Virus record (IMG/VR): IMGVR_UViG_3300047160_007353 | Location: 1-64,000 of that record | Direction: 5' to 3' (one strand) | DNA from: a virus | Taxonomy: Duplodnaviria > Caudoviricetes | Length of the DNA: 64,000 nt | Shown here: piece after piece, positions 1 through 64,000 of the stretch | Layout: every line of letters starts with the position of its first letter | Position numbering within the stretch: the stretch's first letter is position 1 | The notes under the pieces: model-generated | Told to the model about the DNA's origin: nothing | The model's input: the letters and a program-made list of their open reading frames with translations, nothing else | Database searches by the model: none | Position numbers and translations under genes: made by a program

Positions 1-2
1 CC

Positions 3-476
3 ACTCCCACTCCGAGCCCGACGTGGGTTGCCAGCGCAACGGACACCCTCACTTTCTCCGAGGCGGCCAATCCGACCAAGTATTTCGGCCGCCACCGCAA
101 GGGCGACTTTGTGAACATAGACTTCGAGCTTGCCTATGTTCCCGACCTTGCGCCGATTCTCTTGATCTATGATTCTGGCAATCACCTGATCTCGACCTTT
201 CTCGTTCCCGCCAAGAACACCTTCTTGAAAGACTTCGCCTTGAACGTCTTTCTGGGAACGCAGTACCAGATCGGCACCTATAACGTCATTCTGAGCTTCT
301 CATCGGCCGGCGTCGGTTTTCAGCTCTTCGGGTACTTTGAGGTAGTACCGGGCGGCGATACCGGGGGATCGGTAAATTCCCTTTGGAGTATCGACCGTCC
401 CGAGGCTCCCAGCGTAGTCGCCCAGATCGCCAGCGGCCGACTCGTGGTGGGCACCAATCCCAAAGTCAACCCGTAA
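3..476 (+). CDS. Virion structural protein, 5'-truncated (continues upstream of window)
   Basis: The frame of ORF 111-476 is open back to base 3 (TPTPSPTWVASATDTLTFSEAANPTKYFGRHRKGDFVNI...). The ATDTLTFS motif resembles the repeats of the 2980-6936 protein. It heads the + strand tail operon. Confidence 0.6.
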   Translation, partial: TPTPSPTWVASATDTLTFSEAANPTKYFGRHRKGDFVNIDFELAYVPDLAPILLIYDSGNHLISTFLVPAKNTFLKDFALNVFLGTQYQIGTYNVILSFSSAGVGFQLFGYFEVVPGGDTGGSVNSLWSIDRPEAPSVVAQIASGRLVVGTNPKVNP

Positions 477-488
477 GGCAAACCGATC

Positions 489-1046
489 ATGGATTCTTGT
501 GAAGCCAGCATCATTCGCGCCCTGCCCAACGGCTGCGGCCTGGTCCTCGACGGCGGCGCCTTCCGTGGCGTTTTCAAGGTGACCTGCCTGGATCGCCAGG
601 GCAAGGTGAAGTGGATGGACGAGGCCCACAACCTCGTGACCAACACCGCCCTCAACGACGTGCTCAACGAGTATATCAGAGCGACGACCCAGACCACGGC
701 ATGGTACATGGGCCTGGTGGACAACTCCGGCTTCACCGCCTTTGCGGCTGCCGACACCTCCGCCTCTCACGCCGGTTGGTCCGAGAGTACGGCGTATTCG
801 AACGCGACCCGTCCCCAGTGGTCCCCCGGTGCGGCCAGCTCCCAGAGCATCACCAACGCCAGCTCCGTTAACTTCAGCATCAACGGCACCGCCACGATCA
901 AGGGCTTGTTCATTATCGCCAATAACACCGTCGGTGGCACGACCGGCCTTCTCTTCTCCGAGGCGGCCTTCTCTGGTGGCAACCAGGCGGTCAGCAACGG
1001 CGACACGCTCCAGTGCACCTACACCTTGAGCGCGGCGTCCAGCTAA
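489..1046 (+). CDS. Phage tail structural protein (beta-rich tail/fibre-base type)
   Basis: 185 aa, with W-x-D-E-A-H-N-L-V-T-N and GDTLQCTYTL patterns typical of small phage tail proteins; tail-gene context. Confidence 0.6.
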   Translation: MDSCEASIIRALPNGCGLVLDGGAFRGVFKVTCLDRQGKVKWMDEAHNLVTNTALNDVLNEYIRATTQTTAWYMGLVDNSGFTAFAAADTSASHAGWSESTAYSNATRPQWSPGAASSQSITNASSVNFSINGTATIKGLFIIANNTVGGTTGLLFSEAAFSGGNQAVSNGDTLQCTYTLSAASS

Positions 1047-1074
1047 CCCCCAATCGGGCCGGCGAACTCATGAC

Positions 1075-1105
1075 AAGGCCGGGCATTCCACGCCCGGCCT
1101 TTTTT
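1075..1105 (+). terminator. Intrinsic terminator
   Basis: Stem aaggccgggc (1075-1084) / gcccggcctt (1092-1101), 7-nt loop, followed by a T-run. Confidence 0.8.
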
Positions 1106-1118
1106 CTTAAGGTGGCCC

Positions 1119-2507
1119 GTGGCTCTACCGACGATCGTCATTAACTCCAGCGGCGGATCTGACAGCCTCGCCAGCGGCGCAGGTCCGGGTACTGCTGTAA
1201 CCGGAACCCTAGCGGCCACTCACGCCAACACGACGGTCAACATCACTGACGCCGTCGCTCTTGGTGGTGTCGCCACGGATGGATCAGCCGTCCTGTGGGT
1301 TTCTTCGAGCAGCGGCAAGCAGTTCGCAAAGATCACGGCAATCACGGGGTCGTCTGGCAACTGGACGGTCACGGTCTCGGACGCCTACGCTAACACTGAG
1401 AGCGGACGGAACTGGGCCATAGGCGGGACCAGAGCCACTCTTAGCGGAAGCACTCAGCTAGGTACTGACTGCCGTTCCGGTTGGACCATCGACCTTCAGA
1501 GCGACGACACCTTCACGGCGAACTTCAACCTGAAGCCGAATGCCGTGGCTGATCAGTGGACCGTCCTGAAGAGCAGCAACTCCACGCGACCCACGATCAG
1601 CACCTCCACCAACAGCATCTATGGTCTGGACATCCAGGGTGCGAATCAGCTAGTAATCCAGCACATCCACTTCAAGTCCACGGCCGGCACTCCTGGGAAC
1701 GGAATCTCTCCAGCCGGAGCCTCGGCCGCCTCCATGGTGGTTGTCGCGGACTGCGTGATAGAGGGCTTCTCCTCCGGAACCCAAGACCACGACAACGGCG
1801 GTAACGTCGATGTTACCGCAATGATCATAACCGGTTGCGAGATAAAGAGTTGTGGGACCGGGATAAGCAACTGGGCTGGCTGCCAGGTTGCGCATTGCTA
1901 CGTCCATAGCTGCACCTCTGCCGGAATGACTGTCCAGGCCACCCGGCAGCGATCCGATAGCATTTCGCATTGCGTATTCGACTCGAACACCAAGTACGGC
2001 GTTGACTTCCAGACCGCCAGCAACATCGGGGTCCTGGTCACTAACTGCGTGTTCTCCAACACGACCGTCTCTGCGACGATCGGGGTCGGACTCCATATCC
2101 TGGCGACCGGCGGCGCCATGTCGATGACGGTTAGAGATTCGATCTTCTACGGAAACGCAACCTACGGAATCTCCAGCGACCAGACCAACGTAGACGCAGT
2201 CTACATCACCAACTGTGCTTTCGGAAGCAACAGCACGGCCAATGTCCTGACCCCTTTTACGACTGGCGTCAGCCCCGTCACTCTCACGGCCAACCCCTTT
2301 GTTTCGAGTTCCGACTTTGGCCTGAACAGCACAGCCGGCGGCGGTGCGGCCTGCAAGGGAGCGGCATCCACGATCCCAAGCGCGACGGCAAACGCAGCAG
2401 GAGACATCGGTGCCGTCCCGTCAGGCGGTGGAGCTGGCGCCGCTGTCGTCTATGTCGTCTATCCCCAGATCAACCAGTACATCATCAACCAACCTGAGTA
2501 CGACTAA
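1119..2507 (+). CDS. Right-handed parallel beta-helix protein (tailspike / pectate-lyase-like fold)
   Basis: 462 aa with stacked beta-helix rungs (VVADCVIEG, ITGCEIKSC, ISHCVFDSN, VTNCVFSN, VRDSIFYGN, ITNCAFGSN). Confidence 0.7.
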   Translation: MALPTIVINSSGGSDSLASGAGPGTAVTGTLAATHANTTVNITDAVALGGVATDGSAVLWVSSSSGKQFAKITAITGSSGNWTVTVSDAYANTESGRNWAIGGTRATLSGSTQLGTDCRSGWTIDLQSDDTFTANFNLKPNAVADQWTVLKSSNSTRPTISTSTNSIYGLDIQGANQLVIQHIHFKSTAGTPGNGISPAGASAASMVVVADCVIEGFSSGTQDHDNGGNVDVTAMIITGCEIKSCGTGISNWAGCQVAHCYVHSCTSAGMTVQATRQRSDSISHCVFDSNTKYGVDFQTASNIGVLVTNCVFSNTTVSATIGVGLHILATGGAMSMTVRDSIFYGNATYGISSDQTNVDAVYITNCAFGSNSTANVLTPFTTGVSPVTLTANPFVSSSDFGLNSTAGGGAACKGAASTIPSATANAAGDIGAVPSGGGAGAAVVYVVYPQINQYIINQPEYD

Positions 2508-2980
2508 TGGCTCGCACATACACGGTGAACACGGGTTCCGTTGCCGTCTCCGCCGCACAGGATCTTCTTCAGATCAAAGGCGCAACCGGCAAGATGCTTC
2601 GCGTTATGGAGCTTTGGGTCAGCTCTCCTGACACCACGCTCGACACCAGCCAGATGCTCCACATTGCGGTCAAGTACCTGCCGGCGACCGTCACCGACGG
2701 AAGTGGCGGGTCAACCGCAACCCCGCAGCCAACAGATCCCGGCGACGCGGCGGCCAGCTTCACTTGCAAGACGAACAACACGACCGCTGCAACCACGGGC
2801 GGAACCGCCTCGACTCTGTATGACGAGGGGACCCACATCTATGCCGGGTTCAACAGGCGACCCGGTAAGCCGATCTGCGTAATCGGCCCGAGTGAGTCTC
2901 TCGTGCTTCACCTGACCAGCGTGGTCAGCGGCACGGTTAACTTGTGCTCCGGCGCAGAGGTTGAGGAAATTGGCGGCTAA
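2507..2980 (+). CDS. Small beta-rich virion protein
   Basis: 157 aa, Thr/Ala-rich, start and stop coupled to neighbours in the tail operon. Confidence 0.6.
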   Translation: MARTYTVNTGSVAVSAAQDLLQIKGATGKMLRVMELWVSSPDTTLDTSQMLHIAVKYLPATVTDGSGGSTATPQPTDPGDAAASFTCKTNNTTAATTGGTASTLYDEGTHIYAGFNRRPGKPICVIGPSESLVLHLTSVVSGTVNLCSGAEVEEIGG

Positions 2981-5900
2981 TGCCAACCAGGATCTTCCGC
3001 TCAGATCCGAGAAGACCATTACCAGATTCGCCGGGGACCAAGGCCAAGTGGTTGTCGGCGCTGCTGGCTAACTTAAAGTCCGCCACCAGCACAATAACCT
3101 TCACGGTCACGACCAGCGCAACGAAGCTGGCCCCCGTCAGCACGTCAGGCCAGATCACTCTGACGGCAACGGCCGCGAAGACAGCGGCTCATGTGTCCAG
3201 CGCAACCAGCACCGTAACCTTCACGGCCAAGCCGCAGGGTTATGGTAAGGCGCACGACACGTTCACTCTCTCGTCGTCGGCCGGCAAGTTCAACTTCGCC
3301 GCCCTGTCGGCCCACGACACATTCAGCCTGCACGCCAAGGCCACGAACTACGGCCGGTTCGTGGACACCATCACTCTCACCACCAAGGCCACCAAGCACA
3401 TCGGTTGGCCCGTGGCGGCCGTCGGCGCCATAACCCTCTCGGCAAAAGCCAAGGGATATGGCATCGCCAAGAACACGATCACGTTCACCGGGACGGCCGT
3501 TGCTCACGACCAGTGGGTGGTTGCAGCTACCAGCACGATCACCCTCACCGCCGCGGCCTCCAACCATGCGGCGAGAGCAGAACGAACCCTAGACGCCTTC
3601 ACGCTCACCGACAGCGCGTCGTTCAAGACCGCATGGCCCAAGGCCGCGACCGACACCATTACGCTGCATGCGACGGCGTCCCAAAACGTCAAGTGGCCCG
3701 TCGCGTCTACCGGTGCCATCACCCTCTCAGCCACCGCTTCTCAGGTCTTCACCAGGCCCGCTGCCACCACTGGTGCCATAACCTTCACGGGGACCGCCAC
3801 CTCCACGGGCAAGTGGGCGAAGTCCACTGTCGACACGATCAACTTCGCGAGCCGGCAGCTCCTCTCGCCCAAGGTCAACCGTTCCGACACGATCACGTTT
3901 ACCGGGGTAGCGTCAAGCTCCCACTTCTCGGCGGCCGGCGCCAGTGACACCGTTACGCTGTTTGCTCGGGCGACCCAGCATGGCGTTCGGGTCATTGCCA
4001 CCGACCTATTCACGCTCACGGACCCCATCGGAACCAATGCGGTCCGCAGGAACTTCCTGCCGCAGCCGGTCACCGACACGATCACCTTCCACGCCACGGC
4101 GGTATCCGACCACACGGTCTTCCCAGTCAAGGTCGATCCGCCTGACGTCATCCTGTTCACCGAGTTCGCTGACGAGAACGTCCTCACGCCGCAGGAAGCC
4201 CGGCAGGGAATTCTGTTCTTCGACTTCTCCGCCGGCATTCTCACCAAGCTGAATGCCTCGTCCTCTTCGGGGATTTTGTTCAGCGATAAAGCGGTCCTGT
4301 CGAACGTTCTCTTTGTCAGCCAGAAGTCTGCCGCCGACACGATCATCCTCTCGGCCCTGGCGGACGAAACCCAGAAGTCCCCAAGCACCGCCCGCGATAG
4401 CATTCTGTTCATAGGTGCAGCAAGGGAACACACAGGGTATCCGGCTGCTCGGTCTGACACGATCACCTTCTCCTCGGTAGCCGACTCCAACGACTTCTCT
4501 TCCGCCCTGGCCTCCGACCGGTTCACGTTCTCCGACGCGGCTACCCACGCGGTTCTGCCCCTCGGTTCGCACGACACGATCTTCTTCAGCGACCGGTCCT
4601 CCGCTTCTGACCGACTCCCGTCAGGCATCACCTTGCCGACCGGAGACATCAACAGCGGACTTCAGCACGTCCTGTTCGCGCCTGTGTCTCTGGCTCCTCT
4701 CACTTACGCCGAGAGCCCGGACGGTGTCTTGTACATGGCCAACGGGATGGACCCCGTAATTGGGTGGGACGGCGTTGCCGATCAGGCGTGGGCGGCCGGC
4801 GTCGTTCCACCCAACACCATCGTGTTCGTCGATCCTGGCGACCCCGGCGGCCTTCTGACGGGCATCCGGTACGCCTTCGTCCGTTTCGTGGACGTCCGTG
4901 GCAATCTCAGCAATCTGAGCCCGATCTCCGATCCGGTCAATCTCGGGACCGACGGAATCATCAACGGGGTCACATACGACACGAACGGCGTGGTGACGGT
5001 CCTGTCCTACGCCCATGGCTTAACGACCGGCGCCACGGTGGTCATCCAGGACGTGACCGGCCTCCCGATCGTAAACGGCACCTTCACGATCGTCGTGGTC
5101 GACGCGAACTCCTTCACCCTGAACGCCCTGGTGATCACCTCTGGAACGTACCAGAGCGGCGGCACCTGGACGCACGGATCGAAGTTCATCCAGTACAGCA
5201 ACGTCCAGGTTCCCACGGACCCCAAGATCGTCCGACGCCAGATCCTCCGGAACCTGGAAGGAACAGCAAAGGTCTTCTATGTTGACGTGGATACCAGCGA
5301 TCTTACCAGCACTAGCTTCCAATCAGCCCTCACCGACGAGCAGCTCGCGACCAAGACAGCCGTCCCACTCCAGTTCGAGGACAAGGAGCCAGCCAGCCAA
5401 CGATATTACCCGCCGCCAAGCCACAAGAAAGCCATCGCAGCCTATGCCGGAAGGCTATGGCTCACGGCGGACATGATCTACTCTCAAGGGAATGTGCAGG
5501 TTGCCTTTGGAAATCAAGTGGTTGTGGGAATCGGGACGGCCTGGACCGCGAGTATGGCTGGCAGACTCCTTTACGTGGGAGGCGCCAGTCAGTACCAGAT
5601 CATCCTCTCCGTCAATGTCGCAACCCAGATGCTCATACTTCAGGCGCCATACCAAGGTCCCTCAAACCCGATGGCGTTCTACTCGATCCGGCCGGCGCCG
5701 ATCGAGCGCAGGCTTGTCTACTACTCAGAGCCGAACGCTCCCGAGGCTTGGCCTCCATGGAACGCGTTTGCTATCCCTGAATCCTCAGATGAAATCGTAG
5801 GCTTATTCATACAGCGATCGTTCCTGTATGTCCTTAAAGAGCGTCACATCTACAAGTTCGCTTACCGAGAGGACCCGGGGGTCGATGGATTCGTGTTTCC

Positions 5901-6936
5901 GGTTGCTAGTCGTGGTTGCGTTAGCGACCGTTGCTACGCCTACGTGGAGGGACGCCACATCCTACTGGACGAGATGGGGATCTACGCGTTCGACGGCGAT
6001 GCAATCGATCCCGTATCCGCCCCTGTACAGGTGCTCTTCAAGTCGGATGACTCTTCACCCTACCGGGTGGACTGGACCACGGACCGCACGCTGTGGTCAT
6101 GCACCCACGATCCAAACCGGACAACCGTTCGATGGATTCTGGACCTTGTTGGCAAGGCGCCGTTATCCCATGCGGTTTGCTGGGACTACCGATCGAACCA
6201 GTGGTGGCTGGAGCAGTACGCTGAGCCCATATCCAGCTCGTGCTCCGGCGTGGTGGACGGGTTCCAGCAATCCCTGGTGGGGATCACAGCCCGCCGGGTG
6301 TTTGCCCTGGGGCAGGGCTCGACGGACGTGGTGCCGGAACTGAGCTCGGGGACCCTCAGAGGATCGGTGTCGGCAGCCGACCCGGTCACCATCACCGACC
6401 CATTGGCGAGGTTCGCCTCCAACCTGGCTGGCGTGCCCGTATCTATCGTCAGCGGCACCGGCGCCGGCCAGCAAGCCATCATCAGCAGCAACACGTCGGA
6501 CGTCCTGACTCTCGTCCATCCCTGGGATGTGGTGCCCGACACGACCAGCGTCTACCAGATCGGCGGCGTCAACTGGACCTGGAAGTCGGGATGGCGCCGC
6601 ATCGTGGACGACGAATCCGACAACCCTCGGGATCTGGAGTGGGTGTTCCAGCCAACCCTTTCCGAATCGACCTTCAGCGCGAACGTCTTCTACGACCACA
6701 ATGTCAACCCCGAATCTTGGGCTTCGTACTTCGACGACGATGGGGTTGCTGTCGCCGCCGGCCAACCTTCCCTCGTGGTGGACGTCTCTTCGCCGCGAGG
6801 GTACGCCATCCAGAGGATGTCTGGCCACCGCGATCCCTATGGGTACGGCCACCGATACCTTGCGACTCAGCTCAATGGCGTTCAGGGAGCTGAACCTCAC
6901 CGTCTCTACCAACTCGTACTAAACGGAGTCGAATGA
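2980..6936 (+). CDS. Tail nozzle-like protein (P22 gp10 / T7 gp12-like C-terminal part) with N-terminal xDTITL/F repeats and an FCCH-like beta-barrel
   Basis: 1318 aa. About 545 aa of ~20-aa repeats; a segment GVVTVLSYAHGLTTGATVVIQDVTG...NGTFTIVVVDANSFTL typical of the FCCH-like domain in tail proteins; propeller-like C-terminal half (LVYYSEPNAPEAW, VASRGCVS, DEMGIYAFDG). Confidence 0.6.
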   Translation: MPTRIFRSDPRRPLPDSPGTKAKWLSALLANLKSATSTITFTVTTSATKLAPVSTSGQITLTATAAKTAAHVSSATSTVTFTAKPQGYGKAHDTFTLSSSAGKFNFAALSAHDTFSLHAKATNYGRFVDTITLTTKATKHIGWPVAAVGAITLSAKAKGYGIAKNTITFTGTAVAHDQWVVAATSTITLTAAASNHAARAERTLDAFTLTDSASFKTAWPKAATDTITLHATASQNVKWPVASTGAITLSATASQVFTRPAATTGAITFTGTATSTGKWAKSTVDTINFASRQLLSPKVNRSDTITFTGVASSSHFSAAGASDTVTLFARATQHGVRVIATDLFTLTDPIGTNAVRRNFLPQPVTDTITFHATAVSDHTVFPVKVDPPDVILFTEFADENVLTPQEARQGILFFDFSAGILTKLNASSSSGILFSDKAVLSNVLFVSQKSAADTIILSALADETQKSPSTARDSILFIGAAREHTGYPAARSDTITFSSVADSNDFSSALASDRFTFSDAATHAVLPLGSHDTIFFSDRSSASDRLPSGITLPTGDINSGLQHVLFAPVSLAPLTYAESPDGVLYMANGMDPVIGWDGVADQAWAAGVVPPNTIVFVDPGDPGGLLTGIRYAFVRFVDVRGNLSNLSPISDPVNLGTDGIINGVTYDTNGVVTVLSYAHGLTTGATVVIQDVTGLPIVNGTFTIVVVDANSFTLNALVITSGTYQSGGTWTHGSKFIQYSNVQVPTDPKIVRRQILRNLEGTAKVFYVDVDTSDLTSTSFQSALTDEQLATKTAVPLQFEDKEPASQRYYPPPSHKKAIAAYAGRLWLTADMIYSQGNVQVAFGNQVVVGIGTAWTASMAGRLLYVGGASQYQIILSVNVATQMLILQAPYQGPSNPMAFYSIRPAPIERRLVYYSEPNAPEAWPPWNAFAIPESSDEIVGLFIQRSFLYVLKERHIYKFAYREDPGVDGFVFPVASRGCVSDRCYAYVEGRHILLDEMGIYAFDGDAIDPVSAPVQVLFKSDDSSPYRVDWTTDRTLWSCTHDPNRTTVRWILDLVGKAPLSHAVCWDYRSNQWWLEQYAEPISSSCSGVVDGFQQSLVGITARRVFALGQGSTDVVPELSSGTLRGSVSAADPVTITDPLARFASNLAGVPVSIVSGTGAGQQAIISSNTSDVLTLVHPWDVVPDTTSVYQIGGVNWTWKSGWRRIVDDESDNPRDLEWVFQPTLSESTFSANVFYDHNVNPESWASYFDDDGVAVAAGQPSLVVDVSSPRGYAIQRMSGHRDPYGYGHRYLATQLNGVQGAEPHRLYQLVLNGVE

Positions 6937-7388
6937 TGTCTCTTGACTGGACGATCAACAGTTGCGACCTGTTCTTTCCGACGTCGAGCCCGCCTTGCGT
7001 CGGCGCCACTTTCGGCCTCGTGTTCGATTCTGATGCGACTTGCACGCCAACCACGAGGCTGGCGAACCCGATGTACCTTTACGCCTCGGTGGATCAGTAT
7101 GCATTGAACTGCACCAGGGTCAACAACGGCTACGCCACGACCCCGTGCTCTCTGGTGCCCGGAAGCGACACGGTACATTGCGGGGGGACCGACGATATCA
7201 ACATCTGCCTGACGCCGACGCCTCCGATCTGGGGTTACAGCACAGGGAACTACCGGCTGAGGGTCTGGTTCTACGAGGACCAGGGAACTGGAACCTGCAA
7301 CGTCTTGAACAAGCTGTTCACCTATTACCTGAGCTACGGGGCCGGTGGATGGTCGAAGCTCAGCAGCAATCCTTGTCCGGGACTCTAA
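6933..7388 (+). CDS. Cys-rich hypothetical virion-associated protein
   Basis: 151 aa, ATGA overlap with the upstream gene, about 9 Cys. Confidence 0.55.
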   Translation: MMSLDWTINSCDLFFPTSSPPCVGATFGLVFDSDATCTPTTRLANPMYLYASVDQYALNCTRVNNGYATTPCSLVPGSDTVHCGGTDDINICLTPTPPIWGYSTGNYRLRVWFYEDQGTGTCNVLNKLFTYYLSYGAGGWSKLSSNPCPGL

Positions 7389-7390
7389 CC

Positions 7391-7483
7391 ATGACGATGG
7401 TAATCGAGATCGCGACCATCTCCTTTGTTGCCGGGTTCATCGTGTACCTGGTTTACCGGGACATCAGGAACAGCCTTCCGTGA
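7391..7483 (+). CDS. Small single-TM peptide (30 aa)
   Basis: MTMVIEIATISFVAGFIVYLVYRDIRNSLP; its stop overlaps the next GTG start (GTGA). Confidence 0.45.
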   Translation: MTMVIEIATISFVAGFIVYLVYRDIRNSLP

Positions 7484-8355
7484 GCGAAGAGGGTGGCGAG
7501 AGAGACGTATGGCAAAGACGCAACGCCTTGCGGCTCCTCCGCGAGGACTGGCGTTCGCCCCGCGCTCTCGCCCAGGAGATGTACAGCATCCTGTCGGATC
7601 AGCCCTCGGAAGGCACGGCCGTCTCCGAGCCGGAAGTGCAGGCTCGCCGCCCCGAGCCGGTAGAGCCTGTGGTCAACCGGCCGGCGGCGGCAGAGTCGGG
7701 CTCCGTCCAGATCGAGCAGCTAAGAACTCGCAACATCCAGCGGATCAGCAATGCGTTCCAAACGAACTTCACCTTCCCAGAGGCTCCGGCTCAGGCAACG
7801 GCTAGAGTTATCCGCCCAGAGGCTACTCAGCAGCCTCCCACGGCGGCGGAGCAGGTCATTCAGCAGGTTGCTCAGCGTAGGCCAGTCATCCAGCAATTAG
7901 CTCAATCCGCCCTGCCGAAGCCTGAAGAGCCATCAAAGACGCCCACGCCTTCCGAGGTTCTGGCCATTGCGGGCGGATCGCAGGCCACTCCAGAAGAGGC
8001 AGCATCAAAGAGAGAAACCCCATCCAAGTATCCATCCCAGACCACAGGAAAGCCCCTGACTCTGGCCAGCGGCTTCCCGGACTGGGACTACTTCCTTGGC
8101 GGCATAGGCGGAGGGGGCGGAACAACCGTCCTCGAAGGCTTGACGATCGGCGCCAGCGCCAGCCCGGTCACGGTCACGACCTACCCCTCTGGCTCCCAGG
8201 GGGCACCCGGCGCTCAGCAGATCCTCGTGAACATCCTCGGTATCTTGCCGACCGAGATCGTGCCCGACGGTATCTGGATCAGCGGAATCAATCAGTTCAC
8301 TGATCCGTCTGGCAACACCTACTACGAGGCGACGCTGCCGCTCTGGGTTGGATAA
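7480..8355 (+). CDS. Hypothetical virion protein
   Basis: ORF 7345-8355; likely GTG start at 7480. Pro/Gln/Glu-rich centre, beta-rich C-terminus. Confidence 0.55.
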   Translation: MSEEGGERDVWQRRNALRLLREDWRSPRALAQEMYSILSDQPSEGTAVSEPEVQARRPEPVEPVVNRPAAAESGSVQIEQLRTRNIQRISNAFQTNFTFPEAPAQATARVIRPEATQQPPTAAEQVIQQVAQRRPVIQQLAQSALPKPEEPSKTPTPSEVLAIAGGSQATPEEAASKRETPSKYPSQTTGKPLTLASGFPDWDYFLGGIGGGGGTTVLEGLTIGASASPVTVTTYPSGSQGAPGAQQILVNILGILPTEIVPDGIWISGINQFTDPSGNTYYEATLPLWVG

Positions 8356-9797
8356 TGATTATCAAGGGGCCTAACCAGGTTGGAGGGCTTCCCAGGTTCT
8401 CGGGAACTTCGAGGAAGCTCATGAATCGCAACGTATGGCTCAGTGGCCAGAAGCCGTGCTACTACGCAGGAAACCAGACACCGGACGTGGGGGAGCCAGG
8501 TCTCTACCATCCTCCGCCCGACTGGCCCAAAGCCGGCCAGCTCCTCAAGCTGCCGCAGCAGGTATGGCTCTATGCCTGCCACCCGGCCGCCAACCTACTC
8601 CTGAGCCGGAATATCGCCCCCATGGCGACGGGTCCAATCCGGGACGGGGACGCCCCGTTCTTCAGCCAGGACCCTCAGATATGGTTCATGAACTACTACG
8701 CGGACGGCCGGATCGCCGCCCTGGTCTACGTCCTGGCTTCCACTGACACCAGCGGTCCATACTCCAACGACCTGATCGCGTTCACGAGAGACGCCACGCT
8801 CGACCCTGTCGGCGGCACTGGTCCCCATCATGCCTACTGGGGAGTCATAGGCGCCCTGACGAGACAGGCGAACTTCAGCGCGTCGGGGATCATAGACCCC
8901 AGCTTTGTCGAGCGGATCAACGATCCGTACCTAGCCGAATACAGCCGGCTGACGGCGATCTACGCACAGGTGAAGTCCACTATCGAGGCCCTCCGCCCCC
9001 ACCGGACGTACATCAATTACCTCAACCCCTGGGACTACACCCAGAGCTTGACGAACGTTCCCGGTACGTACTTCGGCGCCCCATATAACGTCCGCTTCTC
9101 GACTAGCGGCCCCAGACAGTTCTACTTCCTGCCCAATCAGCCGGTCCTCTACTGGCCCATGTTGACCCCGTCCGACACGAATCCCTACCTCGGCACCGAC
9201 TTCCTCATGATCTATGCCGGAAGCCCGGACACGACGGAGATCCTGATCAACGACGCCGTCGCGCAGGCACAGCAGTTAAACGCGGCCCGTCCCCGGAGTC
9301 TGTCAACAGTCGCAGGGGCGGTCTCGAAGTTCCGGCGGTACGGCTATCGGTACTACGGACTCGACGTACCGATGCCGAAGTTCAACAACTGGAGCAACCC
9401 CCTCTCTCTTCCTCCTCAGTTCAACATCACGATCCCGTCCGTCGGTCCGTCTCCGGTGTTTCCAACCAAAGCACAGGCGGACGCCGACACCACAGACGCG
9501 GCAGAATGCTACTGGTTCCCAACCCAGAACTCAGGCACTGGCTTCTCGGACATGACGGCATCAGCGACGATCATCAACCAATCCATACAGGCTTACGTGG
9601 ACCAGCTCAATGCCCTCAACCAGAGGGTTCTGACCGTCGGTCCGCTCCAGCTCCAGACCGACGCCAATACCTTGTCGCCTCTGGGGGTGGACGCCCAGTA
9701 CATGGGCGGCTCCAGTACGATTACCTCCGCCAATGATCTCATCAAGACGATAGCCGCCTTCTATGGCTTCGACCCGTCTACCGGCATCGACCTGTAA
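8355..9797 (+). CDS. Hypothetical virion protein (480 aa)
   Basis: Long ORF coupled to the previous stop (TAATG); Tyr/Pro-rich; no motif recognised. Confidence 0.6.
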   Translation: MIIKGPNQVGGLPRFSGTSRKLMNRNVWLSGQKPCYYAGNQTPDVGEPGLYHPPPDWPKAGQLLKLPQQVWLYACHPAANLLLSRNIAPMATGPIRDGDAPFFSQDPQIWFMNYYADGRIAALVYVLASTDTSGPYSNDLIAFTRDATLDPVGGTGPHHAYWGVIGALTRQANFSASGIIDPSFVERINDPYLAEYSRLTAIYAQVKSTIEALRPHRTYINYLNPWDYTQSLTNVPGTYFGAPYNVRFSTSGPRQFYFLPNQPVLYWPMLTPSDTNPYLGTDFLMIYAGSPDTTEILINDAVAQAQQLNAARPRSLSTVAGAVSKFRRYGYRYYGLDVPMPKFNNWSNPLSLPPQFNITIPSVGPSPVFPTKAQADADTTDAAECYWFPTQNSGTGFSDMTASATIINQSIQAYVDQLNALNQRVLTVGPLQLQTDANTLSPLGVDAQYMGGSSTITSANDLIKTIAAFYGFDPSTGIDL

Positions 9798-9821
9798 ATT
9801 ATACGGAAGGGGGAGTGCACC

Positions 9822-11090
9822 ATGAGTAGTTGCTGCGATGCCTTATCCTCACAAATAGCACTAGCCGAAACCGAAGCGTCCGCGCGCGTAGCCGCCGCGA
9901 TCTCCAGCGCCACAGTTGCAGCCACCGCCACCACACAGGCGGCCAACATTCAGGCGCAGGCTGATGAACAGGTAGCTACGACTCAGGCTCAGGCCCAGGT
10001 CAACATCGCCAAGATCCAGGCGCAGGCTGATACCCAGGTCGCGACGATCGCGATGGACGGCCAGGTCGAAGTGTCCACCCAGAGGACCCAGACCGACCAG
10101 GTTATCTCTGGCCAGCAGACCGCCGCGCAGATCCAGATTGCATCGATCCGGTCTGCCACCGATCAGCAAATCGCCACCACGGAATCGGCCTGGCGGCAAG
10201 CCGTTGCCAACATCGAGGTTGGCGGCGAGGAGTCGGTTGCGAATATCCGGGCTCAGGCGGACGAGCAGGTTGCGAATACGCAGTCGCAGGCCGACCAAGC
10301 GGTAGCCAACACGCAGGCCCAATCCGCCTCGGCCGTGGCGATCATCAGGACTCAGGCCGACGTCCAGATTGCCACAAAGGAGACGAGCTACCAGGTTCCA
10401 GTCGCAAACATCCAGGCTGGCGCAGATCAGAACGTTGCCACCACTCAGGCCAACGCCTCGATCTTCGGAAGCACCAATCAATTGACCGGCGTGCAGTACA
10501 GCGCAGACCAGCAGCTCGCCGGGGTTGATCACCACGAGAGCGCAGAGACGAACCGGCTCAACATCATGCTGGCCTTCGCTCAGGCCAAGTGGGACCAGGT
10601 CTTTCCGTTCATTCAGGAGATCCTTGGAAACCCTAGCCTTGGGCAAGGCACGACAAGCTGGAGCAATCTGCTGTCTGCCCTCGGAGTTGCCCCTTTCGTG
10701 ACACAAGGTGGGTTCTGGTCTCCGAGCCAGATCCAGACTCAACTCAACGACATCTATGCTCGCTCTTCCTCCAAAACGGCAACCCTGTTTCACGACGCCC
10801 AAATCGACCTGGCTGGACGCGGTTTTGCTGGCGCTTCTCCTTTGCTTGACATGCTTAATTTCAGTTACGAAGCCGAAGCCGTAGAGACCAGCACCGAATC
10901 GGCCAGAGTCCTGGCTTTGCAGGCAGCACAGCAGAACTCCCAGCTCGTTCTGGACCAGCAGAAGACCAGACAGCAGGTCTATCTCACCAGCGAGCAGGTC
11001 TACGCGGAACTCCAGAAGGCAGCCGCCAGCCTGATTACCGGAATCTTTGACGCAACCGCCCGGATCGTAGCAGCAGCGGAGAGTGTATAA
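9822..11090 (+). CDS. Ala/Gln-rich hendecad coiled-coil protein, putative DNA-ejection or internal virion protein
   Basis: Sixteen consecutive 11-residue units (e.g. QAQADEQVATT) at 9951-10478; follows the tail genes. Confidence 0.6.
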   Translation: MSSCCDALSSQIALAETEASARVAAAISSATVAATATTQAANIQAQADEQVATTQAQAQVNIAKIQAQADTQVATIAMDGQVEVSTQRTQTDQVISGQQTAAQIQIASIRSATDQQIATTESAWRQAVANIEVGGEESVANIRAQADEQVANTQSQADQAVANTQAQSASAVAIIRTQADVQIATKETSYQVPVANIQAGADQNVATTQANASIFGSTNQLTGVQYSADQQLAGVDHHESAETNRLNIMLAFAQAKWDQVFPFIQEILGNPSLGQGTTSWSNLLSALGVAPFVTQGGFWSPSQIQTQLNDIYARSSSKTATLFHDAQIDLAGRGFAGASPLLDMLNFSYEAEAVETSTESARVLALQAAQQNSQLVLDQQKTRQQVYLTSEQVYAELQKAAASLITGIFDATARIVAAAESV

Positions 11091-12868
11091 TGCCGTTCCA
11101 GGATAATCCGAACCAGCAGAACTATCAGCAGAACATCGGGGGTGGCGCAGCCGGCTCAGGTTCCCCCAGCCCCACCCCCTGGGAGCACCGCTTTGGCGGG
11201 CAGCCCGGCGGCCCCGGCGGCGGCTCAGGCAGCGGTAATGGCGGCCTCGGCGGTGGCGGCATGAGCGCCATCCCGGCCGCAGCGGCGGCCTGGAAACTGC
11301 CGGGGTGGATCAAGGGCGGCGCCAAGTGGGCAATGGACAAGATCCCCGCCGGAACCGGCGCCAAGCTGGCCGGATATGCTGGAACCGCAGGGCAATGGGC
11401 AAAGACAGGCCTCGGGGCTGTTGGTCGCACCGTGGCCGGTCCAGTAAATCTTGGAGCGGCCGCCCTGAACCTTGGAACCAGCGTCCTTACGCACGGCGCC
11501 GACGAGCGAGCAGGGTGGCACGGCGGCTCCAACTACCTTAGCCAAGCTGTCCACGGCATTCCCGCCGTTGGTCCTGCTGCCGGCATGGCATGGGATGCCG
11601 TGCCCGGGAACATCATGAGAGGCATGGAGAACGTAGCTGGCGTAGGCGGACAGGTAAAGAGGGGATTCAATACACTAACAGAGCCCGGCATGGGACTGTC
11701 AGATGCTCTTCACAGCGCCCTGACCATCCAGACCCAACCGCAGGCTCAGCCTCAATCCGGCGGACAGAGCTGGGTTCCCAACCCGAGCCATCCAGCCGGC
11801 GGCCGTTACGAGCCGATAGGCAGCACACCTCACCCCGACGTCGCGCAGTCCACCGGCCAGTCGGTCAGGGGCAGCATGCCCGGACCCGCCCCTGTTCCTC
11901 CCCCAAATCCCGGCGGAGTCGTCCCCTTTACCCAGAGCCCCGGCGGCCCTCGGCCCGAGATGGCTCGCGAAGTGGCTGCCTTCCAGCAGGCCAGTCCCAA
12001 GAACGGTGACGCAACCTCCGTCCTGAATCCGCAGACCGGTGCAAACACCAACCCTAACCCCGGGTTGGACTCGCACTACCAGAGTATGGAGCAGCAGATA
12101 TTGGCGCGCCTACAGGCATCGAACCCGGCTGTTGAAAGCACGCCTGGGAGTCAGCTCGGAATAAGGCGGGCTGACCCGGCGTTCGCGAAACTCCACGCCG
12201 GAACTCCAGTCGAGGATTTTCTGTACGGCGACCCCAATTACCAACAGCATCTCAAGAGAGCTCTCGGGGACGCATCGGGGATAAAGTATTCCGAACCCGA
12301 GATGGAGAGCATGTACGACAAGATCAGGCAGTGGGGTGGCCATCAGCAAGCATTTCGTCAGCTTTCGGCGCCCGCTGCTTCAAACGAATCGCGCACGAAT
12401 GCTTACCATGCGGCTTCTCAGAGGGAAAATTCGCTTCTGTCGGCTCTTGTGGGCTTGCGTGATGCTCACGCCCACGAGGTGCAGGCCCAGAACACCGGCC
12501 ACAACCCAATGGCCGGCATGACGCAGGAGCAGAGAGAGCGTTTCGGAGAGGTCCAGACTGGACAGCCTCCAGGCTCCATCACAGCCTTGAGGGCCAATCC
12601 CTGGCTGGCACAGTACCCACAGTTCCAGGCATGGCAGGGAAGGCCAGACCGTAGCGTTGACGAGATCCGCCAGATAGTCGAAGGGATTTATGGCCGGGTT
12701 CCCGAGGATCAACTCAGGGATTACGTCAGGTCCCGGCTTCTCGAAATGCCCCCGGGCGCGGTGAACAGCAGCGCCAATCCCGGATGGTTCGGATGGGGTT
12801 CCGAGGGCGCCAACACCAACAGACGATTCATTAACTGGGCCGATCCCGGCCACAACTTCGGAGGCTGA
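11090..12868 (+). CDS. Gly-rich putative internal virion / DNA-transfer protein
   Basis: 592 aa, low-complexity Gly/Ala/Pro, with the position and composition of podovirus ejection proteins. Confidence 0.55.
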   Translation: MPFQDNPNQQNYQQNIGGGAAGSGSPSPTPWEHRFGGQPGGPGGGSGSGNGGLGGGGMSAIPAAAAAWKLPGWIKGGAKWAMDKIPAGTGAKLAGYAGTAGQWAKTGLGAVGRTVAGPVNLGAAALNLGTSVLTHGADERAGWHGGSNYLSQAVHGIPAVGPAAGMAWDAVPGNIMRGMENVAGVGGQVKRGFNTLTEPGMGLSDALHSALTIQTQPQAQPQSGGQSWVPNPSHPAGGRYEPIGSTPHPDVAQSTGQSVRGSMPGPAPVPPPNPGGVVPFTQSPGGPRPEMAREVAAFQQASPKNGDATSVLNPQTGANTNPNPGLDSHYQSMEQQILARLQASNPAVESTPGSQLGIRRADPAFAKLHAGTPVEDFLYGDPNYQQHLKRALGDASGIKYSEPEMESMYDKIRQWGGHQQAFRQLSAPAASNESRTNAYHAASQRENSLLSALVGLRDAHAHEVQAQNTGHNPMAGMTQEQRERFGEVQTGQPPGSITALRANPWLAQYPQFQAWQGRPDRSVDEIRQIVEGIYGRVPEDQLRDYVRSRLLEMPPGAVNSSANPGWFGWGSEGANTNRRFINWADPGHNFGG

Positions 12869-12871
12869 TCC

Positions 12872-13564
12872 GTGGAAGTGAACATCAAGGAAAGCAAAGA
12901 GAAGAAGCCTGGCGCCAAGAAGAAGGCTCCGGGTCACGGCCAGGACCCCGGTGGTGCGGGCGGCAACCCCAAGGGCGGCGAGGGCCACCCGAACGCACAG
13001 GGTCCGATGCAGCACTTGGGAGGCGCGCCTCCACATCCTGCCGACCAGGGCCACAAGCCCGGCCAAGGAATCCCCAATCAGTCGGCCATGCACAACGGGA
13101 TGGGGGACTTCTCCCACATGGGACCTCCTCCGATGGCCCCCCAGATGATGCAGCCGCTTCCTCCGCCCGAGGCCCCGATCGGTCCTGGCGGCCTTCCGAT
13201 CGGCGGCAACCTGCCGAGTTCCGACCCCATGATGGACCCCTCAATGAGCGGTTCGTCGCTGTTCCGGCGCCTCAACATGCAGTTAGACCCGTATTCCTCG
13301 CCGGTCACCGGCCATGGAATGCTGGGTCAAGCCGGCGGAATGCCGGGCATGCCAGGGATGCCGGCTCAGACGGGCATGCCGGGTCCTGGTGAAGAGGGCG
13401 CAGAGCTGATGCAGCTCCTAGCCCTGCTGGGGATCGGCCAGTCCGCAATGGCCATGAACTCCCCCGGCATGAACATGAACCATCTGAATCCCAGTGGCGT
13501 GTTCAACGAGCCGACGCATCCCGGAGAGACCAGGGGCTTGAACAACTTTAACGTCATCCAGTAA
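12872..13564 (+). CDS. Pro/Gly/Met-rich low-complexity protein
   Basis: 230 aa ORF flush between neighbours; basic N-terminus. Confidence 0.5.
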   Translation: MEVNIKESKEKKPGAKKKAPGHGQDPGGAGGNPKGGEGHPNAQGPMQHLGGAPPHPADQGHKPGQGIPNQSAMHNGMGDFSHMGPPPMAPQMMQPLPPPEAPIGPGGLPIGGNLPSSDPMMDPSMSGSSLFRRLNMQLDPYSSPVTGHGMLGQAGGMPGMPGMPAQTGMPGPGEEGAELMQLLALLGIGQSAMAMNSPGMNMNHLNPSGVFNEPTHPGETRGLNNFNVIQ

Positions 13565-13586
13565 GTGCAAGCATCCACTTTGCGCG

Positions 13587-13609
13587 TGAGACCTCGATTT
13601 GAGGTTTCA
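13587..13609. promoter_or_regulatory. 23-bp quasi-palindrome, copy 1 (reverse orientation, variant)
   Basis: TGAGACCTCGATTTGAGGTTTCA; reverse complement TGAAACCTCAAATCGAGGTCTCA; intergenic. Confidence 0.75.
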
Positions 13610-13631
13610 GCGATTTCAGGAGGGGATCGCC

Positions 13632-16600
13632 GTGGGATTGGGCGCCGCGCTCGAATATATCGGCGGTTCCCTGGACAAGCCGGGCCGCGCAGTCAGGGGG
13701 TTCCTTGGCGGCAAACCTCAGGAACTCCTGGCTGCTGTCCCGTTCTCGGACACACTCGGCTTGACCAACCCCAGCGACCGCGTCTCCGGTCGTGACCTGA
13801 CGAACAAGTGGGGCCTGACCAGTCCAAGCGACAGGAGCTGGAACTCCTCGATCGCCGGGTTCGGCGCCGACATCGCAACCGACCCACTGAACCTGATCCC
13901 TGGCCACGCTCTGTATAAGGCTGGCAAATCAGCATGGGGACTCGGCAAGTTTAATAAGGCTCAGCAAGCAGCCACCCACACAGACGAGCTTTATAGGGCG
14001 CTTGTGCCTTCTCTGAGCAGAGGGCCGTCGTCCCCGTCGCTCAGGACGGACTACCTCGACGCGCTACGCGACCCCAGCACCCAGCTTGGAAGACTGAAGA
14101 CCCTAGCCGACTCGGCTGGCGTCAAGGTGTTCCCAAGGGCAGGCATCGATCCTGCCGGCGACCGCAACCTGATGAAACACCTGAACAGGACGTGGCCGGG
14201 TGTCGGTGATTCCGAACTCTACCCAAAGAGCCTGACAGGCAAGGACATCCTCTCCAGCGACGAGGCTTTTCTTCAAGCTGCAAGGATCAACAACAACGCC
14301 GCCAGAGCCAAAGCTCATTACGACTCGAACACACAGTGGATATATCCTCAGACTGTTGACGTCCGCGATTGGTGGTTCAATCCAGGCAAACCGGAAACAT
14401 GGAAGATGTCTAGCGATTGGCTAGACGCGGAGCAAGCAGCGGCGGTAGCAAAACACAATAGATCGATTGGCTACAACCCGTTCGACTACGGAGACAGGAC
14501 GGCAGTCCACGAGATCGGCCACGCCCTGCATCACAAGAGATATGCCGACCAGGGCTATGGACCTGATCAATGGTTTAACATGCACGAAGATAATCCGGAT
14601 TGGCTAAGGGCCTGGAGAGGAGAGATGGTCCCGAGCCAGGAGCCAGGAAGGCGGGTCTGGCAGCCGGGGATCGGCCCAAACGGCGGTCTGGCGTCCCAGG
14701 AAATATCCGAGCGTGCAGGAGCGGACCCTCACGAGTTCGTGGCTGAATCCTTCGCCAAGATGCACGGGGATCTAGCCAGCGGATTACAGGTCAGCCCTGA
14801 AGCCACAATGCCCAAGAGGCTATGGCAGGCATACAACGACGTCTACCAAGGCCCTCCACTTCACAAGGGTCTCCTCGAAACTCTCCGTCGTCTCCAGGGT
14901 GGCAAGACCGCATCACTGAGAACTGATTACCTGGAGAGCCTTGGCAACCCCTCGACCCCGCTTGGCAGGCTTCAAGAGCTTGCCAAATCGACCAGCCGGG
15001 GCATTTCTGTGTTTCCTTATCGCTCCGGCTTCACCCGTTCATCCGTTCGTCCGCCTTACGACCTTCGGAGAGTTCTCAAGAGCGACAAAGCGTTTGAAGA
15101 AAGCATGAGGCAGGAATTCGGGGTCAGGCACCCAGGCGCCTATGCGCTGTACGACGCAGACATCAAGCAAATCGCGCCGAACTTTCATGACCCGTACGCC
15201 GTGAACCTGTGGATGAAGCCAGAATTGATGGCCGAAGAAATGAAAAGAATGGGGCCTGGCAGAGGATCGTGGTTATCCACCTCTGACCCCAATCACCTTG
15301 CTGTTCACGAGATTGGTCACGGATTGCACCATAAAGTCCTTGATGATATGGGTATCTCGTTGCCCGGCAATAGATGGGCTTACGGCAAGATCGGACGAGA
15401 GCTTGGTGTTGATAGCAAGGGTTATTATAAGGCCGATCCCAGGTTGGTTGGACCAATGACTTACAAAGTCTCTGGCTACGCAGCCGATCATCCTTGGGAG
15501 TTTGTTCCTGAAGCTTACGCCAAGATGATTCATGACATGGCCCGGGGGGCTACTCGCGATTTTAGCGAGTCTCTTTCTCCGGAACTGAACGACATCTATC
15601 GATCGCTCGGAGGTCCAAACCCCGAACAGAGCGGAGGTCTAATCGACACCCTCCGTCGTCTCCAGGGCGGCAAGACGTCTTCGCTCAGGACGGACTATTT
15701 TGACGCGCTCAATAACCCCAAATCGGTCTTGGCGAACGCCAAGAGAATGGCTGATACTGCTGGCGTCCATTGGTTCCCTTACTCGGGCGAGCATGGCGGC
15801 GGCATGATTCCCAAGAGTTTGAGCGACCAGGGCTTTAATGACCTTCTTCAGATGCCGCCCAAGTGGCATGCGGCATACTACCCAGAGTATCGATCGATAC
15901 TCCCTAATGCCTACAATCAACCAGAACGATGGTTTTCCAACTACTCGACCAATCCCCTTTACCACGGCGGCGGCTCCCTGCATCCCCTCGCTGACTCCCA
16001 GACTCCCATTCACGAGATCGGCCACGCTCTGCATCACCTCAGCGCCGGCAATCAGTTCCCAGAGCCCAGCCTTCTCGACCGACTTGGATTTCCCGAAGAA
16101 GATCGAGCCGGCTTGACCTCGGGCTTTGGTCACTGGTGGGCCAAGGATCTCGGGATAGGCAACGAGATCGACAGAACCATCAGGGGCTACGCGAGCACGA
16201 ACCCTCACGAATTCGTCGCCGACTCTTACTCCAAGATGGCCATGGATCTGGCCACAAGGAAAGCGGCTGCCCAGTCCGAAGCCCTATCTCCTGAGCTGAA
16301 CTACTTCTACAACAGGTTGCTGGGTCCGAGGGTCACGCCCGAGGTGGTGAATGAAATCAGAAGGCAAACAGGTCTTGGCGCGCCTACTGCTATGGAAAGG
16401 TATCGCGATACTCTCAGAAACCCAGAGGCTTGGGCTCCGCATTTCGAGGCGGAGTTTCCCACCGCCTCCCCAAAGACATATTTCCCGGCTCCGCAGGGCG
16501 GCTTCCTCGGATCAAAGGGAGAGCCTTATGATTGGGGGAAAGCCGCAGAAGACCTCAATTCGGGAGACTGGCACAACTGGCTGAATGATATTGCCGACGA

Positions 16601-17279
16601 AGACCTGAAGACGGCTTCCCTCGGACCAGGATCCGCCGCTTCTACCCGGCAAGTCCCATCGACCGGCGCCGTCCCCGGCGGTCCTGGTCTATCGACAAAC
16701 CTCCGTCCCTTGAGGGATCTGATCCCGGTTGCCAAGGAAGGTCACGGCGGCCTTCCGACGCGCGTTGTTGGCGGCCACTACGGACAGGACCGACCGGGCG
16801 CCATGTCTAATCTGCTCGGCATGGACCCCCTGAACATGGGTGCCTCGAAGCCACCATGGAGCGAGTTCGCTGGAGCTGGGACGGCAGCCGTAAGAGATCC
16901 TGGAGCGGCGAGAGAAGAGATCCTTCACTCCATGATCAGCAGAGCTGCCCACGAGAACGACCTCAGCAGCCTTCCGATGCTTGGCAAGCCGGCAGCCAGG
17001 CTGTACCAGTCGGCGTTACAGAACGACTCCCGGTCTCAATACGGTCTCGCCATGGTCCTCGATGAGCTGGCCGCCAAGACCATGTCCGGACGTGGCGCAG
17101 CACAGAAGCTCGGCAACGCCGCGAACTTCCTGCTGAATCCATCCCAGCACGTAGCGTACCACGGCCAGTTCGCCCCGTTCGGCGCCCTCCCGAACGTGGC
17201 CTACCATGGAGTGCCGGTCGCAGCATACGGGCTGCTTCCGGGCCTTGCAGCTTCGTACCGATTGGGACAACAACAATGA
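13632..17279 (+). CDS. Giant putative ejected virion protein with three tandem HExxH (anthrax-lethal-factor-like) metallopeptidase domains
   Basis: HEIGH at 14508, 15306 and 16011, each followed by an E-F-V-x-E/D helix. Likely GTG start at 13632 after the SD-like ggagggg. Confidence 0.75.
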   Translation: MGLGAALEYIGGSLDKPGRAVRGFLGGKPQELLAAVPFSDTLGLTNPSDRVSGRDLTNKWGLTSPSDRSWNSSIAGFGADIATDPLNLIPGHALYKAGKSAWGLGKFNKAQQAATHTDELYRALVPSLSRGPSSPSLRTDYLDALRDPSTQLGRLKTLADSAGVKVFPRAGIDPAGDRNLMKHLNRTWPGVGDSELYPKSLTGKDILSSDEAFLQAARINNNAARAKAHYDSNTQWIYPQTVDVRDWWFNPGKPETWKMSSDWLDAEQAAAVAKHNRSIGYNPFDYGDRTAVHEIGHALHHKRYADQGYGPDQWFNMHEDNPDWLRAWRGEMVPSQEPGRRVWQPGIGPNGGLASQEISERAGADPHEFVAESFAKMHGDLASGLQVSPEATMPKRLWQAYNDVYQGPPLHKGLLETLRRLQGGKTASLRTDYLESLGNPSTPLGRLQELAKSTSRGISVFPYRSGFTRSSVRPPYDLRRVLKSDKAFEESMRQEFGVRHPGAYALYDADIKQIAPNFHDPYAVNLWMKPELMAEEMKRMGPGRGSWLSTSDPNHLAVHEIGHGLHHKVLDDMGISLPGNRWAYGKIGRELGVDSKGYYKADPRLVGPMTYKVSGYAADHPWEFVPEAYAKMIHDMARGATRDFSESLSPELNDIYRSLGGPNPEQSGGLIDTLRRLQGGKTSSLRTDYFDALNNPKSVLANAKRMADTAGVHWFPYSGEHGGGMIPKSLSDQGFNDLLQMPPKWHAAYYPEYRSILPNAYNQPERWFSNYSTNPLYHGGGSLHPLADSQTPIHEIGHALHHLSAGNQFPEPSLLDRLGFPEEDRAGLTSGFGHWWAKDLGIGNEIDRTIRGYASTNPHEFVADSYSKMAMDLATRKAAAQSEALSPELNYFYNRLLGPRVTPEVVNEIRRQTGLGAPTAMERYRDTLRNPEAWAPHFEAEFPTASPKTYFPAPQGGFLGSKGEPYDWGKAAEDLNSGDWHNWLNDIADEDLKTASLGPGSAASTRQVPSTGAVPGGPGLSTNLRPLRDLIPVAKEGHGGLPTRVVGGHYGQDRPGAMSNLLGMDPLNMGASKPPWSEFAGAGTAAVRDPGAAREEILHSMISRAAHENDLSSLPMLGKPAARLYQSALQNDSRSQYGLAMVLDELAAKTMSGRGAAQKLGNAANFLLNPSQHVAYHGQFAPFGALPNVAYHGVPVAAYGLLPGLAASYRLGQQQ

Positions 17280-17386
17280 CGCAGTACGTTCTGCCTCTCG
17301 TTGCGATCCTGGTCTACTACGTCTCGGCCTACCGCCTCCTTCATGGTTGGCTCTGGCGAAACCACCATCTTCAGAGGATCTCGTGA
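17276..17386 (+). CDS. Small hydrophobic peptide (36 aa)
   Basis: MTQYVLPLVAILVYYVSAYRLLHGWLWRNHHLQRIS; ATGA and GTGA overlaps at both ends. Confidence 0.4.
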   Translation: MTQYVLPLVAILVYYVSAYRLLHGWLWRNHHLQRIS

Positions 17387-18150
17387 AAGTCGAAAACGAA
17401 CAGACCAAGTTCGAGAGCGGCGCCGTCCGGTCCAGTTGCGCGGCGAACTTCCGCTACGACCTCATCAGCCCCATCGGTCTTGAGGCTGTTGCGGCCGCCT
17501 GCAGGGAGGGTGCCGAGAAGTACGGAGACTGCAACTGGGAGAAGGGCATGCCGATCAGCGACCTTCTCAACCACGCCGTCCGCCACATCTACATGTACCT
17601 CGCCGGTTACCGCGAAGAGGACCACCTCGGGCATGCAGCATGGGGCCTCATGGCTGCCATACACAGCTCGGTCATGTGGCCCGAACTCAACCGCGACTTC
17701 TTCGCCCGTCCTGGCTGTGTCAAAAACCACGTCGAACTCGTTCCAACGCCGGCCAGCTCCTCGGAGTTCGAGTGTCCCTACGAATGCGACAACCCAACCT
17801 TCTGTCCCGACCTGGATCTTTGCGTTCTGGACACTCTCCACGAGGCAATGGACAGGTGGGCCGTCGAGAACTGCGACCTCCTCGGCGACCTGGAGGTAGC
17901 CTTGAGTATCGAGGTGGATGATCTGGACCGGGCTCTCTATGTCAAGCTGATCGACTCGACGGCGAAGTACATGGGCAAAAGCGCCAGCTATAAAGCTTTG
18001 CCAGCCGAGGTCAAGATGCACGTCGGTTCTGACACCGTCGATGAGCTGGCCGATTACATCGGCACAACCCTGATCACCGACCTCCAGGCTTGCATCCGCT
18101 TCGAGGGCATTTGTGCCCACCGGCAAACCCTGGATTTCCCGAGAGTCTAA
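17383..18150 (+). CDS. dATP/dGTP diphosphohydrolase-like (DUF5664) domain protein with C-terminal extension
   Basis: KFESGAVRS...RYDLISP...EGAEKYGDCNWEKGMP...NHAVRH...EDHLGHAAW is the recognised DUF5664 signature; GTG start at 17383. Confidence 0.8.
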   Translation: MKVENEQTKFESGAVRSSCAANFRYDLISPIGLEAVAAACREGAEKYGDCNWEKGMPISDLLNHAVRHIYMYLAGYREEDHLGHAAWGLMAAIHSSVMWPELNRDFFARPGCVKNHVELVPTPASSSEFECPYECDNPTFCPDLDLCVLDTLHEAMDRWAVENCDLLGDLEVALSIEVDDLDRALYVKLIDSTAKYMGKSASYKALPAEVKMHVGSDTVDELADYIGTTLITDLQACIRFEGICAHRQTLDFPRV

Positions 18151-18153
18151 GCC

Positions 18154-21100
18154 ATGCCTCCCGGCCTCGATTTGGACTTTGGCATCGGAAACTTCTCGCC
18201 GTCCCTCGGCATGCCCCAGAGGCAGTACGGATACAACCTGCCGCAGGAGCCCGGCGAGAGGGAGTCCTTTGGCCAGGGCTTGATCGAGCGCAGCAAGGGG
18301 GCTCTCGGCTCCATCCTGCATGCCCTGGACTGGCCAGGATCCAAGGTCAGGGGCATACTCGGCGGCAAGCCAGGAGAGTCCCTGACCGGTCGTCAGCTAT
18401 TGAATCAATACGGAGTCACCAACCCTGGCGACAGGGGGTGGGGCTCCTGGGGCGCCGGCCTCGCGGCCGACATCGCTACCGACCCGCTCATGTACGCCAC
18501 CTTCGGCGCCAAGCACGCTCTTACCGGTGGAGGTAGAGCGCTCGAAAAGCTCGGCACGTTCCGAGGGTGGAACCGCAAAGCCATGCTGGAGGGTTTTCAT
18601 GGTGTTGAGTCTGATCTGTCTGCTACTCGTAGCCCTGAGTACATTCGCCATCTCCGCGATGCTGGCCAACGCATTGCAACCCCCGGACAGGAGGCTGCCT
18701 ACCAGGCTGCTACTGGGAAGGCTCTTCGTCCAAACACTCCGATGTCTGGCCTGGCCCGCTTCTCTGTACCTTTCCAGCCTGAGCTTGGCTTTACGGTTGG
18801 TTCCGGAAGACTTGCTCGTAGAATTGCAGGAGGACTCGACCGGGCGGGAGATTTCCTCAGCGTTGGGAATCCCGTATCACGAATGCTCGGAGCCGGTTTC
18901 GATTGGCGAAGACGATCTGCGGTAGACGAGATCAGCCAGAGGGCCGCGATGGCGACGACTCCTTACCGCAAGGCACAGGAGTCGGTCGCTCGCACCAGCG
19001 AGTACCGAACCCTCGATCCGATCAACAAACTCCTTCAGAAGTACCCCAAGAACGAGCACAACATTCAGCGTGCGGTCCAGATCAACGTCGAGAACACCTC
19101 GCCTCTTGCCCTCCTGTCCAGAGCCAAGAACCCGGCACAGAGGCGAGGGCTTGAGCGCCTCCTCAAGGAAACCCAACCCATAGGAGAAGAGATCCGGCTG
19201 AAGGAATCCGAGCAGCTAGCCGAGGCTCACGCCAAGGGGTTGAATCTCCAGAACTCGAACGATCCGTACGCTGAGTACGGGCCTCGGCAATCGACCGAGG
19301 CTTTGCTTGCAGCCAGAGAAGGAAGGGGCGGTCTTCAGCTACAAGAGAGGGGAGTTCTCTTCCCGGGAGGTTCCGGTGCGAACATGCATCGCAAGGACCC
19401 CTTGCGTGGTATACCAGGTGGCACAGACCGGATCAACGATTGGGTCAACAGGTTCGCAGGAGACAAACGAACCAGGAACGCCGTATTCTCTGATATGCTC
19501 GATGATTATATGCATATGCGCGGCGGTTCTGTTCCGACTTCTGATGAGACTCTGGCCCTCTTCAACAAGTCCGGAGAAGTGGAAACATTCCTTAAGGGAC
19601 TTGCACCGAAGACCTACCTCGGTAAGATCAAGCAGCATCCATACTTCTCTCTGGATACTGCGGCGAATGTGCGGCGATCCGGAGAGCAGCATGCCCGAAC
19701 CACATCATCCGCCGAGTCGCTATACAAGGGGATCGGATGGGCAGGACGAAAGGTAACGCCGGCAGAGCTGGCTTCCGGCGAATTCACTGACATCAACTCG
19801 GCGCTCAAGCAGCTCGGTCTCAGGACCTACAAGACCGGCGACCCCAAGGCGTTCTGGAAGGGCGCCCGCGTCGAAGCCTACCGAGCCCTGGCTCCCAAGG
19901 GGGCCGGCGAGGTAGAGCCCCTCATGTCCAGGTACAGCAAGAGGCTCAAAGCTAGCGTCCCTTCCAAGGCTCTTGAGAAGGAGCTGTCCACGGCATGGGG
20001 AATCCCGACGAAGGAACTGGGCAACCTCAAGAAGAGGTACGCCAACTGGATCTTGCCAGAGGAGGGGATCAAGCCAGTCCGGATATGGGACTCGCTGACG
20101 AACAGCTTCAAGGCCCTGTCGTACCCGATCTGGCTAGCTTCACACGTCCGAAACGCAACGACGGCGGCGTACCACAATCTGCTTACTGGCGTAAAAGGAA
20201 AGGACTATGCCAAGCAGTTCAACCTGATGCGTGGAAACTTGCCCGAGTCTGTAGCCGCCGGCATCCGAGAAGGCCAGTATGGGCACGGGCGAATATTCGA
20301 GGAAGGGGGGCCGCACTTGGAGTTGGCGGGAAGTTCTTTGCCCCACCCCGTACCCTCGGGTCGCTCGTGGACGAAATATACCCCGGGGACGAACCGCTAC
20401 GGGCCTGGTCAGAGTGGGCCGACTGGGAGCTTTCTGGGAGACGTGGGCCATCTCCTCTGGAATGAAGGAGCACTCCAATTCGGGAAGGACGTGAAGAAAT
20501 TCGCGGGCGACGTGGGGTCGGAGGTCAAGAAGCAGGGACTCGGCGGGTTCATCAAGAACCTCCCGAGTACCATGGAGAACTGGAAGGGGGCACCGAACCC
20601 GTTCGGGATCAGAGGCGTGGGAGGTCGTCAGCAAGACGTCTTCGGTCCAGTCAAAGTGGGGAGACAGATCAGCACGAACCTTGAGAACTTCTTCCGAGGC
20701 GCGCAGTTCGAGGGTCTCAAGCGGCAGGGCTACTCCTCCGAGATGGCAGTCGAGGTGTTGCGGAAACGCCACTTTGACTACGGGGACCTCGCCCGGTTCG
20801 AGAAGAACGTGGCTCGCCGCGCCGTTCCCTTCTACACCTTCGCCCGGAAGAACCTACCATTACAATTAGAGACGCTCGCGACGCAGCCGGGCGCCTTCAG
20901 TGCCCCGTTCAAGCCGGCAATGGTTGACAGGGACAAGCAGGAATACATTCCCGAGTATCTGGACCAGGGCTTCGTGATGCCGCTCGGTCCAGAGCAGGAT
21001 GGATCGAGGCGATTCCTTTCGAGTCTTGGGCTTCCTCAGGAGGAAGCCTTCAGGGAGTTCAGCACTTGGAACGGACGACCGGACATCGGCAGCAGCCTGA

Positions 21101-21627
21101 TGCACATGGCGGGCAACCTCAACCCGATCATCAAGGGACCACTGGAGCAGCTCGCCGACAGGCAGTTCTTCAGCGGCCGGCGGCTGTCAGACTTGAGACC
21201 TACTGCTACTGGAAAGGGGATTGCCTCCCTGTTCTCCGACGAATACTCTCAGCCCGTGAGCCAGTTTATCAGCAACACTCCGTTGACACGCTTTGCGACG
21301 TCATTGGACAAGCTTTTAGATACGCAAGGGCTGAACGCGAATGGAAGGAAGCCTGGTTGGGCAACAGGGATCAACCTCGCGACGGGTGCCCGTATTACTG
21401 ACGTGGACCTGGAGAAGCAGCGATACTTCGAGCAGCGCGACGCCGTGAGGCGGCTCATGGATTCGATGCCACACCTCAGTAAGTACACGGAGTATTACCC
21501 GAGGCCCGAACAGAAGGCACAGCTCACGCCAGAGGAGATAGACGCACTCCAGATGTCGAAGTACCTGAGAGACCGAGCCACGAAGTACATGGAGCGCAGG
21601 AGAATGCAGCAGGGGGTTCTGCCATGA
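18154..21627 (+). CDS. Large internal virion / ejection protein
   Basis: 1157 aa. C-terminal FDYGDLARFEKNVARRAVPFYTFARKNLPLQ motif is typical of podovirus large ejection proteins. Its N-terminus is paralogous to that of 13632-17279. Confidence 0.65.
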   Translation: MPPGLDLDFGIGNFSPSLGMPQRQYGYNLPQEPGERESFGQGLIERSKGALGSILHALDWPGSKVRGILGGKPGESLTGRQLLNQYGVTNPGDRGWGSWGAGLAADIATDPLMYATFGAKHALTGGGRALEKLGTFRGWNRKAMLEGFHGVESDLSATRSPEYIRHLRDAGQRIATPGQEAAYQAATGKALRPNTPMSGLARFSVPFQPELGFTVGSGRLARRIAGGLDRAGDFLSVGNPVSRMLGAGFDWRRRSAVDEISQRAAMATTPYRKAQESVARTSEYRTLDPINKLLQKYPKNEHNIQRAVQINVENTSPLALLSRAKNPAQRRGLERLLKETQPIGEEIRLKESEQLAEAHAKGLNLQNSNDPYAEYGPRQSTEALLAAREGRGGLQLQERGVLFPGGSGANMHRKDPLRGIPGGTDRINDWVNRFAGDKRTRNAVFSDMLDDYMHMRGGSVPTSDETLALFNKSGEVETFLKGLAPKTYLGKIKQHPYFSLDTAANVRRSGEQHARTTSSAESLYKGIGWAGRKVTPAELASGEFTDINSALKQLGLRTYKTGDPKAFWKGARVEAYRALAPKGAGEVEPLMSRYSKRLKASVPSKALEKELSTAWGIPTKELGNLKKRYANWILPEEGIKPVRIWDSLTNSFKALSYPIWLASHVRNATTAAYHNLLTGVKGKDYAKQFNLMRGNLPESVAAGIREGQYGHGRIFEEGGPHLELAGSSLPHPVPSGRSWTKYTPGTNRYGPGQSGPTGSFLGDVGHLLWNEGALQFGKDVKKFAGDVGSEVKKQGLGGFIKNLPSTMENWKGAPNPFGIRGVGGRQQDVFGPVKVGRQISTNLENFFRGAQFEGLKRQGYSSEMAVEVLRKRHFDYGDLARFEKNVARRAVPFYTFARKNLPLQLETLATQPGAFSAPFKPAMVDRDKQEYIPEYLDQGFVMPLGPEQDGSRRFLSSLGLPQEEAFREFSTWNGRPDIGSSLMHMAGNLNPIIKGPLEQLADRQFFSGRRLSDLRPTATGKGIASLFSDEYSQPVSQFISNTPLTRFATSLDKLLDTQGLNANGRKPGWATGINLATGARITDVDLEKQRYFEQRDAVRRLMDSMPHLSKYTEYYPRPEQKAQLTPEEIDALQMSKYLRDRATKYMERRRMQQGVLP

Positions 21628-21986
21628 CACTGAACCAGCTCGCCGTTCTCTGCAAGAACTGGCAGTCCGTCCTCCGTCTCAAGGACTGGGACATCAAGGT
21701 TGGCTTCTCGACCAGGAACGAAATGGTGGAGGGCGCCCGCGGGCTTTGCATCCCCGAGATCGAGACCAAGACAGCCATCATCAGGGTGCTCGAAGAGAAG
21801 TGCTACGATGATGGACCGTGGCCCTACGACGCAGAGGAGACGCTCATTCATGAGCTTCTTCACCTTCACTTCCTCCCGATGAAGATCCAGCCTGACACCG
21901 CAGAGAACACTGCCCAGGAGCAGGCAATCAATCTGATCTCGGCCGCCCTCGTCGAACTCAAGAAGGTGGCCAAGAGAAAGGGCTGA
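21624..21986 (+). CDS. Small HExxH zincin-like metallopeptidase
   Basis: EETLIHELLHLHF motif, 120 aa. Confidence 0.65.
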   Translation: MTLNQLAVLCKNWQSVLRLKDWDIKVGFSTRNEMVEGARGLCIPEIETKTAIIRVLEEKCYDDGPWPYDAEETLIHELLHLHFLPMKIQPDTAENTAQEQAINLISAALVELKKVAKRKG

Positions 21987-21992
21987 CGCGAA

Positions 21993-22934
21993 GTGATCAT
22001 CACGAACCACGTCGAGCGTGCCGAGCTAGGTCAGCCCTTCTTCAGATTCCTGATGTCTGACCTTCACCTCGGCAGCGTGAATGCTGACCACAACCTGATC
22101 ACCAGAGACCTGAGGAGGGCCAAAGATGTTGGAGCCCGAGTCCTCATCAACGGGGACATCTTCGACTGCATCGGAGCCAAGGACAAGAGATACGATCTCT
22201 CTGTCCTACATCCGGAGGTGGCAAGACGAAAGGACCTCACTTCAGCAATCGTCGATGTCGCGTTCGACCTACTCCTGCCCTTCGCAGAAATCATCGATGT
22301 TGTGGGGATAGGCAACCACGAGGAGACCTGGATTGCTTACTGTAACACTGACCCAGTCGCCCGGCTCATCGAACGTCTTAATGCGAGTGCAGCAACATCG
22401 ATTCGGCATGGTAGTTCCTGGGGCTACATACGAACACGTTTTCTCGTTGGCGGGCACCGCAGACGTCCCTCTCACAGACTTCTTTACCTTCACGGAACGG
22501 GAGGCGATAGCCCCGTTACCAAAGGCACAATCGATTTCGCACGCAAGGGACGTAACTGGCGTTACGACTGCCTGACGTTCGGCCACAAGCACAACTACGT
22601 GTGTTCGGCCGATCAGATCGGCGACGTATCCGATGCTGGCCGGTACAGGGAGCGGCGCCAGCTCAACATCCAGACGGGCTCGTACTACCGGAACTACCGG
22701 CAGCTCGGGCAGAAGGATGTCCTAGACTACTCATACGCAGCCCGCTCGGCCCACCCTCCCAAGCCGTTGGGCGGCGTCTTCCTGATCCTGAAACCGATCG
22801 AAGGCGAGGACGGCCTGGAGATCGAGCAGGACTTCGCGAGCAACATCGTTCACCCATGGAAACCCAAGGCCAAGCGAGGCAATGAACAAAAAGCGAAACA
22901 GCAAGATCAGGACGTACACGGGTCTGATGTTTGA
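21993..22934 (+). CDS. Calcineurin-like metallophosphoesterase
   Basis: Motifs SDLHLG, NGDIFD, GNHE, YLHG and GHKH in canonical order. Confidence 0.85.
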   Translation: MIITNHVERAELGQPFFRFLMSDLHLGSVNADHNLITRDLRRAKDVGARVLINGDIFDCIGAKDKRYDLSVLHPEVARRKDLTSAIVDVAFDLLLPFAEIIDVVGIGNHEETWIAYCNTDPVARLIERLNASAATSIRHGSSWGYIRTRFLVGGHRRRPSHRLLYLHGTGGDSPVTKGTIDFARKGRNWRYDCLTFGHKHNYVCSADQIGDVSDAGRYRERRQLNIQTGSYYRNYRQLGQKDVLDYSYAARSAHPPKPLGGVFLILKPIEGEDGLEIEQDFASNIVHPWKPKAKRGNEQKAKQQDQDVHGSDV

Positions 22935-23445
22935 CCCTCTGAACCCTGATCCAGACCTGATCAACATCGAGGACATCGCCCATGCTCTGTCAATGCAATG
23001 CCGGTTTTCGGGGCATACGACTTTTCATTACAGTGTGGGCAGTCACAGTCTTGTTGTGTGCCGCCTGTGTCCGGCTGAACATCAACTCTGGGGACTGCTG
23101 CACGACGCAAGCGAAGCCTACCTCGTCGACCTGCCAAGCCCCGTCAAGAAGTGCTCCGAGTTCAAGGTGTTCCGGCGGTACGAACAACGCCTGCACGAAG
23201 CAATCCATTACAGGTTCAAGGTGCAGAGCCAGATCGACGAGCCGGCCGTCAAGCACGCAGACGCGGTAGCTCTGGCCGCCGAGAAGCGTCAGACAATGGG
23301 GCTAACCTCGTCGCTGGAAGGCTTGGACTGGCGCGAGGTAGAGGCTGCCGAGAGCCTCATTCACATGAATCCGACCTGGTACGTCGAGCGCGCGTTTCTG
23401 GAGATGTTCCGCAGGCTGAGCGCAAAAAATGAGGCCCAACCTTGA
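22882..23445 (+). CDS. HD-domain 5'-deoxynucleotidase-like phosphohydrolase (YfbR/YfdR-like)
   Basis: IEDIAHALS..CRFSGH...YSVGSHS...LLHDASEAYLVDLPSPVK. Confidence 0.85.
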   Translation: MNKKRNSKIRTYTGLMFDPLNPDPDLINIEDIAHALSMQCRFSGHTTFHYSVGSHSLVVCRLCPAEHQLWGLLHDASEAYLVDLPSPVKKCSEFKVFRRYEQRLHEAIHYRFKVQSQIDEPAVKHADAVALAAEKRQTMGLTSSLEGLDWREVEAAESLIHMNPTWYVERAFLEMFRRLSAKNEAQP

Positions 23446-23564
23446 CAGAGCTGATGACATGGGTGGTCATCATCCTGCTGGTTGGGCCTCTATTGGGCTT
23501 CGCTATTTTCGCTGCGCTCCTGAGCCTGGTATTCTATCTCCAGGCTAGATCACGCCGGCCTTGA
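23442..23564 (+). CDS. Small membrane peptide (40 aa)
   Basis: MTELMTWVVIILLVGPLLGFAIFAALLSLVFYLQARSRRP; start overlaps the HD gene stop. Confidence 0.35.
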   Translation: MTELMTWVVIILLVGPLLGFAIFAALLSLVFYLQARSRRP

Positions 23565-23760
23565 GTTCGTCCAGGCGTCTCGCAAGCCGATCCTCGACGG
23601 ACTCCCCATCGACGACCCGAAGCGAGCCGCTCTTGAACCTTGTAAGCTCGGGGACGTGGTCCCCGTGGATGTCGATGTAGCTGATGGGGTCGTCGTCCTT
23701 GGCTCCATAGGTTTCCATGAGAGCCTTGAAGTCGCCCCAGTTCATGTGCTCGCGTATCAT
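23545..23760 (-). CDS. Hypothetical protein
   Basis: 71 aa, last gene of the coupled minus-strand array. Confidence 0.55.
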   Translation of the reverse strand: MIREHMNWGDFKALMETYGAKDDDPISYIDIHGDHVPELTRFKSGSLRVVDGESVEDRLARRLDELKAGVI

Positions 23761-23954
23761 GGTTGGTCTCCTGGTTTGGTGGATATCTTGACGGTCTGCC
23801 CCGACGCGGCTGCTATCGGGATGTCAAACGTGAACTCGCGAACCGGCACGCCGCTTCGGTAACGGAACGAAGAGGTGCACCAGATTGTTTCCTGGCTAAA
23901 CAGCGACCCATCCTCGTTTGTGATTGTCACTTCCGCCTGAAACCTTTCAGTCAT
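23757..23954 (-). CDS. Hypothetical protein
   Basis: 65 aa, 4-nt overlap with the downstream gene. Confidence 0.5.
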   Translation of the reverse strand: MTERFQAEVTITNEDGSLFSQETIWCTSSFRYRSGVPVREFTFDIPIAAASGQTVKISTKPGDQP

Positions 23955-24137
23955 TGGCGCTCCTCAGTCTCGCCGCCGAAAGATCGGCCGGCGGTCAAAT
24001 TCGTTTTCCTTGCTGGTGTTGTTCACCACGATGGTGAATTGCTCGCATTCGTTTGTGATCTCGATTGGCTCACTCTCCCAGATCAGCTTTCCGTCTGGGT
24101 TGCGAACCTGGAACTTGCCGTAGTGCTTCTCCAACAG

Positions 24138-24491
24138 TCAGCCCTCCAGTCCTTTCTCGTAGGCTTCAGAGAGCACGCTTGCTCTCTCCATGATGGGTTC
24201 GAGGTTGTACGTGTAGTCGCTGATCGCGTCCCACCCTCCGTTGCCGTAGACCAGGTGCACCCAGCCGACGCGCTTGCCGCCTTTGTACATGATCAGGTGC
24301 TCGTCGTCGGCGGCAAACATGACACCGAGCACCTCCGTGGGGTTAGTGGATGGAGACGGCAGCTCCTCGCTGTCCCCTCCGTTGTCCACGTTGACTGAGT
24401 ACCCGGCCTTGATGGCGTCCAGGATGACGCGCCTGGCCAGTCCTGTCTCTGCTCTCTTGCGCTTGACGATGTCCAAGGTCAATACTCCCAT
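24138..24491 (-). CDS. Conserved phage hypothetical protein
   Basis: The pattern ILDAIKAGYSVNVDNG...GWVHLVYGNGGWDAISDY is recognisable from small phage early proteins. Confidence 0.65.
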   Translation of the reverse strand: MGVLTLDIVKRKRAETGLARRVILDAIKAGYSVNVDNGGDSEELPSPSTNPTEVLGVMFAADDEHLIMYKGGKRVGWVHLVYGNGGWDAISDYTYNLEPIMERASVLSEAYEKGLEG

Positions 24492-24709
24492 GAGTGGTCG
24501 TAGTATCCGTCGCCGTCGGGCTCGATGGTTTCGCCCATCTCTTCAAGCTCTCGACGGCCGTCCCCTCTGCTCGCTGACCAGCCGCAGTAGCAGCGGGCCA
24601 GCCCGTAGTGGTTTTCGCAGTCGTCACAGACAAAGCACCCGCAGTAGCGGGAGAAGTGACAGGTCCCGCCGCACAGGCACGTCTTGGTTTGTTCATTGAG
24701 TCTTTGCAC
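24479..24709 (-). CDS. Cys-rich zinc-binding small protein
   Basis: CLCGGTC...CGCFVCDDC...CYCGW. Confidence 0.55.
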   Translation of the reverse strand: MQRLNEQTKTCLCGGTCHFSRYCGCFVCDDCENHYGLARCYCGWSASRGDGRRELEEMGETIEPDGDGYYDHSWEY

Positions 24710-24893
24710 GGTGTACCTCCTCGCGGATCTTGTCGTAACACGCGACGTAGCACTCGTAGTGGCGGTTGATCAGCCTCACGAAGTCGGCGGGTTGGAGGCT
24801 TCTTTTCACCAGGTCTTCGACCTCCACGCAAGCCCTCCGATTGAAAACCTCGGTTATCGAATCAATCCGCTTGTCGTATTCGTCCTCAGTCAT
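24693..24893 (-). CDS. Hypothetical protein
   Basis: MTEDEYDKR...; ATG overlaps the sigma-factor stop. Confidence 0.5.
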   Translation of the reverse strand: MTEDEYDKRIDSITEVFNRRACVEVEDLVKRSLQPADFVRLINRHYECYVACYDKIREEVHRAKTQ

Positions 24894-25408
24894 TGTGGTT
24901 CGATCTCCTCGTAGCTCGCGTTCGAGGTTTCTAGCGCCATCCGCACGGTCTCTTCCTTCTCTTGCGAGAAGTCGAGGTAAGCAGCAATCTCCCTGTGGGT
25001 TGGCTCTCGTCCGATGATCTCGGCCAGCAATCGCTTTGCTCGCTCCCACTTCGCAAGCAGGGTCACAACGTAGGCGGGCAGCTTGATGGGCTTGCCCGAA
25101 GACAGGACGATCCGCCGCATGGACTGCCTGATCCAAGCGGCGGCGAACGTCGAAAACCTCGTCCCCAGGGACAGGTCATAGGCGTCGATGGCTCTCATGA
25201 GCCCGAGGTTTCCCTCGCTGATCAGGTCCTCGCGGCCGACGCCGCTTTCCTTGTACTTCGCGGAAAGCCTGATCACCAACCGCAGGTTGGCCTTGATGGC
25301 GACCTCTCTTGCTTCGGGGTCACCGTCGGCGATCCTCTTGAACACCTCGATCTCCTGCTCGCGTGTCAAGAGGGGAGTCTTGGAGACGTCCGAGAAGTAT
25401 TCTCTCAT
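24890..25408 (-). CDS. Sigma70-family factor (regions 1.2, 2 and 3.0), lacking region 4
   Basis: YFSDVSKTPLLTREQE (r1.2), ANLRLVIRLSAKY...EDLISEGNLGLMRAIDAYD..GTRFSTFAAAWIRQSM (r2), REPTHREIAAYLD (r3), then a stop after 172 aa. Confidence 0.85.
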   Translation of the reverse strand: MREYFSDVSKTPLLTREQEIEVFKRIADGDPEAREVAIKANLRLVIRLSAKYKESGVGREDLISEGNLGLMRAIDAYDLSLGTRFSTFAAAWIRQSMRRIVLSSGKPIKLPAYVVTLLAKWERAKRLLAEIIGREPTHREIAAYLDFSQEKEETVRMALETSNASYEEIEPQ

Positions 25409-25635
25409 TGCTTCTCCATCAATCTCTTGGTCTCTTCGACGAGGGCCTTCTGGTAGATCGGCCACGCCTCTTCGTGCTCATCTCTTGGTAGGCGCAGCTC
25501 GCAGCTTGCCTCGAAGAACGCTCGCTCATCCCAGTCTGTCGTTGCCGGATCGAGCGCCTCACCGAACTCGCCAACAAATAGCATGGCGTCTGCCTTGGCG
25601 CTTTTCAAGATCATTGCTCTGGTTTTGTGCTTCAC
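25405..25635 (-). CDS. Hypothetical protein
   Basis: 76 aa, ATGA overlap with the sigma gene. Confidence 0.55.
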   Translation of the reverse strand: MKHKTRAMILKSAKADAMLFVGEFGEALDPATTDWDERAFFEASCELRLPRDEHEEAWPIYQKALVEETKRLMEKQ

Positions 25636-25740
25636 CCTGCATTGTCCTCGCTAGGCGTCACGCGCCTAATCAAGAAGTCCTTCAGCAACCCGAAGGGCTA
25701 CTGAAGGACTTCCATGAGATCGGCGCAAACTGTGGCGGCA

Positions 25741-26043
25741 TCAGATGTTGGCGAAGTAAGCCGCTTCTCCCCCGCCGAACCCGAAAGGGGTTTGCTGAAT
25801 CATGGCCTTGCCATCCGATGACCAGACGGTCAGGATTGCAGCGACCACGTTGGACCCGTAGGCCCGCTTGTCGAACCACTGGTCAAACGAACCGATCACA
25901 TGGTCAAGTGTCTCCCCTGGCTGCTGGTTGCGCCAGGCGAAGAGGCCGCCCTCAAGGGTCTGGGGCGGCACACTGACCTCGACTGCCGGGTTGACGCCAT
26001 CGACCTGCGTCCAGTCGATGTGTCCGATCGTCCATGCTGTCAT
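25741..26043 (-). CDS. Hypothetical protein
   Basis: 100 aa, coupled ORF. Confidence 0.55.
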   Translation of the reverse strand: MTAWTIGHIDWTQVDGVNPAVEVSVPPQTLEGGLFAWRNQQPGETLDHVIGSFDQWFDKRAYGSNVVAAILTVWSSDGKAMIQQTPFGFGGGEAAYFANI

Positions 26044-26279
26044 AGAATCTCCTTGAAGTTCATGTAGCTGTCAAAGACAGGGAGGCTCATCTTCCAGTAC
26101 CGGCTATGCGATCCATTCGTGACCGGTTCTCCTGACGCCTCCCTGATCAGACCAAGAACTTTCTGGGCTTCCGCTTGGGCCTCCCATTCCTGATTGGCGA
26201 CGACGACCCCTAGCATGCTGCTCAGCTCGCCCAAATTTTCCTTGTCGCGTTGCTCGTAGATTGCGACTACATACGGCAT
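26040..26279 (-). CDS. Hypothetical protein
   Basis: 79 aa, coupled ORF. Confidence 0.55.
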   Translation of the reverse strand: MPYVVAIYEQRDKENLGELSSMLGVVVANQEWEAQAEAQKVLGLIREASGEPVTNGSHSRYWKMSLPVFDSYMNFKEIL

Positions 26280-26282
26280 TGA

Positions 26283-29159
26283 TCAGAAGTCCCATACGTC
26301 GGACTCGACCGACGCTCTGATGGCTTTGAACAGGGCGTCCAGGTCCTCGCCAAAGACGCCGCCGTTCCCCGGGCAATGAATTGTAGGCTCCTTCGGGGGA
26401 GCGTACACTTTCGGTTTCTCCTCCACGATCTGGCGTAGCTCGGCCATCGCTTCCTCGATCGTCTCGTCATCGGATTTCTCCGGAACGACCACGACCGGCG
26501 GCCCCGGCGGCGGTTCTTCAACGACGACGGCAGCTTTCTTCTTGCCGCCAGCTTTGATCTTGGTCCAGTTCCTCTTGATGAGTTCTGGATCGATGCTCTC
26601 TCCCAACAGCTTCAACAGCATCAGATCATCCGATCCCGAATCGCCCATCGAAGCGATGCCAGAATCTCCTACCCTGCCAGATTCGAGAACCTGTGCCGCC
26701 CTATCCTTGTTGCCCATGAGCATGAGCGCTGCGGCCTGTGCGGTCCCCGCGTAGTAAAGGTAGTCGATCGTGCATTCCCTCGTCTGACCGATTCGTCTAG
26801 ACCTCCCCTCGAATTGCCTCAGTATGGTCAGAACGTACCCCGTCTCGTAGGCAATCAGGTGATTGAAGTTGAACTTGTAATTGCCGTTGCCCGAAGGACA
26901 AAACAAGTCACGTCCCGTGGCGATCACGGACGTGTTCGACAGCATGACCTCGAAGTTCCCCGCATGAGCTTCTAGCCACTGGCTACGCTCGCGAGGGGGA
27001 ACGTCTCCGGCCCTCAGGACTCCAACTCTGAGGCCGTGGTCAGTAAGGACCTTCTGCAAACGGCCAAGCACGTCGTGTTTGCCAGTCAGCAGACAGCCAA
27101 CCCAGGTCTGGTCCCCCATGTCCCTGTACTTGACGCACAGGTCAATGAGGGCCTTCTCCTTGGGGAGCACCAGATCCTTGCTGAAGTTTTCCGGCGTCGC
27201 AACGCCCACGAAGTTGTTTCTGACGTAATGATTCGGGATCATCCACCAGCCAACGGCGTGCGAGTCGAGAGGGTGTTCCTTGTCCTTGGGGAACATGGGG
27301 ATCCAGTCCCAAGGCCGGTCTGGGTAGGCCAGGAGCGTCCACAGCATAGTCGCAAGCAGCTTGCGGTTCCCGTGCATGACCAGAGCCGCGTTTGCGTCCT
27401 TGAGAGTCTGTTCAAGGGATCGGTAGGCCATCTTGACATCACCAGGAAGCTCGACCGCGACGACGTTGGGGACCAGGTCAGGCAGTCCCTCAACGAAATC
27501 GTCCAGCTTCAGGAACGTGGCAGCCCCTATGACCTGTTCCGAGAACAGAGCCGGCATGATGCCCGGTCTTGGCTTGAACTCGGTCTTGAAGTCGCCGAGC
27601 TTGGCTGAACCGGCGGACTTAAGACCGTGCTTCTTTCCATTGCCCTCGTGCGCACCCACTGTGGTCTTGTAGCGCTTGATCTCATCGAAGCATCCGTACC
27701 TCTCGGTCCAGTCTTTGTCCGCATCGCCCCAATCGAAACCTCGGGCAATGAGGTCGGCGGGCCTGGTCCGCCACAACAACGTGAAGATGCTGGAAGCATA
27801 CCCGTTGAGGAACGTTCCGGTAAGCCCTACGCAGTACCGGGTCGCAGCCAGGATCTTCCCGAAGGCGAGCGATTGCTCGCTCTCCTCCGACTTCTGCTGA
27901 TGCGCCTCATCAACGACGATGTACTTGAAGAGGCGCTTCATCTTTCTCTGGATCAGAAGCGCGGGCGACCACCACCAGGGTTTGTTGGTGTACTGGTAGA
28001 GCGGTTCGCCGCACTTCTTGACCACCCATCGCTTGCCCGCGTGCTTGACGATGGAGCCAACCCGAGACTTCCTGATTTCGCCAGGGATCTGCGGTCTGGC
28101 TCCTGCTTTGTGCTTGGGATTGGGCTCACCAAGAAGACTGATCCGATCCAGCCCCCCGCTGCAAGTCACGCCCTCATCCGGCAGCTCCTCCAGATAGACA
28201 GCTTCGCAGCATTTGTAATTGCTGTCAAGCTTCTTCAGCGGCATCGGCTTTCCCTTGTCATCCATGATGAAGGTCCCGCAGCGCGGGCAAGCCGCCAGCT
28301 TCTCCATGACTGGCTTCTTCTTGGTGCGCCAGCCGCACTTCTCGTCCCAGACCTTGACGGGCTCTCCTCTCTCGTCCAGGACGTCCTGGTGATCCATCAC
28401 CCTCCACCTCCCGGTGGCGTTGGTCCTCTCGGCACCGGTCAAACCGAACGCTTTCTTCTGGCCAAGCCCCTCAGTCTGAGAGGTGCGCTTGGCCAGGTCC
28501 CTTCCAATGATCCACCACTCAGGACCTTCCGGCGGCTTCCACCGGCCAACGCGATGGGTTACCATGCTGCCGTTGTGGGTTTCCGGACGGCACTCGAACT
28601 CGTACTCCTTGTCCTGGAATTCGCGGTTCTCGTCGAAGTGCGGACCAGGACCGGTAGAAACTGGCGACTCGCGGACAGAAGCCGGCTTGGGACCCTGGAT
28701 CTTTCGGACCTCTTTGTGTCCAAGGTCCATCAGATCCAGGAAGTCCCACCACTTCTTGTAGGCGAAGACCTTCGCGTCGGGGATCGTGGGCTTGATCTCC
28801 TGCTCTGCCCACTTGTAGATGAGGTCGTCCGGACAGAGGATGATTGCTCTGTACCTTCCCCCGAACTTCTTCATGGCGTGCTCGTGCACGCTCAGGATCG
28901 AAGTCAGTGACTTGCCGCACCCTGGCTCCCCGATGAAGAACACGGAGTTCTGTTCGTCGAGCGCCTTGCTCATGGCTGCGACCATGTCGGCCTGAGCGGG
29001 AAACGGCTTCCGGTTCGGAGGGATGTAGTCGAACGGCGGAACTGGGTCCTTCTCGGGGACGTGGAGCGGAGCAAAGCCATCGATGACTTTCCGCGCCAGT
29101 GCGTCCCCGAAGGACTCCAGATACCCGCCAAGATCCTTGATCTTTGCGAGTTCTTTCAA
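26283..29159 (-). CDS. SF2 (SNF2/DEAD-like) helicase with Cys-rich insert
   Basis: Walker A GEPGCGKS, DEAH (IVVDEAHQ), GLTGT motif III, C-terminal QFEGRSRRIGQT; CPRC...CC insert. Confidence 0.85.
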   Translation of the reverse strand: MKELAKIKDLGGYLESFGDALARKVIDGFAPLHVPEKDPVPPFDYIPPNRKPFPAQADMVAAMSKALDEQNSVFFIGEPGCGKSLTSILSVHEHAMKKFGGRYRAIILCPDDLIYKWAEQEIKPTIPDAKVFAYKKWWDFLDLMDLGHKEVRKIQGPKPASVRESPVSTGPGPHFDENREFQDKEYEFECRPETHNGSMVTHRVGRWKPPEGPEWWIIGRDLAKRTSQTEGLGQKKAFGLTGAERTNATGRWRVMDHQDVLDERGEPVKVWDEKCGWRTKKKPVMEKLAACPRCGTFIMDDKGKPMPLKKLDSNYKCCEAVYLEELPDEGVTCSGGLDRISLLGEPNPKHKAGARPQIPGEIRKSRVGSIVKHAGKRWVVKKCGEPLYQYTNKPWWWSPALLIQRKMKRLFKYIVVDEAHQQKSEESEQSLAFGKILAATRYCVGLTGTFLNGYASSIFTLLWRTRPADLIARGFDWGDADKDWTERYGCFDEIKRYKTTVGAHEGNGKKHGLKSAGSAKLGDFKTEFKPRPGIMPALFSEQVIGAATFLKLDDFVEGLPDLVPNVVAVELPGDVKMAYRSLEQTLKDANAALVMHGNRKLLATMLWTLLAYPDRPWDWIPMFPKDKEHPLDSHAVGWWMIPNHYVRNNFVGVATPENFSKDLVLPKEKALIDLCVKYRDMGDQTWVGCLLTGKHDVLGRLQKVLTDHGLRVGVLRAGDVPPRERSQWLEAHAGNFEVMLSNTSVIATGRDLFCPSGNGNYKFNFNHLIAYETGYVLTILRQFEGRSRRIGQTRECTIDYLYYAGTAQAAALMLMGNKDRAAQVLESGRVGDSGIASMGDSGSDDLMLLKLLGESIDPELIKRNWTKIKAGGKKKAAVVVEEPPPGPPVVVVPEKSDDETIEEAMAELRQIVEEKPKVYAPPKEPTIHCPGNGGVFGEDLDALFKAIRASVESDVWDF

Positions 29160-29180
29160 GATGCTTGGTCCTCGTGTTTG

Positions 29181-29203
29181 TGAAACCTCAATTTGAGGCT
29201 TCA
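29181..29203. promoter_or_regulatory. 23-bp quasi-palindrome, copy 2
   Basis: TGAAACCTCAATTTGAGGCTTCA; overlaps the stop of 29188-29799 and lies 22 nt upstream of the helicase start. Confidence 0.8.
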
Positions 29204-29799
29204 GCAGAAAACGAAAGTTGCCCGCTCTGAATCCCCTCCGAGACGATCTCGTCGAGTTGCTTGTCGCTGCTGAGGGTCAGGACCCCGGAGTGCAGGCGGT
29301 AGCACCGGCACTCACGCAGCAGGTTCTTGGTGATCAGCGCCTTGGTGATGTAAGGCATCCACGACCTCAAGATTGGAGTCGTGAACTCATCTGACTTCAA
29401 CTTGAGCCAGATCGTTTCCGGGCACATGGTGCGCAGAAACGCTTTGTCCTTGCTGATCAGCGTTGCGTGAACCAGACCGTACTCCAGCTTGTGGATATAC
29501 GTCTTGTAGCCTTCCTCCGATGGGAAGAGGCTTTCTGGCCTCTTGTGTCTCCATGCGTCCGCCGAAAGGCTTGGCCGCACAGTCACGATCCCCTCGAAGG
29601 AACAGAAAGGCTTTGATCCTTTTGGCGAGTGAAGCATAGCCCTCGCCGCTTTGACCTCCATGCCAGATGCCACTATGGAGATCATCTCCAGGGTTTGCCC
29701 ATCATGGGCCAGCTTGTCCACCTTGACGTTCGGGACCAGCTCGTCCTTGGACTGGAACTTGACCGTCCCGAACTCCCAGAGTTCCGTTTCGCTCATCAA
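29188..29799 (-). CDS. Hypothetical protein, possible partner of the helicase/DUF6094 methylase
   Basis: 203 aa with a FTTPILRSW motif, directly upstream of the SNF2-like helicase. Confidence 0.6.
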   Translation of the reverse strand: MMSETELWEFGTVKFQSKDELVPNVKVDKLAHDGQTLEMISIVASGMEVKAARAMLHSPKGSKPFCSFEGIVTVRPSLSADAWRHKRPESLFPSEEGYKTYIHKLEYGLVHATLISKDKAFLRTMCPETIWLKLKSDEFTTPILRSWMPYITKALITKNLLRECRCYRLHSGVLTLSSDKQLDEIVSEGIQSGQLSFSAEASN

Positions 29800-30011
29800 T
29801 CCTCCTGCGGTTCATGAAGGTTGCAGCAGAAGGCTGCCGTGGTTTCCAGACCCGAAAAGTAACGCTCGACGTCCCACGTCCTGGCGAAGTCGCTCGCGTC
29901 CTCTTTGTCGTAGTGGACGATCTTTTCGCAGCGACCCCAACCATAGTCAGCGGTCAGCGGCTTGTCCCAGTGCTTGCAATTCCCGCAGCACGGCTCAATG
30001 GCTTGGCTCAT
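29796..30011 (-). CDS. Small Cys-rich protein
   Basis: CCGNCKHW...GRC...FCC pattern, 71 aa. Confidence 0.55.
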   Translation of the reverse strand: MSQAIEPCCGNCKHWDKPLTADYGWGRCEKIVHYDKEDASDFARTWDVERYFSGLETTAAFCCNLHEPQED

Positions 30012-30753
30012 TGCATTTTGCTCCTGACATGAGTTCGCTGGCTTGCAGCACTTGCTCTCGTTGAGCGTACTTGAAACACTTCGAGGGATTCCAGAACACA
30101 CTCCCTCGACTGGGGATCTGCTTTGTCTTCAGCTCTTCGGCGATCCACAGCCACGAGCGACCGTCCTCGACCCTCATCTTGAGGATCATTCTCATGAGCG
30201 CCCGCTCGTCGTGGTCTGGGACCAACCTCTTGATGATTCGCCCGCGCTCCTTCTCGGGGCGGACCTTGTAGCCCAAGGGGACGTTGCCAACCATCTCCCC
30301 TCTGGCTTTCTTCGATCGCAGGACGTCTCTTGTTCGCTCCCGGATCATGGCTCTGTCGTACTCGGCGACAGCAGCCAAGATCCTGATCATCAACATGCCC
30401 CATTCGGACTGCATGTCGACGGCTTGCCCGAACAGGTTCGTGATGTGAACGTTCACACCCGCGTTCTTCCAGTTGTCGATCGCGACCGCGCACTCGGAGA
30501 ATCTCCGGAAGGCCCGATCGATCTTGGTGAACACGATGTGGTCACCCCTCCGCAGGTTGCTGGTCATGACTGATCCAGCCTCCCGCTTGACCAGCGGTTT
30601 CTCCGAAGAGATCGCTGCGTCGACGTACCACATGGGGACTTCGTCCTCACCCACCAGCTTGTTGCGGCGGCAGTACGTGAGGATCTGCTCTCTCTGAGTC
30701 TCAGGACTCTCCACCTGTTTGTCGGTGGAGGTCCGGACGTAGCCGTGGATCAT
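29995..30753 (-). CDS. Serine recombinase (resolvase/invertase family catalytic domain)
   Basis: GYVRTST (catalytic Ser), SPETQREQI, KIDRAFR, ILAAVAEYDRAMIRERT, GNVPLGY; ATG at 30753. Confidence 0.9.
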   Translation of the reverse strand: MIHGYVRTSTDKQVESPETQREQILTYCRRNKLVGEDEVPMWYVDAAISSEKPLVKREAGSVMTSNLRRGDHIVFTKIDRAFRRFSECAVAIDNWKNAGVNVHITNLFGQAVDMQSEWGMLMIRILAAVAEYDRAMIRERTRDVLRSKKARGEMVGNVPLGYKVRPEKERGRIIKRLVPDHDERALMRMILKMRVEDGRSWLWIAEELKTKQIPSRGSVFWNPSKCFKYAQREQVLQASELMSGAKCNEPSH

Positions 30754-31100
30754 CAGTCCTCCGGGCACTCTGGGTAGAAGATGAGCGTCGCGGAATCCGG
30801 AAACACGTCGCTGGCTCCTCCGTAATCGAAATCCCGGATGAAGTTGTAGACATTGTCCGGATTCTCGCAGGATGCGATTGGGTAAGTCCCCCATTCTGGG
30901 TCGGGTAGCTCAAGATAAGTGACGCAGTTCTCCGTTCTGACGATCAGTTCGGTGTCTGGATAGACAGCCCGCAGAGCCCTTTTGGTAGCGATAGCCCAGG
31001 GGCAATCGAAGCAGTTTTTCTTGACGCCTTCCTTGATGTCGTCCTCTGTGACCTCAACGTTAAGCCGAATCTCCTTTGGCAGATCAAAGCTCTGATGCAT
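30753..31100 (-). CDS. Hypothetical protein, paralog of 31780-32145
   Basis: VTEDDIKEG...CPWAIATKRAL motif. Confidence 0.6.
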   Translation of the reverse strand: MHQSFDLPKEIRLNVEVTEDDIKEGVKKNCFDCPWAIATKRALRAVYPDTELIVRTENCVTYLELPDPEWGTYPIASCENPDNVYNFIRDFDYGGASDVFPDSATLIFYPECPED

Positions 31101-31305
31101 CGCTTTCTCCCTTCTCTCGATTGTCGAGTTTTCCGGCGCACGCCAGGGCGTGCATGATCGCTCGCCCAAGAGCTGACGCCGCCATAGGGTAGTTCAGTTT
31201 GTCATTTACCTCAAGGCCGTAAACCACCGAGAAATTGTCGACGCCTTTCTGAACCAACTTGATGGGTGGTCCTTCAATGTTGGTGATCTCAATGCAAGTT
31301 TTCAC
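31084..31305 (-). CDS. Conserved phage hypothetical protein
   Basis: LVQKGVDNFSVVYGL...ALGRAIMHALACAGKLDN pattern; start uncertain. Confidence 0.55.
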   Translation of the reverse strand: MKTCIEITNIEGPPIKLVQKGVDNFSVVYGLEVNDKLNYPMAASALGRAIMHALACAGKLDNREKGESDASEL

Positions 31306-31399
31306 TCTCACAGGATTGGCCTCGCAAAATCGCGAGCGGCTCTCAGTCGGCCGCTCCCGCCGGTGCAGCCCTCCATGGCCCACCGGGGGGAGAAGTCGA

Positions 31400-31783
31400 T
31401 CAATTCTCTTCTGTTGCCTTATCGTACTGGACCGAGAGCCAGTTCCAGTAGTTGTTGGTGTAGTAGTTCCTCGCGCCGCCAACCTTCTCGTTGGCATGGT
31501 TCAGAATGAACGCCATGCCGATCTCCTGGTAGTTGTCGAAGTGGCCATCCGAGCCGCAATTGCTCACCCTGCCGTCTTTCTGGAGATACTCCGTTATGTG
31601 TCTCCCGCCGATGATCCTGGCTACCCTGTACACGAAGTAGCGAGGTTCTCCGACGCGGCCGCAGTAGTCGTTCTCGACGATCCGCCACTCGACTTCGTTG
31701 CCCTCGCATTCAAAGGCTTGGAACTCATCAGAGGAAATCTGGGTTCCTGGTTCCCTGGCGTAACTCGCTCTGACGTGACTCAT
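31400..31783 (-). CDS. Hypothetical protein
   Basis: 127 aa from ATG 31783, which overlaps the upstream stop. Confidence 0.5.
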   Translation of the reverse strand: MSHVRASYAREPGTQISSDEFQAFECEGNEVEWRIVENDYCGRVGEPRYFVYRVARIIGGRHITEYLQKDGRVSNCGSDGHFDNYQEIGMAFILNHANEKVGGARNYYTNNYWNWLSVQYDKATEEN

Positions 31784-32145
31784 GACGCTTCTTGCTCCTC
31801 GTAGGTGACTGGATCTGTCTGCCCGAAGCATCTGACGAACCTGAGGGTTTCGCTCATAGGCGAAATCTGCTTGATCCTGTCGTAGACGAAAATCCATTGC
31901 CGAACCTCCATCGAGGATTCGGACACGAACTCGGTTTGCCAATCGCCGTCTTTCCAGATCACCAGAAAGAATCTGAACTTTCCAACCTCGACCCGAAGCG
32001 GGCAGCCAGGGAACTTCTCCCCGAGGGCGCGAGCTGCCGCAAGAGCCCAAGGACAGGAAAAGTGGCTGCACGGTATTCCTGAGTTGATGTCGTGTTCTTT
32101 GACATCAGCTTGAAGGTCAAACGACTCTGGCATGGTCCTGGTCAT
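31780..32145 (-). CDS. Hypothetical protein, paralog of 30753-31100
   Basis: VKEHDINSG...CPWALAAARAL motif. Confidence 0.6.
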   Translation of the reverse strand: MTRTMPESFDLQADVKEHDINSGIPCSHFSCPWALAAARALGEKFPGCPLRVEVGKFRFFLVIWKDGDWQTEFVSESSMEVRQWIFVYDRIKQISPMSETLRFVRCFGQTDPVTYEEQEAS

Positions 32146-32873
32146 GCCTCGATGCTCCTGTGAAGGGAAAGTTGCTTGCCGTCACGGACTCCCGCCTCGA
32201 ACGTGGAATGAGATCCTCGCGTCTCTGCGTATTTGCCCGACCTGGCTTTTGGCTCCTTGCCACCAAAGTGCTGCTGGATGTGCTGCTCGCGTGTCCTTTG
32301 TGCAATCGAGATCACAGCCAGAGCCGTGCTCCCGCTAGGCTTGGCTTGCAAGAGATCGCGCTCAGCCTCGACGGCCTTGCGCTCGTCTCTCATTCTGATC
32401 GTGAAGCCGCTCGCGACTCCGACGACGTAAAGGCGCTTGCTGGACGCAGGGTCTCCGGTTCTGGATCTGTGGTCCAGCCACAGGCGATCGAACGCTTCGA
32501 GTAATGCCGTGAACATGAACCGGCCGGCAGCGACGTTTTCCTTGGTGCCGAAGAGATGAAACACCTTGCGAGCGTTCGATGCTCCCTCGGGGTATCTGTA
32601 GGTGAACATGCCTTCGACGAAGCAAAACTCCTTTGCGATGGCAAAGGCATAATTGTGGGCAAGGGTCCAGTGCCCGAAGGTCCCCGCCGTCTCGTTGGCC
32701 CACTCCTCTTTGACTTCCTCACCAGAAAGCCTCACGTCCTCCATGCTCAGGTTGTGCTCGGTCATGAGCTTGCTGGCCATAGCAAAGGCTGCCTCCGCTT
32801 CCTGCGGAGTGCAGCCAGCCTCTTCGGTCTTGGACAGGATCTTCTTGATTCTGTCAATCAGGTTTGGGCTCAC
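32142..32873 (-). CDS. DUF2786-domain protein
   Basis: LIDRIKKILSK....TPQEAEAAFAMASKLMTEHNLS is the DUF2786 N-terminal signature. Confidence 0.8.
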   Translation of the reverse strand: MSPNLIDRIKKILSKTEEAGCTPQEAEAAFAMASKLMTEHNLSMEDVRLSGEEVKEEWANETAGTFGHWTLAHNYAFAIAKEFCFVEGMFTYRYPEGASNARKVFHLFGTKENVAAGRFMFTALLEAFDRLWLDHRSRTGDPASSKRLYVVGVASGFTIRMRDERKAVEAERDLLQAKPSGSTALAVISIAQRTREQHIQQHFGGKEPKARSGKYAETRGSHSTFEAGVRDGKQLSLHRSIEA

Positions 32874-33223
32874 TCAGTCATCTCCATTTTGCTTGGCTCG
32901 GCGTAGGTGTAGTAGCCGCAGTCCCCGGGCTGGCGCTCGAAGCCGTGAGACTCCATGTCGTAGAAGCCGCCCTCGCAGTAGAGGATCGGCCCCGAGAAGC
33001 GTTCGCTGTTGTTCCAGACCCAGCAGACCAGCTCCCAATCTGGCCTCGGGATCTGGGTTCCCCCAACCCATTGGGTCTGGTACTCCATGCTGATCTCGAT
33101 CGGCTTACCTGCCAACCGGAAGTGCATCATGATCTCTGAGTAGAAACCCCGCACAGGCACGCGTTCCCCCACTGAAGGGAAAACGCGCACCAAACCAGGA
33201 CGCTCCGCAGGTTCGGTGCGCAT
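32870..33223 (-). CDS. Hypothetical protein
   Basis: 117 aa coupled ORF; start uncertain. Confidence 0.5.
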   Translation of the reverse strand: MRTEPAERPGLVRVFPSVGERVPVRGFYSEIMMHFRLAGKPIEISMEYQTQWVGGTQIPRPDWELVCWVWNNSERFSGPILYCEGGFYDMESHGFERQPGDCGYYTYAEPSKMEMTE

Positions 33224-33236
33224 TCGATTGTCCTCG

Positions 33237-33482
33237 CTATTTCTTGAAAGGCTTGAGAGGCAGCCCCGATGGCCACCTGTTGCGACCCACGTAGAAAGCC
33301 GTCTTGAGGATGGCGCAGAAATCCGGGAACACGACTCGGAGGGTAGGCCAGTCCCAGGAGCCGCCGTAACCTCCGTACTGCCATTTGATCTGATCCCAGA
33401 TCCGGTTCGTGAATCTGAGGTACTGTTCTGGCGTCAGACTCATGAGGTATCGCTTGAGCAAGAGCCTACGCTTCGCAGGCAT
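33237..33482 (-). CDS. Hypothetical basic protein
   Basis: 81 aa, flush in the operon. Confidence 0.55.
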   Translation of the reverse strand: MPAKRRLLLKRYLMSLTPEQYLRFTNRIWDQIKWQYGGYGGSWDWPTLRVVFPDFCAILKTAFYVGRNRWPSGLPLKPFKK

Positions 33483-33483
33483 C

Positions 33484-33756
33484 TCAGTCCCATCCTCTCT
33501 CGGCCCGATCGGCGCAGCGATCGCACTGGTAGCCTCGCTGGCGGTCCAGGGGGGTCAAGACGTTCTCGGCACCACAGGTGGGGCAGGGAAGGTTCCGAGG
33601 GTTGTCCGGTGTGGCTGCACGCAGCGCACTGCGTCCGCCCGGGTCTGCGAACCCGACGCCGTCGATCAGGTTCTCGTCGTCGTAGTCGGGCTCGTAGTCG
33701 ATCTCGTCTCCGTACTCGTCGATGTAGCAGTCGTCTTCTTCGCTGAAGTAACTCAT
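33484..33756 (-). CDS. Acidic-N-terminus zinc-ribbon protein
   Basis: D/E/Y-rich N-terminus followed by CPTC...CDRC. Confidence 0.65.
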   Translation of the reverse strand: MSYFSEEDDCYIDEYGDEIDYEPDYDDENLIDGVGFADPGGRSALRAATPDNPRNLPCPTCGAENVLTPLDRQRGYQCDRCADRAERGWD

Positions 33757-33814
33757 GAAGTTCAGTCCTCGCTGGTCCTGGGAAGGTCGAACTCGTCAGG
33801 GATTCTGATCACGA

Positions 33815-34006
33815 TCACTCCTTTCCAATCTGTTTCCTGATAATGCGGAAGCCGCCGCCGGTCAGCTTGACGCGGTCTGAGTCTCTGTTGTCGAAGTCCC
33901 CGCGGAGGACTGCGTCCATGACGTCGAAGCTGTCTCCGAGGTATGCGATCCTTCGCTCTCGCTGCATTGGCGCGTACCGTTTCCGTTGCTTGATCGGCTT
34001 GTCCAT
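33815..34006 (-). CDS. Hypothetical protein
   Basis: MDKPIKQRKR..., with the SD-like gaaagga upstream. Confidence 0.5.
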   Translation of the reverse strand: MDKPIKQRKRYAPMQRERRIAYLGDSFDVMDAVLRGDFDNRDSDRVKLTGGGFRIIRKQIGKE

Positions 34007-34034
34007 CGCATTGTCCTTTCTTTGGTGCAAGAAA

Positions 34035-34129
34035 GCAAGACCGTACCGAAGTGATACGGTCCATTAGCGGCCCTGGCGGCAAAGCCAGGGCGGTCCCGCT
34101 TGAACCTCAGGACCGGCGCTTGCCCGCTA
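34035..34129 (-). ncRNA. Candidate structured intergenic RNA (multi-stem junction, possible pseudoknot)
   Basis: Stems gaccgta/tacggtc, gccctggc/gccagggc, ggtcc/ggacc and tagcg/cgcta, plus crossing gcaag/cttgc, within ~95 nt. Confidence 0.4.
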
Positions 34130-34137
34130 TTCCGCGA

Positions 34138-34452
34138 TCAGTCCTCGTAGTCCTCTTCTTCTACGATCTGGATGGAGTAGGTCGCGATGTACTCCTCCAT
34201 CTTCGTTGAGAAGCACCTCCAAGCCTCGACGAGCGCCAACTTCTTTGGTGTCGTGCGGTACGGGAAGTAGTGGCCCCAGTAGTACACAGGCTTTGACTTC
34301 CTGGCGTGATCCTGGATCATGTTGTGGACCACGAACTCGCTGCACTTCGGCAGGTCGCGAATAACGAGCCGGCGAGTCGTGTGTTGGTCCTCTGTGGTGA
34401 CCGACTCAATAACCGGTCCCATTGCGATGACATCGTCCGGAATCTGTTGCAT
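34138..34452 (-). CDS. Hypothetical protein
   Basis: 104 aa from ATG 34452. Confidence 0.5.
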   Translation of the reverse strand: MQQIPDDVIAMGPVIESVTTEDQHTTRRLVIRDLPKCSEFVVHNMIQDHARKSKPVYYWGHYFPYRTTPKKLALVEAWRCFSTKMEEYIATYSIQIVEEEDYED

Positions 34453-35635
34453 CGTCGTTGTCCTCGTCGTTGTTCGTGTTTGAAGAACCATCGAACCTGA
34501 AGGTGTGGATCACGCCGTCTCTCCCGACAGCGCGAACCACGACCGTGGGCTGCTGACTGAAGACCTCCTTGACCGCCACGTACTCGTTCCCGTCCTTGTC
34601 TTCCTTGAGTTCCGCCGTGCTTGCTTCCTCGTTGTAGGCGGCAACCTTCTTTGAAACACCACGCACAACGTGCGTGTGATCCCCCGCCTGAACGAGCCCG
34701 TCCAGCATCCCGGCCATGAGACACACGGATACGTGTCCCTGGCCAAGCGGCAGCGGCGGCCTCTTGGGAGGCGGGTCCTTTGGCGTTTCGCACAGTCGCT
34801 TGAGAGGCGACCTGTCAATGACGGCGATAAGCTCCTCTTCGGTGTACGAGTTCTTGAGGAACCTCGTGGGTGGCCAGGGACTCTCCGGAAGGAGCCAAAC
34901 CCTTGTGCGATCGTGGGGCGGACCCTCGACGTGAACAGGAAGAGGCGGCTGCAACCACTCGTCCTCACCGATCACAGTGAGTTTAGAGCCGTTCGGACCG
35001 GCCTTGGAGTAGTAGTACGAGCCGATGTTGAGGTCATGCGTGAAGTATCCGTCCGTGTCGATCTTCTGGTCGGCTATCGCATTGGCTCGCTTGCGTCCGA
35101 TGAAGACGCACTCGTTGTACTTGCGATCCCGATCAGGCAGCCTGTACAGCTTTCCCTGCTTGTACCTCGCGTCCAGATGGTTCATCACGGCGTACCTCTG
35201 GAACGTCGAGAACGGCGCCACGAGCACGAGCACGCCATTGGTGACCATCAGGTTTTGCAGGACATAGAGGAAGTTTGTTTCCTCGCGTCCTCCACCGCCA
35301 AGCTGATCATCGAACGGCGGATTGCAGTAGACCGCCGAGAACGAATGCCAGCTAATCATGGTGCCATTGAACGGGCACGGCGCAACGACCTTGGCTTCAG
35401 GCATGAGAGCCCGAATGTCGTTCCCGCGTCCCTCGTGCAGCTCAACGCAATACACGTTGCTCTGAGGGATCGAGAGCGCTTCGGATAAGCCTTTTATGGC
35501 CACACCCTGACCAGCGCATGGGTCAAGGATTCGGATATCGCTGCTACCTGCGACACTCAGGTGCTTGGCGATCTCCGGTATCACGCTCTCGGGCAGCGGG
35601 TAATAGCCCATTTTGGCTTGGGCCGCTAGCCTCAT
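34406..35635 (-). CDS. DUF6094-like class I SAM-dependent DNA adenine methyltransferase
   Basis: MRLAAQAKMGYYPLP, LDPCAGQG (SAM-binding), VELHEGR, CNPPFD (catalytic), NGVLVLV. Confidence 0.85.
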   Translation of the reverse strand: MRLAAQAKMGYYPLPESVIPEIAKHLSVAGSSDIRILDPCAGQGVAIKGLSEALSIPQSNVYCVELHEGRGNDIRALMPEAKVVAPCPFNGTMISWHSFSAVYCNPPFDDQLGGGGREETNFLYVLQNLMVTNGVLVLVAPFSTFQRYAVMNHLDARYKQGKLYRLPDRDRKYNECVFIGRKRANAIADQKIDTDGYFTHDLNIGSYYYSKAGPNGSKLTVIGEDEWLQPPLPVHVEGPPHDRTRVWLLPESPWPPTRFLKNSYTEEELIAVIDRSPLKRLCETPKDPPPKRPPLPLGQGHVSVCLMAGMLDGLVQAGDHTHVVRGVSKKVAAYNEEASTAELKEDKDGNEYVAVKEVFSQQPTVVVRAVGRDGVIHTFRFDGSSNTNNDEDNDDATDSGRCHRNGTGY

Positions 35636-35871
35636 GGAGACCCTCCTTCCTGAAGCCTCATGAAGTCGGTGTAGGAGAAGCAGATCCACATGTCGCCCAC
35701 GATGACGTAGACCGAGGTCTCCTCGGACTGGTAGACCGCGACGGGGATATCCAGCTTCTCTCTGCCGAACCCGATCGCGTCATTGACCCTGAGGAACCCT
35801 TGCTCGCCGCCCTTGATGCGGGCAACAGACACGGGTTCGATGGCGCAGAAGCGCCTTGCGACTTCCGGCAT
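35632..35871 (-). CDS. Hypothetical protein
   Basis: 79 aa with upstream SD-like gaaagga, coupled to the methylase start. Confidence 0.55.
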   Translation of the reverse strand: MPEVARRFCAIEPVSVARIKGGEQGFLRVNDAIGFGREKLDIPVAVYQSEETSVYVIVGDMWICFSYTDFMRLQEGGSP

Positions 35872-35891
35872 CGTTCTTTCCTTTCTGCTTG

Positions 35892-35977
35892 CAGTCTAGA
35901 ACTCGAACACCATGCGAAGCGCATGGAAAAGCCGCAAGCGTGCATTCAAACGCCTACGGCTTGGGGGGTTAGGACTG
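35892..35977 (-). ncRNA. Candidate structured leader RNA (three-way junction)
   Basis: Closing stem cagtc/gactg enclosing ccatgcg/cgcatgg and aagccg/cggctt hairpins. Confidence 0.35.
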
Positions 35978-36601
35978 GATGCGATCTGCAACGTGAATCC
36001 AGCTCCGGAACTCCTTGGCGTAGTGGGACAGCTCCTCGGGTGTCGTTGTGAACACGCGGCCACCTACCTTGATGTGCATCTTGTTCCTCCAAACCGCTTG
36101 GAGGATCGGATGGAACACCGGCGCGTCGTCCGGATCGGCCGGCTTGGGCGGATCTGCTTGTTGCTCTTCCTCCCACTCGGTCGGAAGTTCGTCCTCGGGC
36201 GGAGACAGGTACTTGGGCGGAATGTACGACTCGGTGGCCACCAAGTCGTCGTCATCCGGCACTTCGTCGTCAGCCCTTCCTGCGTACTCACGGTCCCGTG
36301 ATTCCTTCACGTCCCTGGCTTGGCGATACTCCATTGGCGAGTTGTCGCGCCCACCTCCCTGCGGTCTCGCGTCAGCGCGATCGGCGTTGCGGCCCACTTG
36401 TTCAAACAGACCCTTCGTCAGATCCACGATGATCTCGGGCGACATGTCGTCGAGCCCTGGGATCTCGGAGGGCGGTGGTGCCTGTGTCGGCTTTGCTGGC
36501 GGTCGATCCGATCTCGGGCCTTGCTGTTGCAAGGTCGGATCAACGTCGCTGGTGTAGCGCATGGGGGTTTCCCAAGGCTTGCTGAACGGTCTCAAACTCA
36601 T
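35969..36601 (-). CDS. Pro/Asp/Glu-rich hypothetical protein
   Basis: 210 aa; SD-like ggagag upstream of ATG 36601. Confidence 0.55.
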   Translation of the reverse strand: MSLRPFSKPWETPMRYTSDVDPTLQQQGPRSDRPPAKPTQAPPPSEIPGLDDMSPEIIVDLTKGLFEQVGRNADRADARPQGGGRDNSPMEYRQARDVKESRDREYAGRADDEVPDDDDLVATESYIPPKYLSPPEDELPTEWEEEQQADPPKPADPDDAPVFHPILQAVWRNKMHIKVGGRVFTTTPEELSHYAKEFRSWIHVADRIQS

Positions 36602-36621
36602 TGGCTGGCTCTCCGTTTCGC

Positions 36622-36644
36622 TGAAGCCTCAATTTGAGGTTTCA
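36622..36644. promoter_or_regulatory. 23-bp quasi-palindrome, copy 3 (reverse orientation)
   Basis: TGAAGCCTCAATTTGAGGTTTCA; overlaps the stop of the YkgJ-like gene. Confidence 0.8.
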
Positions 36645-37075
36645 CGCGCTCCAAAGAAGTAACGCTCTGAAATCTCCCGCAGTTTAGCCCACAATCGCTG
36701 GGTCTCGACGTTCGTCATGTAGCGATCGGGTTTGCACCCATAGGGGCATCGCATGAGGGGATCATCGACCGCGCCCCACAACCTGCAAAGCAGCGGTCTA
36801 ACGTGATAGACTGAACACGATCCAAGTGATAACAAGGGACATTGCGTGCATCCTCCCTCGCCTCTCGATTCGGCCATGATCGCCTCATCGGAGGGGAAAA
36901 CTGGTTCCGATCCCGATCGTTCGGTAATCCGTAAACGCTCAATGGGCGCTACCACGGACTCGCTTATATGACACGAGTCCTGGCAGAGCCCTTTGCAGTT
37001 CAGAGCAGGCAGCGAATCGTAAAGCTCTTTGAGAGCCCGTTCCGCTGCCCGCCTGCGCTTGTTCGCCAATCCCAT
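36629..37075 (-). CDS. YkgJ-family cysteine-cluster (Fe/Zn-chelating) protein
   Basis: CKGLCQDSC...CPLL..GSCSVYHVRPLLCRLWG...CPYGC. Confidence 0.8.
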   Translation of the reverse strand: MGLANKRRRAAERALKELYDSLPALNCKGLCQDSCHISESVVAPIERLRITERSGSEPVFPSDEAIMAESRGEGGCTQCPLLSLGSCSVYHVRPLLCRLWGAVDDPLMRCPYGCKPDRYMTNVETQRLWAKLREISERYFFGARETSN

Positions 37076-37272
37076 CAGTTGCCGTTCCTCCAAGCCCGGA
37101 ATTCCTTCCGGGCCTGATCCGGGGTTTCGAAGTACCAAAGAACCGAGAGCAGAGGTTGTCCGTCCTCTGTCTCTCCCTTGTCCTCGGTGAAGTACCTGCC
37201 GTACAGGACATGGCGGCTTGGATCGAACTTCCCGAACAAGCCCGTCCATCGGATTCGCTCGATATGAGACAT
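37075..37272 (-). CDS. Hypothetical protein
   Basis: 65 aa from ATG 37272. Confidence 0.5.
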   Translation of the reverse strand: MSHIERIRWTGLFGKFDPSRHVLYGRYFTEDKGETEDGQPLLSVLWYFETPDQARKEFRAWRNGN

Positions 37273-37277
37273 CGCGG

Positions 37278-37454
37278 TCAGTCCTCCCTCTCGACAGAGG
37301 TCACTTCCCAGTAGTCGAACGCGATCATGCCCTCGTCCGAGTGGCATCCATCGACATAGATGCCCCAGAACACATCAGAAGGGGACAGGCGCACCACCAG
37401 GACATGCGAGCCGTTGGCGAGTACGACCTCTTGGCCAGGGATGAAATCCCACAT
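37278..37454 (-). CDS. Hypothetical protein (58 aa, not in the ORF track)
   Basis: MWDFIPGQEVVLANGSHVLVVRLSPSDVFWGIY...; ggagga upstream; fills the gap in the operon. Confidence 0.45.
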   Translation of the reverse strand: MWDFIPGQEVVLANGSHVLVVRLSPSDVFWGIYVDGCHSDEGMIAFDYWEVTSVERED

Positions 37455-37476
37455 CGGTCAGTCCTCCATCCGAAGT

Positions 37477-37710
37477 CTAGGACTCGTCGTGCATGAAATC
37501 GAACCAGTGGTTGACGAGACCCCGCCATCGGGCAACGAGCGCCTGCATGAGCAGCGGCGTCACGTACCCGAATTGCGACCGGAGCTGGCCTCGGGGATTG
37601 TCGCAATGCCGCCCGAGGTAGAACCTGCGTCCCCGAGCATCGACCATGACGATGTCTCCGCTGCGGGTGATCTGAAGTTGCGCAACGAACGCTCTGTACT
37701 GTCTGGGCAT
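37477..37710 (-). CDS. Hypothetical protein
   Basis: 77 aa ORF in the operon orientation. Confidence 0.45.
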   Translation of the reverse strand: MPRQYRAFVAQLQITRSGDIVMVDARGRRFYLGRHCDNPRGQLRSQFGYVTPLLMQALVARWRGLVNHWFDFMHDES

Positions 37711-37820
37711 AGTATCCTCGCTTTCGTTCTCGATCCGGAATCAACAAAGCGCAGAGCCCAACGCTCGCGCCGCTCGCCCCACTCTCACAGGACATGGGGC
37801 GGATGGCGGGAGCGTTGTTG

Positions 37821-38042
37821 CTAGCCAAGAGGGACGTATCCCATGAGAACGAGTTCGGTCACTCCGCTCTCGTTTGGGATGTCAGCCCACACTTCCGGCC
37901 TACCATCTTCGATTTCGATCCCGACTCCATGCCGCGCCGCATGGCGCTTGAGACGCCGCAAGGCATCGGCCCATGTCCTGTGGTTGGTCCTGTGGGACCT
38001 TCCGAATGCCGTTTCCCACGTCACACAGTAGAATCGTCGCAT
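37821..38042 (-). CDS. Hypothetical protein
   Basis: 73 aa ORF in the operon orientation. Confidence 0.5.
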   Translation of the reverse strand: MRRFYCVTWETAFGRSHRTNHRTWADALRRLKRHAARHGVGIEIEDGRPEVWADIPNESGVTELVLMGYVPLG

Positions 38043-38151
38043 TGGTCACTCGCTTTCGTTCAGAGGGTCCCTGGTAGCTTCCCAGCGAATTGCCGGCAAG
38101 CCGCGCTTGTCCCCGCCTGACAGGCTAGCAGGGACAGGCGGGGATTGTCAG

Positions 38152-38183
38152 GCGGAGCAGCGGAGCAGCGGAGCAGCGGAGCG
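38152..38183. repeat. Tandem 8-mer (GCGGAGCA) x4
   Basis: gcggagca gcggagca gcggagca gcggagcg. Confidence 0.9.
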
Positions 38184-38184
38184 C

Positions 38185-38216
38185 AAAGAGAAACCCCCCG
38201 GGTTGCTTCCGGGGGG
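38185..38216 (-). terminator. Intrinsic terminator after the 38257-39252 gene
   Basis: ccccccgg / ccgggggg stem followed on the minus strand by tttctcttt. Confidence 0.75.
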
Positions 38217-38256
38217 CTGAAATCGGCCAGTTTGTCGGAGGAAGGTTGACCGCCTA

Positions 38257-39252
38257 CTAGACGGCCTTGGCTTTGTCCTGGACGGCCTTGGCGGCTTTCA
38301 GACCGTTGATGTGTTCGACGGTCTTGGCGGTCAGTTTGGCCAGATACTCGATTTCGTCGAACCGCCCGAGAGCGTACATGGCCTGAACGAAGGTGGCAAG
38401 ATCGGCTTGGGTGCATTTGGTCGGGTCGCAACCGACCTCAACCAAGACCTCTTCCTTGACGGTCTTGACGACCTCACGCACAACCTCGATTGGGGCAGGA
38501 GTCGGCAGTTCCTTCCCGTGCGCCTTCAAGCCGTGGTTGACCGAATCCCGGATGTCGTCAACCGACATCTTGGCGTCCGCGCTCAACGCCTTATCGACGG
38601 CGTGCACGAAAGCCGTGTTGACCTCGCGACGCGCCTTGCGGGTTGCGGCGGCGTTGAGTTCGTCTTGCGTCTTGGGATCGGCCGACTTGGCCAGTTGCTT
38701 CTCGTGCGAGTCAATCGCCTCTCGAAGCTTCCGCATGTCGAGTGGGTGGTCGCCCAACTGTGCGTTGCAAGTCTCCGTCAGGAACAACAACCACCCCTTC
38801 CGGATGTTGCCCGTCATGGTCCCCGTGTTCATTTCGAGGTAGGGAAGGAAGAACTCGTCGATCTGGTGGAACGAGAGGCGTTCGATGTTCGGGACAGTCG
38901 GCTTCATCTCCCGAACGAACAGTGCCATGCGAGCGCATCGCGCGATGTTCAGGTATGACCCTCTTGCCGGACAGGTGGCGCGAACGAGAAGCGACGCCTC
39001 ATTGCAGCATTGCGTCCAGTCCGACTCGTAGCCACCCGGGCCTGTCTTCTTCTTGGCGCGCCAGTTGTCCAAGCCGACGATGCCCTGGCTCTCAATCGCC
39101 AGAGCAAGGGCGCCGGTGCCGATCCACAGGGCATCTTCGAGAAGGCCCGGGTGGTCGATTCTCTGGCGCACGCCGTCGGCGTACTCGCGCTGGTGCTGCT
39201 TGTAGGCAGCTACGCGCTCTTCGATCGTGGGGGAAACGGTGGTCTCTGCCAT
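38257..39252 (-). CDS. Helical hypothetical protein, first gene of the leftward early-type region
   Basis: 331 aa, strong C/G third-position codon bias, own terminator. Confidence 0.75.
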   Translation of the reverse strand: MAETTVSPTIEERVAAYKQHQREYADGVRQRIDHPGLLEDALWIGTGALALAIESQGIVGLDNWRAKKKTGPGGYESDWTQCCNEASLLVRATCPARGSYLNIARCARMALFVREMKPTVPNIERLSFHQIDEFFLPYLEMNTGTMTGNIRKGWLLFLTETCNAQLGDHPLDMRKLREAIDSHEKQLAKSADPKTQDELNAAATRKARREVNTAFVHAVDKALSADAKMSVDDIRDSVNHGLKAHGKELPTPAPIEVVREVVKTVKEEVLVEVGCDPTKCTQADLATFVQAMYALGRFDEIEYLAKLTAKTVEHINGLKAAKAVQDKAKAV

Positions 39253-39277
39253 GGTTGCAATCCTCGTGTGTGGGAAG

Positions 39278-39301
39278 GTTACTGCTACGCGTAGCAGTAA
39301 C
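39278..39301. repeat. Perfect 24-bp palindrome in the leader of 38257-39252
   Basis: gttactgctacgcgtagcagtaac equals its own reverse complement. Confidence 0.9.
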
Positions 39302-39705
39302 TCCAGCGTACGGACGTTGATCGGCCCCGTCTCCCGACGAGTTTAGACGACCAACGGCGGTCGGCTGACCCGGCCGCACTGTAATTATCCTGCACTCACT
39401 CGCAATGCGTAGTAGTGAACTCGCCGCAACGCCATGAGGCGAACCGACTTGCGTCTTACGCACAAAACTTCTCTTGCGCATCGACTTTGTCCTAAGTCGT
39501 TGCCACCAAAGCACTTAGCTGCGCCCGCTTGTCCATCTTTGTCCAAGGTGGCGAGTCAAGTGGTGCATGTGTACACATCGGCGGGGAGGAACTGGGCTCG
39601 CTCCACCTGCAAGCCCTCTGGTCAAATGACGCCAAGCCGTTGCCAGCCAAAGAGAAAGCGTACGTACACCATGTTCCCTGGTCGACGCCTCACCCAAGAG
39701 GCGAT

Positions 39706-39890
39706 GGCAGGGAACTGCCGGCAGGGCACACAGGCCAGGACGGTGGCCAGGGCACACAGGCCAGGACACGCCGCTAGCCGCCGCTAGCCTGCACCACGAC
39801 GCCAGGACGCACGCCAGGACGCACGCCAGGACGGTGGCCAGGGCACACGCCAGGGCGGTGGGGCGACAGGGCAGGGAACTGCCGGCAGGG
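39706..39890. repeat. Non-coding short-repeat array (8x GCCAGG, mostly 12-bp spacing) bracketed by a 21-bp direct repeat
   Basis: GCCAGG at 39734, 39746, 39760, 39801, 39813, 39825, 39837 and 39849; ggcagggaactgccggcaggg at 39706 and 39870. Confidence 0.9.
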
Positions 39891-40162
39891 GGCAAGCCGC
39901 CGGTCGGCAAGCCACCCGTGGGGCCGGTCGGCACCGAACACAAGGACCGTGCGCACGCACAGGTTCTATATAGTGCGACGGCTGCACCTACTGGACAGGC
40001 GACAAGCAAGCTATGCATCCTTCATATCACACTAGTGTGCATGCATTTTTGAGTCTGATCGGTGGGGAAACGCTGCAACCTGTTGCGCCGCAACGACTTG
40101 TGACAAGGACCAGGCCCGGGGGAGGCCCCCCAGCGGCGGCCGGCTCTAGTAACATGCACCAC

Positions 40163-40372
40163 CTAGATTTTCAGGTGACTTATGACGTTTGCCACGGGCA
40201 TCTTCTCGGCGAAGCACTTCAGGTGCACGACGATGTATCCCTCTGTGGTCCTCAGGACCATGTGGCTCACGTTCGCCTCGCAGACCTCGCCGCAGATCGC
40301 GCACGGATTGATTGGCTCTTCGCTATTGACGAGGAAGCCGCTCAGCAGGTGGTAATCCACTGAGTAACCCAT
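40163..40372 (-). CDS. Small zinc-finger-like protein
   Basis: CAIC...HLKC motif, 69 aa. Confidence 0.5.
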   Translation of the reverse strand: MGYSVDYHLLSGFLVNSEEPINPCAICGEVCEANVSHMVLRTTEGYIVVHLKCFAEKMPVANVISHLKI

Positions 40373-40431
40373 GGAACCTCCTAGGTTTGGGGTGGTGAAG
40401 ACCTCTAACTCATCCTAGGAGACCTACGCGC

Positions 40432-41004
40432 ATGCGCCGTCGTTCATTCCTTGCAGCCGCAGCCCTTCCTCTGTTCGGGGACGACAAGAAGGTTGAGCCT
40501 GCGAAACCCGTTGACCCCAAGAAGGAAGCCGAGATAAAGGACCGCCAGCGGGAGCAGGAAGACCGCCTCAGGGCGGAGAAGCCCTACTGGGACCGCAAGG
40601 CCGTCGTGAGTGAGCGCACGACGGTCCTGGTTGGCCCTGGGAAGCCGCCGGAGCGTGTAGACCTGGTAATAGGCGAGACTCTCATGTGGACGCCCTGGGA
40701 GACCCAGTGGCGGCCTCGGTACGTGAACGTCATGGCGGGGCCGGAGCGAGCTCCCGGGGACGACTGGCCGCCGAAGTTCTCGGTCCTGGATCTGGTCGGG
40801 GAGGTGAAGGGGGGCGAGTCTGCCAATAGGACCTACCGGCCGGGGTTCATGTTCTACGCCGTGGCTCCTGGCTCCATGACCGTCAGGATGTGGCTGACCG
40901 ACACCGTGGGCAACAAGATCGAGGATCAATGGCTCTGGAACGGAACCAAGGCCGAGAGGCGGTCCTGGGAAGTGACCATGAAGGTCTTTGTCTCGAAGTC
41001 TTAG
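40432..41004 (+). CDS. Exported protein with twin-arginine (Tat-like) signal peptide
   Basis: N-terminus MRRRSFLAAAALPLFG matches RRxFL; SD-like ggag upstream. Confidence 0.65.
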   Translation: MRRRSFLAAAALPLFGDDKKVEPAKPVDPKKEAEIKDRQREQEDRLRAEKPYWDRKAVVSERTTVLVGPGKPPERVDLVIGETLMWTPWETQWRPRYVNVMAGPERAPGDDWPPKFSVLDLVGEVKGGESANRTYRPGFMFYAVAPGSMTVRMWLTDTVGNKIEDQWLWNGTKAERRSWEVTMKVFVSKS

Positions 41005-41009
41005 TGTCC

Positions 41010-41042
41010 AAAAGAAAGGCCAGGAGGAGCACTCCTGGCCTT
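41010..41042 (-). terminator. Intrinsic terminator between convergent genes
   Basis: aaggccaggag / ctcctggcctt stem (41016-41042); T-rich tail on the minus strand. Confidence 0.75.
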
Positions 41043-41071
41043 CTGTCCACTTGACTTTGTTGAACTTTAGT

Positions 41072-41338
41072 TCAATCTGGATACTTCAATCCCTTGGCCT
41101 GCAAGGTTGCATCCACGAGATCGCTTTGCGCTGTGGTGAAGGGGTAGCCGCAGTCCTCGATGAGCCGCTCGGCACAGATCAGGAGTTCCTCTGAGGCCAT
41201 GAACCGCATGGCCCTGGCCTCTCGGGTGCCCTTGTCTGGTCCATAGACGATGGCGACCGGCTCGCCGGTTTCCTCATCCTCGATCCGGATCGACGCGAAC
41301 CCCTTCGAGGTGCTCGATCGGATTGCTTTCCATCCCAT
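41072..41338 (-). CDS. Hypothetical phage protein
   Basis: MGWKAIR...VAIVYGPDKGTREARA..., similar in pattern to 42602-42802. Confidence 0.5.
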   Translation of the reverse strand: MGWKAIRSSTSKGFASIRIEDEETGEPVAIVYGPDKGTREARAMRFMASEELLICAERLIEDCGYPFTTAQSDLVDATLQAKGLKYPD

Positions 41339-41349
41339 TGGGTTCACTC

Positions 41350-41619
41350 CTAGTTGGCCGGATGGATCTCCGGCTGGTAGGTGCCATCCTCGTTGACGTG
41401 CATGACCTCTTGGTTGCCGTCCTTGAACATGGCTATGGCGGGGCACTTGTTCCAGGGAGTCAGGTCCCAGGCGTCCCTGCCTGGCCACCGGAACCTGACC
41501 ATGCAGGCAAAGCCGTTCATGATCACCATGTTGATGGGGATCTTGTAAATCCTCATATATGGCGTCTTGAACCAGCAGAGCCCGTGGTGGTCCAGATTGT
41601 CGTAGCTGGGGTTGCTCAC
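41350..41619 (-). CDS. Hypothetical protein
   Basis: GTG start overlapping the upstream stop. Confidence 0.45.
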   Translation of the reverse strand: MSNPSYDNLDHHGLCWFKTPYMRIYKIPINMVIMNGFACMVRFRWPGRDAWDLTPWNKCPAIAMFKDGNQEVMHVNEDGTYQPEIHPAN

Positions 41620-41864
41620 GATTTCTCCCCGGCGATCATTTGTTCCAGCCCGCTGCGCCCGCTGGACCGCTTGAACTTCTCCCAGTCCATGGCGTTGGAC
41701 AGGGCTGATCGAAGAGATAAGAACTCCTCGGACTGGTTTCCCTTGACCTCCGTGCACCAGGTCGGCACTCCGGTGGCTGGGTCGATTCCCTGGCACAGGT
41801 CCACGTCCGACTGTTCCAGCCAGTCGAGCATCTCGGTGTCGGTATACCGGATTGTCGTCATCAT
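41616..41864 (-). CDS. Hypothetical protein
   Basis: YTDTEMLDWLE...SLRSALSNAM pattern seen in small phage proteins. Confidence 0.55.
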   Translation of the reverse strand: MMTTIRYTDTEMLDWLEQSDVDLCQGIDPATGVPTWCTEVKGNQSEEFLSLRSALSNAMDWEKFKRSSGRSGLEQMIAGEKS

Positions 41865-42325
41865 TGGTTCGTTTGCTCCCATATGGCGGTCTTGTGGGCG
41901 ATCATGTCCTCCATGAACCTCGGGGTCTTGTGGATCAGCTTCTGTGACCTCTGGTACTCCACGCAGGTGTCCTTCTGCCTGCGGAACATCTCATCGCGGC
42001 CCTTCATCAGGGCGTGGATGCGGCGGTCGCTCCGCGTTGGGGGGATCTCCATCTCCCCCTGTTTGTTGTTCCCCTTGCCGTACTTCAGCATGAACTTGAT
42101 GTGCCGGCGGCGGATGTCCATGGTGAAGTCGCGGAGGTCGTCGTACTCCTTGTCGCACTGGCGGACCTCTGCCAGCAAGACCCGGATCTGGTCCTGAAGG
42201 AGGTCGATCCGGTTCCGGAGCGACAGGTTCTCCACCTGGACGTCGAAGGGGTCCCAGGGCTTGGATCCCGTGGAGGAACAGACCTTCGGCTTCTCGTCAA
42301 TACTGGGTCTTCCAACCTTTGCCAT
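41861..42325 (-). CDS. Coiled-coil hypothetical protein
   Basis: 154 aa from ATG 42325. Confidence 0.5.
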   Translation of the reverse strand: MAKVGRPSIDEKPKVCSSTGSKPWDPFDVQVENLSLRNRIDLLQDQIRVLLAEVRQCDKEYDDLRDFTMDIRRRHIKFMLKYGKGNNKQGEMEIPPTRSDRRIHALMKGRDEMFRRQKDTCVEYQRSQKLIHKTPRFMEDMIAHKTAIWEQTNQ

Positions 42326-42587
42326 TTGATCCTCGCTTCTTGCTTTCCTTGGTGGTGTCGGAGTCGCGTGCCATGTCCTGGACCCAGGGGATGGCCATGA
42401 AGGTCTCGATGGCCTCTCTGGTGTCGTCGTAGAGGTTGTCAAGGTTGCTGAACCAGACGAGATACGAAACCTCGTCGCCGACGGCGATGTCGTAGAAGGT
42501 TTTGCCCTTGTGCTTGCCGAACGGCATGACGAACTCGCACGCCTCGATCTCGGCCGGGCTCAGGTTGCGGGTGTGAACTGCGTTCAT
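42297..42587 (-). CDS. DUF3820 / exonuclease X C-terminal-like small protein
   Basis: MPFGKHKGKT..DI....SYLVW signature. Confidence 0.75.
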   Translation of the reverse strand: MNAVHTRNLSPAEIEACEFVMPFGKHKGKTFYDIAVGDEVSYLVWFSNLDNLYDDTREAIETFMAIPWVQDMARDSDTTKESKKRGSNGKGWKTQY

Positions 42588-42601
42588 TTTGTCTCCTTGT
42601 T

Positions 42602-42802
42602 TCAGGACTTCAGGATTTGTACCACTTCGAGCATCCCGATCTTCAAATCGGGGACCGCACAGATCATCTTGGCTCTTTCCCGTCGCTCTGCTTCGTCCTT
42701 CCCGTAGACTTTGGCAATCAGGAGCTGCCGCTCGTCCCGGACGTTCAGATACGGGACTCCGTCCCCGTCAACACAGGTGTAGATCCCAGCCTCCCACTTC
42801 AT
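42602..42802 (-). CDS. Hypothetical phage protein
   Basis: LIAKVYG...RAKMICAVPDL pattern. Confidence 0.55.
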   Translation of the reverse strand: MKWEAGIYTCVDGDGVPYLNVRDERQLLIAKVYGKDEAERRERAKMICAVPDLKIGMLEVVQILKS

Positions 42803-43080
42803 GGAATCTCCTCATCATCTCGTGGCATCGCGGCGTCCAGGGCGTGCCCGAACGCTTCGAGTTCGCTCTCGTGGTGTTTCTTTGGAACACGTCCAAAGGT
42901 GATGTTCTTGACTGCGCGAACCTTGTCGTTACGGAAGGCCCACCACTCCATACTCACGGACATGGCAACGATCCAGATCAGGTCGTGATCTGGTCCGTAG
43001 TCGCACCATCCATAGGCTAGGCCGGTCTCCTTCCGATCCGGGATATACACCGGAATCGGCGGGTTCAACTGGGTCAGCAT
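42799..43080 (-). CDS. Conserved phage hypothetical protein
   Basis: MLTQLNPPIPV...GLAYGWCDYGPDHDLIW...NITFGR pattern; ggagg upstream. Confidence 0.65.
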   Translation of the reverse strand: MLTQLNPPIPVYIPDRKETGLAYGWCDYGPDHDLIWIVAMSVSMEWWAFRNDKVRAVKNITFGRVPKKHHESELEAFGHALDAAMPRDDEEIP

Positions 43081-43106
43081 ATCGCGTCTTTTGTCCTCCA
43101 AATTTG

Positions 43107-43129
43107 TGAAACCTCAAATCGAGGCTTCA
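43107..43129. promoter_or_regulatory. 23-bp quasi-palindrome, copy 4 (divergent intergenic region)
   Basis: TGAAACCTCAAATCGAGGCTTCA. Confidence 0.8.
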
Positions 43130-43209
43130 GCAATTTATAGATCATTCCGGGGGGTAGGTAAATTGCCGGAGTGAAAGGACGCGATCTTTCCCTGCTCTGC
43201 CGGTGACCA

Positions 43210-44388
43210 ATGCCAGATCTTCCCCAGGACACTTCCTCTTCCGCCGCTTCCGCCGGCTTGGCCGAACTTCAGGCTTCGTCCAACGCCATCATGGCTCAGG
43301 ACTCCATTGCTCAGGGGTCACGCAGCGACGCTGCTGCTTCTCAGGTCGAAGGCACCCGCGATGTCCAGTTCACCCCCGAGCCCGACTCCGGGATCGCCGC
43401 TGGCGCCGTGGGAGGCGCTGGGAGCGCTGGTGCTTCTGGAGTCGCTCAGCTCCAGCCAGAAAGCGAGTGGGAGTCCGTCCAGGACGTCGCCCGCTCCCTC
43501 GGATACCAGTCCAACCAGAACTTTGCCGACGATCGAGCCTTCCTCCTCCACCTCCTCAATCGCGACCGTGCCACCCAGGAAGCCGATTACTACAGTCAGC
43601 TCGGACGGCAGCTCGCCCCGCACTACCAGGGCATCCAGAGCTACCTCGGTCAAAGGCAGGCACAGGCTCAGGCTCCGGCCGCGACCCCCGAGTGGGAAGC
43701 TCCTGAGTTCGACCCCCGATGGATGGACCTCGTGCAGCGAGATCCTGGAACGGGAGTCTACCTGGCTCGGCCAGGGGTCAATCCACTGATCGCGGACAAG
43801 GTCAATAGCTACGACCAGTGGTTCAGTAAGTACGGCCACAACCCCCTCGCCGCCGTCCGCCCGATGCTTCAGGCCGAACTCCCCAATATCATCGGCCAGC
43901 AGATCCGCCAGGAACTTGCAAGCTTCCGGCGGGAGCAGACGGTGAACTCCATCGTCGAGCGGAACAGCGAGTGGATGTATCAGCATAACAACGGCCGCCC
44001 CGTGATCGGCGTCGGCGGGCAGCTCGTCCCCACGCCCCAGGGCCTCCGCTACGGCCAGATCGTACAGCAGCTCGAACAGGGTGGGATGAACAACCCGGTG
44101 GCCGTGGACCAGATCGCCCGCAACATGCTGTTGGGGGAGATGGCGATCGCGAGCCAGCAAGGTTCCCATCCCGCCCCGCCTCTTGCACAGCAGAACAACG
44201 CCCTCGCCTCTTCGGGCGCCCAACGCAACGTGCTCCAGAGCCTTCCCCCTCAGCAGAGAGCGACGACTCCCGGAGCAACCGAGCCTGCACAGACCGGCAT
44301 GTCCTTGCACGACATGCTTCACAGCGCGTTTGAGTCAGCCGGCTATACCGACGCCGATTTCAGTGACCCCAGTCGTTTCATGAGTTGA
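43210..44388 (+). CDS. Capsid scaffolding protein (putative)
   Basis: 392 aa, Gln/Ala-rich and helical, immediately upstream of the major capsid gene. Confidence 0.6.
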   Translation: MPDLPQDTSSSAASAGLAELQASSNAIMAQDSIAQGSRSDAAASQVEGTRDVQFTPEPDSGIAAGAVGGAGSAGASGVAQLQPESEWESVQDVARSLGYQSNQNFADDRAFLLHLLNRDRATQEADYYSQLGRQLAPHYQGIQSYLGQRQAQAQAPAATPEWEAPEFDPRWMDLVQRDPGTGVYLARPGVNPLIADKVNSYDQWFSKYGHNPLAAVRPMLQAELPNIIGQQIRQELASFRREQTVNSIVERNSEWMYQHNNGRPVIGVGGQLVPTPQGLRYGQIVQQLEQGGMNNPVAVDQIARNMLLGEMAIASQQGSHPAPPLAQQNNALASSGAQRNVLQSLPPQQRATTPGATEPAQTGMSLHDMLHSAFESAGYTDADFSDPSRFMS

Positions 44389-44401
44389 GGAGTGAACTTC
44401 A

Positions 44402-45514
44402 ATGGCAATCCCCTGGAGTAGAGTCCTTAACTCTACCATCAAGAATTACATTCGTGAGCGCGAAGTGAACGTGCTCAGGAATCGTAAATTGACCGCGCTC
44501 CTGAAGAAGAGAGGTCGTCTCTCCTTCAACTGGAGCGGGTATAAGATGGACTGGAAGGTCAAGTACCGACGCGTCCGTCTTACTCCGTTTGCTGACGGCG
44601 ACACCCTGACCTTCGACCGCAAGGACCGGCACAAGACCGCCGAAGTCGATTGGCGCGGTTATAGCCTCACGGACTCCATGACCAAGGGCGAGTTCCTCCA
44701 GAACCGCTCCAAAGAGGCCATCATCAAGTTGTACTCAACAATATCTGTCGATCTGATGGATGATGCTGAGGACTTCTTCGGTGAAGAGTTCTACATCAAT
44801 GGAAACTTGGCTGCGAACGCCAAGCGAATCCATGGCCTCGAAACCTTCCTGGCGGCCAACTCGGTGGTCGGGAACGGTGCTGGCGCCCCGACCGCGACCT
44901 ACGCCGGCCTCTCCTGCGTGCCCGGCTTCTACGGTGGCACCTGGACTGGTGGGACGATCAACGGGACCGCAGTAACGTGGCCCAACGGCTTCGGCGATCC
45001 CCAATACGACTTCTGGAGCCCGATCGTCGTGGACTACGGCGACACGCTCTTCCCCGGCACCGGCTCCGGCAACCACACGTGGTCGAACAACTGCGTGGAG
45101 GCCGTCGCCTTCGGGATCATCAAGAGCAAGAAATCCAAGAGCGCCCGCGGCATGCTCGACGTCATCTTCCTGAATGACGAACTCTACCGCGAGTATCTCA
45201 CCCAGGCCCGTACGTCGCAGCGGATCATGGTCGACCGAGGCCAGGCATCGGGCTTGGTTCAGTTGGGATTTCTTGATGTAATTAACCAGGATGGTGTTGA
45301 TCTGACGTGGGAGTATGGTACCCCGTCGGGCGTTGGCTACGGCTTCAACATCGACATGATGGAGCTTCGGTCGATGCAGGCTCAGGTGTTCGTGCCGGAA
45401 GGCCCCGACTTCGACATCGGCACCAAGAGCTGGCGGTTCTCGATCGACATGTATGGAAACGTCGTATACAATCCCAAGTTCTTCGTCAAGTTCGCGCAGC
45501 TCACAGGTCCCTGA
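44402..45514 (+). CDS. Major capsid protein (HK97 fold)
   Basis: 370 aa; DGDTLTF...AEVDWRGYS.TDSMTKGEFLQNRSKEAIIKL...FYINGN pattern of a podovirus-type MCP family; very high C/G3 bias. Confidence 0.8.
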   Translation: MAIPWSRVLNSTIKNYIREREVNVLRNRKLTALLKKRGRLSFNWSGYKMDWKVKYRRVRLTPFADGDTLTFDRKDRHKTAEVDWRGYSLTDSMTKGEFLQNRSKEAIIKLYSTISVDLMDDAEDFFGEEFYINGNLAANAKRIHGLETFLAANSVVGNGAGAPTATYAGLSCVPGFYGGTWTGGTINGTAVTWPNGFGDPQYDFWSPIVVDYGDTLFPGTGSGNHTWSNNCVEAVAFGIIKSKKSKSARGMLDVIFLNDELYREYLTQARTSQRIMVDRGQASGLVQLGFLDVINQDGVDLTWEYGTPSGVGYGFNIDMMELRSMQAQVFVPEGPDFDIGTKSWRFSIDMYGNVVYNPKFFVKFAQLTGP

Positions 45515-45529
45515 TCCTAGTGGTTAGCT

Positions 45530-45718
45530 ATGCCATACAAGATCAAAGACTCGGGGGGTGGATTCAAGGTAACCAGCCCCAATCACCCCCAGGGCTTCTC
45601 CAAGAAGCCGCAAAGCAAGGAGATGGCCATCAAGCAGATGGTGGCCATCAAGATGCACGACAAGGAGCACGGAGGAGAGAAGCCCGCCAAGAAGGTGGGA
45701 GTAAGAAAGGGTAAGTAG
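45530..45718 (+). CDS. Small basic protein
   Basis: MPYKIK...FKV...SKKPQSKEMAIKQMVAI pattern, Lys-rich. Confidence 0.6.
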   Translation: MPYKIKDSGGGFKVTSPNHPQGFSKKPQSKEMAIKQMVAIKMHDKEHGGEKPAKKVGVRKGK

Positions 45719-45722
45719 TCCT

Positions 45723-46088
45723 ATGGCCAAGCGAGTTGGCGTCAGGAACATGTCGAAGGATGTCGCCACCGGTCACGCGGTGGATGGCTCCTATCGCCAC
45801 GTCTCGCCCGAGGAGACTCGCGGCCACGATCCCGACACGGAGGGCACCGGGACCGAGAAGGCTTACTGCTCGATGTGTGACTGCAAAGGCCACACGTACA
45901 TGGCTCATATGAACGAGTCCATGAGCGCCGGCGACGGCGAAGACAGTGGGTCTGGCGTTGCCAAGGAGCAGAACAAGGCATCCCAGTACGGTTGGGCGAA
46001 CAACGAATACGAGGGCAGCACCGGTTACTCTGGATACAAGCTCCCCGGCGAGCGGGGTAGCAAGTCCGCAGTTCGCATTTTCGGCTAA
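45723..46088 (+). CDS. Hypothetical protein
   Basis: 121 aa, Gly/Ser/Glu-rich, in the capsid operon. Confidence 0.5.
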   Translation: MAKRVGVRNMSKDVATGHAVDGSYRHVSPEETRGHDPDTEGTGTEKAYCSMCDCKGHTYMAHMNESMSAGDGEDSGSGVAKEQNKASQYGWANNEYEGSTGYSGYKLPGERGSKSAVRIFG

Positions 46089-46108
46089 TAAGCCGAGGAG
46101 CTTTTGCA

Positions 46109-46747
46109 ATGGGTCGTCTACAGGACGCACCGTTCCCGAGAGGCGGGACCTACTTCAACGGCAACTTCGTGACTGTCCCCACGCCAGATACAAATGAGTT
46201 TCTGGGTGGCTTCAATTATGAAGGTAAGGAGTATTGGATCGAGGACAATGATTCTCCTGGTGGCGGCTACGGCACCGGGATGTTCGTCAAAGTCCGAGTG
46301 GTCCGCAACTCCACCGCCGCCAATATCCTTCCTGGTCAGCTCGTCCAGCTCGACGCCACCAGCCGCGTGCTCGACAGCGCGACGGTCCTTCCCGGGACCA
46401 ACGTCAACACCATCATCCGCACCACGGCGGTCTACGGCTACCCGGCCGACGAGTACCTTCCCGCGGCTGGCGTGATTTCCGGCGACCTCTTCTACGTGGT
46501 CATCGGCGGTCCCTGCCTGATGAAAACCGCTCTCACTGGCACGGTCACGTTGGTGATCGATCAGAAGGTCGTGTCGGGCACCATGGCCGGCACCACCTCC
46601 GCTGACGCTGGCAACGTGGTTGCTCAGGACCTCACCGGCGCGACCGCGACCCTGGGTGCCCAGATCCAGAACGCAGTCGGCCGTGCCATGAGCGCCATGT
46701 CCAGCCAGGGGACCGGCCAGCCGATCCTCGTGAACGTTGGCGCCTAA
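46109..46747 (+). CDS. Capsid decoration/cement protein (putative)
   Basis: 212 aa, beta-rich and Gly/Ala/Val-rich; GDLFYVVIGGP motif; downstream of the MCP. Confidence 0.55.
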   Translation: MGRLQDAPFPRGGTYFNGNFVTVPTPDTNEFLGGFNYEGKEYWIEDNDSPGGGYGTGMFVKVRVVRNSTAANILPGQLVQLDATSRVLDSATVLPGTNVNTIIRTTAVYGYPADEYLPAAGVISGDLFYVVIGGPCLMKTALTGTVTLVIDQKVVSGTMAGTTSADAGNVVAQDLTGATATLGAQIQNAVGRAMSAMSSQGTGQPILVNVGA

Positions 46748-46770
46748 CGGCGCGGTTGGTGCCTAACGGC

Positions 46771-46798
46771 TTGACAGGCTGTGGGCGTGAGCTATAAT
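46771..46798 (+). promoter_or_regulatory. Consensus sigma70 promoter
   Basis: TTGACA (46771-46776), 16-nt spacer, TATAAT (46793-46798). Confidence 0.85.
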
Positions 46799-46804
46799 CA
46801 AGAT

Positions 46805-47011
46805 GAAGCGGTCAACGGAATTGCTTGCTCCTTGGCCGCATGTGCGTCGGCGTGCTTAGGCGTTTCTTTGATCAAGGCAAAGCCCGGTTAGTTTCCACAC
46901 GAAGCCGCACGCCGGCGCTTTTTAAGACAGTAAAGTGCAAGTCAGTTAGTTCGGTCAGTCCTCGCGTGGCCCCGTCCCCGAAGGCAAGATGCTTTCGGGG
47001 CGGGGTTTTTT
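46805..47011 (+). ncRNA. Small non-coding RNA with 6S RNA-like architecture (candidate)
   Basis: Bounded by a promoter and a terminator, no credible ORF. Outer stem 46819-46828 / 46937-46947, bubble of 15+18 nt, 12-bp inner stem 46844-46855 / 46907-46918. Confidence 0.6.
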
Positions 47012-47015
47012 CTTT
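46970..47015 (+). terminator. Intrinsic terminator
   Basis: ccccg-t-ccccgaaggc / gctttcggggcgggg stem followed by ttttttcttt. Confidence 0.85.
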
Positions 47016-47133
47016 GTTGTGAGCTAAACTGGAGTGCAGGTGAGGTGCACACCTGTTCTTCACTTCTCGACAGAGCCCTCCTGCACGGTGCTGACTCTCG
47101 TGCAGGAGGGCCTCTTACCCGGAAGCTCACACC

Positions 47134-48168
47134 TTGGAAACGCGATCCTACAAGCTCGCCGCCTGCCGGTTCCCCGGCAACTCCTCCGAACATCCCGCCT
47201 CTGCCGGCTGGTTCGCCACGACCTGGGCCAACACATGGATGAAGGATGACCGGATCTCGGACGTCATCCCCCTCCGTCTGTCCGACACGCCGATCTCGAT
47301 GTCGAGAAACAACATTGTGTGGGCGGCCCTGGAGCACGGAGCCGACTACATCCTCATGCTCGACTCGGACATGAAGCCCGACTGCGAGCCAGACGGCAAA
47401 CCGTTCTGGTCCAGCTCGTGGGACTTCATGATGGAATATCGAGCGCGCGAAGAGGCGTACGCCAGCAACATGAGGGCGGTTCCCTGGACCGACGACTCAG
47501 AATCGATCGAGACTTCGTGCAGGCGGCTCTATCCCCCGGCCACGATCGCCGCGCCGTATTGCGGCCCTCCGCCGTGGGAGGTCGTCTACATGATGAAATG
47601 GGTCCGCGACGAAACGAACTCCCCCACCGACCCCAGGCCCTACCACCTGGAAATGTTCGACCGCGACCACGCCGCCGACTTCACCGGGATCTTCGAGGTA
47701 GCCGCCATGGCCACCGGGCTGATCCTCTATGACGCCCGGGTCTTCAAGGAGCTTCCGCCGCCCTGGTTCTATTACGAATACGAAGACAAGTTCCACAAGA
47801 GGAAGGTGAGCACGGAGGACATCGTCCAGACCCGCAACGCCAGTCTTCTGGGCTTGCCCCAGTATTGCAACTGGGACTCGTGGGCTGCCCACATCAAGCT
47901 GAAGTCTGTGCGCAAGCCGCGCAAACTGGACGTTTCCGCCGTCCCGAACGCCTTCGCCGATGCGGTCCGCAAGGGAACCAGGGGCAATCACAAGGTCGTG
48001 ATCGTTGGAGACAAAGAGGACCAGTTCGAGCGTCCCCGGATCGTACGGCCCGGCTACCCCGACTTCAGCCACCAGGATTCCGGTCTCACCCAGGAGCCCC
48101 CGCCAGCCTTCTTTTTCGGGGCCTCGACGGCTATTCCTGGGCTAAAACTCCCTGAAACCTCAAATTGA
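47134..48168 (+). CDS. GT-A fold glycosyltransferase (GT2-like)
   Basis: RNNIVWAAL..GADYILMLDSD (DxD), ATGLILYDARVF..LPPPWF, STEDIV. Confidence 0.8.
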   Translation: METRSYKLAACRFPGNSSEHPASAGWFATTWANTWMKDDRISDVIPLRLSDTPISMSRNNIVWAALEHGADYILMLDSDMKPDCEPDGKPFWSSSWDFMMEYRAREEAYASNMRAVPWTDDSESIETSCRRLYPPATIAAPYCGPPPWEVVYMMKWVRDETNSPTDPRPYHLEMFDRDHAADFTGIFEVAAMATGLILYDARVFKELPPPWFYYEYEDKFHKRKVSTEDIVQTRNASLLGLPQYCNWDSWAAHIKLKSVRKPRKLDVSAVPNAFADAVRKGTRGNHKVVIVGDKEDQFERPRIVRPGYPDFSHQDSGLTQEPPPAFFFGASTAIPGLKLPETSN

Positions 48169-48175
48169 GGCTTCA
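48153..48175. promoter_or_regulatory. 23-bp quasi-palindrome, copy 5
   Basis: TGAAACCTCAAATTGAGGCTTCA, overlapping the glycosyltransferase stop. Confidence 0.8.
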
Positions 48176-48239
48176 CGCGCAGCAGTGATCTTTACGATCA
48201 CGCACAGCGGGGATCTTGACGATATGGACTAAGGTGCCT

Positions 48240-48524
48240 ATGATTCAAATGTCCGAACGATGTTGCTTCGGACGAGCAAGCAAAGACGAGCACCAAATGG
48301 AGTCCTGGCGAATGCGTACGAAAGAGATCAAGCACCACGGCTGCGGGGACCACGAATTCACAGACGAGGAGATGGACTTCCTTCGGGCGATCGAGAATTT
48401 CAAGCGGGAATCGGGAATCCGGTTTCCCACATGGACGCAGGCGCTCCGATTGCTGAAGCGCCTAGGTTACCAGAGGGTCACTTTCAAGGGCGGCGACGTA
48501 CCAGAGCTTCCCGAGTGCGCGTGA
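48240..48524 (+). CDS. Small protein of a family I associate with Planctomycetes
   Basis: FTDEEMDFLRAIENFKRESGIRFPTWTQALRLLKRLGY. Confidence 0.65.
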   Translation: MIQMSERCCFGRASKDEHQMESWRMRTKEIKHHGCGDHEFTDEEMDFLRAIENFKRESGIRFPTWTQALRLLKRLGYQRVTFKGGDVPELPECA

Positions 48525-48542
48525 CCTGAGAGCGATGAAACA

Positions 48543-48578
48543 GAAAGAGCCAGGAGAAATCAGCCTCCTGGCTCTTTC
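48543..48578. terminator. Bidirectional terminator between convergent operons
   Basis: 14-bp perfect stem gaaagagccaggag / ctcctggctctttc, 8-nt loop. Confidence 0.8.
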
Positions 48579-48609
48579 CTTGCGCTCGACAACAGAGCGT
48601 AACAAAAAA

Positions 48610-48846
48610 TCAGCTACCGGCGCCAGGCGAAACCGGGGGAGCCGGCGAAGAAGGCGCGGACGGTGCGGTTCCATCGATCTTGTGCAGGCCGGCGTCCACG
48701 GCCTCGACGATCTTCTCGCCCAACTCCACGTCCGTCTTGATCGGATCGGGGAGGAACGGGTCAACTTCCTTGGCAACCACGTCCACGTCCTCAAGGACGG
48801 TCTCGGTCACCTTCTCGATTTTCTTCAGAACGTCTGCGAAGCTCAT
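48610..48846 (-). CDS. Small amphipathic protein
   Basis: MSFADVLKKIEKVTETVLEDVDVVAKEVDPF..., Pro-rich tail. Confidence 0.55.
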   Translation of the reverse strand: MSFADVLKKIEKVTETVLEDVDVVAKEVDPFLPDPIKTDVELGEKIVEAVDAGLHKIDGTAPSAPSSPAPPVSPGAGS

Positions 48847-49229
48847 GATCCGTACTCCAGTATGGTTTGAACCAGGTGGATTCCCGGCTGGACGCCAGGA
48901 ACGTGGATGGTGATCACGCTGTCCGCCGGCAAGGGCGGTTGAGGAACAGGGGAGCTTGCACGCGGGAACGGCGAATCCAGGAACCACTGGGCCGTCCGGT
49001 CCGCGGGGGCCGGCACCTGGGCAGGATGCATGCAGTAAACCGCATGAACGCTCTGCGGCCTTACGTCGGTCTGGTTGGTGGACGGAGCCAGGACCACATG
49101 CACGTTGCCGCCGGGTGTCGTGGGGGTTGTATGGAAAACTACCCCGACGCGACCCGTGGTCGTGGGCTCGACTGCCCCGGGCTCGACTACTGATTCGATG
49201 GCGGGGCCGAGGACGTACTCGGTAGCCAT
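48843..49229 (-). CDS. Beta-rich hypothetical protein
   Basis: 128 aa, coupled ORF. Confidence 0.55.
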   Translation of the reverse strand: MATEYVLGPAIESVVEPGAVEPTTTGRVGVVFHTTPTTPGGNVHVVLAPSTNQTDVRPQSVHAVYCMHPAQVPAPADRTAQWFLDSPFPRASSPVPQPPLPADSVITIHVPGVQPGIHLVQTILEYGS

Positions 49230-49408
49230 GACATATCCTTTGGGTAGGTGGCTTTCTCGGTCTCGACGCAGGGGTCACAGACCCACCCGTCGTGTCTCAG
49301 CTCAAACCAGTGGGTGGGCCTGACCTGAAGGCACCTCACGCAGATCTTGGGGCCGAGCCCCTCGACGCCGCTAGCGGGTGGGAAGTAGGTGGCCAACAAG
49401 CAGTCCAA
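49187..49408 (-). CDS. Small CxxC...CxxC protein
   Basis: CVRC...CDPC; overlaps both neighbours, start uncertain. Confidence 0.35.
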   Translation of the reverse strand: MDCLLATYFPPASGVEGLGPKICVRCLQVRPTHWFELRHDGWVCDPCVETEKATYPKDMSWLPSTSSAPPSNQ

Positions 49409-49583
49409 TCCAAAATACGAAGACCAGGGCCGCGGTCGGGTAACGCTCCCAGACCGACTGCCAGATCCGGCTGATGGTCGCGTTCGCCATGAAGGCGTGA
49501 AGGTAGACGTCCACGACCAAGACGAAAAGGCTGGAGACTATGCAGAGCAGGAACACGAGCCTCTCTTCGTTCGTGTTGAGCAT
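49371..49583 (-). CDS. Two-TM membrane protein (holin-like candidate)
   Basis: LVFLLCIVSSLFVLVVDVYL and AALVFVFWIGLLVGHLL hydrophobic segments. Confidence 0.55.
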   Translation of the reverse strand: MLNTNEERLVFLLCIVSSLFVLVVDVYLHAFMANATISRIWQSVWERYPTAALVFVFWIGLLVGHLLPTR

Positions 49584-49594
49584 AGCTCATCCTC

Positions 49595-50362
49595 CTACCA
49601 AGACGGCGGTCCGTGCTGATGGCCCTTCTTTGCCGGGGCAGGCCCGAATCTCTGGGTCGTCCTGCCGTTCCAGTTCGCGCCGCGGGGAGAAACCTGGCTC
49701 TCCAGATGGAGGCAGACCACCTCTGGCAGCAGGATTCGCTTCCGGCGGTCCCATTGCAGGGAGAACTGGATGTCCGTGCGAGCCGCGTCCCCGTGCTCGA
49801 TTGGGTACTTCCGGACGTGGTAGGCGTCCTGGATGATCTGGGAGCCGTGGAAGAGCTGGAAAGCGCCGATGGGCGTGTAGCCGTGGACGCTTGACACGAG
49901 GCGGCTCATCATCGGGTACTCGGGGTGGAACCAGTGTCCCATCTCGTGGAGGTGGTTGTTCCATGCCCCGAGGTGCTTCTTGAGGGCCGTCCATTTGTCC
50001 CACCCCACGACCCTCTGCCGGTCCGCTCCGTAGATGCAGGACGTGTCCAGATGAGCCCACTCCAGCATGTTGCGAAGCTGGCTCGGAAGGACGATATCCG
50101 CGTCGACGTGCAAGATCCAGTCCTGACCGCCGATGGAATCCAGGACCCGGTTGATGAGCCGGGCCTTGTTGAACTTTCCGCCCCGCTTGTGGTCGTCCGA
50201 CATCACATGACGGAGGTTGTGCTTGCGGCAGACCGCCCGAGTTTCCTCGTCGTCCTCGCTGGTGACGACCACCAGCTCGTCCACAAGCGGGAGATTGAAC
50301 GGGAGCGTCTCCTTGAGGAAGTCGCCATAGCCGACACAGACCGTGATGGCTTCCAGTTTCAT
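49595..50362 (-). CDS. GT-A fold glycosyltransferase (GT2-like)
   Basis: ITVCVGYGDFL...VVVTSEDDEET...FNKARLIN...WILHVDADIVLP. Confidence 0.8.
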   Translation of the reverse strand: MKLEAITVCVGYGDFLKETLPFNLPLVDELVVVTSEDDEETRAVCRKHNLRHVMSDDHKRGGKFNKARLINRVLDSIGGQDWILHVDADIVLPSQLRNMLEWAHLDTSCIYGADRQRVVGWDKWTALKKHLGAWNNHLHEMGHWFHPEYPMMSRLVSSVHGYTPIGAFQLFHGSQIIQDAYHVRKYPIEHGDAARTDIQFSLQWDRRKRILLPEVVCLHLESQVSPRGANWNGRTTQRFGPAPAKKGHQHGPPSW

Positions 50363-50449
50363 TTCAGACTTTCACGCTGCAAGAGATACCGGCCTTTCGG
50401 AAACTGCACTCTTCGAGTTCACACGGCTCGAAGTGGATCAATGCCCCGC

Positions 50450-50782
50450 CTAGCTCTTTGCTGGGTCGGTTGCGGCAGGGGGCGAGGGAGGCACCGCCGC
50501 TTTGGAAAAAGCCGACAAGGTAGCCGCCGTAACCTGATCCTTGAACTGCTGAGCAAGCAACTTCAACGCCTCTTCCTTGGCCTCTTGTTCGGCAAACTGA
50601 AGAGCGGCAACGAAAGCCTGGTGGGCTTTGCTGGGTTGACTGGACACGAGAGTAGCTCCTTTGGCTTTGTTGGGGAGAATCGAGGCGCCGATCGAGAGCA
50701 GATCCCCGAGTCCCATCCATCCCTTCAGCCATAGGACCACGAGGAACCCGCTAGCACCGACCACAGCAAGTATAGGGTTCAT
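50450..50782 (-). CDS. Membrane-anchored small protein
   Basis: N-terminal TM segment ILAVVGASGFLVVLWL. Confidence 0.55.
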   Translation of the reverse strand: MNPILAVVGASGFLVVLWLKGWMGLGDLLSIGASILPNKAKGATLVSSQPSKAHQAFVAALQFAEQEAKEEALKLLAQQFKDQVTAATLSAFSKAAVPPSPPAATDPAKS

Positions 50783-51726
50783 AGTGGTTTCACCCTCTTC
50801 TTCGGAATCGCAATCGCTGAGGCCGCCAGGATGACCAGGACGATCAACGCGTGCTTTCCGTCTACGCCGCCGGGAAGTTCTGGCTGAGAAGGCCCTGGGT
50901 CCTTCTTCCTGTCGTAGTTCGGGTCAGCCTTCCTCAGTGCGGTAGCCAGACCTTGCGGTCCTGACGAGTAATCGCTGGCTCTCCAGATCACTCGGCCTTG
51001 CGGGTCCTGGATCACGATGGCTGGCTTGTCCGTCGCTTCGTGGTAACCGAGGTTACCCGATACCTGCCAGTCCGTAGGGGCGAACTCGTTGAACCAAACC
51101 TTGTCCTTGAACTGAGCCAGGTCAGGGTGTTCCCTAAGGTCCTTCGCGACCGCATGCGTGTCGTCTGGATTTCCGATCGCCGTGACGAACAGCTTCTCTG
51201 ATGGTTGCTCATGGTCCTGGACCTTGTCCACGAAATCCACGGATTCACGTGAGTTCGCAGTGTAATGCGGACGCTTGCCTAGATGTCTCGGGTCCACGCC
51301 GAAGTTAATGGATCGATCTGGGCCTCTAGAAGCCCCGTCCTGGGGTTCTCCGGGCTCCGCCTTGGGTCTGGCCTCTCCTGAGTCTCGGGCCGCTCTGGCG
51401 GCCTCCAGGGCGGCCTTGTTGGCCGGCAGCTCGGGGTCCCAGTTAATTAGGCCGTCGGCTTGCTGGAAGCCCCACACTCTAAGGCTTAGTCCCTGGTATC
51501 GGGTTCCGTGCCATCCATACACGGGTCGCTGGTCTCTGGGGTAGAGGATCGGAGGTGGCTGAGCCGGGATATAGATCGGAGCCATCGGAGGAGCCATGGG
51601 CGCCATGGGTGCCATGGGCTGGAAACCACCCATTGGGAAACCGCCCATTCTGAATCCACCGGAAGGGAAGCAGGAACCGCCCGAGCACTGACCAAGTGCG
51701 GCGGCAAGAATCAAAGTCGTAAGCAT
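50779..51726 (-). CDS. Exported protein with signal peptide, possible thioredoxin-like domain and C-terminal TM anchor
   Basis: MLTTLILAAALGQCSGGSC signal; PAIVIQDPQGRVIWR motif; C-terminal ALIVLVILAASAIAIPKKR. Confidence 0.6.
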   Translation of the reverse strand: MLTTLILAAALGQCSGGSCFPSGGFRMGGFPMGGFQPMAPMAPMAPPMAPIYIPAQPPPILYPRDQRPVYGWHGTRYQGLSLRVWGFQQADGLINWDPELPANKAALEAARAARDSGEARPKAEPGEPQDGASRGPDRSINFGVDPRHLGKRPHYTANSRESVDFVDKVQDHEQPSEKLFVTAIGNPDDTHAVAKDLREHPDLAQFKDKVWFNEFAPTDWQVSGNLGYHEATDKPAIVIQDPQGRVIWRASDYSSGPQGLATALRKADPNYDRKKDPGPSQPELPGGVDGKHALIVLVILAASAIAIPKKRVKPL

Positions 51727-51727
51727 G

Positions 51728-52327
51728 TCAATGACCTCTGGGGATTGGAGGCGGAGGGCTCTCCAGGAACACGTAGGCCCATCCCTGGCCCCCGGGATGC
51801 TTCCATCGATCCAGAAATTCCGATCGCGTCATCCACTCGTAAGTCCCCGGAAAGTTGTTGTCAATGATGCAGGCCCACTTCTGATCGATGTGAATCAGAA
51901 TGACCATATGGTAAATGGTCTGGCCTTTCCCGTATCGCTCTCCATAACCATAGGTCACACAAGCGGGGCTACGCGCAGCGATGGCGGTGTCTAAAATTGC
52001 CGGGTCTTTCCCCTCGTACTGAACATACTTCCGGTGGGGGGCATGCTCCTTGAGGACCTTGTCCACCTTTTGTGGCCAGCCGCCACCGTTAGGGATCTTA
52101 TGGATGATATCCACAAGTTCCGTGATGTGGTGCCAGCGTGCAGCCATGTCCATGGAAGCGAACACACAGAGCCCTGAACCGTCCTTGGGAGCCCCGAAGT
52201 TCTTGACGTGCTGCCCCGGCGGCAAATCGATCGTCACTTCCGTGCCGTTATATGTGGAACCTCCAATGTCAGCCCAGGCTTTCGGCAGAACCAGGGCCAG
52301 AGCCAGGGCAAAAAGGGCTTTTTTCAT
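51728..52327 (-). CDS. Secreted papain-like (C39-like) cysteine peptidase
   Basis: Signal peptide MKKALFALALALVLPKAWA; GLCVFAS (Cys), HMVIL (His), IDNN (Asp/Asn). Confidence 0.6.
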   Translation of the reverse strand: MKKALFALALALVLPKAWADIGGSTYNGTEVTIDLPPGQHVKNFGAPKDGSGLCVFASMDMAARWHHITELVDIIHKIPNGGGWPQKVDKVLKEHAPHRKYVQYEGKDPAILDTAIAARSPACVTYGYGERYGKGQTIYHMVILIHIDQKWACIIDNNFPGTYEWMTRSEFLDRWKHPGGQGWAYVFLESPPPPIPRGH

Positions 52328-52329
52328 GG

Positions 52330-52482
52330 TTATCCCTTCATTTTTTGAGCCACAACCAGAGCAATAAGCAGAGGAGCAAGAACCACGAGCACTCCAGCCA
52401 GAAGCCCGTCATAAAACCCCCGCTTATAGAGCGTATCCAGGGCGTCCGCGAGAGGGCCAAAGAAGGCAATGACGCTAGTCAC
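52330..52482 (-). CDS. Small single-TM protein
   Basis: GTG start overlapping the sigma gene 3' end; LLAGVLVVLAPLLIALVVA. Confidence 0.45.
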   Translation of the reverse strand: MTSVIAFFGPLADALDTLYKRGFYDGLLAGVLVVLAPLLIALVVAQKMKG

Positions 52483-53200
52483 GGTTAAAACCACCCTTGT
52501 AAGCAAAATCCTGTAGTTTTTCTTTCGCGGTCGCGAGGGATCGGCGCAAGAGCATCTCGTCGAGTCCATACTCGGCGGCCTTGAACTTCAAAGCCGTCTT
52601 TTCCTCGCCGTACATGCCGAGATTGCAACCCAGGGCGAGGCATTCGTGGAGGTCGAGCTTCTGAAGGAACTTCCCTATGACCTCGTTGGACTCCTCCGCC
52701 TCTTCCTTTCGAATCATCAGCTCCAGAGGGTCGAGTTCTGTCTCGTCCACATAGAGGCCGTTGATTTCCTCGTGGTCGCGGGCCGCACGGAGGAGGTTTT
52801 CCAGGTTCTCCCTGGCCACTTCGATGCCAGCCGCCGCGGCCTTGAAGGTCCCCGCGGTGTTCGCCTGGAGTTTGACGCATCGGGAGCGCTCGAACAGCTC
52901 CGCCATGCGGTTCCGGATGATGGTCTGAGCGAAGCAGAGGTAGCTCGACTTCGATGAGTCGTACTTGCGGTCCCGTTCGCTCAACTCGATCCACATTTCG
53001 AGGAGTAGGTCCTCGGGATCGAACGTGACTTTGCCCTCGGGAGAGAGCTGGCGATAGAAGCGAAGAGCCTCGCGGACCAGGAACCGGCCGATAGAGGCGA
53101 TGCGACGTGAAAAGTCAGCAGCCTGCGCGTCCTGTCGAGACAGGGGATCGCACAGGCTCGCAAAGTATTCGAGCAGCGGACGTTCAGATTCTTTGGGCAT
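52475..53200 (-). CDS. Divergent phage sigma70-family factor (region 2 plus region-4-like HTH)
   Basis: EDLLLEMWIEL..RDRKYDSSKSSYLCFAQTIIRNRM (r2) and LQKLDLHECLAL...KAAEYGL...RRSLATAKEKL (r4-like). Confidence 0.65.
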   Translation of the reverse strand: MPKESERPLLEYFASLCDPLSRQDAQAADFSRRIASIGRFLVREALRFYRQLSPEGKVTFDPEDLLLEMWIELSERDRKYDSSKSSYLCFAQTIIRNRMAELFERSRCVKLQANTAGTFKAAAAGIEVARENLENLLRAARDHEEINGLYVDETELDPLELMIRKEEAEESNEVIGKFLQKLDLHECLALGCNLGMYGEEKTALKFKAAEYGLDEMLLRRSLATAKEKLQDFAYKGGFNRD

Positions 53201-53203
53201 TGG

Positions 53204-53686
53204 TCAGAAAAGGTCGAGAAACGGTTTGTCTGGGCAGATTATCCCTACATTTACTTTTACCCCAGGCTCAGAACCCCAGAGACGAATTATCTCTTGGGCG
53301 CAGACCTGGTTGTCGTTGAGGAAAATCGTGCCCTGGATGCCGTCTTCGACTGCTTTCAAGAGATTGGTGCTGTCGGGAAGTGCCTTGCCTAGCTTCTTCC
53401 AGCGAGAATGGCTGGGTATCCACTTGAAGCGCGGATAGCAGAGCTGGCCGTGAAGTGATTCGTCGTCTGAGCGGATCGTGAACTGGCAATAGAGGTAGAT
53501 CGGTTCAACGGACGGCTCGTAAGGCCATGCGTCCCTGGCGGCTTCGCCAACCTTCTCCTGCCATTCGATGAGTTCGGGCTTCTTCCGGGCACCCCCGAAG
53601 CGCCCCACCAGCGGAGCGCTCCAGGGTATCGGCGTGCCCACCGCTTCGAAGTGAATCGAGCGAGAAAGGTTGAGGCTCAGGGTCAT
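53204..53686 (-). CDS. rusA: RusA-like Holliday junction resolvase
   Basis: PDSTNLLKAVEDG...LNDNQV motif; N-terminal GTPIPW. Confidence 0.8.
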   Translation of the reverse strand: MTLSLNLSRSIHFEAVGTPIPWSAPLVGRFGGARKKPELIEWQEKVGEAARDAWPYEPSVEPIYLYCQFTIRSDDESLHGQLCYPRFKWIPSHSRWKKLGKALPDSTNLLKAVEDGIQGTIFLNDNQVCAQEIIRLWGSEPGVKVNVGIICPDKPFLDLF

Positions 53687-54624
53687 GGATTTGAGGTTTC
53701 GCGTATCCCGCCGCCCAACATCCATCCGTTAGGATACCGGGCGTCCAGCTTGGCCATGTTCGCGCGGGCACATTCAGCAAGAGATGTGTTAAACAGGGCG
53801 CACAGGGCATCCAGGGAGATCAGGACGAAGAAGACGCTCTTGGCCTGGTCGTCAACGTTCTGGCCTTTGCGGTGCCATCGGATCTTCTTGAACCGGTTGG
53901 ACAGCATTCCGGCGTTTGCCGACATCTCAATCAGGACATCCTGGCATTGATGTAGCCAACCGATAAGGTTCTGCTGGACCTCCTGGGGGGCGTCATCCAG
54001 CTTGGAAATCATCTGGGCCGGGATCTTCATCACGGCCATGTAAGACGCCGCGAATCCGGCGGCCTGCTCGTCCGGGATCATCCGGCCGATCTCGCCTCTC
54101 CCCCGCAGTATGGATTCGTCGATCGTGTCGGCGACCCACGAGGCGGTGAAGATCACGTCACCAATCTCGTCCCGGATCTTTGTCAGGAACTCCGGGCTGA
54201 CCAGGCCGCTGTCGGCTCCAAGGATGACGGTTGACAGCTCGGCCACTTCGCCGACGCACTCGTGGATCGCCTGGTCCATCTCGTCGAGCCAGATCGGCGC
54301 ACGAAGGGCGGATGGCTGGCACTTGGTTTCACGCCACTGGCAGTAGTCCTGCCAGGTCAACTTGGTTTCCTGTTTTGCTGGAGTTTCCGGCTCAGGAAAA
54401 TCGACTGTTTTGGGAACGATGATTCCTCCCCTGGATCGCTTCTCCTCTTCCGGGAAGAATCCGCCGTTCTCAGGCCCGTAGCCGCCAGGCGTACGAACCT
54501 GAGCAACCGGCCCCACGTTCACCGGCCGCTTGATGCCGACCTTGCGGTCGCGGGACTGACGGCCATCCCTCAAGGGGATGCTGTCTGGAAGCAGTTCGGT
54601 CTTGTTGCCTTCTTCTCTCATCAT
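53683..54624 (-). CDS. MazG-like nucleoside triphosphate pyrophosphohydrolase
   Basis: HECVGEVAEL...KIRDEIGDVIF and LAECARANMAKLDARYPNG motifs. Confidence 0.75.
   Translation of the reverse strand: MMREEGNKTELLPDSIPLRDGRQSRDRKVGIKRPVNVGPVAQVRTPGGYGPENGGFFPEEEKRSRGGIIVPKTVDFPEPETPAKQETKLTWQDYCQWRETKCQPSALRAPIWLDEMDQAIHECVGEVAELSTVILGADSGLVSPEFLTKIRDEIGDVIFTASWVADTIDESILRGRGEIGRMIPDEQAAGFAASYMAVMKIPAQMISKLDDAPQEVQQNLIGWLHQCQDVLIEMSANAGMLSNRFKKIRWHRKGQNVDDQAKSVFFVLISLDALCALFNTSLAECARANMAKLDARYPNGWMLGGGIRETSNP
53689..53700. promoter_or_regulatory. Half-site of the 23-bp quasi-palindrome
   Basis: ATTTGAGGTTTC at the MazG-like stop / RusA start junction. Confidence 0.5.
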
Positions 54625-55133
54625 TTCTCCTTGATCGTCAGGTGCTCGATCTTCTCCACGATCAAGCCAAACATCACGAGGTTCTTGTCTGCTGTCTTGC
54701 TGCCCATGTTCCTCACGTTGAGACCATAGGACACCTTCACGTCCGGTCCAACACCGTCGAACCTGACGGCCTTGCACCCAACATAGAGCCGGATCGGTTG
54801 GGAGCTAATGGGGGCCTTTCCAGGATGGAGGTTCTCTGGCATCTTGTCGAAACCGTAGAGCTTGGTGGCCATCTTGATGATGGTGACCTCGTCACCCGTG
54901 AGTCTGCCGGTTCTCTGCACGACAACGTTTCGAGCGGGCTGCCCGGTCTGTGTCCTCCATGTGCACTTCCAGTTACCACTGGGCTCGATCTCGATCACGC
55001 GTCCGAGGCTCGGCGTCATCTTGTTGTCAACGAACAAGTTGATCCGGGGATTGTAGTCCACTACTGCCTTGTGGTGGGGTTGGAGGGATGCCAGAAACAA
55101 CGCAATGATGGTGCTCACTTTCCACTTCTCCAC
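54621..55133 (-). CDS. Hypothetical protein with possible signal peptide
   Basis: 170 aa, N-terminal STIIALFLASL. Confidence 0.5.
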   Translation of the reverse strand: MEKWKVSTIIALFLASLQPHHKAVVDYNPRINLFVDNKMTPSLGRVIEIEPSGNWKCTWRTQTGQPARNVVVQRTGRLTGDEVTIIKMATKLYGFDKMPENLHPGKAPISSQPIRLYVGCKAVRFDGVGPDVKVSYGLNVRNMGSKTADKNLVMFGLIVEKIEHLTIKEK

Positions 55134-56266
55134 TTCCTGATTCTAGCTGGAATCAGCTTGTCTACCAGTACCGGGTTCAGTTCACAACCAAGCCAGTCCC
55201 TTCCGTTCATCTCGGCCGCGAGAGCCGTGGTGCCGGCTCCCATGAATGGGTCGAACACAATCGGAGGAACATACAGAGGTGCACAGGGGCATCCTGTCCA
55301 CCCCAATGTTTCTGTGTAGCAAACATGCCTCTGGGGGTCCTTCTTCGCCTTGCCGGCCGGGTCAACCTTCACGTCGAGGCCAGGGCGGGTCGGAACCCGG
55401 TTTCTTGCCAGAAACCTCGTGTAAGGTTTCCCGCAGCCCTCGCAGTTTCCCTTATCTGATGTCGAGCACTTGATCAGTCTGGAGGCCAGCTCCACCGGCA
55501 TCGCTGCGAAGAAATCAGAGTCAACCTCCTTGCAGGTACATTCCGGGTATCGAGGCGCCTCGATCCAAATTAGCTGATCGTTTCCGTGCAGAGGACAGTC
55601 CGGATTCACTTCCATGTACTTGCCGCCGGTCTTGAAGTCCGACATCAGCCTCCTGCCGTTGATGCCAGTGGTCGGGATCGTCCAGACCGATCGCGGCTGA
55701 GAATAAAGAGTGCGGCCTTCTTCGTGCTGGTACTTCGACTTCTCCTGTATCGCGTACCCGTCGTAGTAGTGGTCGGCGGTCTTGGTGAACATGAAGACCG
55801 ACTCGTGTGAATAAATCGGATGGCGCCCGGAGAAGTGCGGATTCGAGTTTGGTTTGTTCCACACTAGCTCTACGACGAGACGCCACCCGCATGACCGTAC
55901 GACAGAAGCGAGACGATGCGGCACATCGAGACACTCGCCTTCCCGACTGTCGGACGGGCATAGCTTCTTGTTCTTGCTGTTACACCAGGTGTCCCCGATG
56001 TTCAGCCAGAACGTCCCCGTGGGTTTTGTGATCTTGAAAATACTCTTGGCCAGAACCTCCATCTCCAGGAGGTAATCCGCCAGTCGCCGACCTCCGACCT
56101 CCTTGCTCTTCAAGGGACTGTCTTCAGGCAGGTAAGACCTGAGGCCCCAGTACGGAGGAGAGGTTACGGTTGCATCCACGAACTCGGCAAAGCCTGCCTT
56201 CTCCCAGCTCCAAAGCAAGGATAGGCAGTCCCCGTGATACACTTTGCCGAGTTCGGGATGGTTCAA
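55115..56266 (-). CDS. N4-cytosine / N6-adenine DNA methyltransferase (beta class)
   Basis: TSPPYWG (catalytic) precedes FDPFMGAGTT (SAM-binding); TTG start 56266 after ggagg; Cys-containing inserts. Confidence 0.9.
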   Translation of the reverse strand: MNHPELGKVYHGDCLSLLWSWEKAGFAEFVDATVTSPPYWGLRSYLPEDSPLKSKEVGGRRLADYLLEMEVLAKSIFKITKPTGTFWLNIGDTWCNSKNKKLCPSDSREGECLDVPHRLASVVRSCGWRLVVELVWNKPNSNPHFSGRHPIYSHESVFMFTKTADHYYDGYAIQEKSKYQHEEGRTLYSQPRSVWTIPTTGINGRRLMSDFKTGGKYMEVNPDCPLHGNDQLIWIEAPRYPECTCKEVDSDFFAAMPVELASRLIKCSTSDKGNCEGCGKPYTRFLARNRVPTRPGLDVKVDPAGKAKKDPQRHVCYTETLGWTGCPCAPLYVPPIVFDPFMGAGTTALAAEMNGRDWLGCELNPVLVDKLIPARIRKWRSGK

Positions 56267-56270
56267 CGGA

Positions 56271-58619
56271 TTAACCTCCGGTAAGGAAGGCGGTCTGCCA
56301 GTCGCGCCACGCCTGGCCGCGAGGGCTGACCCGCGAGAGCCATGCGTTGTTGGTGGCGTCGTAGGGGATGTTTCTGACCTTGCCGTCCCTGGCGTCACCG
56401 AAGCCGGGCGACTGCCCTGACCAGGAGTAGATGCCCCAGGTCGCGCCGTTGGCGTTGACTTCCAGGGTGTGAGCGTAAAGGGTCAGAAGATCCAACCCGA
56501 GGTTTTGCATCGTACTGTAGTAGCATAGCTCAGTGTCGTAGGCGTCCGGGTGGTCCTTGGCATCCCAGGTTCGCGGGATCTGGTTCGTGGAGCCGATCGG
56601 GCAGAACCGCTCCAGGGCACCCTCGTAGCTCCATCGCTTGACCCTTCCTCCAAGCCAGGTCTCGTAGGTAGTGATGGCCAGCATCGCCGCTTGAAGTTGA
56701 GTGCCGGCAGTGAGGTTGTCGGCAGAGTAGGTCAGCCACGCCCGGTAGAGACTGTTGAGCTGGCGGGGCGTGAAGGCGTTGGTGGTGGCCGCCCATGCCG
56801 ACGGAAGATCCAGGTAGGGAGCAAACCCGATGATGTCTGCCCGAACGTTGTGGGCGATGGCGGCGCCCGTGACCTGACCCAGAAGGCCCATGTTCCAGTA
56901 CAGTGCTAACTGTACATCCGCTGCCCTGGCTCCGAAGACGGTCTTGAAGATGTTGACCACTTGCTGGGTCCGGAGAACCTCGTAGGTCGCACTGAAACCG
57001 CCAGGAGAGTAGAGTTGACTGCCGAGGGCATTGGCAACGAATGTCTGAGTGAAGGCTGAGTTCCAGTTCTCGTTGGCAAGTTCCGGAATCACTAGCTGGC
57101 CCGCAACCGAGTTGTTGAGGACCTGAGTCGCGATCGCCGTAACGCAGGCGTCATTGGCAGCAATGGGGATGGGGATGTGGATCGCACATCCCTTGTACTT
57201 CGAGGCGGCCGCCGACACGAAGTAGTAAGGCGTGAAACCGCCAAAGGGGCTGTTCTGGTGAGCCGTGGCGCTCGCTCCCAGGACAGTCGTAGCCGTGACC
57301 TGGGATGCTGTGTTGTTCGGAAGTCCGGTCACAGGCCCGAAGTAGACGAACTGGGTGGAGTTCACCGGGAAGCAGAAGACTGCCGCCCCCGAAATCGTGA
57401 ACGGATTGCCGGCGATCGTGAAGGCGGTTGGCGCGCCAAACGAGAGCGAGAGCATCTGGCCGGTCTGGAATCCGTGGGCCGCCGCACAGGTACAGAGACC
57501 GACCCAGTTTGCTCCATAGTTGAAGCGGCTGAGGTTGGCAGCCGTCATCGGGACCAGCGTGCCGTCAGGAGCGGTGTAGGACAGCGATCCATCCGAGGGG
57601 CACGGGTCGATCTGGGTGATGCTGACCGTCGCGTTGGGTTTGGGACTGACGGCCCACGGCATGGGGCCTGTCCCTGGAAGATCGGTCGCAAGAACCGTGT
57701 TGCTCTGCCCGGCCGAGGCGCAGGTGTCGATGAATCGCAGGCTCGAAGGACCCTTGCTGCCGATTCGGATCTGACTGTCGATGCTCTGCTCGAAGCAGCC
57801 GTTTCCGCTGTCCCCGTAGTTGTCTACATTGTTGGCCATGTAGATCCGGGGATTGGTGTAAGACGGTGAGTTGGTCGGGTGGACGTTGCACCGAAGAGCC
57901 AGGATCGGGTTACGGGTCGTGTTGGAAGCGCTGGGAACAATCGAGTAGATCCTCGCGGTTCCCGTGGTTCCGTTTCCGGTCGCGCCGCCGATCTGGGTGA
58001 CCGTGAAGTTGGCGTCCGCAGCCACGATATCCAGGGTCGTGCGAGGGTCGGCGGAGTCCCAGATCAGAGTAACTGTCCCCGAGAGAGTCGGAAGGTCCTG
58101 AGGACTGGAACCGAGCGTATCGAGGGGAGTGTAGGATGCAGCCTGAAAGATGTTCTGACTACCGAAGCCGGGCGTCAGACTGGTTACGTTGCCGGCAGAG
58201 TCCAGTGTGCGGGCGGCACTATCCCAACCCGAGAGTCTCTGTGCGAAGTTCTTGGGCATCCCCTGTAGGGAGCCCCGCGTCAGTCCGCCGTGGGCGAAGT
58301 TCATGCCCAGGGCCATGGTCTTGGTGGCGGGCAAGGGGAAGTCGGTCTGGCATGCGTAGTTGGTGACCGGCAGGCTCAAGGCCGCCGCACCCGAGTACCA
58401 CTGGGCAGGAGCCGTGACGCTGAGGGCGTTGTAGGCGTTCACGCCCACGCCGGGAGGCAGGGTGAAGCTCCAGAAGTTGGTATCGACCGGGCCGGGGGTC
58501 AGAGCGATCGGGTTTCCGTCCGCCATGAGGGTCGGAGGAATGAGAACCGGGGAGGTGGCTCCCGGGTTGCGGATGATCAGAAGTGTGCCGCACTTGGCCA
58601 TGTACGCAGAGAACGCCAT
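56271..58619 (-). CDS. Glycoside-hydrolase-like TIM-barrel protein with beta-rich inserts (candidate depolymerase)
   Basis: IHIPIP..ANDACV...IPELANENWNSAFTQ, IIGFAPYL, SYEGALE and TWG match the pattern of the family often annotated as cellulose-binding domain protein; AHGFQTGQ FCCH-like insert. Confidence 0.55.
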   Translation of the reverse strand: MAFSAYMAKCGTLLIIRNPGATSPVLIPPTLMADGNPIALTPGPVDTNFWSFTLPPGVGVNAYNALSVTAPAQWYSGAAALSLPVTNYACQTDFPLPATKTMALGMNFAHGGLTRGSLQGMPKNFAQRLSGWDSAARTLDSAGNVTSLTPGFGSQNIFQAASYTPLDTLGSSPQDLPTLSGTVTLIWDSADPRTTLDIVAADANFTVTQIGGATGNGTTGTARIYSIVPSASNTTRNPILALRCNVHPTNSPSYTNPRIYMANNVDNYGDSGNGCFEQSIDSQIRIGSKGPSSLRFIDTCASAGQSNTVLATDLPGTGPMPWAVSPKPNATVSITQIDPCPSDGSLSYTAPDGTLVPMTAANLSRFNYGANWVGLCTCAAAHGFQTGQMLSLSFGAPTAFTIAGNPFTISGAAVFCFPVNSTQFVYFGPVTGLPNNTASQVTATTVLGASATAHQNSPFGGFTPYYFVSAAASKYKGCAIHIPIPIAANDACVTAIATQVLNNSVAGQLVIPELANENWNSAFTQTFVANALGSQLYSPGGFSATYEVLRTQQVVNIFKTVFGARAADVQLALYWNMGLLGQVTGAAIAHNVRADIIGFAPYLDLPSAWAATTNAFTPRQLNSLYRAWLTYSADNLTAGTQLQAAMLAITTYETWLGGRVKRWSYEGALERFCPIGSTNQIPRTWDAKDHPDAYDTELCYYSTMQNLGLDLLTLYAHTLEVNANGATWGIYSWSGQSPGFGDARDGKVRNIPYDATNNAWLSRVSPRGQAWRDWQTAFLTGG

Positions 58620-60268
58620 CAGAAGAATTCCCCTTGTTTCAAGATGATCTGAGACACGATCGAGGCGGCTTCCTTCTGGGTTGCCGTTCGGGCCTGCTCC
58701 TCCGAGACGCCGGATTCGAGCATGCGCTTAACGTACTGGTGAGAAGCCAGTCCCTTTTTCTCCCGGCTCTTGAGTTTCGAGATGAGGCGGGACGCGCCCC
58801 AGAGGTTCATTGACTGCGCGTTCTCGACGCCCATGGATGACAGAAGATCGACCTGAGCCCTGGTAGCCTCACCGCCGTAGCGCGAGTTGAAATCCTTCCC
58901 ACGGCGCATTCTGAGGTTTAGAACCTTGCCGATCCCGAACGGGGTCGAGTCACAAGAACTATAGATCGTTGTGAGCTTGCCAGTGTAATGAACCTGAACG
59001 ATCCCTCTCCGGAGATCGTTCTCGATCCCTTTCAGTTCCGCAAGGACGTCGATATCCCTGTCCTTGTATTCCTTGCTCCTGAGTCTCTTTTCGAGGATCT
59101 CCATCGCCTCATTCTTTTCCTCGGAGCAGAACAGGTCATGAGCCATGCAGAGCCGGCGGCTACGGTCGTCAGTCTTCCAGTCCAGGTCCAGGACCAGGCA
59201 GTTTGTCTTGCCGATCGAGGGGCAAAGCCTGAGCCCCCTGCCGACCCGCTGAGCGAATACGGATCTCTTTTTCGTGGCGCGGGCGTTCACCACGCAGGAG
59301 ATGCTCGGCATGTCCCAGCCTTCGACCAGCAGATCGCTGCAAGTCACGACCTGGGTCTCCCGCTCCTTGACCCGGTTGAGGCGTTCTTTCCTGACCTCTC
59401 TGGTTATTCCGTATTCCCCTCCTTCTCCAGCTACGTACTCGGCCTTGCGGCCCATCTGGCGGAGCATATCCGCGACCAGAGAGGATGACCCGCGGTCCGG
59501 ACAGAAGACCACTGTCTGGCGGTCCCCGATGTTTACATGGATCTGGTAACAAAGGCGCTCGATCTCTGGGCTGAGCCGGTCGGCCAGATCCCCGGCGTTG
59601 AAATCGCCGCCGGTCGTCCTGATCCCTCGGAGGTCCACGGGAACCTTGATCCTTCGGAGGGTATAGGGCACCAGATAGCCATTCTCGACAGCGTCGCGCA
59701 GGCGAAGCTGGTATCCGATCTTGTCGAATATTTCTCCCAGGTTTCGCTTGGCGGAATCTGGCGTCGCCGTAATACCAAGGACTTTGGCTCCCTCGAAGTA
59801 GGAAAGCACGTCCTGGTAAGACTTTGCGCCGGCGTGGTGTGCTTCGTCTACAACGATGAGACCAAAATGATCCTTCGGGAATCTGCCAGCCATCCGGTCA
59901 GCGTAAAGGGACTGAATGGTGGCCACCACGACCTGAGCCTGGAACCCCTTCTCCTTGGACCAGTCATCATGAGAAAGGGAACCCGACTCTATGGCGGTGT
60001 CGAAGTCGAAGGCCTTCACGTAGGTATTTGCTGCTTGCTCGATCAGCTCCGTCCGGTGAGCAATGAACAGGACGGGGCTGCCGATGCTTTGAAGGAACCA
60101 GTCAGCGATCAGGCCCGACGTGATCGTTTTTCCGGTTCCGGTCGGCATGGCAACAAGAACGGCGTTGTGGCCGCTTCTCCATGCTTCCACAACGCCGCAG
60201 AGAGCCTCGATCTGGTATTCCTCCCGCCTGATGGTCGGCGGGAGGACCAGAGTTCTGGGATCGAGCAT
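58619..60268 (-). CDS. SF2 DEAD/DEAH-box helicase
   Basis: MPTGTGKT, IVVDEAHH, GITATP, EGWDMP, QRVGRGLR. Confidence 0.92.
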   Translation of the reverse strand: MLDPRTLVLPPTIRREEYQIEALCGVVEAWRSGHNAVLVAMPTGTGKTITSGLIADWFLQSIGSPVLFIAHRTELIEQAANTYVKAFDFDTAIESGSLSHDDWSKEKGFQAQVVVATIQSLYADRMAGRFPKDHFGLIVVDEAHHAGAKSYQDVLSYFEGAKVLGITATPDSAKRNLGEIFDKIGYQLRLRDAVENGYLVPYTLRRIKVPVDLRGIRTTGGDFNAGDLADRLSPEIERLCYQIHVNIGDRQTVVFCPDRGSSSLVADMLRQMGRKAEYVAGEGGEYGITREVRKERLNRVKERETQVVTCSDLLVEGWDMPSISCVVNARATKKRSVFAQRVGRGLRLCPSIGKTNCLVLDLDWKTDDRSRRLCMAHDLFCSEEKNEAMEILEKRLRSKEYKDRDIDVLAELKGIENDLRRGIVQVHYTGKLTTIYSSCDSTPFGIGKVLNLRMRRGKDFNSRYGGEATRAQVDLLSSMGVENAQSMNLWGASRLISKLKSREKKGLASHQYVKRMLESGVSEEQARTATQKEAASIVSQIILKQGEFF

Positions 60269-61581
60269 CAGGTCCAGTCCTCAAGTTTCGGATGGTAGGC
60301 GCCGCCGTAGCAGCCTTTGCACGCGTCTTCGGTTTCCTTGTCCTTGCCCGTGCCCATGCAGGTCCCACAGACCAACCAGTCGCGGGGATGCGCCATGCGG
60401 GAAATCTTGGCCACCGAGTGAAAGAAGAAGCCGTTGCCGTCAGGATGGCGCGTCTCCAGGCAGTATTTCTTCCAGGGCTTGCGGATTCGCGCCACGGACT
60501 CGTAGATCCGCCGGTACAGGATGGCGTCGCGACGGAAAGGACCTTTGCGCTGGAGCAAGGCCAGGAGGCGGTGGCAGTGGCGGGCAAGCCATTCGTCGTC
60601 GGTGAGGTCGGCCTCCTTCGTCCTCTTCTTCTCCTCGTCCTCGGTGCTGGCCTCCTCTTCGGCATCCGAGCCAGCCGCCTTCTTCTTTCCGCCGGAACGG
60701 GCCTTTGGGGCTGCGGCCTTCTTCTCCGCCGCCTTGGCGCCGGCCGTCTTCTGGGCCACCCGCACCGCCTCGTCGTGGCTCATGCCGGCCGCGATCATCT
60801 TGATGGCATTGTCCACCTCCTCCTGGTCCTTCAGGGAGGCCAGCTTGGCGGCGACCTCGTCGTTGCAATTGCTCGCGTGGAGGGCCTTGAGCTGGTCCTC
60901 GGTCAGATTGTTGACGATCGTGCACAGGCGCTCCGCCGAGGACTTCGCGATCCCCAGGGCGTTCATCAACACCTGGTAGAAAGGCGTGTTCTCCTCCGCG
61001 ATCTCCTTGCGACGTCCGTCGATCCGCTCGGCCCGCTCCTCAGTGGTCGGCTCGGACTTCTCCGCCTCGATCTCGGCATCAACCTGCTTTGCCGCCTCCT
61101 TCTTCTGCCGGAAGTTGGCTCCGGTCCCGTGGGCCAACGGATAGCGGGCCTGGTGGATCGAGGACCAGTCCTTGATGGACAACTTCGTCTGAAGCTCGTC
61201 GAGGCCCATGCGGAAGAGGTTCTCCGCGTACTCCATGGCCTTCGCGAGTTGTTCGTCCAGGTCGGTGGCGACCCGGCACGGGATGTCAGTCCAGTTCAGG
61301 ATCTTGGCGCAGGTGTAGACGCGCTTGCGTCCGCAGATCACCTTGTAGGTCCCGGGCTTTCCAGCCACCGGCATCACCACCGGGAGCTGGATCAGTCCGT
61401 CCTTGGTGATCGAGTCGGCCAGGGAGTGACAGAAGTCCTTGGTAAACGGCGTCCTCGTCGTATCCGGTTTCTCGATCGTGAGACATTCGACCGGTATCGT
61501 TTGTTCGGTCATGTGTTCGTATTGCTCCGTCTGTGCGGTGGTGTTGGTCAGGAGGGTGTGGGTTGTCATCGGCGACGACAT
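60268..61581 (-). CDS. ParB/Srx-domain protein with C-terminal CxxCxGxG zinc finger
   Basis: LADSITKDGLIQLPVV...VICGRKRV...ENLFR (ParB-like N-terminus); CGTCMGTG...CKGCYGG. Start is 61581 or 61512. Confidence 0.75.
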   Translation of the reverse strand: MSSPMTTHTLLTNTTAQTEQYEHMTEQTIPVECLTIEKPDTTRTPFTKDFCHSLADSITKDGLIQLPVVMPVAGKPGTYKVICGRKRVYTCAKILNWTDIPCRVATDLDEQLAKAMEYAENLFRMGLDELQTKLSIKDWSSIHQARYPLAHGTGANFRQKKEAAKQVDAEIEAEKSEPTTEERAERIDGRRKEIAEENTPFYQVLMNALGIAKSSAERLCTIVNNLTEDQLKALHASNCNDEVAAKLASLKDQEEVDNAIKMIAAGMSHDEAVRVAQKTAGAKAAEKKAAAPKARSGGKKKAAGSDAEEEASTEDEEKKRTKEADLTDDEWLARHCHRLLALLQRKGPFRRDAILYRRIYESVARIRKPWKKYCLETRHPDGNGFFFHSVAKISRMAHPRDWLVCGTCMGTGKDKETEDACKGCYGGAYHPKLEDWT

Positions 61582-61615
61582 AGAAGCATAGGTCCCTTCG
61601 GAAGCGGGAATCTCG

Positions 61616-61638
61616 TGAAACCTCAAAACGAGGCTTCA
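61616..61638. promoter_or_regulatory. 23-bp quasi-palindrome, copy 6
   Basis: TGAAACCTCAAAACGAGGCTTCA, upstream of the ParB-like gene. Confidence 0.8.
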
Positions 61639-62208
61639 GCGAAAATCGGCCTGTAGTCGTGTGAAAGAGAGATCATGTGAGGGATGAGAAACAGAAGAAA
61701 AGCCCTGGAAAAATCCCGTATAAGTGTTCTCTTATGGACGTAACTCCTTTCAGGATAGGGGGTTGGAATCTTCATCTGAGTTTGTCTATCTTTCTGTTTG
61801 GAGGAATGGTTATAATGACATTTAACAACAGCTCCCTTCCTTAAACCGTAGCGGGCAGGATGACCGCGGAGGGGGAGGGGGCTGTAGGCCCCCCATCCGT
61901 CTCGTAGCCAGCGCGAGCGCAGAAGGCAGCCTGAGGTGGGCGAGTACGCCTGGACACCGTCGGAGGTGAGGAAGGACAACGTCCTGACGAGCCGACAAAG
62001 CTAAGCGTTCGGAGCGGAGCGTAGAACGCGTGCGCAGACATGGATGTCCTTTGCTCGTGAGATTCAGACTTCGTCGTACAGACGAAGCTGAAGCGAACAC
62101 TATTGAGCGCGCTTGTCTTTTTGTTCTAGGAAGAAGAGAAGAAACGACAAGGGGGAGTTAAGGGAAATTGCGCTTGCTTGTTAACGCAGTTTCCGGATAA
62201 GCAAACGT

Positions 62209-62279
62209 TTGTTCCTTCACCGTTCCTTCACCGTTCTGAGAACGTTCTGGGAACGGTACTGGAACGGTGCGCACCGTTC
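62209..62279. repeat. Iteron-like ACCGTTC/GAACGGT cluster (candidate replication origin)
   Basis: ACCGTTC at 62219, 62230 and 62273; GAACGGT at 62251 and 62262; lies in a ~670-bp probably non-coding gap beside prim-pol. Confidence 0.7.
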
Positions 62280-62307
62280 AGCACCATTTTATGCGATTCA
62301 AGCGTCG

Positions 62308-63261
62308 TCAGTCAGAACGAAGAGAATCCAGGCAATCCTGCCATGAGGGGAAGGCGCCCAGCTCGACGGCCAGGTCAAGGAAGCTGAGGACCGTGCCGCG
62401 GCCATGGTCCATGTAGACGCCCGTCGTCGGGCAAAAGGTCGCACTCGGGTGCCGGTCGTCCCTGTCGATCGCATGGCATACCATCCACTGTTGCGCGGGG
62501 TTCGACTTCATCGAGAAACGCAGCCCCCACTGTCGGGCAAGCCTGACCTTCTCCGTAGGGGACACCCCGATAATGACGGAATCGCGATCGCTTGTCAACA
62601 GGCCAGAAAAAAAAGTTGTAAACTTTTCGTTACATGGTGGACGGAACTTCACCACCGGCTTAAACGTGGGAAGCTGGGTAATCCAGTTAGGCAGGTAGTC
62701 TGGAAGTGCCACCACCTCGGGCCTATACCTTCCCGACCATCGATAATGTAAGCCGGTTTCTACATGAGTGGATGGCGGAGCGATTGCAAGGGCACCATCA
62801 CCAAGGATGCGTATTTCTTTATGCTTAACCAGGCGTTCGGAATTGGGTGATTCCTGGACTGCCCATAGAAGGCGTGAGGGGAATTCCCCTACATCCTCGG
62901 GTATGCGGAAATAGAGATGGCGGCCACCTCCGCCGGTCTCGCAGATCCAGTGCAGGTCTGGACTCCACGAGTATTGCCGGCAGAGATGCCGCCATTTGAT
63001 CTGCGCGTCCTCGCCGTCCAGGTCAACCACCACGATCTTTGTGGATGCCTGGACGCGGGCGCCGGTCACAAGTTGTAGGTTTCGGGCTCGTCCCCAGTTC
63101 CGCTCGCAGTACCAAGAGGGGTGAATCCCTGAATCGCGAAGAACCCCGTATCCTCCAGCAATTGCGGGGCACTTTCGTTCCAGACAGGACGGGAGAGGGA
63201 GGAGGCCGCACGTTCGGAAGCGTCGAGCAGCTTCCAGTGCAGCCCGAGTTTCGAGTCGCAA
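62308..63261 (-). CDS. Bifunctional DNA primase-polymerase (prim-pol) domain protein
   Basis: NLQLVTG...IVVVDLDG...ETGGGGRHLYF...EIRILGDGALAIAPPSTH. Confidence 0.85.
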   Translation of the reverse strand: MRLETRAALEAARRFRTCGLLPLPSCLERKCPAIAGGYGVLRDSGIHPSWYCERNWGRARNLQLVTGARVQASTKIVVVDLDGEDAQIKWRHLCRQYSWSPDLHWICETGGGGRHLYFRIPEDVGEFPSRLLWAVQESPNSERLVKHKEIRILGDGALAIAPPSTHVETGLHYRWSGRYRPEVVALPDYLPNWITQLPTFKPVVKFRPPCNEKFTTFFSGLLTSDRDSVIIGVSPTEKVRLARQWGLRFSMKSNPAQQWMVCHAIDRDDRHPSATFCPTTGVYMDHGRGTVLSFLDLAVELGAFPSWQDCLDSLRSD

Positions 63262-63358
63262 GGAATCAGTCCCTCTGCCACCTCAGCGAATTCGAGTCGA
63301 GCACCAAACATATCTACCACATCTCGAACAAGGGAATCCCGCTCCAGCGGGTCCAGGA

Positions 63359-63387
63359 TTTGCGGCGGTATCTGGCTCCGCCGCAAA
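63359..63387. terminator. 10-bp hairpin after the SSB-like gene (possible terminator)
   Basis: tttgcggcgg / ccgccgcaaa; no strong U-tract. Confidence 0.45.
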
Positions 63388-63388
63388 C

Positions 63389-64000
63389 TCAGAAAGGGAT
63401 GTCGTCCACCGGGGTCTCGGGGACCGCCGTCGTCTCCTTGGCCGCATCGGCGATCATTTTTTCGACCTTGGCCTTGCAATTCTTGATCCACTTGACGTCG
63501 GTGCAGGCCCGAAGGCTTTCCATGACCTGGCCGCGCTTTCCCTTGCCGTCCGCGACAGAAGAGGCGATTTCACCCAGGGCCGCGATGACCTCTCCGTCCT
63601 CTGGACGTCTTCCGTTCTTGCGTTGCAGCAGAGCCGAGGTGGCCGCTGCGAGGGCCGACTTCGTGGCCATGAGGTCGATGCCCGCCGCATCCTCCTCCTC
63701 CGACACCTTAGGCGGCTCTTCCTTCTGGATCGCCGGCCCGAACTCACCTCCGTAACTGGCGAGGGTCTTGATGAAATCGACGGTCCTGGTCAGGCACTCC
63801 TGAAGGAACTCGGCTGACCACTGATCGACCTGCCAGGGCTGGCCGTTCCTCTTGGCGAAGTCGGCCATCTTCTGGACGATGGGGAACTTGAACATCTCCT
63901 CCATCTTCTTGCCCCAGGCATACGCCGCCTTGGAGCCGTGCTTGCCCCACGGCGGCTGAATGCCGAAGGCTTCCCTTCCTTCTCGTCTGTCAACCTCGGG
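63389..64000 (-). CDS. ssDNA-binding / recombination protein, C-terminal part (5'-truncated)
   Basis: Frame is open to the window end; ends in DDIPF, the SSB-type acidic tail. Confidence 0.55.
   Translation of the reverse strand, partial: PEVDRREGREAFGIQPPWGKHGSKAAYAWGKKMEEMFKFPIVQKMADFAKRNGQPWQVDQWSAEFLQECLTRTVDFIKTLASYGGEFGPAIQKEEPPKVSEEEDAAGIDLMATKSALAAATSALLQRKNGRRPEDGEVIAALGEIASSVADGKGKRGQVMESLRACTDVKWIKNCKAKVEKMIADAAKETTAVPETPVDDIPF

Follow-up and report, generated by a model that had tools for sequence, protein, structure and literature searches.

The genome of this phage, a virus of Planctomycetes bacteria, carries a 23-bp near-palindrome dispersed at gene junctions, and we give an even chance to the reading that these sites are docking points for the phage's own ParB/Noc/KorB-family protein, on the basis of site position and of the co-occurrence of site and gene. 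By analogy, their function would most likely be akin to that of parS, NBS or OB. A preliminary description of this DNA had offered three explanations for the repeat: an operator of a genome-wide dimeric regulator, an mRNA hairpin, or a crossover site for a serine recombinase. We favor the first, and our candidate for the regulator is the ParB-like protein that the description had itself named.

The window analyzed here is the first 64,000 bases of a virus record of 75,334 bp, whose whole genome we call G000. These 64 kb contain six copies of TGAAACCTCA-N3-YGAGGYTTCA (23 bp each, 0-3 mismatches to the pattern), compared with 0 pattern matches in dinucleotide shuffles (n=100). They begin at 13587, 29181, 36622, 43107, 48153 and 61616 and occur in both orientations, as the preliminary description had reported, and the half-site that it had noted at 53689 is also real (GAAACCTCAAATC on the minus strand). 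Two further copies lie beyond the window, at 64527 and 67342, bringing the G000 total to eight; a genome scan found no other dispersed repeat. The sites, together with the Rad52-like gene, are as follows.

13587..13609: motif copy 1, TGAAACCTCAAATCGAGGTCTCA on the minus strand, between ORF 12872-13564 and a giant ORF (GTG 13632)
29181..29203: motif copy 2, containing the stop codon of ORF 29188-29799 (minus strand)
36622..36644: motif copy 3, containing the stop codon of ORF 36629-37249 (minus strand)
43107..43129: motif copy 4, in the control region from which a leftward ORF (ATG 43080) and rightward ORF 43210-44388 diverge
48153..48175: motif copy 5, containing the stop codon of ORF 47134-48168 (plus strand)
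53680..53702, minus strand: degenerate remnant in which one half, GCGAAACCTCAAATCCATGACCC, is still good, where a RusA-like gene meets ORF 53683-54777
61616..61638: motif copy 6, containing the stop codon of ORF 61623-61979 (minus strand)
63389-64489, minus strand: Rad52-like gene, of which the window holds the 3' part (63389..64000)
64527-64549 of the genome, outside the window: motif copy 7, 37 nt before the Rad52-like ATG
67342-67364 of the genome, outside the window: motif copy 8, 29 nt before the portal gene

All G000 copies fall outside ORFs or at the extreme end of one, in a genome that is ~90% coding. Their reported placement at gene junctions upstream of gene starts holds for all eight, with the next start codon 20-40 nt on and a Shine-Dalgarno sequence usually 7-8 nt on. 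Copy 1 is 8 nt from the AGGAGG of the giant ORF, a helicase-like ORF (26283-29159, minus strand) begins 21 nt beyond copy 2, and ORF 35969-36601 (minus strand) begins 20 nt beyond copy 3. Copy 5 is followed by a sigma70-like promoter match (48216-48244); genes in the interval 43210-48870 gave no family matches, which leaves 'capsid module', a label from the preliminary description, putative. Copy 6 precedes the ParB-like gene by 34 nt (ATG 61581) to 103 nt (ATG 61512), and copy 7 lies in a divergent region where the Rad52-like gene faces the terminase gene (64904). The flanks, previously described as conserved, are so in part: GTGAAACCTCA and GAGGCTTCAGC each accompany five copies, not all. 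ORFs that run into the motif end in EASN, ETSN, ETSN and EASF directly before the stop codon; the ending ETSNP, given in the preliminary description, was not reproduced. The symmetry breaks among the G000 copies are uniform, 12/12 being T-to-C in the same arm.

Relatives of G000, found via terminase and portal and sharing synteny with it, were phages and prophages of Planctomycetota. Each has its own dispersed palindrome of 21-33 bp, with lineage-specific arms.

G003: ATGTSGTGCCAAATTGGCACSACAT, 9 copies
G004: GCATGAACGCCAAATGGCGTTCATGC, 10-11 copies
G006: GCAAAGCTCATTATGACCTTTGC, 8 copies
G007: ATTTGTCAGWCTGACAAAT, 7-8 copies
G008: ATARNGRTCACWGTGAYCNYTAT, 4-5 copies
G009: ACTTCGGCTCAAATGAGCCGAAGT, 20 copies, in 31 kb (49% of the genome)
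L025: 5 copies
L151: 8 copies

The Rad52/terminase region holds a site in 6/6 genomes that include it, and the junction downstream of portal holds one in the five fully mapped genomes, with an L151 copy just beyond the portal match. A G006 site occupies the junction homologous to that of G000 copy 2, and G003 has a full site at the junction homologous to the half-site at 53689; one G004 copy lies within the tape-measure gene. Conservation in related phages, a point raised by the preliminary description, was found as palindromes of the relatives' own with some junctions in common: site turnover is lineage-specific at partly conserved junctions.

Scans of full phage and host genomes, which that description had proposed, placed eight copies in the phage and, in the hosts of relatives, copies in prophage or phage-linked stretches. 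The G007 motif has seven matches in a 10.7-Mb Singulisphaera genome, all inside a 51-kb stretch with the portal locus. The L151 motif, scanned against an 8.5-Mb MAG, has six copies on a 42-kb portal-bearing contig and two on a second contig, plus one extra 2-mismatch match elsewhere that is chance-like. The motif is phage-private, the phage link in the L151 MAG being established for the portal-bearing contig only. The earlier remark that it is neither CIRCE nor a LexA box was right, the sequence being private to the phage and different in each related lineage. REP/BIME-type host repeats, which number in the hundreds chromosome-wide, do not correspond to a G007 motif confined to a prophage stretch and an L151 motif on two contigs.

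The candidate binder is encoded just beyond copy 6.

60268..61581, minus strand: orphan ParB/Noc/KorB-fold protein, 437 aa, with a ParB N-domain (GxxR, ENxxR), an HTH and a C-terminal CxxCxGxG...CxxC zinc ribbon

It matches Pfam ParB_N at E 3.6e-7, over the curated cut-off, and phmmer matched it to PDB ParB 6t1f. In its AlphaFold model (pLDDT 77), residues 16-283 superpose on the NTD+HTH of Noc 7nfu_A (Z 12.9, 203 aligned), on ParB 6t1f_D (Z 13.3, 185/187 aligned) and on KorB 8qa9_A (Z 12.1, 200 residues). The DBD-DNA complexes 4umk, 6y93, 6s6h and 1r71 match residues 106-295 (Z 4.9-6.2), and the model places an HTH DNA-binding domain directly after the N-domain. Residues G84, R87, E120, N121 and R124, which make up the nucleotide-binding motifs of box II (GxxR) and box III (ENxxR), show no variation among 9 homologues; the box II sequence is GRKR/GRHR instead of GERR. 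The Pfam ParB C-domain found no match in the protein, and residues 385-437 hold an invariant HPxxW and a CxxC...CxxC zinc ribbon. ParA-type ATPase families PF13614 and PF01656 were unmatched in six frames of complete G000, with positive controls, and no Cro/CI-type HTH was detected in G000, G006 or G007, whose genomes are complete or near-complete. A ParABS partition system was rejected, G000 having no ParA-type Walker ATPase and one relative being an integrated provirus.

Motif and gene are physically linked in several lineages. In G000 and G003 the ParB-like gene has the phage's own motif immediately upstream. In G007, G008 (a degenerate copy) and L151 the phage's own motif is inside the variable linker-coding part of the gene, and no other clearly intragenic copy was seen in the sequence covered for these three. 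L031 and L057 carry a single perfect 23-25 bp palindrome at the same place in the gene. By a rough estimate, association in 5/7 testable genomes would arise by chance with a probability of ~0.002. No copy was found within 3 kb of the G006 gene, nor in or beside the gene in L025 and L021. Gene and motif are both present in G000, G003, G006, G007, G008, L025 and L151 and both absent from G005, a co-occurrence that is confounded by phylogeny. Despite its 20 motif copies in 31 kb, G009 showed no ParB-like gene within the 49% of the genome searched.

Docking of the ParB-like protein is supported because the motif is the sole dispersed repeat of the genome, with 8 copies where chance would give 0, because relatives have palindromes of their own, some at common junctions, with the motif phage-private, and because what is conserved is sequence, not structure. 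It is also supported because the protein fold fits and the motif is linked to the gene, because the two occur together where testable, because ParA is missing from G000 and the Cro/CI-type HTH from G000, G006 and G007, and because there is published precedent in KorB at OB (PMC11790492) and in phage ParB-fold proteins (PMC12704722), which are common on phages and prophages. The same reading is weakened because the genome with most copies, G009, yielded no ParB-like gene in the part searched and has the motif before each of two other genes, for a 95-aa Cro/CI-type HTH protein and a resolvase-like protein; because G006, L025 and L021 have no copy at the gene; because the G004 tape-measure copy makes intragenic copies not exclusive to the ParB-like gene; because sites of 23-33 bp with a 2-5 bp center are longer than parS, NBS or OB; because of the divergent box II and a C-terminal domain that is a zinc ribbon; and because of the phylogenetic confounding.

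In the mechanism we propose, a ParB-like dimer would read the two motif arms via its helix-turn-helix domains. Conservation of the nucleotide-binding motifs in the N-domain points to a CTP-type switch, with clamp closure and spreading from the sites as possible consequences. The sites stand at the heads of genes or operons (at the Rad52/terminase divergent region, at the portal junctions and ahead of the ParB-like gene), and the likely outcome would be genome-wide control of phage transcription, either as prophage silencing or as timing with autoregulation. Plasmid partition would be a less likely role than transcription control, given the lack of ParA and the integration of a relative into its host chromosome. 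Binding, nucleotide switching and regulatory outcome are all predicted from sequence, and site and protein diverge together from lineage to lineage. A broader proposal, which we put forward tentatively, is that an NTP switch, an orphan protein of ParB fold ending in a zinc ribbon, drives the transcription programme of a whole Planctomycetota phage clade, that it loads at ~8 (range 1-20) sites of 21-33 bp that are private and deliberately asymmetric, and that the protein-site pair diversifies between lineages like immunity specificity. If true, this would be a phage counterpart of plasmid KorB, in a role usual for CI-type repressors. A literature search found no paper describing this phage motif/ParB-like system.

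KorB of the IncP-1 plasmid RK2 (PMC11790492; 8qa9, 1r71) is likewise a mobile-element ParB-fold protein (NTD plus HTH) whose short palindrome, OB, is dispersed over the element at or near promoters, and its role is global transcription and not only segregation, as we infer here. Loaded at OB operators as a CTP clamp, it silences promoters as distant as 1.5 kb (PMC11790492). The partners of KorB are a ParA, IncC, and KorA, which locks the clamp; here no ParA was found, and a counterpart of KorA is not known. At its core OB has a perfect palindrome of 13 bp, compared with 23 bp (up to 33 bp in G006), a spacer and constant asymmetry here; the KorB element is a plasmid, whereas the present protein belongs to a phage, ends in a zinc ribbon, and is predicted to bind its sites and use CTP. 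Noc at NBS and chromosomal ParB at parS (7nfu, 6y93, 6t1f, 4umk) give the best fold matches (NTD plus HTH, Z 12.9-13.8), and Noc, which is an orphan too, is a ParB paralogue with binding sites at many dispersed palindromes. Unlike the system here, Noc and ParB belong to chromosomes, have sites of 14-16 bp and end in a canonical dimerization domain; Noc tethers DNA to the membrane, whereas nothing here suggests segregation or nucleoid occlusion. Lin and Grossman, in 1998, reportedly described a parS site inside the B. subtilis spo0J gene, which parallels the palindromes inside the ParB-like gene. The linear phage-plasmid N15 is said, from work of Ravin and Lane (1999) and of Grigoriev and Lobocka (2001), to have dispersed SopB centromere sites. 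Like the present phage, N15 encodes a ParB-type protein and has a number of inverted-repeat sites distributed among its phage genes. It differs in having SopA (a ParA) and plasmid replication, where the present genome lacks ParA and one relative sits in a host chromosome. The extended start-associated sequences (ESAS) of Cluster K mycobacteriophages (PMC3203893) are, like the present sites, inverted repeats just 5' of the translation starts of a gene subset, with a consensus that differs by sub-lineage and positions conserved by gene family. ESAS have two 17-bp arms, a variable 4-13 bp spacer and a 13-bp asymmetric SAS, in one orientation on one genome arm; the sites here have a fixed 2-5 bp center and no SAS and lie on both genome arms in mixed orientation.

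We consider it unlikely that the sites are instead operators or roadblocks ('stoperator'-like) of another phage regulator, for example an immunity repressor co-evolving with its sites, with the ParB-like gene simply regulated. The family is temperate (the Singulisphaera provirus, integrase or recombinase genes), most G000 proteins are without family assignment, so that a binder could hide among them, and in G009, where 49% of the genome showed no ParB-like gene, the motif directly precedes the Cro/CI-type gene. Heteroimmune repressor-operator pairs also show lineage-specific sites: Cluster A stoperators (PMC6550527, PMC9283540) are, like the present sites, dispersed (a few to dozens) in short intergenic gaps of temperate phages and co-vary with the phage's DNA-binding protein, and genome-wide silencing is plausible in both cases. 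However, Cro/CI-type HTH proteins went undetected in G000, G006 and G007, and another regulator leaves unexplained why intragenic copies (three lineages) and perfect palindromes (two) fall in the same part of the ParB-like gene. Moreover, the asymmetric 13-14 bp stoperators are targets of a monomeric repressor with two domains and mostly point the same way relative to transcription, whereas the 23-bp sites here are dyad-symmetric with mixed orientation relative to transcription (4:2 in G000, 3:2 in G006, 3:2 in G007), which sets aside Cluster A stoperators themselves.

Less probable still is an RNA element, an intercistronic hairpin between stop codon and next RBS that acts in mRNA processing, stability, attenuation or translational control. 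The order in all genomes is stop codon, motif, 3-20 nt, Shine-Dalgarno, start, and hairpins of -8 to -31 kcal/mol are predicted in G000, G003, G004 and G006. Confinement of T-to-C changes to one arm leaves one strand with G.U pairs, and that strand is the mRNA at 4/6 co-directional G000 sites; the A.C-mismatched strand, however, is the mRNA at the other 2/6, and orientation is mixed in G006 and G007 too. Some G003 copies have copy-specific complementary flank extensions, and the left arm of G009 late-operon sites is able to pair with the downstream SD. Against this, G006 conserves a C.C/G.G mismatch, one half is invariant and the other never its exact mirror in G000, G006 and L151, and the conserved variant half-sites of G007 and G009 give predicted folds of 0 to -8 kcal/mol (5/9 G007 folds and the G009 late class) with sequence kept nonetheless. 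A need for structure alone would not keep the sequence identical across a genome, and copies occur in divergent promoter regions and within a coding region. The flanks of all eight G000 copies contain no T-runs, a terminator scan (36000-50000 and genome 60001-68000) called 0/5 sites, and evident phage terminators (1075, 41016, 48543) differ in look; with two sites in divergent regions, an intrinsic (Rho-independent) terminator is ruled out. Recognition of the motif as double-stranded DNA by a phage protein is favored because sequence, not hairpin stability, is conserved, because orientation relative to transcription is mixed, because perfect symmetry is avoided in a constant manner and because no U-tract follows the motif. 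The hairpin option of the preliminary description is correspondingly weak.

Its recombinase option fares worst, and we regard it as very improbable that the copies are crossover sites of a small serine recombinase or short PeSL/REP-like repeats at boundaries, multiplying by copy-paste and favoring the exchange of modules. With 10-12 bp arms on either side of an A/T center in ~23-26 bp, the motif has a layout similar to that of hix or res site I. G000 encodes a 299-aa resolvase-type recombinase, G009 has the resolvase-like gene with the motif before it, and Rad52-like and RusA-like recombination proteins are phage-encoded; identical, consistently asymmetric copies, together with an identical variant half-site in six G009 copies, imply copying or gene conversion. 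Yet essential genes would be lost or scrambled by recombination among 8 to 20 sites in both orientations, whereas gene order is conserved among relatives despite up to 20 copies in 31 kb, so that the synteny breaks envisaged earlier did not appear. Pfam scans revealed no Y1/RAYT-type transposase, and the motif, unlike REP, keeps to the phage and is missing from the host genome. Four sites compared with contigs of 4 soil metagenome runs gave no joint, on unitigs of 150-300 bp with coverage too thin to count. Site positions are conserved across lineages whose motifs differ, which fits maintained function over recent mobility.

We searched the phage sequence for the 23-bp near-palindrome TGAAACCTCA-N3-YGAGGCTTCA, allowing up to three mismatches, and recovered all six copies of the preliminary description (13587, 29181, 36622, 43107, 48153 and 61616); 100 dinucleotide-preserving shuffles gave no match, compared to six in the window. 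Two further copies, at 64527 and 67342, lie beyond the window and bring the genome to eight. A whole-genome k-mer screen revealed no other dispersed repeats, and the top repeated 11-mers all came from the motif. When all copies are turned to one orientation, one arm is exactly TGAAACCTCA in every copy, and the second is its mirror with T-to-C changes at position 19 (seven copies), 14 (four) or 20 (one). None of the eight is a perfect palindrome. All lie between ORFs or over stop codons, even though about 90% of the genome is coding, and 20-40 nt separate each from the next start codon. Five sit 7-8 nt ahead of a Shine-Dalgarno sequence, and the copies at 43107 and 64527 are in divergent regions. 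The motif was also said to shape the C-termini of unrelated proteins; ORFs reading into it do end in EASN, ETSN, ETSN and EASF, and the end ETSNP was not reproduced. The degenerate half-site described at 53689 (53680-53702, minus strand; RusA-like gene junction) is real, and the relative G003 carries a full site at the matching junction.

The virus record, whose first 64,000 bases make up the window, spans 75,334 bp and is 100% complete according to CheckV. Its main blocks are as follows.

1-23445, plus strand: tail genes, including a presumed tape-measure protein of 1318 aa
23545-43101 and 49371-64537, minus strand: genes for replication, recombination and regulation
Within these minus-strand blocks: a serine recombinase of 299 aa
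Within these minus-strand blocks: RusA, helicase, ParB_N protein, Prim-Pol and Rad52
Starting at 64904 and 67394, next after the minus-strand blocks: terminase and portal

The RusA-like, Prim-Pol and Rad52-like genes occupy 53204-53725, 62308-63261 and 63389-64000, and two DNA methyltransferases (DUF6094 type, N6_N4_Mtase) are encoded at 34406-35689 and 55115-56398. There are also two sigma-like proteins, at 24890-25465 and 52475-53200 (both minus strand): one is a sigma factor of 191 aa with regions 1.2, 2 and 3 and without region 4, and the other, which matches region 2 weakly and nothing else, is kept in the relatives G003, G006, G007 and G008. PDB sequence searches returned chance-level matches for the sigma-like ORF and no match for the ORFs at 53683-54777 and 56271-58619.

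A megablast search of 50,697 phage records produced no DNA-level relative of 43000-49000. A portal profile identified 145 related viral contigs, together with prophages or contigs in Singulisphaera sp. GP187, two Planctomycetales MAGs, a Fimbriiglobus MAG and an Opitutaceae MAG; these matches indicate that the clade infects Planctomycetota and neighbouring phyla. It includes temperate members, since G007 is classed as a provirus. Phages of Planctomycetota, the hosts here, are almost unstudied. Single-protein locus searches with the portal and with the helicase were each without result, and ParB-like searches with a 4-row alignment or with homologue P0003 added no new loci.

Motif scans of viral and metagenome contigs showed that the 23-mer is absent from the relatives. 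Each instead has a dispersed palindrome of its own that is built alike, with 8-15 nt arms flanking a centre of 1-5 nt. The centre is usually A/T-rich, but not in G007 and G008. The local palindrome is the dominant repeat in every motif-bearing genome, and G005, a more distant relative, has no such palindrome.

Dispersed palindromes of related phages and contigs (genome, palindrome, copies)
G003: ATGTSGTGCCAAATTGGCACSACAT, 9 in 28.7 kb
G004: GCATGAACGCCAAATGGCGTTCATGC, 10-11 in 29.6 kb
G006 (complete, 70 kb): AAAAGGCAAAGCTCATTATGACCTTTGCCTTTT, 8
G007 (provirus): ATTTGTCAGWCTGACAAAT and variant half ATTCTTCAG, 7-8
G008: GGAAATARNGRTCACWGTGAYCNYTATTTCC, 4-5
G009: ACTTCGGCTCAAATGAGCCGAAGT, 20 in 31 kb
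L025: CTGGGCAAATTGCCCAG, 5
L151: GCGATGACCAAAATGGKCATCGC, 8

Some junctions are shared between lineages. A site is present in the divergent region between Rad52 and terminase in each of the six genomes containing that region; the post-portal junction has one in five fully mapped genomes, with an L151 copy just past the portal match; and five carry one before the portal or after the terminase. Shared junctions combined with differing motifs imply that the element is old and maintained, and that its sequence has been replaced in concert within each lineage.

These sites appear confined to phage DNA. Allowing up to two mismatches, we found seven copies of the G007 motif in the 10.7-Mb Singulisphaera assembly, all within 5,231,532-5,282,476, the stretch with the portal locus. 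In an 8.5-Mb MAG the L151 motif has eight copies, of which the 42-kb contig with the portal carries six and another contig the other two; one extra 2-mismatch match elsewhere in the MAG looks like chance. Such confinement rules out a regulator of host origin and a REP-like repeat spread over the host genome. Two sets of candidate relatives were rejected. Matches to GAAACCTCAAATTGAGGTTTC occurred once each, in coding sequence, in eight AT-rich viral contigs (L002-L009), and these look-alikes are a coding stretch (DWKPQIEVSKKLKNLA) of one conserved gene, hence chance; the 41 metagenome contigs with single matches all lacked protein similarity to the phage.

Three lineages with differing palindromes share a short element, AAGCTACC, in the divergent Rad52-terminase region, 25-40 nt away from the motif (genome 64550-64600, or 4550-4600 of piece L001; G003 ~16090-16130; G006 ~16480-16520); it may be a promoter element. 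One G004 site, GCATCAGTGCCAAATGGCACTGATGC (piece L016:3427-3452), departs from consensus at three arm positions, all mirrored in the other arm; it may represent a second specificity or a product of palindrome correction. G009 has two site classes (examples at L107:12938-12961 and 19916-19939 and, on piece L108, at G009 21886-30701). The symmetric class lies mostly ahead of early genes, and the second (ACTTCGGCTCATTTGATACAAAGT) lies in the late operon, 10-12 nt before start codons and with 8 of 10 in one orientation; its left arm is able to pair with the downstream Shine-Dalgarno sequence instead of its own right arm. In the Singulisphaera prophage G007, the k-mer screen detected a tandem array of ~54-bp repeats (piece L101:8163-8520).

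We interpret the element as double-stranded DNA recognised by a phage-encoded binder with two-fold symmetry. The only recognisable DNA-binding protein common to the motif-bearing G000 (the phage under study), G003, G006, G007, G008, L025 and L151 is the ParB_N protein, a 437-aa product of 60268-61581 (minus strand) that is missing from the motif-less G005. Across nine homologues, GxxR and ENxxR are invariant in the N-domain, which is followed by an acidic linker of variable sequence, then by an HTH-like segment in which one Arg is invariant and the recognition helix varies, and finally by another linker and a C-terminal domain. All nine end in an invariant HPxDW and a CxxCxGxG...CxxC (DnaJ-type) zinc ribbon (window 60268-60420), apparently in place of the canonical C-terminal domain of ParB. 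In an AlphaFold model (mean pLDDT 77), residues 16-283 superimposed on the NTD+HTH of Caulobacter ParB (6t1f_D; Z 13.3, 185/187 residues), Noc (7nfu_A; Z 12.9, rmsd 4.5 A, 203 residues) and KorB (8qa9_A; Z 12.1, 200 residues), and residues 106-295 matched the DNA-bound HTH domains of Spo0J, Noc, ParB and KorB with Z 4.9-6.2.

The motif also tends to lie in or beside the gene for this protein. In the phage under study, copy 6 is 34-103 nt upstream of its start; G003 has one copy just upstream and another just downstream; and G007, G008 (degenerate) and L151 carry their own motif inside the gene, in the part encoding the variable linker (alignment columns ~189-215); for each of these, the sequence examined contains no other copy that is clearly intragenic. 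The idea was formed on G000, G003, G007 and G008, and five further lineages were then inspected. Three have a palindrome at the same place: in L151 it is the dispersed motif of that contig, in L031 a perfect 23-bp palindrome, and in L057 a palindrome of 25 bp, also perfect, whose product is the run ALAAAANA. Neither L025 nor L021 has one there, and G006 has no copy within 3 kb of the gene. Given ~8 sites per 65 kb, ~17% of genomes should by chance have one in a 1.3-kb gene or no more than 60 bp from it; one was present in five of the seven genomes that could be tested (P ~0.002, our binomial estimate). ParB systems are known to place binding sites within or next to the gene for the protein, and a parS site reportedly lies inside B. 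subtilis spo0J (Lin and Grossman 1998).

The reading we prefer, which we consider about as likely as not, is that the sites serve this orphan ParB/KorB-type protein for docking or loading. The protein would then regulate phage transcription across the genome, that of its own gene included, as a simple dimer bound to the operators or else as a clamp that is gated by NTP and spreads from the sites. KorB on RK2 provides a precedent (PMC11790492), and similar roles are described for VirB and BisD, other ParB-like proteins of mobile elements (PMC10770331, PMC12409273). The systems that appear closest in working are KorB-OB and Noc-NBS, whose fold, motifs, HTH and site in or near the gene are all present here. 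A partition system differs in its partner feature, ParA: no ParA-type ATPase is encoded by G000. Phages and prophages commonly encode ParB-fold proteins, with roles there that are largely unknown (PMC12704722), and we found no paper on orphan phage ParB proteins with genome-wide private sites. Here an orphan phage ParB gains concrete candidate DNA targets and a testable job, the genome-wide control of phage expression, and at least eight related lineages with different sites form a natural series for the evolution of ParB-type DNA specificity (compare PMC7383237).

Certain observations fit the ParB reading poorly. G009, the genome richest in sites, shows no ParB-like gene in the half of its genome that was searched, and its Cro/CI-type HTH gene is preceded by the motif; one G004 copy lies inside the tape-measure gene; the sites are longer than known ParB-family sites; and the C-terminal domain appears non-canonical. 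The binder could instead be an unrecognised repressor with stoperator-like sites, which we regard as unlikely, though the best placed of the rivals. Stoperators are alike in logic and unlike in form (PMC6550527, PMC9283540). No Cro/CI-type HTH was detectable in six frames of G000, G006 or G007, and PHROGs and Pfam searches of ~60 G000 ORFs turned up no small regulator, whether of the Cro/CI, RHH or another type. The start-associated inverted repeats (ESAS) of Cluster K mycobacteriophages also resemble the sites, and their function is unknown (PMC3203893).

An RNA hairpin between stop codon and ribosome-binding site is less probable still. That position, predicted hairpins of -8 to -31 kcal/mol in four genomes and the fact that every departure from symmetry in G000 leaves G.U pairs on one strand all speak for it. 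Yet the G.U-keeping strand is the mRNA at only four of six co-directional G000 sites, and both G006 and G007 show mixed orientation (3:2 each). Every G006 copy retains a C.C/G.G mismatch; of nine folds in G007, five reach only 0 to -5 kcal/mol, and in the late-operon class of G009 eight near-identical copies fold at -4 to -10 kcal/mol, the sequence nonetheless being kept in both. Some copies occupy divergent control regions, the motif is not followed by a U-tract, and the obvious terminators of the phage (1075, 41016 and 48543) are A-tract/GC-stem/T-tract hairpins of unrelated sequence. Structure alone, moreover, does not need sequence identity within a genome. The tight Shine-Dalgarno spacing may simply be an outcome of compaction, in which a 23-bp site must fit junctions of 25-65 nt.

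That the copies are recombination or boundary elements, including sites of the serine recombinase, is very improbable: gene order is conserved in relatives, where synteny breaks had been suggested as a check. Four soil DNA runs gave only 150-300 bp unitigs against 29000-48999, too little to weigh either way; the sole joint listed (32435 to 45640, with a 22-nt side) touches no site. We leave the remaining probability to something not considered.

Three genomes show a systematic imperfection in the symmetry of their sites. In G000 all variation is confined to one half, the other being invariant; in L151 the half GCGATGACCA is invariant and the other varies at position 7 only, where C, G or T occurs but not A, the mirror base; and in G006 the halves differ at position 7 in every copy. 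This constant asymmetry may reflect unequal half-site roles or avoidance of long perfect palindromes.

Promoter readings were dropped, as there is no space for a transcription start ahead of the Shine-Dalgarno sequence: an ECF-like promoter (TGAAAC-N16-CGT) has a downstream element that is not conserved, and a -10-like role for the motif centre does not suit the composition of the G007 and G008 centres. Elsewhere in the window, ~200 nt in which the ORF caller placed no gene lie between a perfect sigma70 consensus promoter (TTGACA-16-TATAAT, 46771-46798) and a strong terminator (46976-47000).
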